From: Amoebophrya sp. A120
Taxonomy: Eukaryota; Protista; Dinoflagellata
Reading direction: 5' to 3'
Length of the DNA: 64,000 nt
Assembly: GCA_905178155.1 (NCBI GenBank)
Contig: CAJINV010000005.1
Span: 1,266,438-1,330,437, forward strand
Both the position numbers and the translations under genes were made by a program. The notes beneath the pieces are model-generated. The model was given only the letters and a program-made list of their open reading frames with translations. It made no database searches and was not told the DNA's origin. Shown piece after piece: positions 1 through 64,000 of the stretch. Positions within the stretch are counted from its first letter, which is position 1. Each line of letters starts with the position of its first letter.

Positions 1-535
1 GGGGCGATCAAGGAGGCGGGGGCCCCCTGTAAGTGGGCAGTGAAAGACGGAGGCGGGGCCCCCCTGCGGGCGGGAGGGCGGGAGTCGGGGACGGGGGCCC
101 CCTTGTGGGGAGGCTACCGAGCGGGCGAGAGGCGGGAGGGCGGGGGCCCCCTGTTTTCCCCGAGGGTATGCTCGACGCTAAAAATCTAACCTTCGCCGTG
201 CCGTCGTGTTTCAAAATCTGGGCCTCAGCACGTGCCGGTCTCTTATTTGATTGTTTTCATTTTAGAAAAAAACTTAACAACAGCCTACCCCGGTATACGC
301 ATCCCAAGATGGCTCTGCGTATGCCACAAATGAATCTTCAAACAAGGAGTTGAGAGCTGAAAACTGGAAAAAAAGAGCACTGAATTGAACACACGACAGA
401 CATTTGTACAACCATGAACAGAAACTATGAATTGAATTGACTCCGGCCGTGCCTGGTTTCGACTTGTTCGGGAAGAGCTCGCTGGTTGCGTTTCCGAGCG
501 ATGTTGCTCGTGTCCACGCAATTCTTTGGCACAGC

Positions 536-2932
536 ATGAGCGAGTTTGAGGGATTAGCGTCAGCTAAAGAGCTGGCTGCTGATGCCACCGCGGATCAGGC
601 CTTCATAGAAAAATACGGAAAGAGTGAGGAGCTTCTAATGCGCCTAGGCGCAGACGCACGACACATGGCAAGTGCGAGACGAGACAGCATGGATAGCGGC
701 GAGCAGCCACTCTTCCCGCGCGCGGTGTCACCAGTTGCTGAGGCACCACAACCTACAGCGGCGGAGAGATACAAACGGATGCAGGCGAAAGCAGCAGGAC
801 TCGACACACCGGAACAACTTCGGCCGGCGAAACGAAGAGCAATCGTCCCCGGCCTTGGCAACATTCTGCTCAACGATTCGACGGCTCAACCGAGTTCATC
901 TTCCACCCAGAACACGAAACAAATTGACCCAAAACTTGACGCAGTCAGTGCTTTGGGGAGCATGACCGAAGGAAAATTTGACGAGGAGCTCTGGAATATT
1001 GCAGTGGAGGCATTCGACGTTAAGAAGACGCAGTACAAGTTCAACATGAACGAAGTAGAAGCTAATTGCTCGGACAGTACGAAGCGAGACGGGTTGCCGG
1101 GCCTGTTGAAGGCGGCAATCAACAAAGCAAAAGACGCGGCTTTCGACATCTTCAAGACAAAGCCACGGCTTTCGGCGAGGCCTCTGGTTACTACTTTGAT
1201 CGACGTCATGATGGACATCCTTGCGCATGCTTCTTCCTTTGTTCAGTTGCATGAAGGGCATGTCATGCTCGCTCGGGACCACTGGGCAACTACAAAAAAG
1301 AAAACAAAGGAAAAAACAAACGATCAAAAGAGAGTACCAGCTTGGCAAAAAATGGTGGAGAACCCGAAGAATTTGGAAGAAGCAATGGGCGAAAAAGCAT
1401 ACGAAAGTGTGAAAATCGCCATGCAAGAAATGCGGAGCAGATCGGTCGCGGAAACAACGGAGGCGTCATACATGAGTTTGATCGAGACGGCGATGTCGGC
1501 AGCAGAGCTACCAAGCAGCCTGCTCCCGGTCACATCTTCCGAAGACTTGGCCTTGATCACCTACACCACGTATCACGCACTACTAGCAAAAGGCCACGGG
1601 GTGGTGAATGCGACGGCGCCGGCAGGGGCGGGGAAAATGCGATGGGCGTATTTTTCGAAGTTGCTGTCCGCGTTCAAGTTTCACCACGAATCGAAGGTGC
1701 CGAATTTGGACTACAGGTCGCTCTTCACGCCGGCGGTGATGCGGCTGCGAATGTCGATCAAGCTGGAGTGCTACCACGGAAAAAGCGAAGAACACACGAA
1801 AACATCCATCACCTGGGAAGAACTGACCAAAATCAACGCAGCGCTGTTCCACAAGACGCGAGATCTTTGGACACAGTTCGCGGGGACCTACAGAATACGG
1901 AATTGGGACGACCAGCAGATGGCGCAGCATTCCTTCGCAAAAGAAAACAAGAACTCCTTGGTCTCGGCTGCCAACATGGTCAGAACCATGTTGCTGCTGA
2001 GGTGTGGCGTACTCGGCGAAAGGCGGAAATCAGAACTACAGCACCTACGGACAACAGATGCGGGGGCTACTTCAGGCGAGGGCGACAGTCTGAAGCTGCA
2101 TATCAGGAAATCGAAAACCGACAGACTTGGCGTTGGGTCCTACGCTGTAGTACCTGACTCCAGCGCCTTGCAACCAAGTCCGTTCTTTTTGCTCGAGGCG
2201 TTGGAGAGCTTGAAAAGCAGATTAGAAGAGCAGCACGCATTCAAGTGCCCGGAAATCACGACGGCGGACTGCAACAACCAAAAGGACCGCGACATTGTCT
2301 CGCTGAGGTACAACAAGAACGCGGAATCGCAGAAATGTAAGCTGCTGTTCACGTCATTTAACACAAAGACCAAGACCTTCACGCCCATGACAAACCAGCG
2401 GATCAACGATACGGCGCACAGTGCGCTTCTCATGGCCGGCCTACCAGGGCGCAAACGACTGCCGTTGCGCGGTTCTGGTGCGAAAATTTTCGCCAAAGGT
2501 GACAGGCAGTTGGCGCAGCGACTAGGAGGATGGGCTTCGGAGCAGATGATAGATGGCATCTACGCGCAGTCCACACCGGCCCAGATTGCGAACGCGGCCA
2601 AGTACGCGCTGGAAGCAATGGAAACCACGACCAAAATCGCAGCCATCGCCCGGGGTTTAGCACCATTGGAGGGGAGCAAGCAGATTCTGGAGGTGGCGAA
2701 GAAGTTTCAGTATTTGAGGACTGACGTGCATTTCAAAGATATCGAAAGTGTGTATCACATGCTCGACCCGAACGATCGCGATCTTTTCAACAAAGTGAAG
2801 GGGTCGTTTCTGATGGAAAATTGCACGAGAAGGAGCCCTGTTATGAACAGGATTGACATTTTTGTAGACTCGGAAAAAGCGAAAGAAGTCTTGAACAAAG
2901 TCGATATGTTGAAAAAGAGGAAGCTTCACTGA
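536..2932 (+). CDS. ORF1: uncharacterised N-terminal region plus tyrosine recombinase domain
   Basis: Motifs GERRKSEL (catalytic R), HIRKSKTD (K), LPLRGSGA (degenerate HxxR) and QRLGGWASEQMIDGIY (W, catalytic Y). First ATG at 536; the ORF track starts at TTG 437. Confidence 0.85.
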   Translation: MSEFEGLASAKELAADATADQAFIEKYGKSEELLMRLGADARHMASARRDSMDSGEQPLFPRAVSPVAEAPQPTAAERYKRMQAKAAGLDTPEQLRPAKRRAIVPGLGNILLNDSTAQPSSSSTQNTKQIDPKLDAVSALGSMTEGKFDEELWNIAVEAFDVKKTQYKFNMNEVEANCSDSTKRDGLPGLLKAAINKAKDAAFDIFKTKPRLSARPLVTTLIDVMMDILAHASSFVQLHEGHVMLARDHWATTKKKTKEKTNDQKRVPAWQKMVENPKNLEEAMGEKAYESVKIAMQEMRSRSVAETTEASYMSLIETAMSAAELPSSLLPVTSSEDLALITYTTYHALLAKGHGVVNATAPAGAGKMRWAYFSKLLSAFKFHHESKVPNLDYRSLFTPAVMRLRMSIKLECYHGKSEEHTKTSITWEELTKINAALFHKTRDLWTQFAGTYRIRNWDDQQMAQHSFAKENKNSLVSAANMVRTMLLLRCGVLGERRKSELQHLRTTDAGATSGEGDSLKLHIRKSKTDRLGVGSYAVVPDSSALQPSPFFLLEALESLKSRLEEQHAFKCPEITTADCNNQKDRDIVSLRYNKNAESQKCKLLFTSFNTKTKTFTPMTNQRINDTAHSALLMAGLPGRKRLPLRGSGAKIFAKGDRQLAQRLGGWASEQMIDGIYAQSTPAQIANAAKYALEAMETTTKIAAIARGLAPLEGSKQILEVAKKFQYLRTDVHFKDIESVYHMLDPNDRDLFNKVKGSFLMENCTRRSPVMNRIDIFVDSEKAKEVLNKVDMLKKRKLH

Positions 2933-3083
2933 ATAACAAGTAAAATTGAACCAGAATTGAAGCCAAGGCCAGGCGCCTTCACTTTGTGAGGGCGATCGGG
3001 TGGCGTCAGCCGTGATTTGGTGTTGCGCGTCGCTTCATCTTGTCGCTGGTCGTCTGTCATTGCGTATTTTCACAGACTAGAAA

Positions 3084-5522
3084 ATGCCAATCGAGTTATC
3101 ACAAAATGAGATCGTCGAACGCACGAGGCGTTTCTGTCTTGCTGTTCCCAGGTGGGGCAGGGAGATCAGGTCCGAGGTCACGCAGAGAGTCGAGCAGTTA
3201 CCGATCAACGACGCATGGTGGAACGGCAGGAAAGTACCCGTTTCGCGCGAGGAAGTACGGAAGTACATGGAAGAGCAACCGGGACCGCGGGACGAATTTC
3301 GAAAAAAAGAGGACGAGGCGGCATGGAAATCGCTCTCCATCAGCCCCCTGGTCATCAACAAGCTTCAAGTGTCGGATTACTTCAAACACCACTGGTTGGC
3401 GGGCTTCGTACTCCAAACCTCTGCCGAAGGTGCGTATTTGAGCGAAACCGCAATCAGCAGCGACGAGCCGGCATACGACAGACCAGACTTCCCCACGGTA
3501 TCAGACCACAAAGAAATTGCCAGTGCTGAAGCAAAGCGCTTGCTTAACACAGGCAAGGCGATTGCCTGGGGTCCGCGGTCGGCGGGGCCACCGAATTTGT
3601 CGGTGTCGCCCGCGAACATCATCATCAAGGAGCACAGGCCGCGAATGGTGTGCGACCTGTCGGTGGTGGGTTTGAGCGAGTTGCTGGTGCCAGTACCTAC
3701 GGAATACAAGAGCATCGAAGATTTTCTGAGTGTACTCGTCCAAAACGCTTACGCGTTCGGCGCGGACGCTACTGATTGCTTCTGGAGTTGGCTTATAGCT
3801 GCCCTGAGTAGAAGACTACTTGGGTTGAACGGCCCCAGATTACCAAGCGACATTGACGAAGCTGTTGAACAAGGCGCGACGCGGAACGATTTGGAAAACG
3901 CTTCTACAGAAGTCCGGCGGGTCATCAGCCTACTCTATGCCAGCATGGGGCTCGCGATTTCCCCCGGGGTCAACGATGGTTCGATAAAGGAATGTATCAG
4001 GGTGCTGCGCATCCTCTACCCGGAGATCCGAGTTTTCGACTTCGTCGACGATTTCAGGGGGACCGACGAAAGCAATCCAGCCTCTTTTGAAGCTGTTTAC
4101 AAAGCCATGATGCGATTTCGGATGGTATTCGAAGCCATCGGCGTGAAACTGCATGAGTGGCAAGTGAAGAAGCTCGATAAAATGATATATCCTTCAATGA
4201 GGTTTGATTGGATTGGTTTCACCATCCACACCGACGAGCTGATCACTCTCCTGGAAGACGCGAAGAGGAAAAAATTTCTGGCCGAACTCGAAGAGCTGAT
4301 CCTGACCGCGCTGCGGTTGAAGTACGTGCAGGCCAAGCACCTGTGTGCGGTGGTTGGAAAGCTCTCCTTTACTACATTTGTTGTACGTATGGGGCGAATC
4401 TTTTTGAGAAATTCCTACGACTCCCTGGCCCTGTCAGGCGCCGTGAAACTCTGGACACGCGGAAACAAGAAGGCGAGCCCACGAATCGCCATTACGGACG
4501 AGTTGCTGGATGACTGGCACTGGTGGCGCGACACCCTCCAGGCAATCCCCAAGTTGAAGATCCACAAGAGAACCGATGAAAAACTCTACCTGTTCGTGCC
4601 GAATTTGCTTGACGACCCGGAAGCAGTGATGAGGATTCCGCCGGAGGCCATCACACAACTCAAGGGAGATGCTTCGAAAAAAGGATGGGGCGTGACGGCG
4701 AGTTCCGATACTAGGCGGTGGAAAGACGGTTTCCGGTCCATCGACGGTGCGGCGTCGTCGTCCAACAAGCGAGAACTTGCGATGTGGAGCGAAGCTTTCG
4801 AGCTGGCGGCGCCAGAGCTGGCAGGCTCCTTGTTGCTCGTCAGAACCGACAACAAATGCGCACGGCACTACTTGAGCTTCTATGTCGGGAATGTAAAAAC
4901 ACTTTCGACCATTGGAAGGCGGATCGCCACTCTGCTTTCGCAGTATGGCATCTCCCTGATTGCCCTCCACTTGAAAGGTGTTTTCAACGTGGTCGCCGAT
5001 ATGCTGTCTCGACTCAGGATGAAAGCCGAACTGCAGGACTTGTTTCCGAACAAAGTGCTAAAAAAGCGCACAAGGGACGCGATTTTTGCGAGGCTAGGCG
5101 GTCCGCCGACGCTCGACGCAATGGCCTTACGGGATGGAAGTAACGCCATTTGCGAAAAGTACTTGCTTGACTTCGCCAACTGGGATTGTTTCGCCCAAAC
5201 ACCCGAGTACATGGCGCAGTTCGTCTCCTGGTTCCATCCGAGTCTCGACTTGTTGTATCCGATCCTTAAACTGCTGATGGGATGGCTGAAAATCGAGGAG
5301 GGAAAGCGACCAGCAGCACTTCTTCTCATGCCTAAGTTCATCAGTAGGTTCATTTTTATGACTTCAAAATTTTGGCAAGTTGCAAAATTGAAAAAAGGAA
5401 CACAGCCATTCGAAGATCGCGAAGCACTCTTGGAGCCGATCCCGCAACCGTTCATGATTCTCTCCAAGGTGCCGCCGCAAGTACTACGCGAGCGTCTCAC
5501 TAGTATGAGCCGTGCATTGTAG
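3084..5522 (+). CDS. ORF2: reverse transcriptase + RNase H + degenerate DIRS-type adenine methyltransferase-like domain
   Basis: RT motifs RPRMVCDLS, ADATDCF, SMGLAISPG, FVDD, WIGFTI. RNase H motifs GDASKKGWG, SNKREL, RTDN, NVVADMLSR. C-terminal LDAMA..N..C.KY...WFHPS...LLMP resembles the DIRS MT domain. Confidence 0.9.
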   Translation: MPIELSQNEIVERTRRFCLAVPRWGREIRSEVTQRVEQLPINDAWWNGRKVPVSREEVRKYMEEQPGPRDEFRKKEDEAAWKSLSISPLVINKLQVSDYFKHHWLAGFVLQTSAEGAYLSETAISSDEPAYDRPDFPTVSDHKEIASAEAKRLLNTGKAIAWGPRSAGPPNLSVSPANIIIKEHRPRMVCDLSVVGLSELLVPVPTEYKSIEDFLSVLVQNAYAFGADATDCFWSWLIAALSRRLLGLNGPRLPSDIDEAVEQGATRNDLENASTEVRRVISLLYASMGLAISPGVNDGSIKECIRVLRILYPEIRVFDFVDDFRGTDESNPASFEAVYKAMMRFRMVFEAIGVKLHEWQVKKLDKMIYPSMRFDWIGFTIHTDELITLLEDAKRKKFLAELEELILTALRLKYVQAKHLCAVVGKLSFTTFVVRMGRIFLRNSYDSLALSGAVKLWTRGNKKASPRIAITDELLDDWHWWRDTLQAIPKLKIHKRTDEKLYLFVPNLLDDPEAVMRIPPEAITQLKGDASKKGWGVTASSDTRRWKDGFRSIDGAASSSNKRELAMWSEAFELAAPELAGSLLLVRTDNKCARHYLSFYVGNVKTLSTIGRRIATLLSQYGISLIALHLKGVFNVVADMLSRLRMKAELQDLFPNKVLKKRTRDAIFARLGGPPTLDAMALRDGSNAICEKYLLDFANWDCFAQTPEYMAQFVSWFHPSLDLLYPILKLLMGWLKIEEGKRPAALLLMPKFISRFIFMTSKFWQVAKLKKGTQPFEDREALLEPIPQPFMILSKVPPQVLRERLTSMSRAL

Positions 5523-5665
5523 GTTATTTGGGATATTTGGGTGCAAAAATATGTCACGGACATACCACGTTCGTGAGGGTGTTTCCTCGATGCCGCGGAG
5601 CGACCTCGCGGACCGTGTGCGACCTTTCACTATAGCCGCCTGATGATCTTCGGCGAGAAGATCGC

Positions 5666-5715
5666 GTGAAGTCATTGGCACGTTGATAGTTTGGGCGGTA
5701 GGATCGAGCATTCAT
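5666..5715 (+). repeat. 50-bp direct repeat, copy 1 (putative B1 split direct repeat)
   Basis: gtgaagtcattggcacgttgatagtttgggcggtaggatcgagcattcat, identical to 6138-6187. Confidence 0.95.
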
Positions 5716-6137
5716 TTAGGCTGTGAAGGATCGCCAAAGATACGATCTCAGACGAATGAATTTGCGATGCCCGCATGTAAAATGAAAACGTAAATCTAGA
5801 CTGTTGTTCTTGTGATCGCAGAGATCACTCGGGTAGCCCGCTGGTTCGTACGTTGAATCACCCACCCGCCCGTCCCACACGTGATTAGTTACGTTGCGCT
5901 GCAAGACCTCAGAGATCAGCGCGACGCAGTTCAGTACAAGGAATAAAACTCGGCCAGTGACAGCTGCCGTGGGATGGGTGCGTTCTTGATTCTAGGCAGT
6001 TCAGTTTATGAGCTTAGACACAGTCCGATGAAACAGACCATTTGGAAGGACTTGAACCCACTCGCTTAGCCTGAGCAAAAAGAAAGTTGCAGCCAGTACT
6101 TCCACGCGCGACATAGACATCTTCAAGAGGGTACACT

Positions 6138-6187
6138 GTGAAGTCATTGGCACGTTGATAGTTTGGGCGGTAGGATCGAGCATTCAT
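6138..6187 (+). repeat. 50-bp direct repeat, copy 2 (putative B2, 3' end of element)
   Basis: Identical to 5666-5715 and immediately followed by host coding sequence. Confidence 0.95.
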
Positions 6188-7750
6188 ATGAAGGCAGTCG
6201 AGGGGAAGCCGAGTGTCACCGTCGTCCAGGCGGATCAGTCGAAGCCCGAAACTATCAAATGTAAAAATGTCTGGGTCTGGAAGAATGCAACTTGTGATGC
6301 TATTTTTGGAATCCAAAAAAATCTGTATTGCATGAGCAACAAGAGGCGTCCAGTTTTTGCTCCGCGGAGAGGGGATTTCTCATGCGGGATAGGCATCAAA
6401 ATACCCGCAAAAAATTTGTGATGCTGGTGCATACATCACAGACATCACGGGTCATGCAAAATGTGCATGACAAACCTTGCAATCTTCCAGACCCAGACAT
6501 TTTTACATTTGATAGAAACGCTGGATGAGGTGCTCAAAGGCGCGTACGGGGTGTTCAATGTGACCGCGTTCTGGGCTTCGGCCACGGACGGGGGCACCGG
6601 CTCGGACAAGCCCACGGACGCCGCCTACGAGAAGATGCAGGCGCTGAACGTGAACGCGGCCTGTGCGAAAGCGGGGGTCAAGCATCTGGTGTTCTCCATG
6701 TTGGAAAACACGGCCAACCACAAAGATTTTAACCAGGACAAGGCGTTCAAGGCCGTCGAAGGAAGTACCTACGTCGTTCCGCACTTCGACGCGAAGGGCG
6801 AAGCGAGCGAGGCGCTGAACGAGCAGAAGGACGTGGCGGTGGACTTCGTCATGGTCGGTTTTTACTACGGCAACTTTTTCGGGATGAAGCCGCAGAAGGG
6901 CGAGGACGGGAAGTACGCCATGTACATGCCCCTCGGGGGTTGAGCACTCAACTGCGAAACGTAAATGAGCACGCGGAGCCCGCGCGTCCCCATGCACAAA
7001 TGAATGAATGAATGAAGGTGAAGTGCATCGACGTGCCGGTCGAGGGCTGGATCGCGAGCGGTGTTTCCATGGGGATGGACCCGATTGTCTGCCGCGACTT
7101 CGTATCAACTGCAAAAGTGTCTGGGTCTGGAAGAATGCATGTTTATCATGCTTGTCTGGCATGACTCTTACATCTGTCATGCACGTCACTCGAGAGCTCC
7201 ATTTTTCTGTCATGCAGAAACACAGTTTGTCATGCAGAATAGGCAACACCTAGAAGGAGCCCAGAAACTTGTCAAGCTGAGCTAGCACTTGTGGCCTCAT
7301 CATGACACGCCACCCAGCATCACAAGTTTCCAGACCCAGACATATTTGCATTTGATACTGCGGGCAGATGTTCGCGTTTTACCAGACGGAGTCGGCGATG
7401 GATATGGCCTTCTCAAACGTTACTTTCTCAACTGTTACATGCATTTGCCATGCGAAATGACCATCAATATCTGCATTATCAAGCTGCTTCGCTTGACGAC
7501 TCGTCGACGTGCTAGATAGCCTTAGAATCTTCTGCGCCAAAGAACCTGTAATGCAAAAGGCGAAACCTGCCCCCTTTCACTTTTGTCATTCTTGCATTGC
7601 AAATTCATGCAACAGCTGGTGAGTGTAAAGTTTGAGAGCTCCATACTGGAAAAGCGCGAAGAATTCTACAACGCGGGCAAGGGCAAAATGATGGCCTTCG
7701 AAGACTGGCTGAAGAACGTGAAACCCTACCTCTACCCGGATCTTGCGTAA
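6188..7750 (+). CDS. NmrA-like NAD(P)-binding protein, 3' part (multi-exon, possibly disrupted)
   Basis: Spliced translation VVQADQSKPET|LDEVLKGAYGVFNVTAFW...AGVKHLVFS...VPHFDAKG...FGQMFAFY...AFEDWLKN. N-terminal GxxGxxG is absent from the window. Contains two introners and probable GT-AG introns (e.g. 6939-7017). Confidence 0.8.
6253..6514. mobile_element. TIR introner, family A
   Basis: 32-bp TIR tatcaaatgtaaaaatgtctgggtctggaaga; TSD GAAAC (6248-52, 6515-19); removal gives PET-LDE. Confidence 0.92.
7103..7357. mobile_element. TIR introner, family A (subtype 2)
   Basis: TIR; TSD CTTCG/CTGCG; removal gives CRDF-GQMFAFYQ. Confidence 0.88.
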
Positions 7751-9493
7751 GTAGAAGTGGTTCATTTCACCAGGTTTTTACGCAGAATCCTTTATCACTG
7801 GACGGCACAACTTACACTTACTCGCGGTTTTTACATAAAAACCTTTTTCTCGTACAAGCCGGATGTTCGTCATTGTGACATCAAGCGAAAGTGATGTGCA
7901 AAAGATGACTTTTTAATAGCTCTATCATCGATCTAGAGTGGTTGCTGAATTTGATAGCACGTTAATCCCCTACGTGGAACTTCTCAAAGCATCGAAGTCG
8001 ATGCCGGGCACAACCAGTGTCAGTTTTTAAGAACGAATTTTTCAAATAGGATCGACTTTACTTTTAGTACTTTTCGGTTGCTTAGCCTTAGCTTGCATCA
8101 ACGGAATACCTTACATAAAAGATAAAATAGCTCAGACGAATCAAATTCTATGCATCGATAGAAAGCACAGAATTTCTACCGTTTCACATCATTTTTGGTT
8201 TCCTGTTCCGTTTCCGTTGCCCAGTGCACGACCGACATAATCGTAGTACTAGACGACGTTTTTGCTTATTGTAGCAGGTAGGAGCCTAGAGCGGGACTAG
8301 GAATGGCACGGAGAAAATGGAAGTGGATAGCTGATCTAGAACTGAAACTGATCCGATCGTTGATGGTGTGCAGACAATGTCAATGATTGAGTTGTACAAC
8401 GAAATGACCAATTGTTTTGCTTAGCGCATTTTTGTGAAGCATGGATGTCAGGGCGCTTTTTGTGACCAATTATTGTATTGTTCTGCATCGATCCGACTTT
8501 TGGCGATGGACCTATCGTAGTCGTTGTTGGAGTGTGGTGGGCGTCAAGGTTAAGAGTGAGATACCATGGCTCGTCGGAACCTCCCAAGAGAAAAATAGCT
8601 CGGCGGAAAATTTTAGCTGGTTCCACCGGGGATTTGTATTGGCCTTCTTCGGCAATTGTTTTTCGGCTTTGACGCTGAAACAATTCCAATTTTCTGCATC
8701 GCAGACAAACCAGTAACTTCGAACCATTCCACAGGTCGAGCTTTCGTTCTTTCCGTTCAGGTGTCGTGCATCGTTTGGGTTTGGCCTCGGCGCGATATGT
8801 TGGCTAGTAAGTACTTTTATTTATTGCTTGTTTCCTTAATTTCCCTTTCGTTTTCTTTCGTAGACAGTTCTTTCCTTTCGCCAGCGCATGGCATGAGGAT
8901 TTCTTTATCGTTTTCAAGCGGTACGAAGCTATAAAGAGGGATAAGTCAACAAATCTTCTATGAAATTGCCCTTTGGCGTGATGATCGTGGTCTGTGCGAC
9001 CTGTAAACTGCAATAACTGGCGTGCTGGGAGATCGTAGCACTTCGTGTCGTGTTTGCGAGCACTTCTCTTGTCCTCGTGCAACGTTTTCATCGTACTTCC
9101 GGACGCTTGTAGCAGTTGTAGCTTGTACAGCGTATAAATCAAGTAGTGCTCAGTTCCCTTGGTGTATGTGGTATTTATCGAGCTGAAGCGGAAAGGTGTG
9201 CATGCTTTTCACGTCCTCGTCAAGAACAGAATCAGATCTGACAAAGGTAGTTGTCGTTCTTGTTCGTACACCACTCAGCTCAAGCGTATAGTCGTGTACC
9301 ACAAGAACTAATCGTGTCAATCATTAGTAGAGCTACAACGAAAATTGGAAATAAACGCAGTTCCCAGGATTTTAGTTGTGGTCCACAACAACAACGTGTT
9401 CACAGCATCTTTTTTTCCTAAACTGCTAAATAGCAAACGCAAAGCGCACACTGCTCGTGGTCTAGTCTAGTAATCTTTACGACACAACAGAAA

Positions 9494-12081
9494 ATGTCCG
9501 CACCAGGAACAGGTACCATCAGCATGGGAAAGGCAAGCAAAGCGACGCGGCAGGGAGCAGCGGTGGGCGCCCCGCTTGTGACCAGCGGACCGGCCGCCGC
9601 CCCCCCCCCCACGCCCCGATCGACAACAAAGCCTTTGCTCCTACCGGAAAAGGCGGGTCGGCTGCGTCGCGCGAGCGGGACTACTGTGCGGGGGAAGTCG
9701 CCGCCGACTGTCCGCCCGTGTTCGGTCCGCAAGGGGATGTTGAAAGCGGATTTTTGGACAACAGCGACAAGGATCACGACGACGAAGACGATCATGTCTC
9801 TGCCGCCACCGGCATCAAGGATCATGCTGCAAAGCTACCGGGGGCGGACGCCGCGCGCTCTACCTTCGTGTCTTACGAGACCTTCCCGGCGAAACAGATG
9901 CCGGACGGCAAAAAACTCTCACAGCCGGCGTTGGCGAAGGCTTCGTCTACTGCAGCGGGGCGAGCGGTCGTCGCTGGTGGCTTGTGCTCTCGTGCTTTCC
10001 TGTGGACGTCCTGCGCCCTCATGGGTTTGTTCTTGTTCTTGACGATCTTCGGCTGGGACACTGCGGGTACTTATCTGTTATTTATATGAGGTTCAATTTC
10101 AAATCAATTATCATATGTATCACGTATCAGAGTCAGACTCATGAAGGACGATGAAGAGTCTCTTCGAAATATTTATTTTCTCCCACAGGGTTGGGAGAGC
10201 GAATGCAAGGAAGGAAAAGCTTAATGTACTGGATCTGCGTGTGCTTTTAAGCCTGGGCATACAAGACCAAGAGTACTTCTACTTGCATTCGCGCTTGAAC
10301 TTCTTCAAGGAACTCGCGAAAAGAAACACGGAATCAATGGGAGGTGGATGTCAGCGCATTTATTATTATGAAAAGGAAAATCAATAGTAATAAAAGCATG
10401 TGAAGAGAATGAGAAAATGAAAAACTAATCACAACAGTTGATGCGTGCTTCCTCCTGCAGGCTACGGTCTTGGCCGGTACCTCGACGACGAACGTTGCGA
10501 CGTTGCTCCTGACGCCGCACGACGAGGGACCGCCGGCGTCGGGAAAGAATTCCTCCGTTATCAAATGCGAAGATGTCTGAGTGTGCTGGAAGGTAACTAG
10601 AAAGACAAACAACAGACGCTTGTACTAGTCATGTAGGTTTTGCTCCTGCAGCAAGTTCAAGAGTGAAGTCTGGAACGCAGACAGAGCATGACAAATTTCG
10701 CGCAGGCTTGTCCGTGATTATGCTTACTCGGTTGGAGAAATCGCCTCTCGCCGGGAAACAAAATTTTTTGATACCTACGCAGAACAGAGTTTCTAATCTG
10801 CCTGTCCCTGTTACAGGGTCCGCATCTACTTGGGTACTTATTGCGTCCTACTTTCTCTACCAGAACCAGACATATTTGCCACTCATGAACGTGCAAATGG
10901 AACAATGGGCAGCTACATTGCGGGGGAAAGGGGGTGGAGCTACTACATCCCCAGAAGAGGCGGGAGCCGCGAACGCAACCGCTGTCGTGTCGCCGTCGTC
11001 GTCCTTCATTTTTGCGGGAGAAAAGCAATCGGCTTCTCATTCCGTGGCACAAAGCGTGGTGTTCGGCGAAGAACTTTGCAAATCGCGCGGTCGCGACGCG
11101 ATCAACCAATGGCGTCAAGAGACTTTGTCGTGGATGAACCAGTTCCGGTTCCCGTTTATGAACAGGTTGGCTCGTTTGAATTACGACCAACATCCAATGG
11201 AATCGAAGAATTTGCAAGACGCGAAAACAGCCTGCGAAAACGACCCGCTGTATGCATCGAATAAAGTATATCTGGGCCTGGGAAATTCTTGCAGAAGAAC
11301 ATTTGTCATTGTCATTCCTGTTCACTGACACGACCCTGAAGCTGAGCTTTCTTGTAATGCGTGTGCATAGTCATGCAAGAGCGGACTTTTTCGTACGAGA
11401 TACGGAAAATGTGGCCGCTCGAAAACTTCTGATGCGTCTTTGCTCTCTAGGCTTTTGATAGCAGCGTGCGCCTTCTTCCTCAAGAACTTGCGTTTCAACT
11501 TTCCAGACCTAGACATATTTGTATTTGATGCCTTAAAGGTTGGTGATTTCGAGATTGGACACTGCACTTTTTACCAACCTTACCGTGAGCTTTTCGAGTA
11601 TGATGACCCCATGTGTGTCATGGCCCGGGACGAGTTCGACGACGACGGCAGATACGACGGGACCAACCCCGACCAGGGGAAGCAACCTACCCCGGCGCAG
11701 TGTTTGGCGATCACCTTCAAAGGAGCTGTTACCACCTATGGAGCTAACGTACGCTGCAAGATGGGTGATGATTTGCGTGAAGATTCCGATGCATGGGTGC
11801 CTTATAACAAGATTCCGGAAACCTGCGAGTGGCAGGATGTGTCGGTCAAGGTTCCCGGAGGAGGCGGTGATGGTGAAGAAGAAACCTGCGTGACCGAGGT
11901 TACTGGTACTCCTGGGTTTCTTGGAGGTTTTGTTCGACCTCGCGGATGCTGCGTCCCGAAAGGCAGCAAAGAAAAGAAGATTCGCTGGAAGCTCGAACGA
12001 ATGATTCGCACCAGCGCACAAAGTTCGTCAATGGGCCCGGAGACTGGACTACATGCAACAATCTTTCACGATGAAGACTGA
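9494..12081 (+). CDS. Hypothetical membrane protein with Cys-containing C-terminal region (multi-exon)
   Basis: Hydrophobic segment AFLWTSCALMGLFLFLTIFGW. Exons join in frame after removing two degenerate introners. Apparent frameshift at the poly-C run 9600-9610. Confidence 0.55.
10559..10887. mobile_element. Degenerate TIR introner, family A
   Basis: tatcaaatgcgaagatgtctg...cagacatatttgccactcatg; TSD TCCGT/AACGT; removal gives KNSS-VQMEQW. Confidence 0.7.
11251..11530. mobile_element. Degenerate TIR introner, family A
   Basis: tatgcatc..atctgggcctgg...ccagacctagacatatttgtatttgatg; TSD CGCTG/CCTTA; removal gives NDPL-KVGDF. Confidence 0.68.
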
Positions 12082-14360
12082 GGCCTGTAGCTGAGTGCAA
12101 TTACGTAAGCGCTTCAATAGAGAATGAATAGTATGAAACTTTAAGTGCTTTACGCTAGTACAACTCGTCTTTACTGAAGCCGCAACGAAAAGCTTTTTTC
12201 CATTTAGTTTTTTCATTTGATTTCTTTCCTTCTTTTTTGTTTTTCTTCATTTATGAAGCCTTGACATTCACTCGGTCTTACATGGGTCCTTTGCGGCTAT
12301 CGTCGCGCGAATTTCTACGCATACTTTATCGGGAAGTGCAGCGGGACGTAATATGAGCGAGACCCTGGCTTGTTTTTTTATTTTTTGTCGCAACAAGAAC
12401 AACACAAACAAAAACTGTTACAGTTAGAAACTCATTGAGATTGATATTGTCGGGCGTATCATCTGCAAACTCACGCACCCAGAGAAGATCTTCATCTTTT
12501 CACGACTAGAACAGCAATAGAACTCAAGCTCTTCTTTATTAAAAAAAACCCTAGTATATATTATGATGCAGGTGTGTTCACTCCCTCGATATGATACTTC
12601 TGGTGGATTGCTCTTTTTGTTTTGCTACCTTGCCTTCATCTTTACAGCTACAGCAACCATTCAATTTCAAAAGATTAAGATTTATACTTCTATTTTTCAG
12701 CAAGCATCCTGATCCTTTCGAACTCAAACCACTCGAACCACTTTTCAGCTAATTGCACGAAATCGCGTCTATGTGCATAGTTAGCGGCTAGGTGCAGCAG
12801 CAACAGAACGCAATACCATGCATGCCTTTCTTTTCCGTCGCAACAAAAACATATAGAAATAAAACATAAAAAATATTGCATTATGTGTCATCACCAAGCG
12901 CAAGCACAAATTACCCTGGAAGTAAGAATATCAGTCATGTTTTCTGTTTTCAAGTTCCATTGCAACAGTCTTGCCAGCGTTCGCTTGATTTTCGGCTCTC
13001 CCCTGTAGAAGTCGAAATCTCTTGCGTTCCGAAAACAGCAGCCCTGTAGCCAATTTCAAAAAAATTACTTTCTCCCACTACATGCGAAGCACTCCACCTG
13101 CAAAGCCACTCAAATATTATATATCTTCGCATACAGTAAACCAAGTAGAACTAACCTACGACCGTCGCGATGTTCTCTAGTAAAGACGGAGAAGCGAAAA
13201 GACTCCTCTGTGTGTTTTTGAAGCCTCCACAGCGTTTCGTTTTATCAACCCCCATGATTCCCACATTGTAGCCCAATATTGGAGCGCCGCCTGCTTCTTT
13301 TTTTCATCCGACTGCATCCATTTCTTAGCATTTAGCTTTTATTTTATGGGAGTTGCAGTTGGTGGGACAACGACAAAGATAAACTAAGTAGCCCCATTTA
13401 TGAATGTAAATGTTTGCCGGTCGGGTTTTTATTTAGATTGCAGCGGTACAACGACGGCTCCTTCTGCGTGCCCAACCCATACCCGGAAGCACTTTTTGTT
13501 TTTTCTATATCTCTATCACTATCTGTAGCCCCACTCGGCGGAATGAAAAAACCCACCCCGAACGAGGAAAGACGTAAAAAAAAGCGTTATAACAGCGCCA
13601 GGGCGCTCGTTCAAAACTATTAACCCCCATTTTACTTTTAGCAGGTGTTGTGAAGTCGAGCAGGTAAAACATAAGAAGAGAGGCAGAACAGTTCGACAAC
13701 AATTATCCGCAAAGCAGTTTTTTCGACGTCCCTTTCGATCCCCACACGATGAAAGCCAGGAAGCACTAGCACTTTCGCGCGACTAGACCTTCCGAGACAG
13801 GGGGGATACTATTGCTGCTCAGGAGCCACCGCAAAGTGGATGCTTATAAACGGTTTTCGAATAGTTTTACCCGACCCGTCCCCGAAAAAATATTCTCGAA
13901 TAAAGGTGAAGCTGCCTCCAAAAGGCTTCCCCCCGCGGAGGTCGTGTTGCGTCAGCAGCGAGGGATACAGCACTGACCGAGGGTGCCCTCACAAGCGACG
14001 CACGTGCTATAGGTGCGTTGGCCACCTTCATGTTTGTTCCGTGCAAAGAAATAGATACTTCTTCTTTCGTGCCAGCGTGTTAAAATGATTCTGCTATGCT
14101 TGTTGCCTCATTTCCTTCGTCGGGGCCGCGTGGTAGTACTTTCTGCCCTTGCCCTCTTCCTGCAAAACTATAGCTGTACCAACATCAACTATATGCGAAA
14201 CCACGAGAGTCACCAGCGTCAGCGAGCCCGTGTCCGAGAAACTTTCACTTGAGCCCGTGTCGTTGTCTTGAGTGTGTATCTCATATGCAAAACAAGGTCC
14301 ACGAGTGGGGACAGGGTCCCTACGCCAGGGCCTTGCTCCCGCCCCTAGTGGTGCTAGCGG

Positions 14361-14560
14361 GGGAAGGGTGATCGGCATTGGGGCGGGCAGCGTCCGCCCC
14401 TCGCCTCACACCAGGCGCGCGCGTAGTAGCTTGATAGTGCGCGAAACGCAAGTGAGGGAAGGGCGTTCGGCATCGGGGCGGACAGCGTCCGCCCCTCGCC
14501 TCACACCAGGCGCGCGCCTAGTGGCTTAGTGCGCGATGCGTTTTTGGGGAAAGGGTGAAC
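14361..14560. repeat. ~95-bp GC-rich tandem repeat (2 copies plus a partial) with internal hairpin
   Basis: Units start gggaaggg at 14361, 14456 and ~14547; hairpin ggggcggac-agc-gtccgcccc at 14475-14495. Confidence 0.85.
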
Positions 14561-15201
14561 TAGGTGTCCGGGATTTTGCAAGACACAACAAAAATAGAAC
14601 TGGAGGAAATAAATATCTCTGCGCGGCTGCATGCAAAAGAATTGTCTAATATTGCAGCGCCATTCATTCCCCATCTCGCAGGGCAAAATAAAGCAGCTGC
14701 TATTTCCTGGCGCATAATTTCAGAGATGAGCACGCACTTCTTTTGCATGGGGGCGCAAGCATTTCTTTCGGATTCTGTTAGGGGGCAGGTTGAACTTTTG
14801 CGCTTTTATCTTTTTCATTTTCTGCGTCTCGAGTGTTTTTCCTGTGAAAAATGTTATGGGCATAGGCGTTAAGTTCGCCTGCCTGTATTTTTCCTCTCGG
14901 GGGTTCGCCTGTCGCCGTTACCTGTGACAGCCCTTCGTCACGGCCGCCTGTCCCGGCCATCTGTCCAAGCCATCTGTTCCGGCCACCTGAGACGGCCAAT
15001 CGTCACGGCCACCTGTCGCCGTCCCCTCTCGTCGGGGGTATGCGGGACCCCAGAGCCCGCGAGTACAGCTGTGTGAATATTAAGAGCTGCTCCTAGAGTT
15101 TTCATGGTTTCTTTTCGGCGTAGCCGCGCTGCGGCAAGGCACAACAGCAGAAGCGGCAACAGCTTTACCTTCCGAGGGCCGAAGAGCGAAATCTTGGCCA
15201 T

Positions 15202-15435
15202 GGCACTGAAAAAGGAGTGAGATTTCAGTGAGATCTCACTTTTTGGGAAACTTCATGTCTGGGCCCTCCGAGTGTGAAGGGCCCAGAAGTTGTGGGTCTT
15301 CCCGAGAAGTGGAATCTCACTGAGATTTGATTTTCTGCGAAATCCCACTTTTCGAATCACTTCTCGTGAGGTGTCTCACTTTGAGAGAGCCCAAAAGTGA
15401 GACTTTGAAAAAAGTGAGACTCCTTTTTCAGTGCC
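15202..15435. mobile_element. MITE-like element with (GG)CACTG termini
   Basis: 17-bp perfect TIR ggcactgaaaaaggagt / actcctttttcagtgcc; many internal tctcact/agtgaga motifs; no clear TSD. Confidence 0.75.
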
Positions 15436-15870
15436 GCACTGGGCTCCTGGCGGCGAGTCCGATTTTTGGCGATAGAGATGCATCGATCCAATTTATTTCG
15501 GCGATGGAGATGTCGTTGTGGGTTGTAGTTGGAGTGTGGTGGGCGTCAAGGTTAAGAGTGAGCAACGGCATATGAGGATTTTTGACGAGCGTGCTTGAGA
15601 AGTGAGCTAAGCCTTATCAAAAATGGGCCACCGTGGCGATGGTTCGTGGTATGTTGATCAGATTAATAATGTCCATTCAAACATGGTTTGCAAGGCCGTT
15701 TTGCCTTCGTCGACATTAGTGCAGTCACTACATTAAAAACCGTTATTACCCTACTTCCGAAGATCTTCGAAGCGTCAAACTCTCGAAGGTCGACAAGCCT
15801 ACGCCTCCCCCGCGATTAAGTACGCAGGCCGAGTACAACTTTTCCCGGCACAAATCCTCCGTCGCCCAGC

Positions 15871-18800
15871 ATGGCGATCATCGCCGCCTATTCGCCTGGC
15901 GACCGAACCAGGGTCGGAAAGCTGAGCAGCGCCCCCAGCAGTGGTTCGGCCAAGAAGACGCAAAATTCGGGAGGAGGACATGTCAGAAATCTACCCGGCA
16001 ACAGCCATTATGGCTTGATAAATCGGTTCTCTTCGCCCGCTGCGATGAGTGGCAGCGTCGCAAGGGAAACCGGGCTGGCACGGATCAAGAGGAATTTGGA
16101 AATGGACGCGATGAGAGCGGTATCAAATAAACTAGATCATCATCATGTTGTACGACATCCTCGTGAAGAGTATTGCGACGTCACTGAACGACATGCAGAT
16201 TGCAGAAGTTCTTGCTGAGCTACTGCTACTTGCAGACGAAAAGACTGACATTTGTGTTGAAATTATCAAATACCACCCCCAGGAAGCTGCAGACGACGCC
16301 GATAATATTTTAGTCAGCAACGCCGAGGACATCAATATGGCCACGTCCAAAGACAATGGCACCCCCAGCTACAACGAGGCCCATACGAAAGCGAAGAACA
16401 AATTGAAACAACTCTCCCGATCGATGACGCGCGATTCCGACATAGTGAAGCGTATGCGGGAAATTGAGGAGCAGAATGCGGAGAAGTTTTCCATCGATGC
16501 ACTGGCGGAGAACAAGGGGATTTCCGTATCAAAGTGAAAAAAGCCCCCACCCCATATCGGAAACGGACGATGCGCGAATTTGTGAAGCTGTATTTGAGTA
16601 CACAAATCGACTTGTATTGCTAGAAGGCCAAGAGACGAAGCTGCGGCCTAAATTGCACGTAATCTGACATGCTGTTTCCCACTTCCAGTTGCCTCCTGTC
16701 ATCCTGGAGCTGCAAGGCTTTCCCACGCTAGACAGCACTACAGTCCGCATCTTTTGCCTTCTAGCATCACAAAGCTGATTTGTGACCACAAATCTGCATC
16801 ACAGATTTCCGTTTTGATATGGGGAGGGGGCATTTTTCATTGTAATATTCCGAGGGGATGCTGCTCGACTGGCTCGACAAGGAAGTCAACGACGAGCATA
16901 TGAAATGCAAAAGCATCGTACTACGTATAAATCGCATGACAAACTTCCTCAGCATGAAAAACAAAACTCGTGGTGCGGATTTAACTTGAGGAAGAAACTT
17001 GTAATGCATGAATGCGATTAGTACGAGTGCGATACTTTTGCACAGGATAGAGCAGGCGTGCTTGCAGCTCCCGTTCGCACTGCTCCTCGTGATTGTCTTC
17101 GCGGCCTTGTTATGCATTGCAAATGCGTCATCTGGGTCGGGTCTGGAAAGGTGCAAACCTGTGATGCTGTCTTTGGATTCTAAAAAAATCGGTATTGCGT
17201 GGCCAGCAAGAGGAGCCCAGTTTGATGTGCTACGCGGAGACAGAGGGCACTTCTCATGCGGAATAGGCATCAGGAACGCCTCTAAAAATCTGTGATGCTA
17301 GGTCACGCATCGGAGGCAGAGGCATCGTTGGTCATGCAACATATGCATGGGGGGGGCGCGCGGACCTCGCTTGCCATCTCGTTTGGTCTCGCGAAAGTTC
17401 CAGTCCCCAGTGGGTGGTTTCGGTCGGGCCGCACCCAAGGACTCCACCCACTCACCGCGCGGTGTGTGCTTTCTTTTGGCTGCATACAGGAAAAAAAAAT
17501 AAGTCCACCTATTTCAAGGGGCCGCACCCCGCTTTTTATGCCCGGCCCCGTTCCTGGCACACAGCGTGCTCCACGAGGCGGGCGCATAGATGGGCTTGTA
17601 GATCCGGCGACACTCATGTGGACATACTAATGCTTCATGATGACAAGTAAAAAATCCACTTTACAGCTACCGCTTCGCTTTGCAAGCACCGCAATCGAGG
17701 TAGTGCTGACCTGTTTTATACCGTAGTACGCAAATGTCTGACAATTCAAAAAAACAAAACTATTTCATCTTCTCGTCGCCATCATAAGTGCCTTGAGGTG
17801 CCGCACACCTCTATCTCTAGTTTCTTGTTGATTACTTCTCGCTCGTTCGGTCGCGCATGTGCGGTGCAGCTCGCTCAGAGTTTTTTGTTTTTCATGCGAC
17901 TCTGCAGCCCTCACGCATAAAGGTTTGCATGTTTCAAGTCTTTGGACTTTCATGGGCTCACGCACATCCGAGATCGGGGGGGTGGGAGGGGGTCCTCAAG
18001 CCAGAAAAAAAATCCCCCCGAGTGTGAATCGGGAATATCAAGGTGCAACATATGCATGACAAACCTGGTGGCAATCGTCCAGACCCAGACATATTTGCAC
18101 TGGATACTTGTCAGTTTTGACACTGGGGAATAAATACGTCCAGGACGTGCACACCAGCATCGATGTGTTCATTCGGGAAAATGCGAACTTCGGGTAGTAT
18201 ATGGCATGAGCGTTCTGCTTTTGCATGGTTACTTTCATAATGAAGATCCTCATTTGCGCTTCAATGCTGCGACATGCGTGCTTTTTCCTCCGCAGTTCCT
18301 CTTCCTTTTTCTTTCTGTTCTCCCTCTCTTGGCTGTTTTTTGGCATGACAGAAATTCGTTCTCTTCACTATATACAGGTTCGACCACGGCGACATGCACG
18401 GCTTGAAAGCGCTCCGAGACGTCCACACCGTTGCCGACGTCTATTCCTGGCTCCGCCTCGGCTTCGTCCCCCTCATGCTGTCTGACTCCTTCGGCTACAG
18501 TGAGCACTTGACCGACACGGTTACTGCCCCACAGACTTTACCGCCGGCCCAGCAGTTCCCAGGATACCAACGCACCAGCCCTTTACCCTCAGATCTCCTG
18601 CTGTGGAACCACTTGGTCGGCGCAGTCAGACTCACCCAAACGACGAACTCCGAGCACGGAAGCAGTTCTTGTTGGGACGTCCCGGAGGAAATCCGACTCG
18701 TTCTCAACGACAAACTGACCCCGTGTTACGGTCAGGGCGATTTCCCAACCTTGCAGCAGCATTTGGCAATCAGCAAACCCGTGGAAAGTCCCGCGAAAAC

Positions 18801-21800
18801 CGTTTTCTTACCGACAGACTTCGCGAGCCCGGGAAGCCCATACTCCTCCACCGCGGAGGTGCAAACGGCCATTGGGGACCTGGAAAAGAACCTCTGGATC
18901 ACGGAAAACGTGAAGCAGGTGCAGATTTCCTTCCTCTCCCTGAACCGGGAATTCGGGCTGTGGACGATGACGACGATTTCCTTCACTTTCCGACGGGGTG
19001 GCCAAGTGTTGAAAGACATCTACCAGCAGTCCACCTGGCTCAACTTCCCGATGGGCAACGCGCAGCCGGAGCTGCTCACCTCGCTGAACCTGTTGTGGCT
19101 CGCGATGAACTGCTACATCTTTCTATCCTGAGTAAAAACGTACCCACACCAGAGTCAGGATGAGGATTTTGCAACACAAACTGAGGAGTTTTGTGAGTCA
19201 CGCATGACAAGTTGCACTATGCAGTGTAGTGCAGGTTAGCAAGTGCAGCCGCATCACAGATTCATCTGCTCATCCTGTTCACAGCATCACAAATTCCAAA
19301 TATATTGATTCTCATATATTGATTCTCATATATTGATTCTCATATATTGATTCTCATAGTATAGCAGGTCTCTGGGGTTCTGTGTGATTCAGTCATGGAC
19401 TTCCTGTCTGCTTCTATTACAGTTGTGAGCGCAAAGCAAGGTTGAAAAATATATAAGTGCCCGGGGATGAAGAAATACTCGCGATGTTTTCGCGGTTCTG
19501 ACCCTATGCCGCTCCAGCGCCTGCGGAGGCTTGCTTCCCCAGTGACAATGGACAATGGCAATGTCCGTGCGGTTGTTTTAGCATCACAAATTCCAAAACA
19601 CGATTGGAAATGGCTCTCATGGGGATGCGCATTACAAGTCTTCCTGTCTTTGCAAATCTGCATTACAACTCTGCTGTGTGTACGTTTTTACTCAGGATAC
19701 TTTCTCCAAGAGGTCACCGAAATCGCGAAGATTTTGAAGGAAACGCGGTCGCTCTCCCGGTTCAGCCAGAAGTATTTCGGGTTGTGGAACGTCGTCGACT
19801 GGCTCACCGTGTTTTCCGCGTGCTCCTTATCGCAAGACAAAACTGTTTCACTGTGAACTTGTGATGCATAGAATGGAGCACAGAACGATTTGCCTTGCTG
19901 CACGTGCAAGACATTGGATTTTCAGGCGTGTTTTCCCTTTGGAAGCGCGCATGGCAAATTTTCTGTGTCATGTGTAGCAAACTTGTCATGCAGATCTTGC
20001 AAAGCCATCCCAGTGAAACAGTTTTTTCGTGGGATACTCCTTGATCGGGTTTTACTTCTACTTGAACACCTATGGAAGCGCCAGGATTGAAATCATCAAA
20101 GTTGAAATTATTTGTAATGCATAAAATCGATACCAGCTGATCTGAAGCCCAATTTCCCAAGTGCGCATGACAAATTTCGGCACCGTCTAAAACCAGTTTG
20201 TCATGCTGTTTAGGGACAGCAGGCGCCTAGTGTCATGCTACTTTAGCAGCTCGATTCCAAACCCGAAACAGGCTTACAATTGGCCTCATTTGCAGTCCTT
20301 GCAAGAGAGGCACTTCATGCCTTGCAATTTCTGCATGAGAAATTATTTGTATTTCAACTTTGAGGATTTCAATCCTGACGCTTCGATAACACCTTTGTGA
20401 TGGACTTGAAGACGAATTTTTCCTCTTTAACCACCGGAAGTAACTCTTTGACCAACGAGAAACTATACGACCTAACGCTGAACATCATGACGCACCAGAA
20501 CGAATTGGTCTTCTGCAGCTACCTGTACGTGTTGATATCGCTTGTCCGCTTGTTCAAGGGGTTCTCCGCGCAACCGCGGTTGGGCGTGGTCACGAACACC
20601 ATTATCAACGCGGCGGTGGACATTTTGCACTTCCTCGTGGTCTTTTCCTCGGTTTTCTTCGCGTATGCTCTTGCTGGTGTCATCGTGTTCGGCCGGCATC
20701 TGCAGGAATTCGCGACGTTAGACGTGTCCTTGACGACGTGCTGGCGGCTGGTCTTCGGCGATTTTGACTGGGATATCAAAAGGAAAAATCCCCCCTCCCC
20801 ATATCGAAAAGGTATGTCTCCGAAAATTTGCGTTGCTGATTTGATGAGGTCACAAATCACGGCTGTCTTGCAAAAAGACAAGGGCAGAAGCTTCCGCCAT
20901 ATTATGGAGGCGATTTGTCATGCTGTTGGGCCTAAAGGGGAGCCGTTTGCCATGCTAAGCAACTACTTAGACCCATACGCTCCTACCTAGCCTGGGGATC
21001 TGGCCGCAGTGTCTTACTGCAATATATATAAAGCCGATTTTTCTACACAGATCCAGCATCAGAAATTCCGTTTTGATATGGGGCGGAGGGATTTTTCCTC
21101 TCAATATGGGAGAGGACGAGCCGGATCGCGCCCTGGGAAGCGGCGGTGTTCTTCTACAGCTTCACACTTTTGGTCGTGTTGATCATGCTCAACATGCTAT
21201 TGGCGATCATTCTCGATACCTACATGGACGTGAAAGGACAGTCGACGAAGGCGGAAACCCTGTATTCCCAAGCGATCGAGACGGGTTCGAGGTACATACG
21301 GTTGAAAAAAGGCTCGAGGGTATCTTTGGAATACATCCGGAAGCACTTGTTGAGACGGGCGAAAGCGCTACTGTTGGCAGAGCAGGATGGCGGTCTACTT
21401 AATTGGGGTGTTTCGATCGAGTGTGTGCTTGTTGTGGTCTCCTGCGTCTCGATGTTCTTGTTACGCATAATCATGATAAGATGAGTGATTGCAATTGCAT
21501 TGATAGACCACTTCTTGTTGTCCGAATTCGTCTTCGACCCTAGTAGTTCCTAAATGTTCAGGTTCCTATCCCGCTTCCATCCCAGTAGTGCCCACGACGG
21601 CCGGCAATTCGGATGCCGACCCCGTGCCTGAGCAAGACGCCAAGAACGCGAAGCCACCACTTGGTCTTGCTGCGAACAAATACCTAACCACTTCTTCTGG
21701 TGAGGAGTCGGAGACCACTTTAGACGCCGCGAACAGGGGAGCAACGGCAGTAGACAAATTGAGCAAGCAGGTTTCCATATCAGACGAAACCACGGCGACG

Positions 21801-23685
21801 GAATCGAACAAGGTCCTCTACTCCGAGGGCGAGCACTCCCAGGTGGCGCCGGGGGGCAGCAACGCCGCTGCGGTCGTGTGGCAGAAACGGGCGGAAAGGG
21901 CGGGGTCAGGTACTTCTACAATTATCATGGAGTTACTTATTAAGTTGAAGTTCAAGGCCACGTCGAGGGTCAACATGTCGTGTGCTCTACAGGAACAAGG
22001 CAAAGACAATGACAATCGAGTCTACTGTCGTCATGCTTACTTACTTGCGTCACTCACAGTCAGACCCTCACCCTAAAAAATTTTAGGATTCATTCGCGGG
22101 GGCGGCAACCACAATTCCCACAGTCTGGATTTCCACTACACCGAGGGCTCACCCGGCCACGTCGAGTTGGATTCCTACGCATCCCCCGAAACTCAGCCCG
22201 GATCACGTTATCAAATGCAAAAATGTCTGGGTCTGGAAGAATCCGAACTTGTGATGCTGCATTTGGATTCCAAAAAAATCTGTATTGCATGACCAGCAAA
22301 GGGAATGCAATTTTGGCTACGCGGAGAGGGCATTTGTCATGCGGAATAGGTATCGCGAAGCCCTCAAAAAGTCTGTGATGCTAGGGCATGCATCACCGAC
22401 ATCATGGCCCATGCAAAACGTGCATGACAAGTCTCAGAATCTTCCAGACTCAGACATTTTTACATTTCATACACGTGCCCGCAAGTCCAAACTGGAAGCG
22501 ATCCGCAGCAACATCCTACACCAAATTTCCGGGGGCCCCCCGGCGTCCTCTTCCTCCAGCGACGGAGGTGGCATTTTATCTTCCCCCGGGCGACCCCCGC
22601 ACATCCCCTCGTCGTCGACTTTACCGACGATCGATTGCTGTCGGCAGTTGTTGCAATCGAGGACCGACGAGTACCTCACCGCGGAGGACTTGCAGAATAT
22701 CATCCCGAACCTCCCGAAAGACCAAAGCGAAAGGACCATCCGGAACGCGTTGCTCGATCTCTGCGACGAGTCGGAATTGAACGTCGAGCCGAGTCCCGCG
22801 TGCGGTTTCGAGGCGATCCACGAAACTTTGGAAGAGGGCTTTATGATGATCCGCCGGGAACTATCCTGAGCAAAAACGTCCCCACACTAGAGTCAAGATG
22901 GGAAATCTGCTAGACAAATCGAGTAGCTTTCGTTGTTTGGCATGACAAGTTTGTCCTCGTAGTGTAATCCTGTTGAGCTAGCTCCAGCAGCATCACAGAG
23001 CTAGCATAGCATGCTGATTAGAGCATCACAAATTCTACAACACGACTAGAAAATGCTTCTCATGGCGCTCCGCATGAGAAACTTTTTTGGCATGCAGATT
23101 TGCATAGCAACTCTGGGGTGGGGACGTTTTTCCTCATGATAGGAACTCGGGGAGATGACCGGGAACAAGAGTCTGAATCGAGGAGTTGGGGGGCCTGGGT
23201 TGCTGAAGAAACAGTCCAGTGCTGGTCCCAGTCCCATTTTGGCCGCACCCAGTCCTGTTGCATTGGTAACGAGCGCAGGAACAGGGCGAGAACATCAACT
23301 GGGTCAACCTCAGCCGACAACTTCTACCGCTCCCGCAACGGTTGTCTCCACGCCTGTGCAACAAGAGCAGAATACCACGAATCTTTCTACGGAAGAGAGA
23401 TTATCCAGGATAGAAAATCAATTGTCCCAACTGACGCAACTGCTGGTAGCCCAGCAACAAACCTACGACTTGAAATTCGACTACAGCAGGAGGCCGAGTC
23501 ATATGAACGGAGAAGGTGGAGTCGTTGACCAAGACGAGGTGCGGATTTACGAGCCGGGACGGCTAACCCCAAGCTCGTTCTTCTTCTGCACTAATCCGCC
23601 AGTAACGCAACAAATCGGAGGTGGTGGTGGTGCAGCCACGGCGGTGCAGCAGCCGCGGAGTAGAAGTGGCAGCACGCAACTGTGA
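15871..23685 (+). CDS. Polycystin-2 (PKD2/TRPP)-like cation channel, multi-exon; 5' end uncertain
   Basis: Spliced product has DVHTVADVYSWL, LVGAVRLTQ, YFGLWNVVDW, RLFKGFSAQPRLGVVTNTI, GVIVFG..L.EFATL, FGDFDWE and LIMLNMLLAIILDTY. Contains 9 introners plus GT-AG introns (e.g. 18194-18377). Confidence 0.85.
16527..16847. mobile_element. TIR introner, family B
   Basis: tatcaaagtgaaaaaagcccccaccccatatc...gatatggggagggggcatttttcattgtaata; TSD TTCCG; removal gives KGIS-EGMLLDW. Confidence 0.88.
16899..17049. mobile_element. TIR introner, family D
   Basis: tatgaaatgcaaaagcatcg...cgatacttttgcacaggata; TSD GAGCA; removal gives NDE-QACLQLPF. Confidence 0.88.
17111..18106. mobile_element. TIR introner, family A, carrying a nested 694-bp insertion
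   Basis: TSD CTTGT; removal gives FAAL-SVLTLG. Confidence 0.85.
17350..18043. mobile_element. Nested insertion flanked by a 15-bp direct repeat
   Basis: tgcaacatatgcatg at 17335-17349 and 18044-18058. Confidence 0.75.
19124..19699. mobile_element. TIR introner, family C, with nested insertion
   Basis: tatcctgagtaaaaacgtac...gtacgtttttactcaggata; TSD CTTTC; removal gives CYIF-LQEVTEI. Confidence 0.9.
19301..19579 (-). mobile_element. Nested SINE/LINE-fragment-like insertion with a 14-bp tandem-repeat end
   Basis: 18-bp direct repeat agcatcacaaattccaaa (19283-300, 19580-97); 4x tatattgattctca at one end. Confidence 0.65.
19828..20036. mobile_element. TIR introner, family E
   Basis: tatcgcaagacaaaactgtttcactg...cagtgaaacagttttttcgtgggata; TSD CTCCT; removal gives ACS-LIGFYF. 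Confidence 0.88.
20071..20388. mobile_element. TIR introner, family F
   Basis: ~38-bp TIR tatggaagcgccaggattgaaatcatcaaagttgaaat; TSD ACACC; removal gives YLNT-FVMDLK. Confidence 0.88.
20774..21106. mobile_element. TIR introner, family B
   Basis: TSD TGGGA; removal gives GDFDW-ERTSRI. Confidence 0.88.
22209..22471. mobile_element. TIR introner, family A
   Basis: TSD CACGT; removal gives QPGSR-ARKSK. Confidence 0.9.
22862..23141. mobile_element. TIR introner, family C
   Basis: TSD GGAAC; removal gives IRRE-LGEMT. Confidence 0.9.
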
Positions 23686-24461
23686 GAATAGGATTCTGTC
23701 TTCGTTCAGCACGATTTCATACAAGACCGATTGTGATTCAATTTTAAACAAGGGTTTTTATCAAGTCCTTTCGAGAAACAACAGATCGGCATCGGAAATA
23801 ACGTGTAGTTGCACCTAGTACAATATGCAAGGTGGACGAACAAGCAAAGCAATAGAAAGTGAAAGTGCGAACATCGGCCATAGCAAGAAATTTTAATTTT
23901 TGTTTTCGACGCACATCACGTTCAGGTTCGCTGGACAATATCTTCACAGGAGGAGCATCAGGAATTATTGCGCCAACATAATGTAGTTGAACGGACGCTT
24001 ACAGCACGCCATATATTCTTGAATTGATGAGTCGACTTTCATTGGCAGTCTCAATTCAAAGACCCAAAACTCGAACGCGAATAGGCTTGCTTCTGAGGCA
24101 CAAAAACTTCTATATACTAATCGACGCGATGAATTATGTTTATGCTACGCACAAGATGTTGAAGTTGAATGGACAGAAGTAATAAATGTCAAGGTTGTGG
24201 AGTCGCTCCGGCCTGCTCGTTTGTCCTTTCGCGTTCCTTTGTCGCGCTGCTGTTTTATTCGAGTGAAGAGTTTTTCTTTTTCCTGCCGGTTTCGGTCACA
24301 CGAAATAAGTTCTGGTCTATGTAAGTATTCCGATATCTATTACCACAGCTTTCCTTTTGTGTTTTTCTTTTTACCGCTGTTGCCATGTGACACAGCCACG
24401 CTCCTTCTTGGTCACGATCTGGTATGCTCTTTCTTTTTCGGACTATGCCCAACTAGTTCTC

Positions 24462-25073
24462 ATGGACGAGGAGGAGGACGGTTACTGTACTGGAAACACG
24501 ACAAGGGCAAGACCTCCTGGAGCAGCTGCTACCGGAACAACTACTGGTACTTCTAGTAGTCCCCAGCGGGGGGCGCGGGAAGATGTTGTTGAATCCCGCC
24601 CCCGCGGCCCGGACGCTGCACACCAGCGCGATGAAGTTCGGCTCTTGATTGTCGGCACGGGCGAGCGATCGGCCTCGCACGTGGGATGGTGGGCACCGGA
24701 CGTCACCGAGGAGGACGCGAGGAAGGCGAAGCGGAGGCTCAAACTGCAAGCAAGAAACCAGCCGGTAGAAGAAGAAGTTCCGCCCGACGCAGATACTTTG
24801 GCGAAGCTGGAGGCACAGATCTGCCTGGAACAAGTCGACAAAGCCTTCGCAGCGTACGTGGCGGAACATCAGTTGTGGCATGTGGCGGCGGCTGGCTCGT
24901 GGCACCCGGACATCACGGTCGCAGACACAACGAACGTGGAGAGCGACGAGGAGCCTTGGGCGTATTTGCGAGTCGATGAAATTCCGGAGGAATACCGCTG
25001 GCTGCTGTATTCGGAAGCAGAGTGGCATGATCTGGACGCATTTGTCGAAACAAGTAAAGGTAGTGGTATGTAG
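24462..25073 (+). CDS. Hypothetical acidic protein
   Basis: Open frame MDEEEDG...SGM with coding-like composition; no recognised motif. Confidence 0.45.
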   Translation: MDEEEDGYCTGNTTRARPPGAAATGTTTGTSSSPQRGAREDVVESRPRGPDAAHQRDEVRLLIVGTGERSASHVGWWAPDVTEEDARKAKRRLKLQARNQPVEEEVPPDADTLAKLEAQICLEQVDKAFAAYVAEHQLWHVAAAGSWHPDITVADTTNVESDEEPWAYLRVDEIPEEYRWLLYSEAEWHDLDAFVETSKGSGM

Positions 25074-25885
25074 TGAGGTCACGAACGTTCTAATCTAGCG
25101 ATCTTTTTGACATGTCTTATCCAAAACGACCGGCAGTTTTCAAGTGGCCGGAGGTGTTTTTGAGCATAAAAGATTCCCATTTATCAAGCAGCCGGGGCTT
25201 TGTTGTCAAAAAAGCCCGAGCCAATTCTATCGATTCACGCTTGATAAAACGACGCAGCGGAGCCGGCAAAAGGGGCGCCCTTCTGAGGCGCCCGCCGCAT
25301 CTGTTTCCGTCGATTTGGGGCGCCCAAAAAGGGACGCCCAAAAAGCAGCACTCCGAAAAAAACAGCGAATCCGCATAGTATGGGCCTCATTTTGGCCCAC
25401 ATCCAGGCCTCGCAAAAGACGCGACCAAAGTCCGCCATTTCAGAGGCGGACTGAAGGCCAGAAGATGCGGCATTTTGCCAAAAAAAAAAACAAAAAAACA
25501 AAGTCCGCCAAAAGCAAAAAGCCAACCCGCATGCTATGGGCCCGATTTGGGGCTCCCAAGGGTCCGTCCCTGGCGCGGGCCCTGGCGGGGCCATAGCATG
25601 CGGGGAAGGTTTTTCGATTCGAAACCAAATGGAGGCAAGCTCTGGAGTGAGATTTTTAGCGACCGCCGTGCCGTCGTGCATAACATTACTCGCGATGGTA
25701 TGGTGGGCAGAGAAGTTGCGTCTTTTTTGGCGTGAAGACAAAAAGACCGCCGTGGCCTCACTACCTCCGCGGACGCGGCTATTATTGGTACTGTACTATC
25801 CAAGCTGACCACCCGGGAGAAGCTTTTCGCCAAAGTCGCTCAGCTCACAAACGCAACCGCGATCTCTTCCTACGAGACGGTCGAT

Positions 25886-26779
25886 ATGTTCCTGCTGCCA
25901 CCCAGCACGGGGCACTGCGAGACTTTTGTGAAGACGGCGAACGAAAAGGCCATGGCTCATGCAAAGCTAGACCAGCACCAGCGGCAGCCGCCAGTGTTCG
26001 CCGGACATACCCGTGACAACTTCCAGACTTTTCTTCTAGCCCGGGCAGGAGGACGAGGAGGAGAGGTGGAAGCAGCAAAAATACAGCCCTTCGATGTGAT
26101 CTGGTTCTGCGGGGTCACAAATCCGCACTACTTGGTTCCCGACCGGGGAGCAGACGCTGTTCCATCCCGCTCCGAATTTCTCCGCGCGTTGCAAAAGGTG
26201 CTAGCAGTGGACGGCTTCGTCGTCTATTCCGACGGATTCGAGAGAATGACCAGCGTTGCAAGTTGTAATGCAGCTCTTGTTGCACCAGCATCAGGAGACG
26301 AGAGCGACGCCGACGTCGACCAAGCCCCCCCGGAGCAAGTGGACAAGTTGAGCAGCATGGGCTTTCGCAAGAATTTAGATAGGCTCGAGCCACTTTTGAA
26401 GCGGCGCAGCGCGTACGAGTATGCCGACGCGGCGGAGAAGGTTTGCTGGTTTCTTCGGTTTTTGGAGGAGGAGCCAAACGACGAGGGTATTTACCGGCTC
26501 GATAGGATGAGGGGCGGGGAAAAGGGTAAATCCTGTTCCTTGCGGCCACGGGGGTGTTGTAGTCGTGCCCGGCGGGAAATCGCGTGGTTGATAACCATGG
26601 TGAAGTTGTTTCTCGTGGTACTGTTGCGGCGTAAGAAGAAAAGTCTGACAAAACTCCTGCTGTTCTCCGTGGCCACTTTAGTCTCAATTGTTGCCATTTT
26701 AGTGGCACAACTTCTCAGGAGGAGATCTACAGATACAGTCTCAGATACGAACTTACATGCCATAAATGAAAATTTTTGA
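25886..26779 (+). CDS. Hypothetical protein, weak class-I methyltransferase-like motifs, C-terminal hydrophobic segment
   Basis: PFDVIWF...FLRALQKVLAVDGFVVYSD resembles SAM-MTase motifs; exon structure unresolved. Confidence 0.35.
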   Translation: MFLLPPSTGHCETFVKTANEKAMAHAKLDQHQRQPPVFAGHTRDNFQTFLLARAGGRGGEVEAAKIQPFDVIWFCGVTNPHYLVPDRGADAVPSRSEFLRALQKVLAVDGFVVYSDGFERMTSVASCNAALVAPASGDESDADVDQAPPEQVDKLSSMGFRKNLDRLEPLLKRRSAYEYADAAEKVCWFLRFLEEEPNDEGIYRLDRMRGGEKGKSCSLRPRGCCSRARREIAWLITMVKLFLVVLLRRKKKSLTKLLLFSVATLVSIVAILVAQLLRRRSTDTVSDTNLHAINENF

Positions 26780-27396
26780 AGCCAATGGGGCATATAATTT
26801 GCCGGCGAACTTTTATCCTGCACTTGTCTGTCATTACTTGAATATGCGATGTGATTCTTGTCTGTGCTCCATCGTAATAATTTGCGTCAGTTTTTTTGTG
26901 TCTGTCGTCTCCTTCATAAGTCGTTGTCGTCCACGTGTCGTCGTGCTAAAGCGTCGTGGCACAATCGTCTGTTTCGTCGTATTAACTTCAACGTCTCGGT
27001 TTCGTGCAAGAAGCTTTGAAGGAACACGAACAACAATAGTGGTTTTTGCTTCCTCGTCATTCGGTCCTTTACTTAGGTTTACGTTTAAGTACTCCCCTCG
27101 TCCACTTGTGGTAATCCTGAATCGTGCGGGTCCGCGCTGATGATTCTTTCACTCTCTGGATCGTCATTTCTTATTTGCTCAGCTACCATAGTAACCACGA
27201 GGACATCACCCACTTACCCATAAAAATGATGCTGTCCCCCACTGTAGTACAATGGCCCATTGAACAACAAAAATCCTGTATTTTTCTGTAGCCATAGACA
27301 TCCTCACCCCATAATCCATAAAGCCAGGCTCGTCCATGTTGCAGCTCCAGCACCTACTCTAGACAATCGCCCCAGGAACATCAAACATTCGGTAGC

Positions 27397-30300
27397 ATGA
27401 ACCTCGACGTAAAGCCTGAGGTCGTTTCCGGCCACCCGGCCAACGTGTGGAACCGTGAGCATGCGGACAAAGCGAAAAAAGAGCGCGAATGGCAGGCGGA
27501 GCGGAACAGCGCGGTGTTCGGCGTCGACACCTCCCCGCGGAACAGCAAACAATCGAGGGACAGCTCTACTGATCGCAATTCGCGATCGCAGTCCCGATCC
27601 CGCAGTCCGAAGTCTCCGAGGAGCCCCAGGTCGAGCAAATCCCCGCCGCCGCCGCAGGTGCTCGAGGAGGAGATCATAGAGGATATTAAAGACCAGAAAG
27701 ACAAAAAACCAAAACGCCTCGCCAACGGCTCCGTCGGGGGAATCCGAAGGGAATCGCACACGGGGAAAGTGGTCAGAACGGGCTCGCCTGGCTCGCTAAA
27801 TCGATTACATAAGGACCTACCAACCTTCCAGTTCCCGCCGGATTTTTCCAAGGGGGAGAGATTGAAGACCCCGCCGGCGAAATTCTCCGGCTCTGGGAAC
27901 TTAGATCAGTTCGGGACGACGTGGCAGAGTTTGACTTCGATCAACGAGCAGACGAAGCCGGACCCGCAACACGTGTTCGAGTTCGGCACGAAATTGACCT
28001 GCACGAATTTGGATCCGCAGCTCCCGTTTTCCACACGGCAATGCGGGCTGCACAGTCCGAGGGAGACCGGATTAACGGGGTCGGCCTGCATGACAGTGCC
28101 GAAGCCACTGCATATTCCCAGAGTGCCTGAGGTAGATGAAGAGGAGCGGAAGCTACCTTTGTCTGGCTGCGTTCATAAACGGAGCTTCGTGGACACAAAT
28201 GATATTCTTGTTGGGGCGAAAAAGATGAAGTCACCGCGTGCTTCTTCGCCTGTAGGTACTTCCACCGGGGAACAACATCAAGCGGCGTCGAAGCCGAAAC
28301 CACAGAAAACGCCGATGCCAACGTACACAGACGGATTCAAGCTTTCGCGGTCCGACGAATATCTTCGTTCGGTTTTAGGTGACCTCGGCCCGAATGCCTC
28401 CCCGAGATTAGGTTCCCCTTCTGGTGCGGAAAAGTTCGATCTCTTCTGCCTGGCTCCGACAGGGCCCGATTTGACAGGCGGGCTCGTGCAGCATCAACAT
28501 CAGCAGCTGCAAGAAGGAGTAGACCACTTGTTCTCAGGAACAAGTGCGGATTTGCTCGCCGCCGACACGACCTCCACCCTACTTCCCACAGCAACTGCGA
28601 CCGGCCAAGGCATCGCCAGCACCAAGCCCGCGCCGGCCTTTTTGGTACCGGATAGCCTGAGCCGCAGGAAAATTGTTCCCGGGACGGGGGGAAGTTTTAA
28701 GTCGCATTCGCCGCCGTCGAGAAAATTCCCGGTGAAAGCGGCGCACCATTTGAACTCCTCCTCGATTTCGCACGGAAAGAAATTCCAGTCTTCTATCGCC
28801 GCAAAGTCCATTGGCTCGTGGCAGCACCTCGCGCCGAGGAGGTCTTTAGAGCCCGAGCACATCCAGCAAAGATTCGAAGCGGCGCTGGCCTTGGAGGAGG
28901 ACGCTTTGGAGGAATTGCGGAAAACACAACTGGAAAAAGTAAAGAAGCAAAGATTATCCCGGGATAAGGTTCAGCAGGACCGGATCAAAGCGAAGGTCAC
29001 GTGGCTACGAAATCTGGAAGACAGCGAAAAGATGGAGCAGAGACTTATGAAATGTAAAAATGTCTGGGTCTGGAAACTTGTGATGCTGGGTGGCGTCTCA
29101 TGATGAGGCTACAAAAGCTGGCTCAGCATGACAAGTTTCTGAGCTCCTAGGTGTTGCCTATTCTGCATGACAAACTGCGCTTCTGCATCACAGAAAAACG
29201 GAGCTCTTGGGTAACGTGCATGACAGATTTAAGAGTCATGCCAGACAAGCATGACAAACGTGAACTCTTCCAGACCCAGACATTTTTACATTTGATAAGA
29301 CTCAGCAAGAAGCAAAACATGCTGAAGGAGGAAAGACGAAGGGTGATCGCGGAGGCCAACACGAGACTCGCGAGTCCAGAGTTAGATAGGCAAAAAGCGG
29401 TGGATCCCACGAAAGTGCTGAAAGACGTTCTGAATTTCGTCGATAAAGAAACATTTGTCTTCGACGCGAAGACGATGAAAATAAGTAGCGTTGCGCAGCA
29501 GCAGGGCACTGGTAGTACAGGAAAAGGGAAGGGCAAAGGAGGCAGTGGTGCTGCAAGTGCCGCTGGTTCACCTTCGAATAAACAGCAAGCGGGTACTAGT
29601 ACTAGCAGCGGAGCTGGTCTTGTTCAAAAGACCGTCGACAGTGCGGTTCTTTCCACGGGGGAAGTAGGAGAACAACCGCAGCACAACTATCAACCCCAAC
29701 AGCAACCGTTAGTGCAACAGCGTTCCGTTTCCTTCCAGCTAGATCCGATTGAGGAGATCCCGCGGTCCGAATCCCCACCGGATGACGACATTTCCAGCCT
29801 GATCCACGATTTCGAATTCTTCGCGCCGCCGTCTCCCGAGGGCGAAGGCGGAAGTGGATTTCACGACCACCTTTCGTCCGGCGATAATGCTCTTCACGGC
29901 GATCTTCGTGATGCAACCAACACCAAAAACACCGACTTCGGCATGAGGGCGTCTTCTTGGCGAACTGTCGATATGTCCGCGAACGCGGGGGGAGACGGCC
30001 TGTTCTCTGACGAATTTGGGCCCCTACCGCCGATGCGAAGAGGTGACGACTTCGGCTTCGACAGGAGGCCGGGCACCGCTTCTTCCGGCACGCCGAGTAG
30101 CGACGAGAGATTGGGAACCCCGAACTTGTTCCCGTTTCATGATAGTACAGGAGGAGAAGCAAAAATAGCAACCTCCTCCAGCTCCTCTACAGGCGATAAA
30201 AATCACGCGAACAGGAGGGGAGGCGGCGGCGGAAACCAGCGCAGGAGGGGGCCGAGTCACGACAGAGCTATGCTGGCAGGACAAGGAGATAATCAACAAG

Positions 30301-33300
30301 ACTATGTGGAGCAGCGCGGGCGACGAGGAAACAGAGTAGATCAACTGCATGCCGGCAGCTCAAATAGATCTGCGAAGAAAGCAACTACCTTCGACCCCGA
30401 CCTCGGGTTCTTCGAGCCGGCGAAAACACCCTCGAAGCACCCGGAGAAGCAGAAGCACGTCGACATGATGATTTCCTCTGGCGAGATGCTGCAAATCGGG
30501 AAACGGTATATGATCTTTCGCCAGCCCTCTCTGCGCCGGAATTGGAACCACTGGCACCCGAGAGACGGAAGACGGAGGCACCGGTCCATGTCGGTGACGT
30601 TCCCAGGGCCGGAGAAGAACTTCACCGGGACGAGCTTTCTGTCTACCTCGGACCGATTCTTCGACGAGATCCAGCGCGCACCGGTGAAACTGAAGACCGC
30701 GAAGTTGGACATGCGGGTCTTCACGAGTGTCAAGTGGCCCCCAGACGGCGCGCACTACCGGCGGGGCGCGTGTTTACCCCTCGCGTACGGCCGGGAACCC
30801 ATGCTGTTGGATATGTGCAGCAGGGACGAGCAGAAGGTGTTAGCGAGGAGCCGGACCCCCGTCGGCGCGGGGGACATCGCCGTTTCCCGGCACGACGTCC
30901 ACACCTACCCGAACAACCAAACGCTCCACCCGGGAAAGCGGTCCGCCTGGTCGGCCGGCCCGATCTCCGTCGCGCACGTGACGAAATACGGCACGATTCT
31001 GCCGGAATACCCTTCGGTGGAACAAATCCACTACATGACGAAGCGGGTCCCGATTCTCTGGCCGCAGGAGGAGGCGGAAGTCGATAAGTTGTCCCACACC
31101 TGGTCGCCGGGGGATAGGTACTACCTCGCGCAAGAACGGGACGTCAGAATGCGCGCGAAAGACTACGACAATTTCGACGGTGGTGGTGGACTGAATAACA
31201 ATGGAGAGGACAACAACACAGACAATCTCATCACGGTCACGCACGGCGAGGTGGTTTCTGGCCTTACGGGCGGCACGCTGTTCGATTACGATTTCGTGGC
31301 TCCGACGGGCACCGGCGCTACCTTCGCAGACGGGAATGATGCGTTGGCGTTACCCTCTGGGCCGGCGCGAACGCCGCCGATGGCCCTGCCGGGATTGTAT
31401 AACTTTTACATCGAGCCGGTTCCGCCACCGCGAGGTCCCGAGGTGCCAGCCGCGAAGGTGGGGTTGGTGTTGGCGAAGCGGAATTCAAAGGTTCTGAACG
31501 ATGATAATATAAATCACCACTACCTGTCCACCGAGTCCGTGAACAGCATGAACACGTCCGCGTATCAAGTGCACCAGTCGATGCTAGAACACGAGCAGAA
31601 GAACTCAGTCTTCAAAAGCCACCGCGTAGAGCAACTGCACCCGAGACATTTGACGAGAAACCTGCCGTTGAAAACGTTTATCAACTTGAAACCCGAGATG
31701 GTGTTCGAGCACTACGGAATCCGGCCGGAATTGGTGGAGCGCGGGGTGCGGATAAATGCAGCCATGAACATCCGGACGGGGGAGGATTTGGACCCAAACG
31801 AGCTCTATTTCCGCTCCAAAGGTATGAGAAAAATGCAGCACGAGCATCGGGTAGACGCGTACAACGCGGTGGAGCCGACCTTGGAGCCGTTTCCGATATT
31901 GCGGCTCCCGCAGTTGCGGGAGCGACACAAAGCGCACGAGCGAATGATGCTGCAGGGGATTCAGTTCCCGGGGGCGGAGGAGGCTGATGTGGAACAGGAA
32001 GAAGTTCCGTTGGAGGAAATGCCGCTGGGGATGTTGGTACGGGCGAACAGACAGAAGAAGGAGGAGCTGGCACGGATAGAGAAGGAAGAGCAGGAGGAGG
32101 CTGCGAAGTTGGCAGCAGCTGGGGGAGCAGAGGACCGCGACGAGCTGGCCGGAGCTGCAACAGTATCCCCGGCAGCTCCAGCTGAAGGAGAGCAGGAAGG
32201 CGGTAATAAAGACGCAGAAGAAAGCAAGGCAAACCCAAACGGGGGGCAGCAGACCATTCTGGAGCAATACAAACACATCCGGGCATTGAAACGCCCGAAA
32301 AGAAAGCACCTGTGGCACACGGACCACCGCGATATGAAGGCGATTTCGGAAACGTATGCGGGCCAACACGGCGTGCTTCCCACTTTGTCCCAATCACGAG
32401 CCCAGGAGATCGCCCGCGCGATCCAGTTTTCCCCGAACACGACGGGAAATAGCTGGACGAAGACCTCCCAATACAGCCATTCCTGGGAAACCTCCTCTTC
32501 CGCGGTCGGGCGATCTGACCGGGGTTTCACACCCGCGGCGGAAGATCCGGACCCACATCTCCGGGGCACCGGGTTCGAGTACGATCCGGAGAAGGACGCG
32601 AGATCCCCCCCGATGGTGTACCCGCCGTACGACGATTTGTTCGACGACCGGCGGTATAAAGTTGCGATGCTTTTACTGGAGAGAAAGTTGCGAGCGCGGG
32701 CGAGGAACATGCTACTCGCGCAGCGCGCGGCGGATAGGATTGCCGAGCTAGAAGCTCTCGCCGCGGCTCGCCGGCGACAAATGCTGGAGAATTTAGGGTT
32801 CTTTGACAAATTTGGTCTAAAAGGCCGGCACGGGTTTGACGACATGGAGAGCGACATGCGGAACAACATGGACCGGAAATTGTCCGCGCAGAGTCCAAGA
32901 ACCGGGTTGAATGCAGCCGGTTTGGATGGAAAGGGCCCTCTGGGCGTGCGGTCGAGGAAGGAGCGGCTCCGGGCGGTGATGCTGGGACTGACCCTGGCCG
33001 TGGAAAAGGATCGGGAGATGCGCAACTACAAGCCCATTGACTTCACGAAAGAATATTTCGGACCGAATCAGGAGAAGTGGTGGGTGTTTCCGCCGAACTC
33101 GGTCTTCGCCGAGACGCTGAACGAACCCATGCGAGTTCTGGTCGGATTGTTCGCACGGGAACAGGTCCCCTCCGCAATTTTGTCTGCATCTCTCCCCGCG
33201 AGCCCAGCTGGAGTTCGGGTAGCTAGTCCGAGCGGGAGAGGAGCCGCCAGAGGTGGAGCTGCGGCTAGTGGAGCAGGAGGCGCACATCAACCAGAATCTT

Positions 33301-36300
33301 CGCTCAACGGGTCCACCTCGTCCTCTGCCGGGGTCGGTTCCGACGTTTACGGCTCCAGTCCGCCGATGTCACCGAACAGTCGGGCAACGACGGCGGGCGG
33401 ACAGGTAGACTTCACGATCTACGAAGACGCAACATATGAGGGTCCAGAGGCTGATGTGCAGAGACAGGAAAATAGTGCTAGTACTAGCCCGCAGCAACGC
33501 GGACCGACGCCGAAGGCTGGTGTAGTAGTGCCATCAACTCCGACGTCGCTGATGCAGATTTCCCGCCAGGGGACTATGGCAGTGGTGAACGCAGGTGCAG
33601 CTGCTTCTCCGACCAACCGGGGCAAATCGCGACAGCAGGCGAAACAGGCGAGGGAGCCGATTGATATTTTCAAAGACACGCGGTCGTGCGCGGAGCTCGG
33701 GCAGTGCATCTCTGCGTTGGTCTCGGTTCTGTCCGCGGACAACGAGGTGGAGGCGATCGGGCCGTTCGTCCTCAGCATTCCGCACACCCAGGTGGCCTTC
33801 AAGTTTCGGTTTCTCGAGAAGTTGAAGGCGCTCGTATTACAATGAAAAATGCCCCCACCCCCGAACTTGAAAGCATTTGTATTGCAAACCTTTCCAAACG
33901 AAACATTCGCCCCTTTGCATGTATCAGCGTCACAGATTTCCGATCGTGAATACCAAAAATTTGTATTGCAAAAGATCCCAGCAAGAGCGGTGCTTGTCAT
34001 GCAAGCGATGCGAAACACGAGTAGACTCTGCATCAGAAAGATTCGTACTCCTTTCGTGCATGACAAAAAGTTTTCATTTGGAAACTTCGCATCACAAATC
34101 TTTGCAACTTTGGGGGTGGGGGGCACTTTTCACTGTAATAGCTCGCGGAGCACATGCGGCTCAGGGCGAAGAAGGCGAAGATTGTGGACTTGCGGATTTT
34201 ATCAAATGTAAAAATGTCTGGGTCTGGAAGAATGCAACTTGTCATGCTGATTTTGGACTCTAAAAAAATTTGTATTGCATGACTAGAAAGTGAAAGAGGG
34301 CTCCGGTTTGTGCTACACGGACAGGGCATTTCTCATGCGAAAGGTGCATCAGGAAGCCCTCTAAAAGTCTGTGATGCTAGGTCGTGCATTACAGGCATCA
34401 TGGATCATGAGAAATATGCATGACAAACCTGGCAATCTTCCAGACCCAGACATTTTTACAGTTGATAGATTTTGTCTCTGTTGCTGAAAATGTGCAACAC
34501 GAGGTTGCTACTCCATTTAGACCATCTGACCGCGGGGACGGCATTGGCGCGGAAGAACGCCGCGATTGTGCCGGGGGAAATGGCAAAGAGGAAAGCGGCG
34601 AGACTCCTCCACATGGCGATGTTTTCCAAGGCGACAACCGACTTCGACGCCATAGACCAAAACACCGCAAGGCCCGGATCTGCTGGCAACGCAGAAGAAA
34701 GGCCGGGCTCCGGCATCGGCGGGCGTTTGATGCGCACGATGGTGGGCGCGAGTCCGAATAGAGAAGCAACGAGACAATTCCGGACAGGTGGAGCAACGAC
34801 TGCGGGGTCCGGATTGCTAGAAACAGGGACAATTGGAGGTTCTACGGAAGATAGTGATGATCCGGGTATCAACGATAGTTTGATCTCCTTGTCCAAAGCG
34901 GACAAGGTTGCGATGATTCAGAACGCCACGCCGAGCGGGCGGCACGCGGTCAATTTCCTCGCGAAGTCAAAAACGATCATGCGGTCCGCCAGTTCTTTCT
35001 CCGACACAAGCTTGATCACGCCCAGTCGCGCGGGGACGGTGGAGTTCTCTCGCGCGGGAACGTTCAATTCGTATCAAAGAAAAAAACACCATGATCACAA
35101 TCACTTTTGCACATTTTTGCAATACAAAAATATTTGTCATGCGCAAAAATGCATCGCAGTCAACACTTATAGGCGATTTCCCTTTGTGTTTTTGCAATAC
35201 AAGAAAAGTTTGTTATGCGAGACATATTTCTGATGCAAAACCTCCCAAGTGTGATTGTGATGGTGTTTTTTTCTTGGATAACTCCGATGCTGGCGTTACT
35301 ACCGTCGGGGGCATTATCAGCCGGGGCGGGACGTTGGACTTGGAAATCGATTTCGACGCGATCTTCAACGAAATGGACTTGGAAAATCAGCAAGCGGAAA
35401 AGAAATCATCTACTTCAGGATCGTCACCCAGAGGCGGGGGTGCTGGTGGTAGCTCGTCTCCGCGATCGGTCCGCATGGCGCCGAGCCGGTCACAATCGAC
35501 GTTACTCGATCGCGTTTTTATTGCGGGGGACGAAGAATCCACTTCCGTCTCCAACCAGTCAATTGCCACCGGACCGAGCGAAGCTGCGAGCCGAGCCGCG
35601 ATGCGGAGAAGGTCGAATACCACCGCGATTAGGACGGATTTTGATAGAACTACGGACAGTCCAATCCCACCAGTTGTGGAGCCAACCCCGCGGGACATCG
35701 CGTTGTCCCAGATCCAGAGTGGGTTGGAGGAAAATTTATCACCGGTGTCGCGGAGAAGAGTGAATGCAGATCTTCAACCAGGAAATATTAAGGGTGCCGT
35801 AGTATCTTCGTCGTCGTCTCCGGGAGTTGCGACTACTAAGGGCGAGAAGTTGAGCAGAAAATCCTCTTTCTCCAGCACAAGTACAGCCGTCGCTGCAATG
35901 TCGCAGCTCGGCGGGTCCGGTCCCGGGGCGACAAACAAGTCGATCGCTCGGGGGGCGACAAAGATGATGACGCAAGGAGCGGCCGATATGGCGAAATCAG
36001 GAAACTTGAAGCAAATGCTGGCTGCGCAGGCGACGCAGGAGCAATCATTGTCAGAGACTTTGGAAAAACAAGAGCAAGACACGCCCTTATACCACCCGAT
36101 TTCCTTCTTGATCCGAAAACTCGGCCTGGAGTGCGCGCGATCCGCGTCGAAGACACAGGACTTGGAACAGCTATTAAAGGAAGCGGCGGCGCACCCAGAA
36201 GCCGCGGGATTTCTGGATGACCACCCAACCGGGGTGAACTTAACGCCTTATTTCTTGTCCCTGATGGCGGAGTTGAACGACGAGGCCAAGAAGCTGAAAA

Positions 36301-37281
36301 ACGCCAAGGAACTCGGAGTCGGAGAGTACTTTTATATAAGATTTTTTTCCCTTTGCCTTTTGAATTAGAATTTGATGACTTCATCTTTGAGCAGGCATGA
36401 AGTACACAAAAGATTTCAAGTTGATGAAAGGTGAGACTTGTATATGCTGATGTGGAAGTGGATTACCACACAAGGACTATACAACCCTTGATCTGTAATG
36501 CAATATTCCCCCAACACGACACCACAGCTTTCGCTACGCCATGGACGAGTCGACCACCAACGCGCTGTCCAACCTGTCCCTCGAGGTCACGTTGAAGAAA
36601 AAAGCCCTGCTGGATGATATCATGGACAAGGAGTGGAAGGTGAAGGTCGACCAAGTTTGGAACATGCTTGACGACGACCGGTCCGGCTACGTGATCCGTG
36701 CGGAAATGCAGGCCCACTACAGCGCCGCGCTGAAGCACAAATCGGTCTCGGTATCCTGAGTAAAAACGTACCCACACCAGAGTCAGGATGGGGAATCTGC
36801 TAGACAAATCAGCCAGCTTTGGTTGTTTGGCATGACAAGTTTGTCCGCGTAGTGTAGTGCTGTTTGAGCTAGTTTAGCAGCATTACAGATCTAGTATCTC
36901 GTGCTGATTGGAGCATGACAAACTTCAAAACCGCATTAGAAAATGCTTCTCATGGGGCTCCGCATGAGAAACATTTTAAGCATGCAGAGTTGCATGACAA
37001 CTATGGTGTGGGTACGTTTTTACTCAGGATACTCGGCCCAGGTGCAGCAAATCTTCGACGACATCGACGCGAACGGGGACGGGCTGATCAGCTACGACGA
37101 GTGGACGCTGTATTTCGCGGATATGGTGAAATCCAACGCCGTGACGATTCCGCAATTGATGCTGGAATTGGACTGGTTCCTGAAAGCGGGCGGCCACGCG
37201 GCGATCGGGATTTTAGGCGGGGAAAATCCAAGTAAAAAACCGGCAGGCGGGGGCAAGGCGGAGGAGAAGAAGAAGAGGTGA
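27397..37281 (+). CDS. ~2780-aa low-complexity/coiled-coil protein with C-terminal EF-hand pair (7 exons)
   Basis: Exons 27397-29045, 29303-33834, 34146-34199, 34473-35071, 35286-36325, 36528-36751 and 37037-37281 total 8343 nt in frame. EF-hand loops DDDRSGYVIRAE and DANGDGLISYDE. Confidence 0.75.
29046..29297. mobile_element. TIR introner, family A subtype 2, opposite orientation to 7103
   Basis: TSD AGACT; removal gives MEQR-LSKKQ. Confidence 0.92.
33835..34140. mobile_element. TIR introner, family B
   Basis: tattacaatgaaaaatgcccccacccc...; TSD GCTCG; removal gives LKAL-AEHMR. Confidence 0.9.
34200..34467. mobile_element. TIR introner, family A
   Basis: TSD GATTT; removal gives DLRI-LSLLLK. 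Confidence 0.92.
35072..35280. mobile_element. TIR introner, family G
   Basis: tatcaaagaaaaaaacaccat...atggtgtttttttcttggata; TSD ATTCG/ACTCC; removal gives TFNS-DAGV. Confidence 0.82.
36752..37031. mobile_element. TIR introner, family C
   Basis: Perfect TIR tatcctgagtaaaaacgtacccacacca; TSD CTCGG; removal gives KSVS-AQVQQIF. Confidence 0.92.
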
Positions 37282-38458
37282 TATAATGGACGCTGTGATG
37301 TCCTTCTCTCAACATCGGTTTGTTAGTGAATTCCGCAAGCCTCTTAATTTCAGTTCGTTTGAAAAATTAATTTTCACTCATGTTGTATCGTATCCATACA
37401 AGGTTCTTTCTCTTTGTTCTTTACTTTTTTGCCCTGTGCGCAAAAATGCAAAGACTCATGAAAATGTACCCCATAGTCCATATCATAACCCCCATAGTTG
37501 TGCACTCATTCCTTTCAAAGAAACAGTTTTCCACGCGAAAATGAAAAGAGACAAATCAGAAATAGCACCTTTAAATAATTCACAAGTTTCTATTGTTTTC
37601 CGACGCCGTCCATCAGTTCTTCCAAAATTGGGATAGCTCAATGGATTTTCAAGCTCTTGTGGGAATGAATTCCACGACTTGCAGCTTGTTGTTCATGTCT
37701 GGCAGTACCCTTACGGATGAAGAAGTAGATGACTGACAGAAAGCAACGTGATCGTAAACATCAAAAAACCCACCTGGCTTCAGTAAGTCACCGAGAAGGA
37801 GATCAGCTTGAGTGGATAGCGACAATGTCAGGAAACTGCTGCAGCCAGCACGAGAGCGAACGACTTTTGTTTATTTTTCCGCAGATTTTCCACCTATGTT
37901 GCGGTCCACCTATGTTGCGGTCTACGTACATAACCGCGTGGTCATAGACGTCGTACGAAAACTCGTCCGGGAAAACAAGCAGGACAGTCGTGCAAGCGTA
38001 AAGTCGTATAAAGCACCACATTGTCGTAGTTCTTCTCGTGCAAGAAGGACGAATTCTGCTACCTACTTGGAGGTCTCTCTTCTATGCTACAGCTACTTCC
38101 TTTGAAAATATAAAGCAAAGCGCACACGTAGCCCCAACTTGGCTCCACCGTGATCGTCCTAATCGCCGCGTTCCTTTTCGTTGGTTTTTACGAATACAGC
38201 CACCAGGATTGATGGAAAAGCAATTTTTTTGGTCCTCTGTTTTCGCACGACAGTTCCCATTTTTTTTTCTCCGTGAAGATCCTTCCTCGTGGGAGGTAAG
38301 AAAAACAAATACAAAGTACGTTGAAAGCAAAGCGTTACTCCTTAAGTACAACAAGCTGGGGCTTGTGAAAGCTTCCTTCAAATCAACATCATCTTTCCGC
38401 GAAAGAAATACCAATATCAACTCACTGGATCTGGAATACATCTTGTGAGAAGCAAGAA

Positions 38459-38924
38459 GATGTTGAAGAAGGCCACCATCGTCGCTACTGCCATTCCCCT
38501 GGGGGGCAGCGGGAAAGAATTCGTCTTCGGGGCGAAGAAGAAGAAGCCGACAACGACGCATTTTTGGAGCGGCAAGGAGACAACCGGCTTCCTGGAAAAA
38601 ACTGCGTTTCGGGCGGGGCTCGTCCAACACGAAGCAAACCCTTGCGTTCAAAGTTGCGTGAAAACGTTCGACGGCGAGACCATTAGTACGATGGACGAGT
38701 TCGGTCCCATGAATGACTGCAACACCTGCTGTCAGGACAATCAAGTCTGCCTCTGGTGCGGAATCCCTCCCGGACTAGCTCCTGCGGGCGAGCCTGCTAC
38801 TTGTTCCTCCCCCGCCATGGCGGCGCAGAATAAATGTTATTATTCCAAGTGCGCTGGGATGAACGGAATCGGAGACGATCTTCCACAGTGTGCGGATACC
38901 TGCGCCAAGAACTTTTCCGCGTAG
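38459..38924 (+). CDS. Small Cys-rich, possibly secreted protein
   Basis: MLKKATIVATAIPL...; 12 Cys in the C-terminal ~95 aa, including CxxC pairs; intronless. Confidence 0.6.
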
Positions 38925-40278
38925 GAATGTTTAGCTGCGTGTGCCAATTCGTTGATCCACTTACTTTATCGTGCGGAATTGTTTGGGTCACTCTCACACA
39001 CTCACATTATTGTTTGGGTCACGCACAGTTCATTTCGTTTTTGCAGTAGCGGCGAGCGTAGTTAGCTCACAACTTTACCTCTGTTTTTGTTTTGCAAGAA
39101 AAAATCCTTCTAGTATTCGAGCTTTAAGTATCAGTATTTCATATTCATTTCATATCTTTCATACCACAGCGCTATCATTTCATATCCCGTCCATCCATGG
39201 ACACGATATATAAACATATCATTATCATTTTTGCTTTCCACGACGAAGCAAGTCGCGCGCTGCTTTTCTCATCTTCTCTGCCAAAACCCTAATGGAAACG
39301 ATGTGTGCGAGTCAAAAACTATGTTCAATAGCGGAAAGATGAAGATTCGGCCGCCCAACCGTTGGGTTTTTCTGGTATGTCATGGTAGTTGTAGCTGTTG
39401 CATCAGGCCGTCCGCGTGAGCAATTCATCGATTTATTTTTTTCCGCCCCCTCCAAGATGAACTCGATGAATTTAAAAAATCGAACCGCAGCCTGTAATAA
39501 TGTAGGTTGTGCCGGGCTCGTATTCCATACTCATTCCTGCTTTTCTCATTATTTTTCCGTATTCCTCTTTATCTACCGCATTATCATAAACATATGATGC
39601 CACATTATACCAACACTTGAGCATTCTTTTTACTTTTTCACCGCATACCCAACTCCGTAACTGCAAGCATCTAACGCCCGAAACCGAATGCATATCCTGC
39701 TGAGTTGCACAAGTTCTTGTAAAGCGCCAGCGGCCTATAGGTCGAGGTATAGTGGACAACATTACGGGAGACAGCATGGGCTTTTGTAATGTTTGGTTCA
39801 CATTTCACACAGTACAACAAATGGCACCGCAAAGACAAGTTGCAAGTTGAAGTTGCTCAACGTCATCGATTAGTCTTTCGTGAAGACTTGGATTTCCCAA
39901 GGTTTTTGAATTGCAGTGCCTGCTAAAGCACTAGCCCGCCCCTTCTGTTCGAGTGTAGGACCAAATCGAAAAGGATCAGTCGGCTCCGGCTTTTGAATGA
40001 TCGTGATCTTTATTCCCAGAAAAAGATCTGAATCGGTCGCGCAGACATGGTTCTTCCCCGAAAGATCGATCCTGCGTCGTGTGTTTCATTGTAGTAAGCA
40101 GCTCATGCTTTCATGTATTCGAGTGACGCTTTTGCTTTTTTCAATCATTTTTTGCAGGTGCCGCTGAGGGCTTCTAGGAATTCATGTTGACACATTCACA
40201 TGTTGCGCCATATTAAATAACCACTAAGCGACACATTCCGTTTCCGCCTTTCTTCATAAACACACCGGAAACAAGAAA

Positions 40279-42832
40279 ATGACGGTCCCCTACGGCGAGG
40301 CTCCGCCGCTGTATGGTGAGGACGAGGACGAAATCGTCGCCGTAGAAGACGCGGAGCGGGACGAGTACACGGACGTTGCACAGCAGCGGAAAAAGGAAAG
40401 AATAGAACGCGAGCAAAACGAGGACAACAGCAACAAAAAAACCGACGTAAAGTTGAAATTCCTGCAACCGAAGAAGGAAAAGAGGTTTAAGCTTTACTTC
40501 AAATACGAGGGGAGACGGGGCCCCCAGTGCTACCTGAAAATCAGGCTGCCGAAGCACGGCGGGTATGAGGACGGACCCTCGGTCGGGATAAAACGGTTTT
40601 TTGTCTCGCAATACAACAAACTCCGCGAAATGCTCTCGGAGCACGGCTGCCACTTGAGGTCGGAATTGGGGATTGCAATACCTGACCAGGACGCGATCAG
40701 TGGCTACGTTGGGTACGGAGGCCTGGTAAACATTAACATGGGTTTTTGATGGTCGTACGCAGCTGCAGGTGAGCAGGCAGCCTGAAAGATTAGAGCGCGT
40801 CATAGTATTCGAACAAAACCACATGAGTGGATACGGTGCTTCAAATTTAAGTTGAAATTGGATATCTTTATCGATGCTATGCCTATGGATTCCGAAGAGG
40901 AGTTTGTGATGTTGTGTGTATACTCCATAAATTCTCTCACAATACAGCTCTACGTCGTGGACGGTTCCGGTCCGACGAAAGGGCAGGAGAACGACGTGTA
41001 TTTCTGGGGCCACTCCACCTTCTCCGGGTCCCAGGGCGACGCCCCCGGGCGGATGCTGACGCTGTCCCACAAGCGCGTCGCCCAAGTGTCCGTCGGCACC
41101 GAGCACGCGGGGATCGTCACCGAGGGCGGCCGGGTGTTCACCTGGGGGAAAAACGACTTCGGGCAACTCGGCACCGGGGACGAAAAAGACCGACCGCTGC
41201 CAATTCTCGCCGAGGTCCCGTACGAGGTCTACGTGTCGCAGATCGCCTGCGGGGGCCGGTACACGCTCGCGCTGGAGAAGAAGGGCAACTTGTGGTCCTG
41301 GGGCCGGTTTCAGGCCAGCAATTTTCCGAGAAATTTCGTCGACAGCTGGTGCAACGGGTACGAATCCAAGGGGGAAGAGGGCCTGAAGGGGCAGAAGCTG
41401 GTGAAAATAGCCGCGGGCGACATGCACATGGCGGCGCTGACCAAAGAGGGAAAGCTGTTCACCTGGGGCTATAACGACTACGGCCAGCTCGGCTGGGGCT
41501 TGAGCGGTAAGGACAGAACCGGGCAACAGAAGCCGACACAGGTATAAACGATTGTGCTCAATTTATTTCGAGTGTAGTTGCCGCTGGTAGAAAAAGTTCG
41601 TGTACTTGCCGCTACTAGGGGATCGAGGAGGACCAAGAACTGCATGTGTCTTGTTAATCACTAAGAAGTACAGCGAGCAATGACAATGTGGACAAAATTT
41701 TGATTTGATATTTGCACATTCAATTTTGTTAGAACCGCAACTGATTGTGATTCATCGATTCAGGTGAAAGGTCTGCTGGAGAGCGAAACCATCCGGGATG
41801 TTGCCTGCGGTGGGGCACACACAATAGCAATCACAACCGCGAACCGGGTTTTTGGGTGGGGATCAAACGTCGCCGGGCAGATTGGACACGGACTTAGACA
41901 GGTACTACTATTATGATTCAGTTATGCTTCGTGTCTACGTAACGCAAACGCATTTTGTTTGCTGTTGTAGTTCGGTGACGGCACGGGTCAATTATGCCTG
42001 TGCTGTATCGACGCAACAGCGTCGAAAACAAAAACTGAAGCCAACCCACACGTCGAAAATACAGGTCTTCAGCGAGCCGCAGGAGGTACCCCTAGGCGAC
42101 CCCATCGCCAACGCTTCTGCTGGCTGGATGTGCACGGTGTTCATCACGACAGAAAGAAAACCTATCATCTGTGGGGGCGTCAACAGCGAGGGACCGAGTG
42201 TCACGAAGGAAAACGAAGAGGAAGCGGGGAAGGAAGGTATAGGATGAATACGATATTTTTCCTTCCAGTTGTTCCCTACGGTTTTCGGATTTGCTTCGTC
42301 GTGTTGCCAGGTGTAGGATCTCCACCGTTGGTTCTTTGCGTACAGTCTGAGTGACTCTGCTGCGCTTACCATGGTGAGCCCGAGGGCGTGAAACTCATGT
42401 CGAAAGCGACGCACATGAGGACGAGCAACAGGAAAATCAATATCAACTACAGGCGATGACAACGGTACTGCCGAGAAAAAGTCCCCCGAAGACCTCGCAA
42501 AGGCGAAGGACTTGATGTCGCAGCAGCTGCTACAGAAACTCTCCGGCGGCGCGGACATGGGCATCACGGAAAAAGTCCAGACCGCCGCCGTTGGGGAGGC
42601 GCACGGTTTGCTTGTCTTGGAGGAGACCGGCGCGGTCTCCGGGTGGGGCTACAACCGGCTGAAACAGTGCTTGGGCGAAGAGTCCAAAGAGACCTTTGTG
42701 AAGAAGCCCACCCCGCTAAACACGATCGACCTCAGCCAGTACAAGGGCTTCCAGGTCGGCTGTGGCGGCGCGCAGTCCTACGCCATTTTAATGCCGAAAA
42801 CCACCACCTGCCAACCCATGCGGTATGGGTGA
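40279..42832 (+). CDS. RCC1/BLIP-II repeat protein (5 exons)
   Basis: Repeats VSVGTEHAG..GRVFTWGKNDFGQLG, IACGGRYT, IAAGDMH..FTWGYNDYGQLG. GT-AG introns 40726-40947, 41542-41763, 41902-42064, 42237-42452. Confidence 0.9.
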
Positions 42833-44124
42833 TGAAGGGAGATGGAGGAGCCCGGTTCTCATCTCCGACTGCTCTGACTGGTGCGGAAGTTGTAAACAAA
42901 AAGAAACCCGCCATGCTAGCCCAGCAGAAACAAAAACCTATGAATCTTTTCTTCTTAATACAGAGACCTGACAGCGACACCGACGACACGAAAGCAAAAA
43001 CTACTGCGCGAAATTATGCACGCCGGAGGCTCCAGAAATAGCAAACGCAAGTGCCTTCTAGGCACAGCTGTTCTTCGATTCGGTATAATTGTCGATCCTA
43101 CCAGCAGTTTCTGTCCCCCTTTGGAAATGGTAATGGATACATGCATCAGGTTCAAAATCAATCCCTGATCTTGTCTGATGATGAAGTAGAAGAAGAAGAA
43201 CAACACTAGAGCTTGAGATCAGTACCTCCTTTTATTTTACCTGAGAGAGCAATTTTTTGTGTTTGTAGCCCCAGCAGCCGTTCTCATTGGATTCGGTCTG
43301 ATTCGGTCATACATGATGAGATCATGCCCATGCAGAACGAGAACCCCACAAATGAGGAGGATCCTGATGATCGTGAGCGCGAAGTCGTTCGGTCGGCAAA
43401 CTGATCATGGGAAGATGTCATCAGAGCAAATGAAAATAATCATCCTAGAAGTCGATCTTGATGGAATGAAAGGCGAAAATGGTCGTAATCCCAGCACGAA
43501 AAGAACGTCGGTCCTCCTCCTCTCTCGAAATGATTTATGGAAGTATTTGTATTACCACGATGACCAAAAAGTGTAAAATGAAAATCAGTACTAAAATGAT
43601 CAGATTCTCCTGTGACGAGTTCAAGATCAAGGGTAAAACCAGTTTGCATGAATTTCAGGTTCAGCTCGTCAAAAAATCAAAACAAGGGCAAAAAAAAACC
43701 ACTGGTATATCTGATCGGTTGTACTCAGTCTGCTCAGCACCTGCTTTGTAACAACCGCTTTCGGTCAATCAAGAACTCTCAACACACCCGATGAAAAAAC
43801 ACCAGTTCCTCCTTTGCCAAAGCAGTTTTGACATCTTGCTAAAAATAACATCCACAAACAAGAAAATACTAAATTCCCTTTTATCTTCGTGACAAGAAGT
43901 AGTTGCAGCTGTCCTAGCTTTTCATCTTGCCGCTCAGTCGAATCAACACAACATACTTCGTCGCCTATCCAAAAAAAAAGATTCCGACTAAGGACGCTTG
44001 AATACATTTATCCTCAAAAATCTTATTGCCTATACAACTGGTGTCGACGCTGCCTGTACAAGAACATTTCATTCAAGAATTCGTATATCGAGTGACAAAG
44101 TAGCAGCACACCAACAACATCACC

Positions 44125-47100
44125 ATGGGCTTTTTCGGGTCGCTGAATTTTGCAAGCCCACTGTTTCTGCTTGAAATGGTGGGCCTTTTGCTCATCGCAG
44201 CCCTCTGTTTTCTCTACGTGTGGCTGAAAGAGCGGAAGTTGGGACGACGGACCACGCCTGATCCAGGTTCTTCTTATTTCGGCGCCGGGAACAAGACCGA
44301 AAATGTTCTTCACAGCAAGCAAAACTCGAATGTCGCGAAGCTCCGACAGGCGGAGAGCGAGAAACACTGCGTGTACTACCAGGTGGCGACGAAACGCGAC
44401 TACTTTGGGACGGTGCTTTTCTCCCTCGTGCTCGTCCTCCTCTACTTCGTCATGGTGGTTTTCCCCATCTTCTACGCGTTCGGCCTCGGCGTGTTCACGA
44501 ACCAGCCGGGCCCCTTCGCTATGACGGTGTGGGAGCCGTTTTTGCCCGACGGCACGGACATCAACACCCCGGGCTACAAGTTCTTTCTCTGGTACGCCAA
44601 CGTCTTTGCCGGGGTGGACTACTGCCCCGATCCCATCGTTGCTCTGAACGTCAAGGACGCCGCTACCGGAGTGATCTCCAACCCCTTCAGCTGGGCCCTG
44701 ACGCACGGCGTGTGCCTCGAGGGAAACATGACCGGAAAAACGGACGGCGCGATCCCCGCCTTTTTCTTCGTGATGTTCTTCATCCAGTGGGTCGGCGTGG
44801 GCATCGCCTTCTTCCTCTTCTCGCCCCTCTACACAAAATTCAAGTACGGACTCTGCTTCCAACGGATGACGACTGCTCTTTCGACTGAAGGTGGTAGTAC
44901 TTCTGAACAAGACGAAAACGAACAAAGCTCCCCCTTCGCGACCTGTCCTTTCATCGCCGTCTACCGCGTGGACGGGGCGACGGTGGCGGCCAAGAAGGAG
45001 CAAAACAAGAAACTTCGGGACAAGACGATGACGTTTGAGGGAACTGAATCGGAAAAAAATGATCATGATATGACTCTCTCGTCGTCCACCGAAAACATTA
45101 TCGTCCCCGAGATCGACGGGCAACTGGTAGTGATCGAGAAAGTGAAAGACCACGCATTCCGTTATCCTGTGGAAAAACATCCCCACCCCAGAGTTGTCAT
45201 GCAAATCAGCATGGTGAAAATGTAAATGTCTCTCATGCGGAGCCCCATGAGAAGCAATTTCTAGTCGTATCGCGGAATTTGTCATGCTCGAATCAGCATG
45301 ATATGCTAGATCTGTGATGCTGCTTAACTAGCTAAACAGGACTACACTACGGGGCCCAACTTGTCATGCGCAGCAGCCAAAGCTTGTCGATTTGTCTTGC
45401 AGATTTCCCAACTTGACTATGAGCTGGGGACGTTTTTACAAATGATATCCGTGACCTTTCGGAGAAGACCGTGGAGAAGCTGGAGAAAGTGCCGAACTTG
45501 AAGGATTTGCTGGAACCGGAGGGGAAGTTTTACCACCCGACCTGCAAACTTGCCTTACGGTCCATCATATCAAATGCAAAAATGTCTGGGTCTGGAAGAA
45601 TGCAACTTGTGATGCTGCATTTGGATTCCAAAAAAATTTGTATTGCATGAGTACGCAAAGGGAGTGCAATTTAAATTTTTGCTAGGCGGATAGGGCATTT
45701 GTCATGCGAAATAGGCATCAAGAACCCCTCGAAAAATCTGTGATGCTACGGCAGGCATCACAGACATCATGGCTCATGCAAAACGTGCATGACAAGTCTC
45801 AGAATCTCCCAGACCCCGACATTTTTGCATTTCATACATCATCGTTTTGTCCACGCAGTACTGGTACTGCCAGAACTCCGACAGCTTCGACGAGCCGCAG
45901 ACGGAGACGTTTGAGCGGCTGCGGAAGGAGAAGAAGCTCAACGCGGATTTGATCTCCCAAATCGCCGCCACGGAGACCAAGGATATTACAATGAAAAATG
46001 CCCCCACCCCCGAACTTGGAGGGAGCATTTGTATTGCAAACCTTTCCAAATGAAACATTCGCCCTCTTGCATCTATCGGCATCACAGATTTCCGACCGCG
46101 AATAGCAAAAATTTGTATTGCAAAAGACCCCAGCAAGAGCAGCGCTTGTCATGCAAGCGATGCGATACACGCCGAGACTCTGCATCAGAAAGAAGATTCA
46201 TAGTCCTTTCATGCATGACAAAAAGTTTTCATTTGGAAACTTCGCATCACAAATTTTTGCAACTTTGGGGGTGGGGGCATTTTTCACTGCGATAAAGGAG
46301 GATGCTTGCTCTTCCACCATCCTCCGGGAGTACTTCGGCGAGAACAAGATGTACATCGAGTTCCCGGGGTTCTTACGCATTGCAAATTATATGTCTGGGT
46401 CTGGAAAGAACTTGTGATGCAAGGAAGGGAATAGAAGTGGGCTCACTATGATGCGCTGCCAAGCATGACAGGTTTTTTTCATGCTTCTGAGTTGCGTATT
46501 CCGCATGAGAAACTGCGTTGTTGCATGTTGACAGGGAGGAAGAGCTCTAGTACTTGTTTGCGGCCATGCAATACAGAGTTCAGAGTCGTGCCAGACTAGC
46601 ACGGCAAATGTGTCGCAAGCTTCCAGACCCAGCCATATTTGCGTTTGATAGTTCTGGAAGTTTTTCTTCCGCATGTTCTTCGCCAAGCAGGTGGTCATCA
46701 TGCTGACCATGCTGGGGGTGTTCTTCGTGTCCGGCCAGGGGAACTACCCGATCGTGATGATCGTCATTCTGGTCTGGCAATTCGCGTTGGCGGCCTGGCA
46801 GGAGGCGAAGTACAGCAAAGAACTGGAAAAGCTGGTCCACAGCAACCGAAACTCCCAATACTTCGAGCGGGCGACCGTGGTCGGGAAGGACAACCAATTG
46901 GTCCCGTACGAAGGGTTGGCGGAGGAGTTGTGCGGGACGTACCAGGTTTTGTCCAGCAAACTGATTTATCAAATGATAAAAATGTCTGGGTCTGGAAAAA
47001 TAATGCGAGAGTTGTCATGCATGTCTGACATGACTGCTCAAGAATCTGTGATGCATGGGCACGACGCGCCGGCCCTCTTACCTGTCATGCAAAAACGCAG

Positions 47101-50100
47101 TTTGCCATGCGGAACACGCAACTACACATAGGCGCCTTAAAATTTGTCATGCTTGGCTCGGTATTGCAGTGCAAACTCTCATTCTCATTCACTTTTAGCA
47201 TTACAAGTTTCCAGACCCAGACATTTTTGCATTCTATATGATTCTCGGCGACATCGTCATTCTCGACAACAGCTTCCGGAACCAGACTCTACCGGCGGAT
47301 TTCGTTCTCCTCACCGGGTCTGCCGCGACGGACGAATCCTCTCTGACGGGTGAGAACGTGCCGGTGCAGAAATTCGCCATCAACAGCGACGAGTTGGACA
47401 GCGCTATTTCGACCAACGCGAAGAAAAGGCATGTTTTGTATTCCGGGTCGATTTTGCTGGAAACGACCGCGGCGGTGGAGGAGGACAGCACCGGGAACCT
47501 GCACTTGAACCGCGTGTTCGCCATGGTGGTCGGGACCGGGACGGAGACCAGGAAGGGGGGCTTGCTGCAGACCATGTTCCAGCAACCGAAATACGTCTCG
47601 GTGTTCGACAAAAACGCGAACAAAATGCTTCTGCTCCAAGTGATCGGCGCGGCGTTTGTGGTGGTCATTTTCGTCAAGGATATCTTCACGCCGTTTGAGC
47701 TGTTGTTGATGCTCGTCACGTTTCTCCGCATGGGCTCGCCGTTGGGTGCCTCGGGTACCGCGCAGGCGGCGAAGACCGCGGCGGGGAGGTTGAGAGCCGG
47801 TTTGTACAAGATCCGCACCATAGAGCCGATGCGGTTCATCGACGCGAGCCAGATCCAGGTCATATGCATTGCAAATATGTCTGGGTCTGGAAACTTGTGA
47901 TGCAAGAAGTGGATGATAGCCGGACAACTGCAATACGCAGCCCAGCATGACAAATTTTTGAGCTCCTATGTGTTGCGTATTCCGCATGAGAAAATGCGTT
48001 TTTGCATGACGGATAGGCGGGGCTTTTCGTGCCTATGCAACACAGATTCTCGAATCATGCCAGACAAGCATGACAAACGCTCCACTCTTCCAGACCCCGA
48101 CACTTTTGCAGTTCATAGGTCATGTGCTTCGACAAAACCGGAACTCTCACCGAAGAAGCGCAGCGGTTCGACTGCTTGGAAACGGTGGATGGGCGGGAAA
48201 TCGAGTTGAAGAAGGAACAAGGTACAACCACTAGTACACCTGTAGTTCATCTTGAGCAGCCTCTGGAAGAGAAAGACTTCTCGAAAGATTTGCTGACTCT
48301 GTCGCTGATCACGTGCAACACGGCGGCCAAAGTGAACAACAAAATCGTCGGGAACGCGGTGGAGTGCGAGATGCTGCGGGTGGCGGATGAGGTCTTCTCC
48401 GCAGATTTCTCGCCGAATAACTCCACCGGGTTGGAGTATTTCGTGAAAGACAAAACGGCCTACGGCGCGGACAGCCACAAGCTCTTTGCCACGGTGGTGA
48501 AGCAGTTTGAATTCGACCAGCAGTTGCAGCTGCAGTCCGTGGTCGTGAAATTGAACAACGGGGACTACTACGTGTTGACGAAAGGATCGCCGCGGAAAGT
48601 GATCGCGCGGACCAGTGAGGCGACGTCTCCCGCTGGGGAGGAAAAGAAGCACCAGTTCGAGCAGCGCGCCCAGGATTTAGCAAGGCAGGGCCGGTACTTG
48701 CTGGCCGTCGCCGGGCGGAAAGTGGATCCGGCACTGTATGACCTGCTCAAACGTTACAATCTCAAACGTTACAATAGAATCTGAAACTTGTCTTGCATGA
48801 TCAACATGACAGACTCGGACAGCATTCCATGTTCTGCAATACAAATTTCGCCAGATTGTAGTGCGGATTGGGACTCCACAACTTGTCATGCGTAATCCTG
48901 TGGGAATAGGGTAGATCATGCACTTCTTGCAACACAAGGTCCAGACTCTATTGTAACGTCTGAGATTGTAACAGTTGAGCAGGTTATACGCTGGTCGCGA
49001 AGATTTTGCTGGACAAAAAGCAGGAAACCACGGGCGGCCAACCAGAAGAAGGAGCAGATGATGTTCTTGAAACCCCGGGTTCTAACGTATTACTCCCCCG
49101 TGCGAGCAGCTCCATTTCGAAACTCGGACGCACCAACACCACCGTTTCGAATAATGAGAAGCAGGTGGTCTCTGCCGCCACGAACGCGCGGCATTTGTTG
49201 GAGAAAGACCTGAATCTTTTGGGTATGATCCGGTTCTGCAACGACTTGAAATCCGATTCGGCGGATATGCATCGCAAATATGTCGGGGTCTGGAAGGATG
49301 TGAAGTTGTGATGCGCATTTCACAACACACAGAAATCTCTCATGCATAGGCAGCAAAAGATGCTCACTTCTTGTCACCAAAGTGGAGGATTTGTCATGCG
49401 GATTAGGCATTGCAGAACCTTCTCGAAATCTGTGATGCTAGGGCCGCTTCCATGCCAGAGCCAGACCTTCTGTGTCATGCAAAAACAGCATGACATCTTC
49501 CAGACCCAGACATTTTTACATGTGATAGCGGACTGTTTGAAGCAGTTCAAACACGCGGCGATCTTGACGCAGATCGTGACCGGGGACAACATTTGGTCGG
49601 GAAGCAGCATCGCGCTGCAGTCCGGTGTCGTCCCGTTTGAGGAGCAGGAGAACAGCAGCTTGTGCTTGCTTGCCGTGGATTTGGACAAAAAGAAGAAAGA
49701 CAATACTAATACCTCCCTAATCGTCCACAACCTATCCGACAAAACCCTCCCCTGGTTTCAATTGACTGGGGAAGAGATTTTACAGCAGTATTTAGCCGCA
49801 ATCGACCCTGTGGAAACCAACGACCCGCTGGGGACAGAGAAGAACTGGCTCGGACTGCGGAAGAAGAAGCCTTCCAACGGGAAAGCCGTAACTTTGGTCG
49901 ATAAAAACAAGAACTCCAAAATCGTCGGCGAAAAGGTCTCGGTCCGGTTCGTGTTAACGCAAGACGCTTTCCACTTCTTACGGGCGGGGAACACGACGTC
50001 GAGCACTGGTGACGAGGAGAAGAAGACTATGCTGAAGAAGATCTTCCCGCGCACAGTTGTTTTTGGTTCCATGACGCCCGATGGGAAAACGGATATCATC

Positions 50101-53100
50101 CAGTACTGGAAAAATGAGTTCCACTACCAAACTGGCATGTGCGGGGACGGCGGGAACGATAGTGCTGCGTTGCGGATCAGTGACATGGGTGTTAGCTTAT
50201 CGAACGCGGAAGACATCGAGACTCAGATGTTGAACGATGCAGAGCCTGAAATGAACCATCAAAACGTCGAAACCACGTCGACCAGCCAATCCTCGCAGAA
50301 CAATAAATCGGAAATCACGTTCCTCGCCCCCTTTGCGGCAGACACGACTTCCATCCGCGCCTGTATCAACGTTTTGAAGGAAGCGCGGACGGTGGCGGAA
50401 AACGGGCTGGCCATTTACCAGTGGGTGTTCGTCTACGCGTTCATCATCAGCTTTGTTCGGAACTACCTGTTGCTGCAACGCTACAGCTACTTCAGTGAGT
50501 TCTTCGGCACCTCTCTCGATCTGGTCTCCGTCCCACTGGCCGTCTACGTTTTGGCAAGGGCGCGGGCGCCGGAAGACCAAGTGAGGAAAAATAGTAGTGC
50601 TGGGTCATCTTCTGTCGCTACTACTCCGAGGGAAGTCGAGTACGCCAAGATCAAAAGCCTGCAGTCCGCAAAATCCGAAGCGAAATTGCAGTCGTACCGG
50701 GCGGAAGATCACGTTGTGGTGGACCAGCACGAAAATAATGATATTCGCGCCGATGTTGCGGCCGGCGGAGGCAGCGGACATAATTCTGACCGCCAGCCGT
50801 TGTTGGCTCCCGCGGATAGGTACGACAGCAGAAATGACGAATACAGCAGCAGCATCAAACCTGACAACGACCTTGAAGACCCGGAGTACGAAAAGGAACA
50901 AAAACACGCTCAGAGCAAGAAAACGCAAAAAGCCGCGAACCAAACGGAGCTGTTCCCGGACTCCCCCAATCTGTCCCCGTTTGCCGGCGTCCGCGTCTGG
51001 GTGATCGGGATCATTCTCCCGCTGGCGCTCCTCTGGTTCGTCGGCTTTATGGTCTTGTTCATGCAGCTGATCGCTCCCAGCTACGACCTCGCCAGCGACA
51101 CCTGGTTCCGCCAGCCGGTGGACTGGTACGGCACCTACCTCCTGGCCCAGGTGAAGCACAACGAGCCGGGGCAATCGGTCGTCGGTGGGGCGGCCTTCGC
51201 GACGGCGTACTTCTTGACCGCACTGGCGATCCTCTACCTGGGCAGCGGGACCAAGTTTCGGTCGCATAAAATCTGGAAACTGGCCTCTTTGTGGGTTTCG
51301 TTTGGTGTCTTTTTCCTCCCGATCATGGTCCTTCCCATGGTACTCTCCAACAACTGGCTCAGCTGCACGATGCGCATGAACTGCGACAATCGGACCAGCT
51401 GGAACGTGGGGGGTGGCAGTGCGAAGTCGGGGAATAGCTTGTTGGACGGCTTCATGCAGTTCACCAGCTTCCGCGTCATGGGCTGGTTCGATTTTGACGT
51501 GACCAGCGCTGCAGTCTGGATGTACGAACCGGGTTGGACCGAGATTCACGAAGTGAACAAGACGCCTGCCAGTTCTCTCCTCCCCGGGGCCTTCCCGTTG
51601 GACCCAGAAGGGGACACGAGTCAGCGCTTGAACACCATCACGCGTAACTATCAAACCGGCGCGGATTACCTGGAGTCGACCAGTGGGGGCGACGTGAAGG
51701 ATATGTTGAAACAGTACGGTATGGTCGAGAATACACCCGTGCCAGAGCACTACTACAATTGGCACTTGGCCAAACAACCGGATGTGTTTACTCCGGGCGA
51801 AAAAGTTTACGATCCGGAGCAGAGTCTTCTGTTTTGGAAGCCGGTACTGGATGCGTTGAAAACGAGTGATTTGGACTTCTTCGCCCCCGCCGGAAAACTA
51901 GCGATCTCCGCTGCGAACGATCGGCAACAGACGCTGTTGCGCGGAACCTATCTCCTCAGTCCCGCGATGTTGACGCAAATGTTTCAGTACGGAATCATGG
52001 GGAATAATTCTCCATCTTCGCAAGAAGATTTCCCAACGGGGGCGGCTGCAAAACAGTGGCTGCAGGACGCGTTGGACAAGTTGCAGGAAAAGGCGAAAGC
52101 TTCTCCGAGTGTCGAAAAGGTCTCCGTCCTGTTCGCCACGCAACTGTTGTCGCATGAGGCGTACTGGAAGATGATTGATTACGTGAAGACCTTGCCGCCT
52201 GGCACTGTTGTTCCGGGGCCCACGACAAGTAGCCCTCCTGCAGTCACTATTCCTTCGAACCCGACGGACATGAACGACTTCATGGCGAAAGTGTACGAAC
52301 TTGACCACTTCCCTCTCCCGCTCAACCTCCCGGACGCCCCGCCTGCGCTCATCGCCGCGCAGCTGGACACACCACCCCGAGACATGAGCGACCCGCGGAA
52401 CCTCATGGCGCAGAGTATCAGCAAGTTGGCCATCAAGGGGCAGTATGCATTGCAAAAGTATCGTACTAGTATAAATCGCAATACAAATTGCCTCAGCATT
52501 AGAAATGGAATTTGTAATGCTGTTTTACCTTAGGAGGAGATTTGTTATCTCCTTCCTAAGGTAAAACAGCACCCAGCTTTAGGTCGTCGTCGGTATTGGT
52601 TTCCCCGTTTCGGATCCAGTGTTGGGGCTAAGCGAGGTCTGACTCACAATCTTTCATCTGCCAGGGTGTTAGATTAGTGAAGTTCCTGTGAAAAATCGTA
52701 CGGCGGGTGTGGTTTTAAAGTTCCTGCTGTATAACACCATTAACGACAAACAAACAAACAAACAAAGAGATTTGTTATGCATATTTGCAAGTGCTACGAG
52801 TACGATACTTTTGCACAGGATAGGCAGCTGGACGACGCGCCGAGCCTGTGGGTGGTACAGCAGCTGCTGGAAAAGAACATGTACAGCGGAATTCTTGGAA
52901 ACTGCAAGTCTCAATTGCTGGAACTACCGACGGACAAAAACAACTCAAGGTTCACCTACGGAATCAAGGTAAGTAAGTAAGTACTTACGATGAACAAAAA
53001 AATGTCGGAAAAATTATACGTTTTCCAAAACATTTTTATGTTGATTTTCGAAACCAATGAGTGTCTTTGATGTCAGGCAAAGTTTTTGCAATTTTGTTTT

Positions 53101-53888
53101 CCAGCATTTCGATTTGGATTTCGCGGAAGCGCGACCCTGTTTATGGGAAAAATACAATGGACTGTGTTGTGGATCAACATCAATTTCTAGTGTCGTGATG
53201 TAAAAATCGCTGCCATGATTTATTTCCAAATTTTTTTCTCTTATCACAGACCGTCTGCGACGACGTTGTCCAGAAGCCAAAGCAGCCCGCGGAGGTGACC
53301 CAGAACTGGGACTTCGCTTGTCAGCAACTGTGCCAAAACACGTGGCGCCTGAACGGCAGTTTATCCGACAGTCCTTTCCACTGCTACTGGAACGCGACAG
53401 AGTTCAACAGTACCCCCGTGCCGGCCCCGGCGACCCGAAAACACACCTGCTACCTCTTCCACCGCACCGATCGGGCGCGGGGCGATAGCAGCCTGCTTCC
53501 CGACGCCGCACCCGAGGCCGGCCGCAACGCGATCGGTCCGGATTACGATCTGTTCGTGCAGACCGTGGGCCGCGAGAAGGGGAAACCGGACCAGGGAAAG
53601 AACTCCGTTTTGCTGAAACTCGTGCCGGATCACTTCGCCGTCACACCGGAATTGTACGCGCCCCGGTTGCGACTCTTCTACCTGAATCGGCACACGGTGC
53701 TCGGCTGGGACGCGGTCACGACCGAAACGCAAAATTACATCCACATCTTCTACCCGGGGCAACGGTCGGGGAATGTGGTGTTTCTGGGCTTTTTCGGGCT
53801 GATGTTTCTGCTCGGAGCGGTGTTGCTCCTCATCCGGGTGCTGAGCAACGTGATAGAGTTTCATCAATTGAGGCGGCGACCGGTGTAA
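44125..53888 (+). CDS. P5-type (ATP13A-like) P-type ATPase, ~2290 aa, 11 exons
   Basis: Motifs LILGDIV, DESSLTGENVPVQK, CFDKTGTLT, TKGSP, VTGDN, MTPDGK, MCGDGGND, APF. Removing 9 introners and one GT-AG intron (52969-53249) gives 6876 nt in frame. Confidence 0.92.
45163..45447. mobile_element. TIR introner, family C, reverse orientation
   Basis: TSD TCCGT; removal gives HAFR-DLSEK. Confidence 0.9.
45568..45836. mobile_element. TIR introner, family A
   Basis: TSD CATCA; removal gives LRSI-IVLSTQ. Confidence 0.92.
45984..46294. mobile_element. TIR introner, family B (close copy of 33835)
   Basis: TSD AAGGA; removal gives TETK-EDACS. Confidence 0.92.
46374..46650. mobile_element. TIR introner, family A subtype 2
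   Basis: TAC...ATA ends; TSD GTTCT; removal gives FPGF-WKFFF. Confidence 0.88.
46967..47238. mobile_element. TIR introner, family A subtype 2
   Basis: TSD TGATT; removal gives SSKLI-LGDIV. Confidence 0.92.
47863..48117. mobile_element. TIR introner, family A subtype 2
   Basis: TSD GGTCA; removal gives IQV-MCFDKTGT. Confidence 0.92.
48737..48988. mobile_element. TIR introner, family H
   Basis: ~45-bp TIR tatgacctgctcaaacgttacaatctcaaacgttacaataga; TSD CACTG/CGCTG; removal gives DPAL-VAKIL. Confidence 0.88.
49266..49527. mobile_element. TIR introner, family A
   Basis: TSD GCGGA; removal gives KSDSA-DCLKQ. Confidence 0.92.
52444..52822. mobile_element. TIR introner, family D, enlarged
   Basis: TSD GGCAG; removal gives IKGQ-LDDAP; internal hairpin at 52518-52571. 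Confidence 0.88.
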
Positions 53889-55979
53889 AAACCTGCAACA
53901 GTAGGTAATGTTGCAGCTAATCCGAGGGGAGAAGGAGAACTAGGATATTTTGAGTTTATGTGCACCTGCTCCTGCACCTTTCTTGTTATACTTATTTCGT
54001 GTGAGAGTAAGCGGACTCACTTTTACTCGACGAAAGGTAATAAAAGCTGCGCTCTACTGCTACGCTCTACAACGACTACGACTTACGGTAATGGGAAATA
54101 AAACAAACGCCTGTTCGCAGTCTACATGCGAAGAGAGAATGTAATCTAGAATCTACTGTGGAGCTCTTGACGATGTATGTTATAGCAGAGGAACTGAATT
54201 TTACCACTAAGAACATATCACTCCCTACGGGAAAACCAGTAAAAATTCTTGTTGCAGTGGCGCCAGCACTATAGGGACTAGTCTGCTGCAGCGGAATTCA
54301 TTCGGAGGGTTTTTTCGTTTTTGGAAAAACAAAAAGCCAACCATAACACCTTCCATATCTTTTCAGCGGGCTGCGGCTCTACTTTTCTTGAAACAAAAGT
54401 ACAAGGCTTGCACCGCTTTGTAGACAAGTCACGAGGTACGTGCGTACTGTTCCAACTTAGGAACGTTTTGATTTATCTGCATAGTGGTAGTAGACAAGGA
54501 AAGCATGTTGTCGTCAAAATTTCTGAAAACCGCATAGCTCTCGACATGAAAGAAAAAAACGAGTATGTCGACTGAACAGCAAGAACCCGTCGAGAGGACG
54601 TACTGTAAGTACTCACTCTGAAACTAAAGCGAAAACCCAGTGAACAGTTTACGGTATGCTGATCATCATGAAGTACCAACAAACCCATATGCACCATTTT
54701 TAAGACCAAATAATATCGTACTGTGCATGAGAGGAAACAAATGAAATGCAGAGCAGTTGTTGTAGTTTACTTAGTACCATTTCCTTGGTTTCTTTTTCGT
54801 CTCCAAGTAGACGAGAGAAATTAATGAAACCGGTCTCGTAGAAAACCAATACAACTGACGCATCATAGTACGCATTTGAGTGAAAATGTTTTTAACTTTA
54901 GCAACACAAGTAAGGACTTTGTCGGAGAAATCGAAACGCATTCCGCCCTTTGAAGTTCTTCTCCCAAAAACATTCCTCTACTAAAATGCATAGAGTAGAA
55001 AAGATGACGCGTAGATAAACAGCTACGTACTACTGGAGAACGCATAGCAACTACGCAGCTTTGCGGCGCATAAGTACTTAGTGATTATCAAGTCTTTTCT
55101 ACTTCGATTGATCCCATAATAAATTGTCACTACCCATACCCATAGAGGCATACAGCGATTGCCGCACAGTAAATTGACTACGGTAGATTGTACACAAAAA
55201 TCACCACGCGAACACATCAGCCAGCGTCTGCGATCATGCTCAATTGAGGAGGGCGCTCTTTCCAAAGATACAGATAGATAAAGCAACTCTTCTTCCAGCT
55301 GAGCTTCTGTATCTGCTGCAGCCTAATATGCGAATTCCTAAAACTAGCATGTCCAGAGATTCATATCAGCTGTAATACAGCAGAGGACTAGCTATTTGTA
55401 TCGCGTAACAGCGATACAGTGTAGTGGTACTAAATTTTTCAAAACTACCGTGGTGTCCGTGCAATTCCTTTCGATTTTTTTTCGTAAGGCCGCAATCCAA
55501 AAACCGCACTCGATTTGTCTCCCGATTTTTTTTCCTGTCCCCGAGCCCCTCAATCTTGAGAACAAGAAAACGGACCACGATGACATGCCGTCGATAGAAG
55601 AACGACGACCAGACCAAGTTGTAACGGTGATTGTGTTGAAAAGAAGTAGGGGACACCTCCAACGCCGTTGAACTGAGTTGAGCGTTTCTTATTCGTTTTT
55701 TCTTTTGGGGGTGCTCCTCCTATTGACAACGAACAGTGAGTCACCAACAGGTTTTGGTTATGGTTTTCTCATGTAGTTGAGGACACGGAAGAACTGAGCA
55801 GCGCCGTCTTAAGAGGGTGTAATTTCTTATGATGAGAGCAACACTGCTGGTGGGACCGATGCAGCTCATGCCTCGATGCCTTTGTTATTTGAAGAAACTC
55901 AAACTGGTTGTGATGTCCTCACAGTGCTGAGCTTTGAGCAGCTGAAGCTGTCCTGTGTTGTTCTTCTTCTTTACCTTCT

Positions 55980-56467
55980 TTGCACAAACAAGTAAAACCA
56001 TGTCGGTTCATCTTAGTTGCAGGAACAGCTGCGTGCAGGCTCAGGCAGGTGGATTTGTAAAATCCATTCCAACAGTACGACATCACCCTAGAGATAGCTC
56101 GTGGAGGCTGCTGCACCATGGTCGCCCACGAGCGCAGTCTTCCTCTTCCACGGTAGTACCTGACTTCACATCTTCATCATCTCGTTGCAACTTTTACTCT
56201 ACAAGACCAACATCAACACTGCTGTTGTGCCGACAATTTTCTGCATCGACATCGCGACCAGTAGTTGTAGGACAAGCGACAAAAAAAGCTTCCGAACAAG
56301 AAAGCGACCGCATCACGAAAGCAAATACAACAAGCCGAAATGGCGCTCCCCGAGGCGCGTTGCCACTGTTTCTCTGCAGCATCGGTTGTGGAATGTTTCT
56401 GAAGAAGAATTTTTTGGACGATGTTGAAAACGCGGAAGACGCTGTGCCGCGATATTTCTACTCGTAG
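55980..56467 (+). CDS. Small hypothetical protein (Ser/Arg-rich N-terminus)
   Basis: ORF only; start and exon structure uncertain. Confidence 0.25.
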
Positions 56468-57348
56468 CAAGGAATGCAGGAAGAGGAATGGTCGTTCTCA
56501 GAAATAAACCAAGCAGAAAGGATCACATTCTTGAGGACGCAGCAGCGTATCATGGGCACGTTTGAAATTTTACGAAAATGGCAGAACGCGCCGGCGGACC
56601 CTGCGGTGGTCCTGGCTCGACGATGACGAAAATAATCATGTTTCGCCGTCCTCGCAGTCACAAGTAGATCGGCACCTACTCCGAGGAGCAAGGGAATAAT
56701 TTCGGGAACAGCTGCGCAGTACGTCATGGCCGATCAACAAAATAACGAAGCGAAATAAACATAAAGCTAGACATTACAGGAGTCAAAATCATGGCGTCTA
56801 TGATCACGTTAAGATCTACCTCCAAGTTCCGGATAGGACCATGTGGCGACGCGTTCCAAATACACTTAAAATTATAAGTCATCAGCTCGAACTCTTAAGA
56901 TGAAACCTACCAAGTTCATTTCATCCAAATAGGCTATGATCAAGGAAGATGGAAGGTGGCTTGCTGTTGCTCTGAATAATTGTGCTAAAGATGCGCCGAT
57001 CCCGATCTTCCATAGCGTTCTTACATCTATGATCCCGTTTTCGTTTGAAGTTGCGTACCTCTACCTGAATTATAACTGTAACCGAAGCTACAGTCTTCTT
57101 CTCGATTTGGATTGTCGAGGAAAAACATCGCTATCACTGGTACAATTTCTTGTACTCAACTTAATACTCTATTGATTACCTACTTAAACATTTACATACC
57201 TCCGCCGTTCTACCTATTCTCCATTCGGACTTGTTACAGCTTGTAGATACTAAAAACTCGTTTACATTGTCACTGAAAGTATAAAAACTAAAACTTGAAG
57301 CCGCCATCGGAGCAGCATCAAAAATCTTCTACCCTATCCAAAATCAAA

Positions 57349-60300
57349 ATGGCACGCTTCCCCCCTGATTATATGTTGGCCCTCGCCGGGTTTCTACTAG
57401 CACCCGCGTGGTCCTTTTTTTGTTTTTCCACAAACTACTGTGTCCGCGCGGTAACAGTACAGCGCTCCGGGCTCGCGCAGGAGCTCGGACTAGCCTCGTC
57501 CTCGTCCGCTGCTGTTAAGGGCAAGGGCAAAGGCAAGAGTGACGGAAAGAATTGTAAAGGTGAAGGTGGAAAACGAAAAGGAAAAGGAAAACAAAAACTA
57601 CTGCAGGCTGATGGGACCCCGAACTACACGAAAGCTACTAATGCGGCTATTACAGCGGCCTGGCACGAAGGATGGACGAAAGGCCAGGGGAAAGAGAAGG
57701 GCAAGCGTGGGGGCATCAAAGTCCAAGATGATGGCGATGCTCCTCCTGGTGCCGCTGTTGTTAACGCCGGCGACCGTGAAGCGCAAACTTCTGCTTCGAA
57801 TGTTGGAGGTCGAACGGAACAAACGGACCAGCCGGCAGACCCGACCACCGAGCCGCGTGTGAAGACCGTGCCGGCCCCGGCGCCGCCCGAAGGTACCGGC
57901 CCTGCTGCTCTGGCCGCGGTTGATGTTCTCTCTGCGGACCGCGACAGCCCGGAAGATCATGTTGAACTGGTACATGAGATTCAAGTCGTCAATGCGCTGA
58001 AAGGAGAGGTCGTATTTCAGCTTACTGCGGATGATTTTGAACATCCCGAATTCGGATTCGCGCCGGAACGCACAACAATCCGGGACGTGGAATACGCGCT
58101 GCGGAAAAAATCCGAGCAGGCCGGCGGGGACTTCGACTTTCTCGGGGCGTGGAAACTTGTTGCTTCGAATGAGTGGACGATGAAGGAAAAAAAGGCCACA
58201 ACCATTGAGCAACTACTCCTGTTGCGCGGCAAAGCTGCTGCGACAGATGCTGTACTTATGTCAGTGCACAGCTGGTGGTCCTCGTTGTTCCCCTCATTAT
58301 TTTTTGCCATGCAAGAAACAAAACCGAGTCTAGCTGCTGTAGTTGCCCTTTACTAGTACTTAATATGAGGATACTCCTCCGTATGCAAAGCGAAGTTGCG
58401 AGAAGGGCGGCCAGGAGGACAACACCTCGGTTTTCAGTCTCCGAAATTTTTTTTCCATTTACAGAAGCCAAGCGATTTTTTTTTTGTCGTAGTACAAAAG
58501 CTACATGCATGCTGGCGTTTGCATAGTTTTTAGGGATGATGATGATGTTAGCAAGATGATGACGATGATGATCATGATGCTGCTCTACCCCTTGAGCAGT
58601 AAAAAGTGAGGAGAACAGGGACCACGACCTTATGCAAGGTCATAGAAGAAGAGGCCTTAATACGCACATCGTATACGGGGCAAGAACAGCACGTCCAACG
58701 GATTCGCCTTACTGCCATTCGGAGAGCGCTCCACCCGATTGTCGCGCATTTGGGGGAGGTGTCCGCTCGGGCCGAACATGCTTTGAATCTGTTTCACGAT
58801 GACGACGCGATCTCGCGCGACGCAGCCATTCTGGTGTGGGCCAAAATTATGGCAAGAAGCTATAAGAGCGACTATCGCTACGGCACGACCCAGGGCGGGG
58901 ATGAAGCGAATCTGTTTTACTCGAAATTGCCCCTGCTCACTGATATGCTGCCGAGATTTCTGGATTCCATTCAGGACACGGAAGGGGGAGAGAGCGACGC
59001 CACGGCGTGCAACATGAAAGACCTCTATGCGTGGTCGCAAATATGAACAATCTGTCTGGGTCTGCTGGAAACATGTTGCATTCGGCTTGGCATTATTTTC
59101 ATTCCGACGATTCTTTCAGACTAAAATCTGTGTTATTAGTAGTTGCACGAACAACTACAAAGGCATACCGCAAAGTTGTTTTTTATCGTGCAACGAGCAC
59201 CCCTTGTGAAAAATTTCTGCGGTTTCATCTTGTTGGTATACCTCATCTATTTCGAGATTGAAAGTGTCAGTGTCTTGACCTTCTACATCCAGAATTCAAC
59301 ATCGCAAGCTTTCCGACCCAGATACGTTTGTCGATTTGCAATCGATAACCTGGAGAGAGAGCTGCCCGCGTTGGGCACTGGCTGGGCGGGCACCGGCTGG
59401 GCAGGGGATTTAAATGTTCCCAGAGGGTTTTCTACTCGCGGCTTTTCCGATAATACCAACCACGACCGCATCATGGCTTTTCTTGCAGAGCACCGGGGCA
59501 ACTACCCGGTCGAGGATGGGCGCACGACTGGCGTCGCGGCACAACTCATCGCTAACGCAACAGTTCGGTTCTTTTCCCAGTGGGCAAATACCTGGAGTCG
59601 CGACGAGGGAGGCGGCCTCCCGGCGGCCCTCGGCGAGACGCGAAGACTTTTCCCGCCGCGTTCCCGCCCGGCGACTCGCGGCGCGAAGCCGGAGAAGCTC
59701 CTCCTGTCGACTCATTTTTCTACCGACGGGAGCCATTTCAGGACTTGCCATTTGGAGTATGTTTTCATGCTCCGGTATGGAAGTGCGAGGCACGTGGAAA
59801 TCGTCACCTGGGAAGATCGGTTCAGATGCAACTGGGAGCAGTTGGGCCTTATTTATACATTATCGAAGCGGCCGCGTCGGCGTGTTCTGTAGTGCTTCGT
59901 GATCATGCCAGGCAGGAGCATTGTTCTAGCCCGTGATATTTTTAACTGTTTGGCGGCAATCCCTTGTTTGACTTTTCGCTCTGCAAAATAAAGGAGAGCG
60001 AACATTCTCGACGATAGTACGCAATCAGTCACGATTTTCAAATACTTATGCCGATTTCCCACCTCGCGCTTCCACAAGATTCATGTGCCGGCAGAGTTTC
60101 CGCCTGAAGATGACATCAGGACCTTGTTGTCGCGACGCATCTACAATCTGGTCCGCCGCGCAAACGCCGATGCCGCGAACACAGAGGTGCCAGACGAGTA
60201 CGCTTCAGAGGTGGGGTCGCTGCTACGCAAAACGGTAGCAGAACTTTCCCGCTTTGAGGTGCGCTGCATAGACAAAAGACAACCGGCACTGATCAAAACC

Positions 60301-60378
60301 ATGTTGCGGTTTTGGGATCCCGCAAAACTTGAGTTGACGAGTGTTGTCCACAGAAGTACTAGAACTAGCTCAACATAG
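57349..60378 (+). CDS. Hypothetical secreted protein (signal-like N-terminus, KG repeats); probably multi-exon
   Basis: MARFPPDYMLALAGFLLAPAWSFFCF, KGKGKG tracts, then further coding-like + frames at 58606-59046, 59300-59892 and 60085-60378; joins not resolved. Confidence 0.5.
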
Positions 60379-62168
60379 TCGTAAAAATTCTTCGCGGCTG
60401 TAGTTCGTGGTGGTGTAAAGCATTGCGCTTTCCATCAATCGCCATCACCAGGGCCAGAACTAGGAACTACATTTGCTCTCAATATTTCGAACATAAAGTT
60501 GGCTTCGCTCAGGCATGATGTTGAAGATTTGGAAAAAAGAAAGGCACTGATTATGCTTTTGTCTAGTCGTGGTCCCATTTTTACGTGTATGATTTTTCGT
60601 TCTCGTTCAGGGCCAATTCACTGATGTTGGAAACGTTCTACATTGATAGATTCGCGTTTGTATTTTGACATAAGTGATTGGTCTACTTGGTGATCCTGTG
60701 ATGTCTATGTTCTCACAGGTTTTCTTTGTACAGGAGGGTCACTCGGCACTCTAAGGATGTATTGACAGCATATAATTTTAGACAGTAACTCGCACACTAT
60801 AAGATGCGAACATCAAATGGAAATGATCTAAAATGATGCCGATAGACAGTGGCCAGTTTCTCTTTGAAAGAAAAGCATGACACTACTTACTTACTATACT
60901 GCGCGAACGCCCGCACGCTCCCAACTGTTTATCGCTTTGGAGCCGAGCGTAGCAGCATGTTGGCAGAGCGTGTGGGATCCTATGGGCAGATAAACTTCTG
61001 CGCCAAAAAATTCAAAGGTTTTTTTTTCACGTGCATCTTAAGATGCGTATTTGTATTTCCGATTTTAAGAGACGAGTGAACGTCATAGCCTGCAGATGAA
61101 TATCTCCACTTCGAACTCCTTCAGTTTTACACTCAAGTCGTTCTTTCTTTCTCTGTGTTGTACCACGGTCATGTCACCAGAACACGTGTACTATTTTGTT
61201 GATACAAAATTATACTGAGACACTTGCTGATCCTGAGCATTTGACGAAAACAACACAGACCAGTTGTGTCAGTTGTTCTCAATAACGCGCATAAGAGTCT
61301 GCCCCTCGATCGCTTTAAGAAACGAGCGCGCGATTCTGACTTTTTGAATTATTTTCAAACAACAGCATTACAAAGGTAATGAATCAAAAAACTTTTAGAT
61401 TTTCACACCAGCACCAAAAAACCCAGGACCGACCTCATGCCTACCTCAACACAAGGCGGGCGCGAGGGCAACAGAAGGACTACAATAAATGCACTTCCGG
61501 GAAGCAGTGCAATATTGTAATGCCTACAACTACAAACCACTTGAAAGACTAGGATGAAATTGAAATGGCCGCAGGGTGTTTGCCACAGGCACAACACATG
61601 GCGCAACCGCCACGCGGTACACAAACTGGAAATGCAATTTTCGTGCGGTCAAAAAAAAAAACAGTACTGCTTGATGCTTGTGCGAGACTCTTGCGAGTTG
61701 ACCTTTTAATGTTCGACAATTTGGGTTTTACCCTCCCTGCGACATTCAGCGGTGGAGATTGATATGTGCCATGTGATCACCTCCACTCCATTTGATTGAA
61801 TATGAATAAATTCATTATCAACAAGAATCAAAACAATCTTATCCAGATCATCATATCCGGATATTATACTACAAATTTATGATTTTCCCCGAATTTTTTT
61901 TCGATGCCATCACCTCATATTTCGATATCAATCAAATGATCGAAAACATCGATGATTTCTGTGTATTGATATTGAAATTTTTTCGAAAAGAATCGATGAC
62001 ATATCCGAGGTATTATTTCTTCATCTATGAAATAAATCTGTGAATCTCGAATGAATTTTATTTAATATCCCCCTTAAGAATGTAGTCAATCTATCTTCAT
62101 TTTTCTCAAATTTATCTGGATATATTCAATGATTTTGAAAATATCCTACCAAATATTTCAATGATTTT

Positions 62169-63430
62169 CAGGCAGCCGGCCCGAGGCATTTTCCGCTAGT
62201 AAAATTTTTTTAAAATGTCACTAATTCCGGGAATCGCGGGCCGGTTGGCTGGGTGTGGCACCCTTTGGGCACGCGCCGCATTCGGGGAGGGGGGCGCGGC
62301 ATAGTGTGGCGCCCCCGCTTTTTGTTTTCCCGGGTGTCGTAAGCTTCCGGGCCGTCTCCCCTGGTTGTGTGTTCTCCCCCGTCCTCTTGGGGGTGGGGGC
62401 CGCTTATCGTTGGGCCTTTTCGCGCGCGCGGCGCCTTGGCTTTTGGTGGTGGCCTGCCCTCGGGCGCTCTTTTCCCTTACCTCAGGGAATGTCTCGGGTC
62501 GGGCCCTTGCCCGGGCCTTCGGTTTTTCTTTGTCCGGTATCTTTGCAAGGGAGGGGGGTCCTGTGGTGTGGTTTGGCACACAGGGGCTGCTCCTCGTGGC
62601 CATGGCTCAAATCCACCGGGGCCCGGCGCCTTTGCATTTATGGGGGGCAGCGCGCAGTGGGCCCGGCTCTGGAAATCGGGCAGGAGTGAGGCCGGGGCTT
62701 TTTGGTCTTTCAAGCACCACCCCGATCCCGGGCGGCTAATGAAGAGGGTAATCCCGGCGGTAATTTCCGGGGTTAATCTGACCACAACGAAATCGGGAAG
62801 GTTTCGTTGGTTTTGAAATTAGACCAAAAATTAGACTACAGATTAGACTATAAATTAGACCACAAATTACCCCAAAAACCCAAGGAATTAACCTGCCCCC
62901 GGGGGGCAGTCACTCCGCCAGAGCATTGGGTTTTCAGTTGGCGCCATTTGCCACCACTTGTCCTGCTTTTTCTCGGCAGGCCGCCCGCCCGCAGTTCCCG
63001 CCCGCCCGTGGCCTTTGCGTCTTTGAATGGATTCCCCCCGACCGGTGCCTTTCCCAATTTGCCCCGAAGATTGAAGGGGTGGCGCTCTGGAAACCCACAA
63101 ACAACAGGCCCGCCGGGGTCGCGTTCCGGCCTCCGTTGTGATTTGGTGGAGGCCCCCCGCGCGCAGGCTTCGCAGTCTCCTAGGCCTTTCTTCGGTGCCG
63201 GGGCACCCTTTGGCGCCTTTCCCGGCGCGCGCCCGCCTCCCCTTCAGGGGGGCGCGGGGGGGGTGCCCGGAGGGCGGCGCCCGCGATGGCTATGCGCCCC
63301 CGGAAGTATGGCGGCACCCCCGGCGCGCTTTCTAGTCGGGTCCCTCTTGCGCCTGCCCTCCTTCGCTTTGGGGATTAGCCAAACTTCAGCCAGGAATTAA
63401 CGAAATAGCTTGCCACGGGCCGGCTGCCTG
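62169..63430. mobile_element. Non-autonomous hAT-like DNA transposon
   Basis: 20-bp TIR caggcagccggcccg(a/t)ggca; 8-bp TSD atgatttt/atgattta; GC-rich island in AT-rich DNA; no transposase. Confidence 0.82.
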
Positions 63431-64000
63431 ATGATTTAAAATAATAAATTCAAATCATTTGAAATTCGAAAAAATTTAAATTATCGAAAAATTTTCAAAA
63501 AATTTCGAAACATGATGGAATTTCGAAAAATTTCGAAATTATTATGATGAGGTTTTGATTTTCTAAAAGTTTTTGGCATTCTCTGAAGAATTATCATTAT
63601 CAAAAATTTTATTGTAAATTTTATTTCATAAATCTCTTATTCTTTCCGATTTATCTTCCAGGAATACATGGAGCCATATCATTGAAAAATTCAAAAATTT
63701 TTTTCAATCCCAGACACCTTTATTGATCTTTCTATCTTTCTTTTCATCCCCAGACATGAAAATGAATTTTCTTAAAAATATCGATCCGATTACATTTTCA
63801 CATTTTTCAAATCATTCAATCCGAGAAATGAATCTCATCACATCCGATAATCCATTTGATTCATTTCTTTTCTTTCTGGTCATGTCTGGGCATGACTCAA
63901 ATTTGTCGTAGACCCGATCCGAGATTATCCTTCATTTTTTCATCATCAACTCGCTTTTCCTCAAAAATAAGATATAGATAAAGATGATAAAGATAAAGAT
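63431..64000. repeat. AT-rich low-complexity sequence (continues 61760-62168)
   Basis: Degenerate ttcgaaa/atcatc/gataaa motifs; no credible ORF. Confidence 0.6.

Follow-up and report, generated by a model that had tools for sequence, protein, structure and literature searches.

TAT-type introner elements of Amoebophrya sp. A120 are excised precisely from RNA in either orientation, probably at a fixed position within the target duplication

The window analysed here, a stretch of 64,000 nt from contig CAJINV010000005.1 of the dinoflagellate Amoebophrya sp. A120 (assembly GCA_905178155.1, positions 1,266,438 to 1,330,437), encompasses a gene for a P-type ATPase-like protein, a polycystin-type channel gene and an array of elements with terminal inverted repeats (TIRs). 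The whole window was scanned for inverted TAT...ATA ends bordered by a flush 5-nt direct repeat, which yielded 24 elements, 21 with exact duplications and 3 with one mismatch, against none in each of 8 dinucleotide-shuffled controls; exact flush repeats of 4, 6, 7 or 8 nt numbered zero each, compared with 21 of 5 nt. The end profile and reading by eye added the element at 46374, which starts with TAC, the element at 35072, with two duplication mismatches, and the eroded copies at 10559 and 11251. Within 6253-52822, there are thus 28 elements (22 exact duplications, 3 with one mismatch, 2 with two and 1 with three), and a 29th lies beyond that range, at 59026-59347. A sequence-only reading of the same DNA had counted 27; the array that it described is real, and the count is revised here. 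A first, loose inverted-repeat scan gave 497 pairs, mostly due to chance, and was discarded.

6253..6514, + strand, TIR element, exact 5-nt duplication
7103..7357, + strand, TIR element whose duplication copies differ at position 3; inverted relative to 29046, with 89% identity
7403..7645, + strand, TIR element, duplication mismatch at position 1
10559..10887, + strand, eroded element, ATG end; duplication 3/5
11251..11530, + strand, eroded element, ATG end; duplication 2/5
16527..16847, + strand, TIR element within the polycystin-type channel gene
16899..17049, + strand, TIR element, the shortest, 151 nt
17111..18106, + strand, TIR element, 996 nt, with a nested insert of ~690 nt inside
19124..19699, + strand, TIR element
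19828..20036, + strand, TIR element
20071..20388, + strand, TIR element
20774..21106, + strand, TIR element, sited in the PKD channel domain, pore region (GDFDW/E, the slash marking the junction)
22209..22471, + strand, TIR element
22862..23141, + strand, TIR element that can be placed as GA-AG; inverted relative to 45163
29046..29297, + strand, TIR element
33835..34140, + strand, TIR element, 90% identical to 45984
34200..34467, + strand, TIR element
35072..35280, + strand, TIR element, duplication mismatches at positions 2 and 5; RNA piece begins at 35283
36752..37031, + strand, TIR element between EF-hands
44126..53889 (end approximate), + strand, host gene, P-type ATPase-like protein, 2291 aa
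45163..45447, + strand, TIR element, RNA skips 290 nt; putative intron 45162-45451
45568..45836, + strand, TIR element, RNA skips 274 nt; putative intron 45567-45840; AT-AC placement possible
45984..46294, + strand, TIR element, RNA skips 316 nt; putative intron 45983-46298; GA-AG placement possible
46374..46650, + strand, TIR element with TAC start, RNA skips 282 nt; putative intron 46373-46654
46967..47238, + strand, TIR element, RNA skips 277 nt; putative intron 46966-47242; opposite orientation to 47863 (79% over 159 nt)
47863..48117, + strand, TIR element 5' of the DKTGT motif, RNA skips 260 nt; putative intron 47862-48121; GT-AG placement possible
48737..48988, + strand, TIR element, mismatch at duplication position 2; RNA skips 257 nt, upstream base kept; putative intron 48736-48992
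49266..49527, + strand, TIR element, RNA skips 267 nt; putative intron 49265-49531
52444..52822, + strand, TIR element, RNA skips 384 nt; putative intron 52443-52826; GC-AG placement possible; in-frame GT-AG option 3 nt shorter, unused
52969..53249, + strand, canonical GT-AG intron, spliced out of the RNA contig that skips the nine elements; internal control for spliced RNA
59026..59347, + strand, eroded element, duplication mismatch at position 5

Once the element and 5 nt are removed, all 29 junctions lie within + strand stop-free runs of at least 100 codons, which bears out the claim that every element sits inside coding sequence, and the junction peptides quoted with that claim (IQV/MCFDKTGT, SKLI/LGDIV and GDFDW/E) are all correct. 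The intron lengths span all three phases (9/7/12 modulo 3), as had also been stated, and the nine in-frame ones carry stops in all three frames. The end profile, built from 52 ends, shows T-A-T at 94-95% and A at 73-97% in positions 11-15. Across 139 loci of a sister assembly, the flush 5-nt duplication is present in 194 of 243 element pairs, a set in which 18 pairs have at least 3 duplication mismatches and include some mis-paired ends.

The number of families, previously put at about eight, depends on the threshold: clustering of the inner sequences divides the 29 elements of the window into 18 clusters, 5 of them with multiple members, and a larger set of 255 elements into 61 unrelated clusters, the largest with 43 members. 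Family links among these 255 elements join the same strand in 542 cases and opposite strands in 498. The elements at 46967 and 47863 belong to one family, are inserted in opposite orientations and are both precisely removed in the RNA contig described below, so that either orientation of one family is spliced precisely. TIRs, a target duplication of fixed length and insertion in both orientations are features that the elements share with TIR DNA transposons of the non-autonomous kind, or MITEs. The orthologues, compared as proteins, are continuous across the element junctions; in viral and prokaryote contigs, the TAT...ATA end motif had no matches. The element scans reached lengths of 1100-1500 nt.

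Removal was followed in the P-type ATPase gene. Modelled with precise splicing, its product is identical over 2291 aa to P0001, an annotated A120 protein, and the window exon matches it at 100%. In an RNA contig (run X1, 9194 nt, depth 528), all nine elements of this gene are skipped as exactly the element plus 5 nt, and the 385, 887 and 144 letters between matching pieces in the contig record equal the exon sums, with no spare letters. Eight of the nine have no GT-AG placement at all; non-equivalent, in-frame GT-AG pairs lie near six of the nine, and the contig uses none of them. Neither retention of the elements nor use of nearby GT-AG sites, either of which would have told against precise non-canonical removal, was therefore seen at any of the nine. 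An intron of the form N-T...A-N leaving 3 extra in-frame bases, considered on the basis of Table S4 of Farhat 2021, was rejected on the same skips. Of the 28 elements, ten have RNA support, nine through these precise removals and 35072 through the start of one piece; the two contigs that supply it come from a single run, which may stem from the genome project itself. In DNA run X7, reads enter the elements at ~45x, and none of the nine joints was among those seen, the run being too deep for every joint to be countable. The elements are, accordingly, transposon-derived introns that are excised precisely from RNA and not from DNA.

These are the TAT-type introner elements already published for the same strain (Farhat 2021, PMC7789003), as the sequence-only reading had noted for inverted-repeat non-canonical introners in Amoebophrya. 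The correspondence extends to the host, the repeat start, the border duplication, GT-AG-free removal from mRNA and the division into families. Farhat 2021 describes RNA-supported, MITE-like introners of ~240 nt that form families, with an inverted repeat consisting of TAT, ~7 variable bases and an A run, and with borders marked by direct repeats of 3-5 nt (5 bp in the Fig. S19 legend); about 65% of A120 introns are removed without GT-AG (PMC7789003). Unlike here, the text of that paper gives the border position as unknown or variable and the splice signature as absent. The A120 families of Gozashti et al. 2025 (PMC12130899) are likewise classed as DNA elements with TIRs, their superfamily given as unknown; they measure 100-350 nt and mostly have non-canonical ends, one of them with integrase-like ORFs between the TIRs; among 21 of the 58 A120 rows in that source, in contrast to our elements, duplications are 2-5 nt or uncalled, splice sites are mixed and there is no common geometry. 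Both-orientation splicing, a cut 1 nt before and 4 nt after the element (1+4) and an asymmetry between the second base and the seventh-last base of the intron (U+2/A-7), which are described below, are likely additions to the published work: together with the flush 5-nt duplication, they are not stated in the text and legends of Farhat 2021, figures aside, and no report of the 1+4 geometry or the asymmetry was found in the literature searched, which excludes those figures and Roy et al. 2023 (Curr Biol).

The position of the cut was read from mismatches between the two copies of a duplication, compared with RNA and with orthologues. The RNA keeps the upstream base at duplication position 2 in both 48737 and 35072; in the latter, the RNA piece begins at 35283 and carries no additional letters, position 5 coming from the downstream copy and position 2 from the upstream copy. 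At locus L018, orthologues P0124, P0125 and P0128 have K, the residue that the upstream copy gives for positions 2 and 4, and at the second element of this locus orthologues retain the upstream residue at position 1; at L009, orthologues P0003 and P0004 have F, the upstream residue at position 3. At L040, the downstream base at position 1 would create a stop, and position 5 of L058 is a weak case, the homologues having T and V where the downstream copy offers S and the upstream copy W. All eight marker readings fit one placement, and the two RNA cases exclude placements that give A-G or T-A ends. From these few marker cases, the cut is likely to fall at N/N-UAU...AUA-NNNN/, that is, after the fourth duplication base, so that the intron consists of 1 nt, TAT...ATA and 4 nt; this placement draws on 2 RNA and 4 orthologue cases, of which just one is at position 4, assumes a single offset for all elements and, for the orthologues, presumes that the exonic copy retained the old residue. 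The fixed 5-nt offset proposed earlier is upheld as a total at all nine RNA joints and is refined here to 1+4. For 15 exons adjoining junctions with mismatches, a single weak Pfam match and no solved relative came up, no A120 orthologue was found for L009 or L058, and a polarity test of the mismatches by AT bias lent no support (16:14 vs 2:3, p=0.66). The mismatch-marker method yields a rule by which these introns could be re-annotated.

With the cut so placed, the elements lack the ends of U2 introns: only T at +2 is fixed and +1 is free, instead of 5' GT or GC, and in place of a 3' AG, the last four bases belong to the duplication, all five positions of which are at background composition (n=195). 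The four placements with conventional or near-conventional ends named in the sequence-only reading (47863, 52444, 22862 and 45984) are correct, and an AT-AC option at 45568 had been overlooked. A GT-AG placement is possible in 8 of 187 elements, compared with 5 of 187 on the wrong strand. Co-option of splice signals from the duplication was rejected, given the lack of base bias and of any excess of canonical options: one or another of four placement classes is available in 29 of 187 elements, compared with 20 when the wrong strand is read. Among the canonical donors listed, 11 of 13 begin GTA.

The ends were compared in 266 elements that could be oriented by a strand call and whose duplication copies agree at 4 or 5 bases (4 others had conflicting calls). 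The first T of the 5' arm, U+2, has no variants, compared with 6 for its stem partner in the 3' arm; the third T of the 5' arm has 6 variants, all to C, compared with none for its partner, A-7, which is invariant in 266 of 266. This asymmetry, 0:6 and 6:0, is significant by Fisher's test (p=0.002) and withstood rechecking of the strands of the deviant cases, but comprises only 12 events and was tested after the counts had been seen. U+2 and A-7 are not stem partners of each other. The tolerated change to TAC creates a C-A mismatch (one of the six such cases, 46374, is RNA-confirmed), whereas the mirror change, which would leave a U-G wobble, was never seen, the opposite of what pairing predicts. 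Over positions 1-26, G-U pairs are not in excess over A-C on the transcribed strand (204 vs 216), in a test of low power, since family descent accounts for most differences between the arms; positions 9-16, one of three bins, lean the opposite way (54 vs 82, p=0.02). Watson-Crick pairing falls to its lowest, 49-77%, at positions 4-7, beside the cut, and the predicted ensemble pairing of the arms averages 0.72-0.96 at positions 8-26 (27 elements), with fold z-scores of -3.8 and -2.9. No enrichment for pairing with standard U2 was detected in the 3' arm relative to the 5' arm (C at position 4, 155 vs 165; A at position 5, 131 vs 130). Given the asymmetry and the lack of a G-U excess, the element ends look as though they are read as sequence and not only as a stem. 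The earlier proposal that a stem rather than splice signals guides removal is thus no more than half supported: pairing shows no sign of selection at the RNA level, and the invariant U+2 and A-7, not being partners, point to recognition as sequence, in the manner of a donor and a branch point.

The second step of the spliceosome normally requires G at +1, A at -2 and G at -1, and the presence of neither G at +1 nor a 3' AG in the elements speaks against spliceosomal removal. We nevertheless favor, with a probability of about 0.5, a relaxed spliceosome that takes an N-U donor, a branch adenosine at -7 and a 3' end set by distance. The 5' repeat would be read as an N-U-A-U donor, the third-last base of the 3' repeat would be the branch adenosine (A-7), and the 3' cut would be set by its distance of 7 nt from this adenosine instead of by AG; the predicted product is a lariat with its branch at A-7. 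Repeat positions 8-26, which form the inner stem, would hold the two ends close to each other in place of the missing U1, leaving the poorly paired positions 4-7 open, and because the repeat is palindromic, both signals would be supplied in either orientation. Reported for A120 are U2, U4, U5 and U6 as well as 83 of the 89 proteins of the spliceosome, with U1 not found (PMC7789003), and all nine top non-canonical motifs in Table S4 of the same paper have T at +2, motifs that may mirror the choice of the aligner among equal placements. More tentatively, at somewhat below even odds, the three terminal bases of the palindromic transposon end could be a complete, orientation-proof splicing code: UAU, one base past the 5' cut, would act as donor and the first A of AUA as branch point, with ligation by a U1-less spliceosome at a constant 7 nt from that A, needing neither G+1 nor AG.

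A non-spliceosomal, Euglena-like system of structure-guided nuclease and ligase would count off 1 nt and 4 nt from the hairpin base, join the exons and release the intron as a circle or linear RNA; this refined form of the sequence-only proposal seems to us rather unlikely, albeit with several points in its favor. The elements need no particular end dinucleotide, their orientation is immaterial, pairing of the arms is predicted, A120 lacks U1 (PMC7789003), and in Euglena introns a paired motif is flanked by spacers of constant length, 3 and 5-6 nt, with pairing shown to be necessary there (PMC12501133). The lack of a G-U excess over A-C, the six tolerated C-A mismatches at position 3 without a single U-G wobble and the weak pairing beside the cut nevertheless argue against it, although a protein could still recognize U+2 and A-7. 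A variable junction, with cuts at several places in the duplication (at GT-AG or GC-AG where present) and 1+4 either the most frequent outcome or a chance product of the small number of cases, appears improbable. The equivalent placements are indistinguishable in 22 of the 28 elements, minor forms are lost from contigs, the Fig. 3 legend of Farhat 2021 has sites varying relative to the hairpin (PMC7789003), and annotated donors are mixed in large A120 families, for example, gt 92, gc 21, ga 23, at 47 and other 148 (PMC12130899). However, annotation aligners choose among equal placements (PMC7789003), and the eight concordant marker readings, with the two RNA cases that exclude A-G or T-A ends, are compatible with a single cut.

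Self-splicing, removal at the DNA level or removal by a transposase is the least credible option, with very little probability left to it. Ciliate internal eliminated sequences combine TA-rich ends with fixed geometry, a resemblance that favors DNA removal, and the predicted folds of the elements are good (z -3.8 and -2.9). In DNA, however, the elements are present at full depth, so that absence from the expressed DNA, the hallmark of programmed elimination, is not what we find; and a ribozyme core would hardly be compatible with 61 unrelated inner-sequence clusters that work in both orientations.

If the complete-code reading is correct, tens of thousands of A120 introns would pass through a spliceosome that has lost the recognition of G+1, A-2 and G-1, a requirement of exon ligation regarded as universal. 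Should a spliceosome be responsible for removal, no other natural one in the literature examined would be as relaxed, and its tolerance would account for the insertion of a transposon at any point of an exon, whichever way round, with the protein left unchanged. The putative fixed cut and a named candidate branch nucleotide reduce the question of removal to a lariat at A-7 versus a circle.

Several other systems resemble the A120 elements in part. Introners of Micromonas and Aureococcus are also non-autonomous TIR elements with target duplication and enrichment in genes, but carry or co-opt GT/GC and AG, which the A120 elements do not (PMC11282704, PMC9860276). In Fritillaria borealis, TIR transposons likewise become introns and are removed by an adapted U2 spliceosome; their ends are AG-AC or AG-AT, with A-2 kept (PMC11282704; bioRxiv 10.1101/2025.08.15.670264). 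The A120 elements instead retain U+2, and their final four bases are unconstrained. The nonconventional introns of Euglena, for which circular release is reported, share a proposed MITE-like origin, paired ends, fixed cuts outside the motif, a longer 3' spacer and the lack of GT-AG (PMC12501133). As described there, the Euglena motif is CDG...CHG with spacers of 3 and 5-6, compared with UAU...AUA and putative spacers of 1 and 4 here, and the need for pairing was shown by mutation, whereas in A120 the stem is predicted and wobble pairs are not in excess. In Euglena, a purine starts the next exon (PMC12501133); at the A120 junctions, A+G amounts to 59% at this position, as in the flanks (n=195).

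Searching the window for inverted TAT...ATA termini flanked by a flush direct repeat yielded 24 elements, against none in 8 dinucleotide shuffles, and the exact flush repeat was always 5 nt long, never 4, 6, 7 or 8. A search with an end profile added 46374, 35072, 10559 and 11251 (elements are named by their start in the window), so that the range 6253-52822, for which the sequence-only reading had counted 27 elements, holds 28, and a further one lies outside it at 59026-59347. As that reading had claimed, all are inside coding sequence: when each element is cut with 5 nt, 29 of 29 junctions fall in long plus-strand open frames, an outcome with a chance probability of about 2e-4, if the share of the intron-free window lying in such frames is set, generously, at 75%. 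Cutting 4 or 3 nt instead of 5 leaves a much shorter open run in the long genes. The lengths indeed span all three phases (modulo 3 counts of 9, 7 and 12), and the nine elements of in-frame length contain stops in every frame. The four splice-site options originally listed are all correct, but an AT-AC option at 45568 had been overlooked. Across the whole window, the end profile matched no pair of ends between genes or within canonical introns; PMC9860276 describes introners as enriched in genes. Element 17111-18106 holds a nested insert of ~690 nt (about 17348-18040) flanked by two copies of a 15-nt repeat, and removal of the outer element, as an intron that would be 1001 nt long, still restores the frame. 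A short tandem repeat (19300-19360) lies inside element 19124.

The element class is already known, given that the strain is the same and the features are those described in the accessible portion of Farhat et al. 2021 (PMC7789003), namely, inverted repeats consisting of TAT, 7 variable bases and then As, with 3-5-nt direct repeats. According to that portion, non-canonical introns make up 65% in A120, the intron border positions are left unknown, and U2, U4, U5, U6 and almost all spliceosomal proteins are retained, but not U1. The elements show every feature of the A120 introner class that was tested and lack GT, AG and the Euglena motif; comparison with a 2025 family table took in 21 of its 58 A120 rows. 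Among the host genes are ones encoding a P-type ATPase, a polycystin-type channel and an EF-hand protein. An annotated A120 protein matches the translation of exon 49528-52443 at 100% identity, and the precise-splice model of the P-type ATPase gene (44126 to about 53889, plus strand) reproduces this protein letter for letter over 2291 aa. Our addition is the cut geometry, which makes the mechanism of a known class directly testable; a search of article texts returned no match for this geometry or for the base asymmetry described below.

Precise removal was examined in the region 35000-54000 using contigs of a single run, X1, presumed to be RNA, whose contig also skips a GT-AG intron and has a depth of 528 on the gene versus 0-1 upstream. 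One contig across the ATPase gene contains nine joints, skipping 290, 274, 316, 282, 277, 260, 257, 267 and 384 nt, each equal to the element plus 5, with seven of the nine flagged ‘between: not known’. By their record coordinates, the listed contig pieces are separated by 385, 887 and 144 letters; these equal the summed exon lengths, so that nothing is added at the joints. In-frame GT-AG alternatives lie within 20 nt of six of the nine elements, and the contig uses none; thus, neither retention nor use of nearby GT-AG sites, the outcomes that would have spoken against the original proposal, was seen for these nine. None of the nine joints appears in the DNA run X7, whose contigs continue into the elements. 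At 52444, the contig passes over an in-frame GT...TAG intron that would be 3 nt shorter, as expected if its AG lies too near the branch, but the case is not clean because an equivalent GC-AG placement exists there. Altogether, this evidence, from contigs of one run, reaches 10 of the 28 elements in the range, with at least nine joints among those listed, that of 36752 not being one of them. Window position 47822 is A, and both the RNA contig and X7 have G, likely an assembly error or a strain difference.

The exact junction can be located where the two copies of the duplication differ (positions 1-5 below). RNA retains the upstream base at position 2 of 48737; at 35072, a contig piece begins at 35283 with no extra letters, assigning position 2 upstream and position 5 downstream. 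The remaining markers come from loci of a second public assembly. At L018 778-1081, cuts at 0-1, 2-3 or 4-5 predict H, N or K, and K is present in the proteins of A120 and A25 and in a transcript-derived 92% relative; the residue at L009 is S or F depending on the cut, and F in two relatives places position 3 upstream; G at a second L018 element places position 1 upstream; at L040, the downstream base at position 1 would create a stop; and at L058, position 5 gives S or W, with T and V in homologues weakly favouring S. A single placement fits all markers, and we are fairly confident that the cut follows the fourth duplication base, the intron being N + TAT...ATA + NNNN. Such a cut does not coincide with the repeat boundary, and it differs from the placement that would yield an AG end. 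The fixed 5-nt offset proposed earlier is therefore supported in total by the RNA skips and refined to 1+4 by the duplication mismatches, an AT-bias test on which added nothing on cut position. In Table S4 of PMC7789003, T occupies +2 in each of the nine top motifs for A120, which fits this cut but may reflect aligner choice.

The end motif matches 139 loci of the second assembly, which is 99-100% identical to A120 as judged on the one gene with an A120 protein match. Among 243 end pairs at these loci, the duplication is an exact 5-nt repeat in 194, with one mismatch in 24, two in 7 and more in 18. A second scan gave 283 elements, of which 226 were oriented by a coding model and 4 had no open frame. 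In gene orientation, duplication composition equals background (n=195), and a GT-AG placement is possible in 8/187 elements versus 5/187 on the wrong strand. Members of a family can face either way (542 same-strand vs 498 opposite-strand links), and elements 46967 and 47863, which share 79% identity in opposite orientation, are both cut from the same mRNA, so that no strand-specific inner signal is needed; the duplication together with both orientations points to insertion at the DNA level.

Were pairing alone needed, G-U should exceed A-C on the transcribed strand; the counts, in what is a weak test, are 204 and 216, with no excess. Positions 1-3 form Watson-Crick pairs in 97-99% of cases (in part through ascertainment), compared with 49-77% for positions 4-7 and 79-97% for 8-26. 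Within an element, the two ends are frequently unlike at positions 4-7, and their variants seem drawn from a pool shared across families; possible causes are exchange of ends among families and selection to keep this region open. In the 266 oriented elements, the first T of the 5' arm never changed, the third became C six times and the A changed once; in the 3' arm, the last A changed six times, the T three times and the first A never. The asymmetry at positions 1 and 3 (Fisher p=0.002) comprises 12 events, with the test picked after the counts were known; the strands of deviant elements were rechecked, one position-2 case being uncertain. The six TAC elements differ in subterminal sequence; among them, 46374 has RNA confirmation. 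A strand bias in mutation would presumably not produce T>C in one arm together with A>G in the other within a single strand. CAT was seen at the 5' end of a single oriented element, L064:3349-3547, where a G precedes it, which would give a GC donor under the proposed cut; this element stayed outside the count because its duplication matches at only 3 of 5 bases. Given this cut, the invariant bases are intron U+2 and A-7 (counted from the 5' and 3' cuts), which are not stem partners. Hence, of the proposal that the stem rather than splice signals guides removal, the absence of a GT/AG requirement stands, whereas the G-U and A-C counts and the two invariants, which do not pair with each other, rather suggest that the ends are read also as sequence.

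In spliceosomal introns, U at +2 is invariant in the donor, and an adenosine shortly upstream of the 3' end is the invariant of the branch point. For this reason, and because snRNAs and spliceosomal proteins are reported in A120, we favour removal by a relaxed spliceosome, with a probability of roughly 0.5. The inner stem would draw both intron ends close to each other, the weakly paired outer bases would open up, N-U-A-Y would serve as donor, A-7 would branch, and the 3' cut would be placed by distance. The listed canonical donors, mostly predictions, start with GTA in 11 of 13 cases, mostly followed by T or C. Against a relaxed spliceosome, the element ends lack G+1, AG and any enrichment of U2 pairing. 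A Euglena-like nuclease and ligase measuring from the stem is a possible but weaker contender: Euglena nonconventional introns need pairing and have spacers of 3 and 5-6 (PMC12501133); the spacers deduced for A120 are 1 and 4. Less likely than either is that junctions vary, with no single cut, which the agreement of all markers on one placement makes doubtful; self-splicing or DNA-level removal seems very improbable.

Other features of the window
539-2929 (+), intron-free ORF of 797 codons
3084-5519 (+), intron-free ORF of 812 codons
14909-15030, 13-nt tandem array
15202-15437, palindromic MITE-like element with other ends (GGCACTGAAAAA type), in non-coding DNA
40280-42832, RCC1-repeat gene whose introns are all canonical and which lacks TIR elements
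61800-64000, AT-rich/GC-rich repeat region with an inverted repeat near 62163-63436

The two long ORFs have no Pfam match and contain no TIR element insertions. By eye, motifs resembling those of tyrosine recombinases can be made out in the first, and motifs resembling those of reverse transcriptase and RNase H in the second, which suggests a putative DIRS-type retrotransposon.
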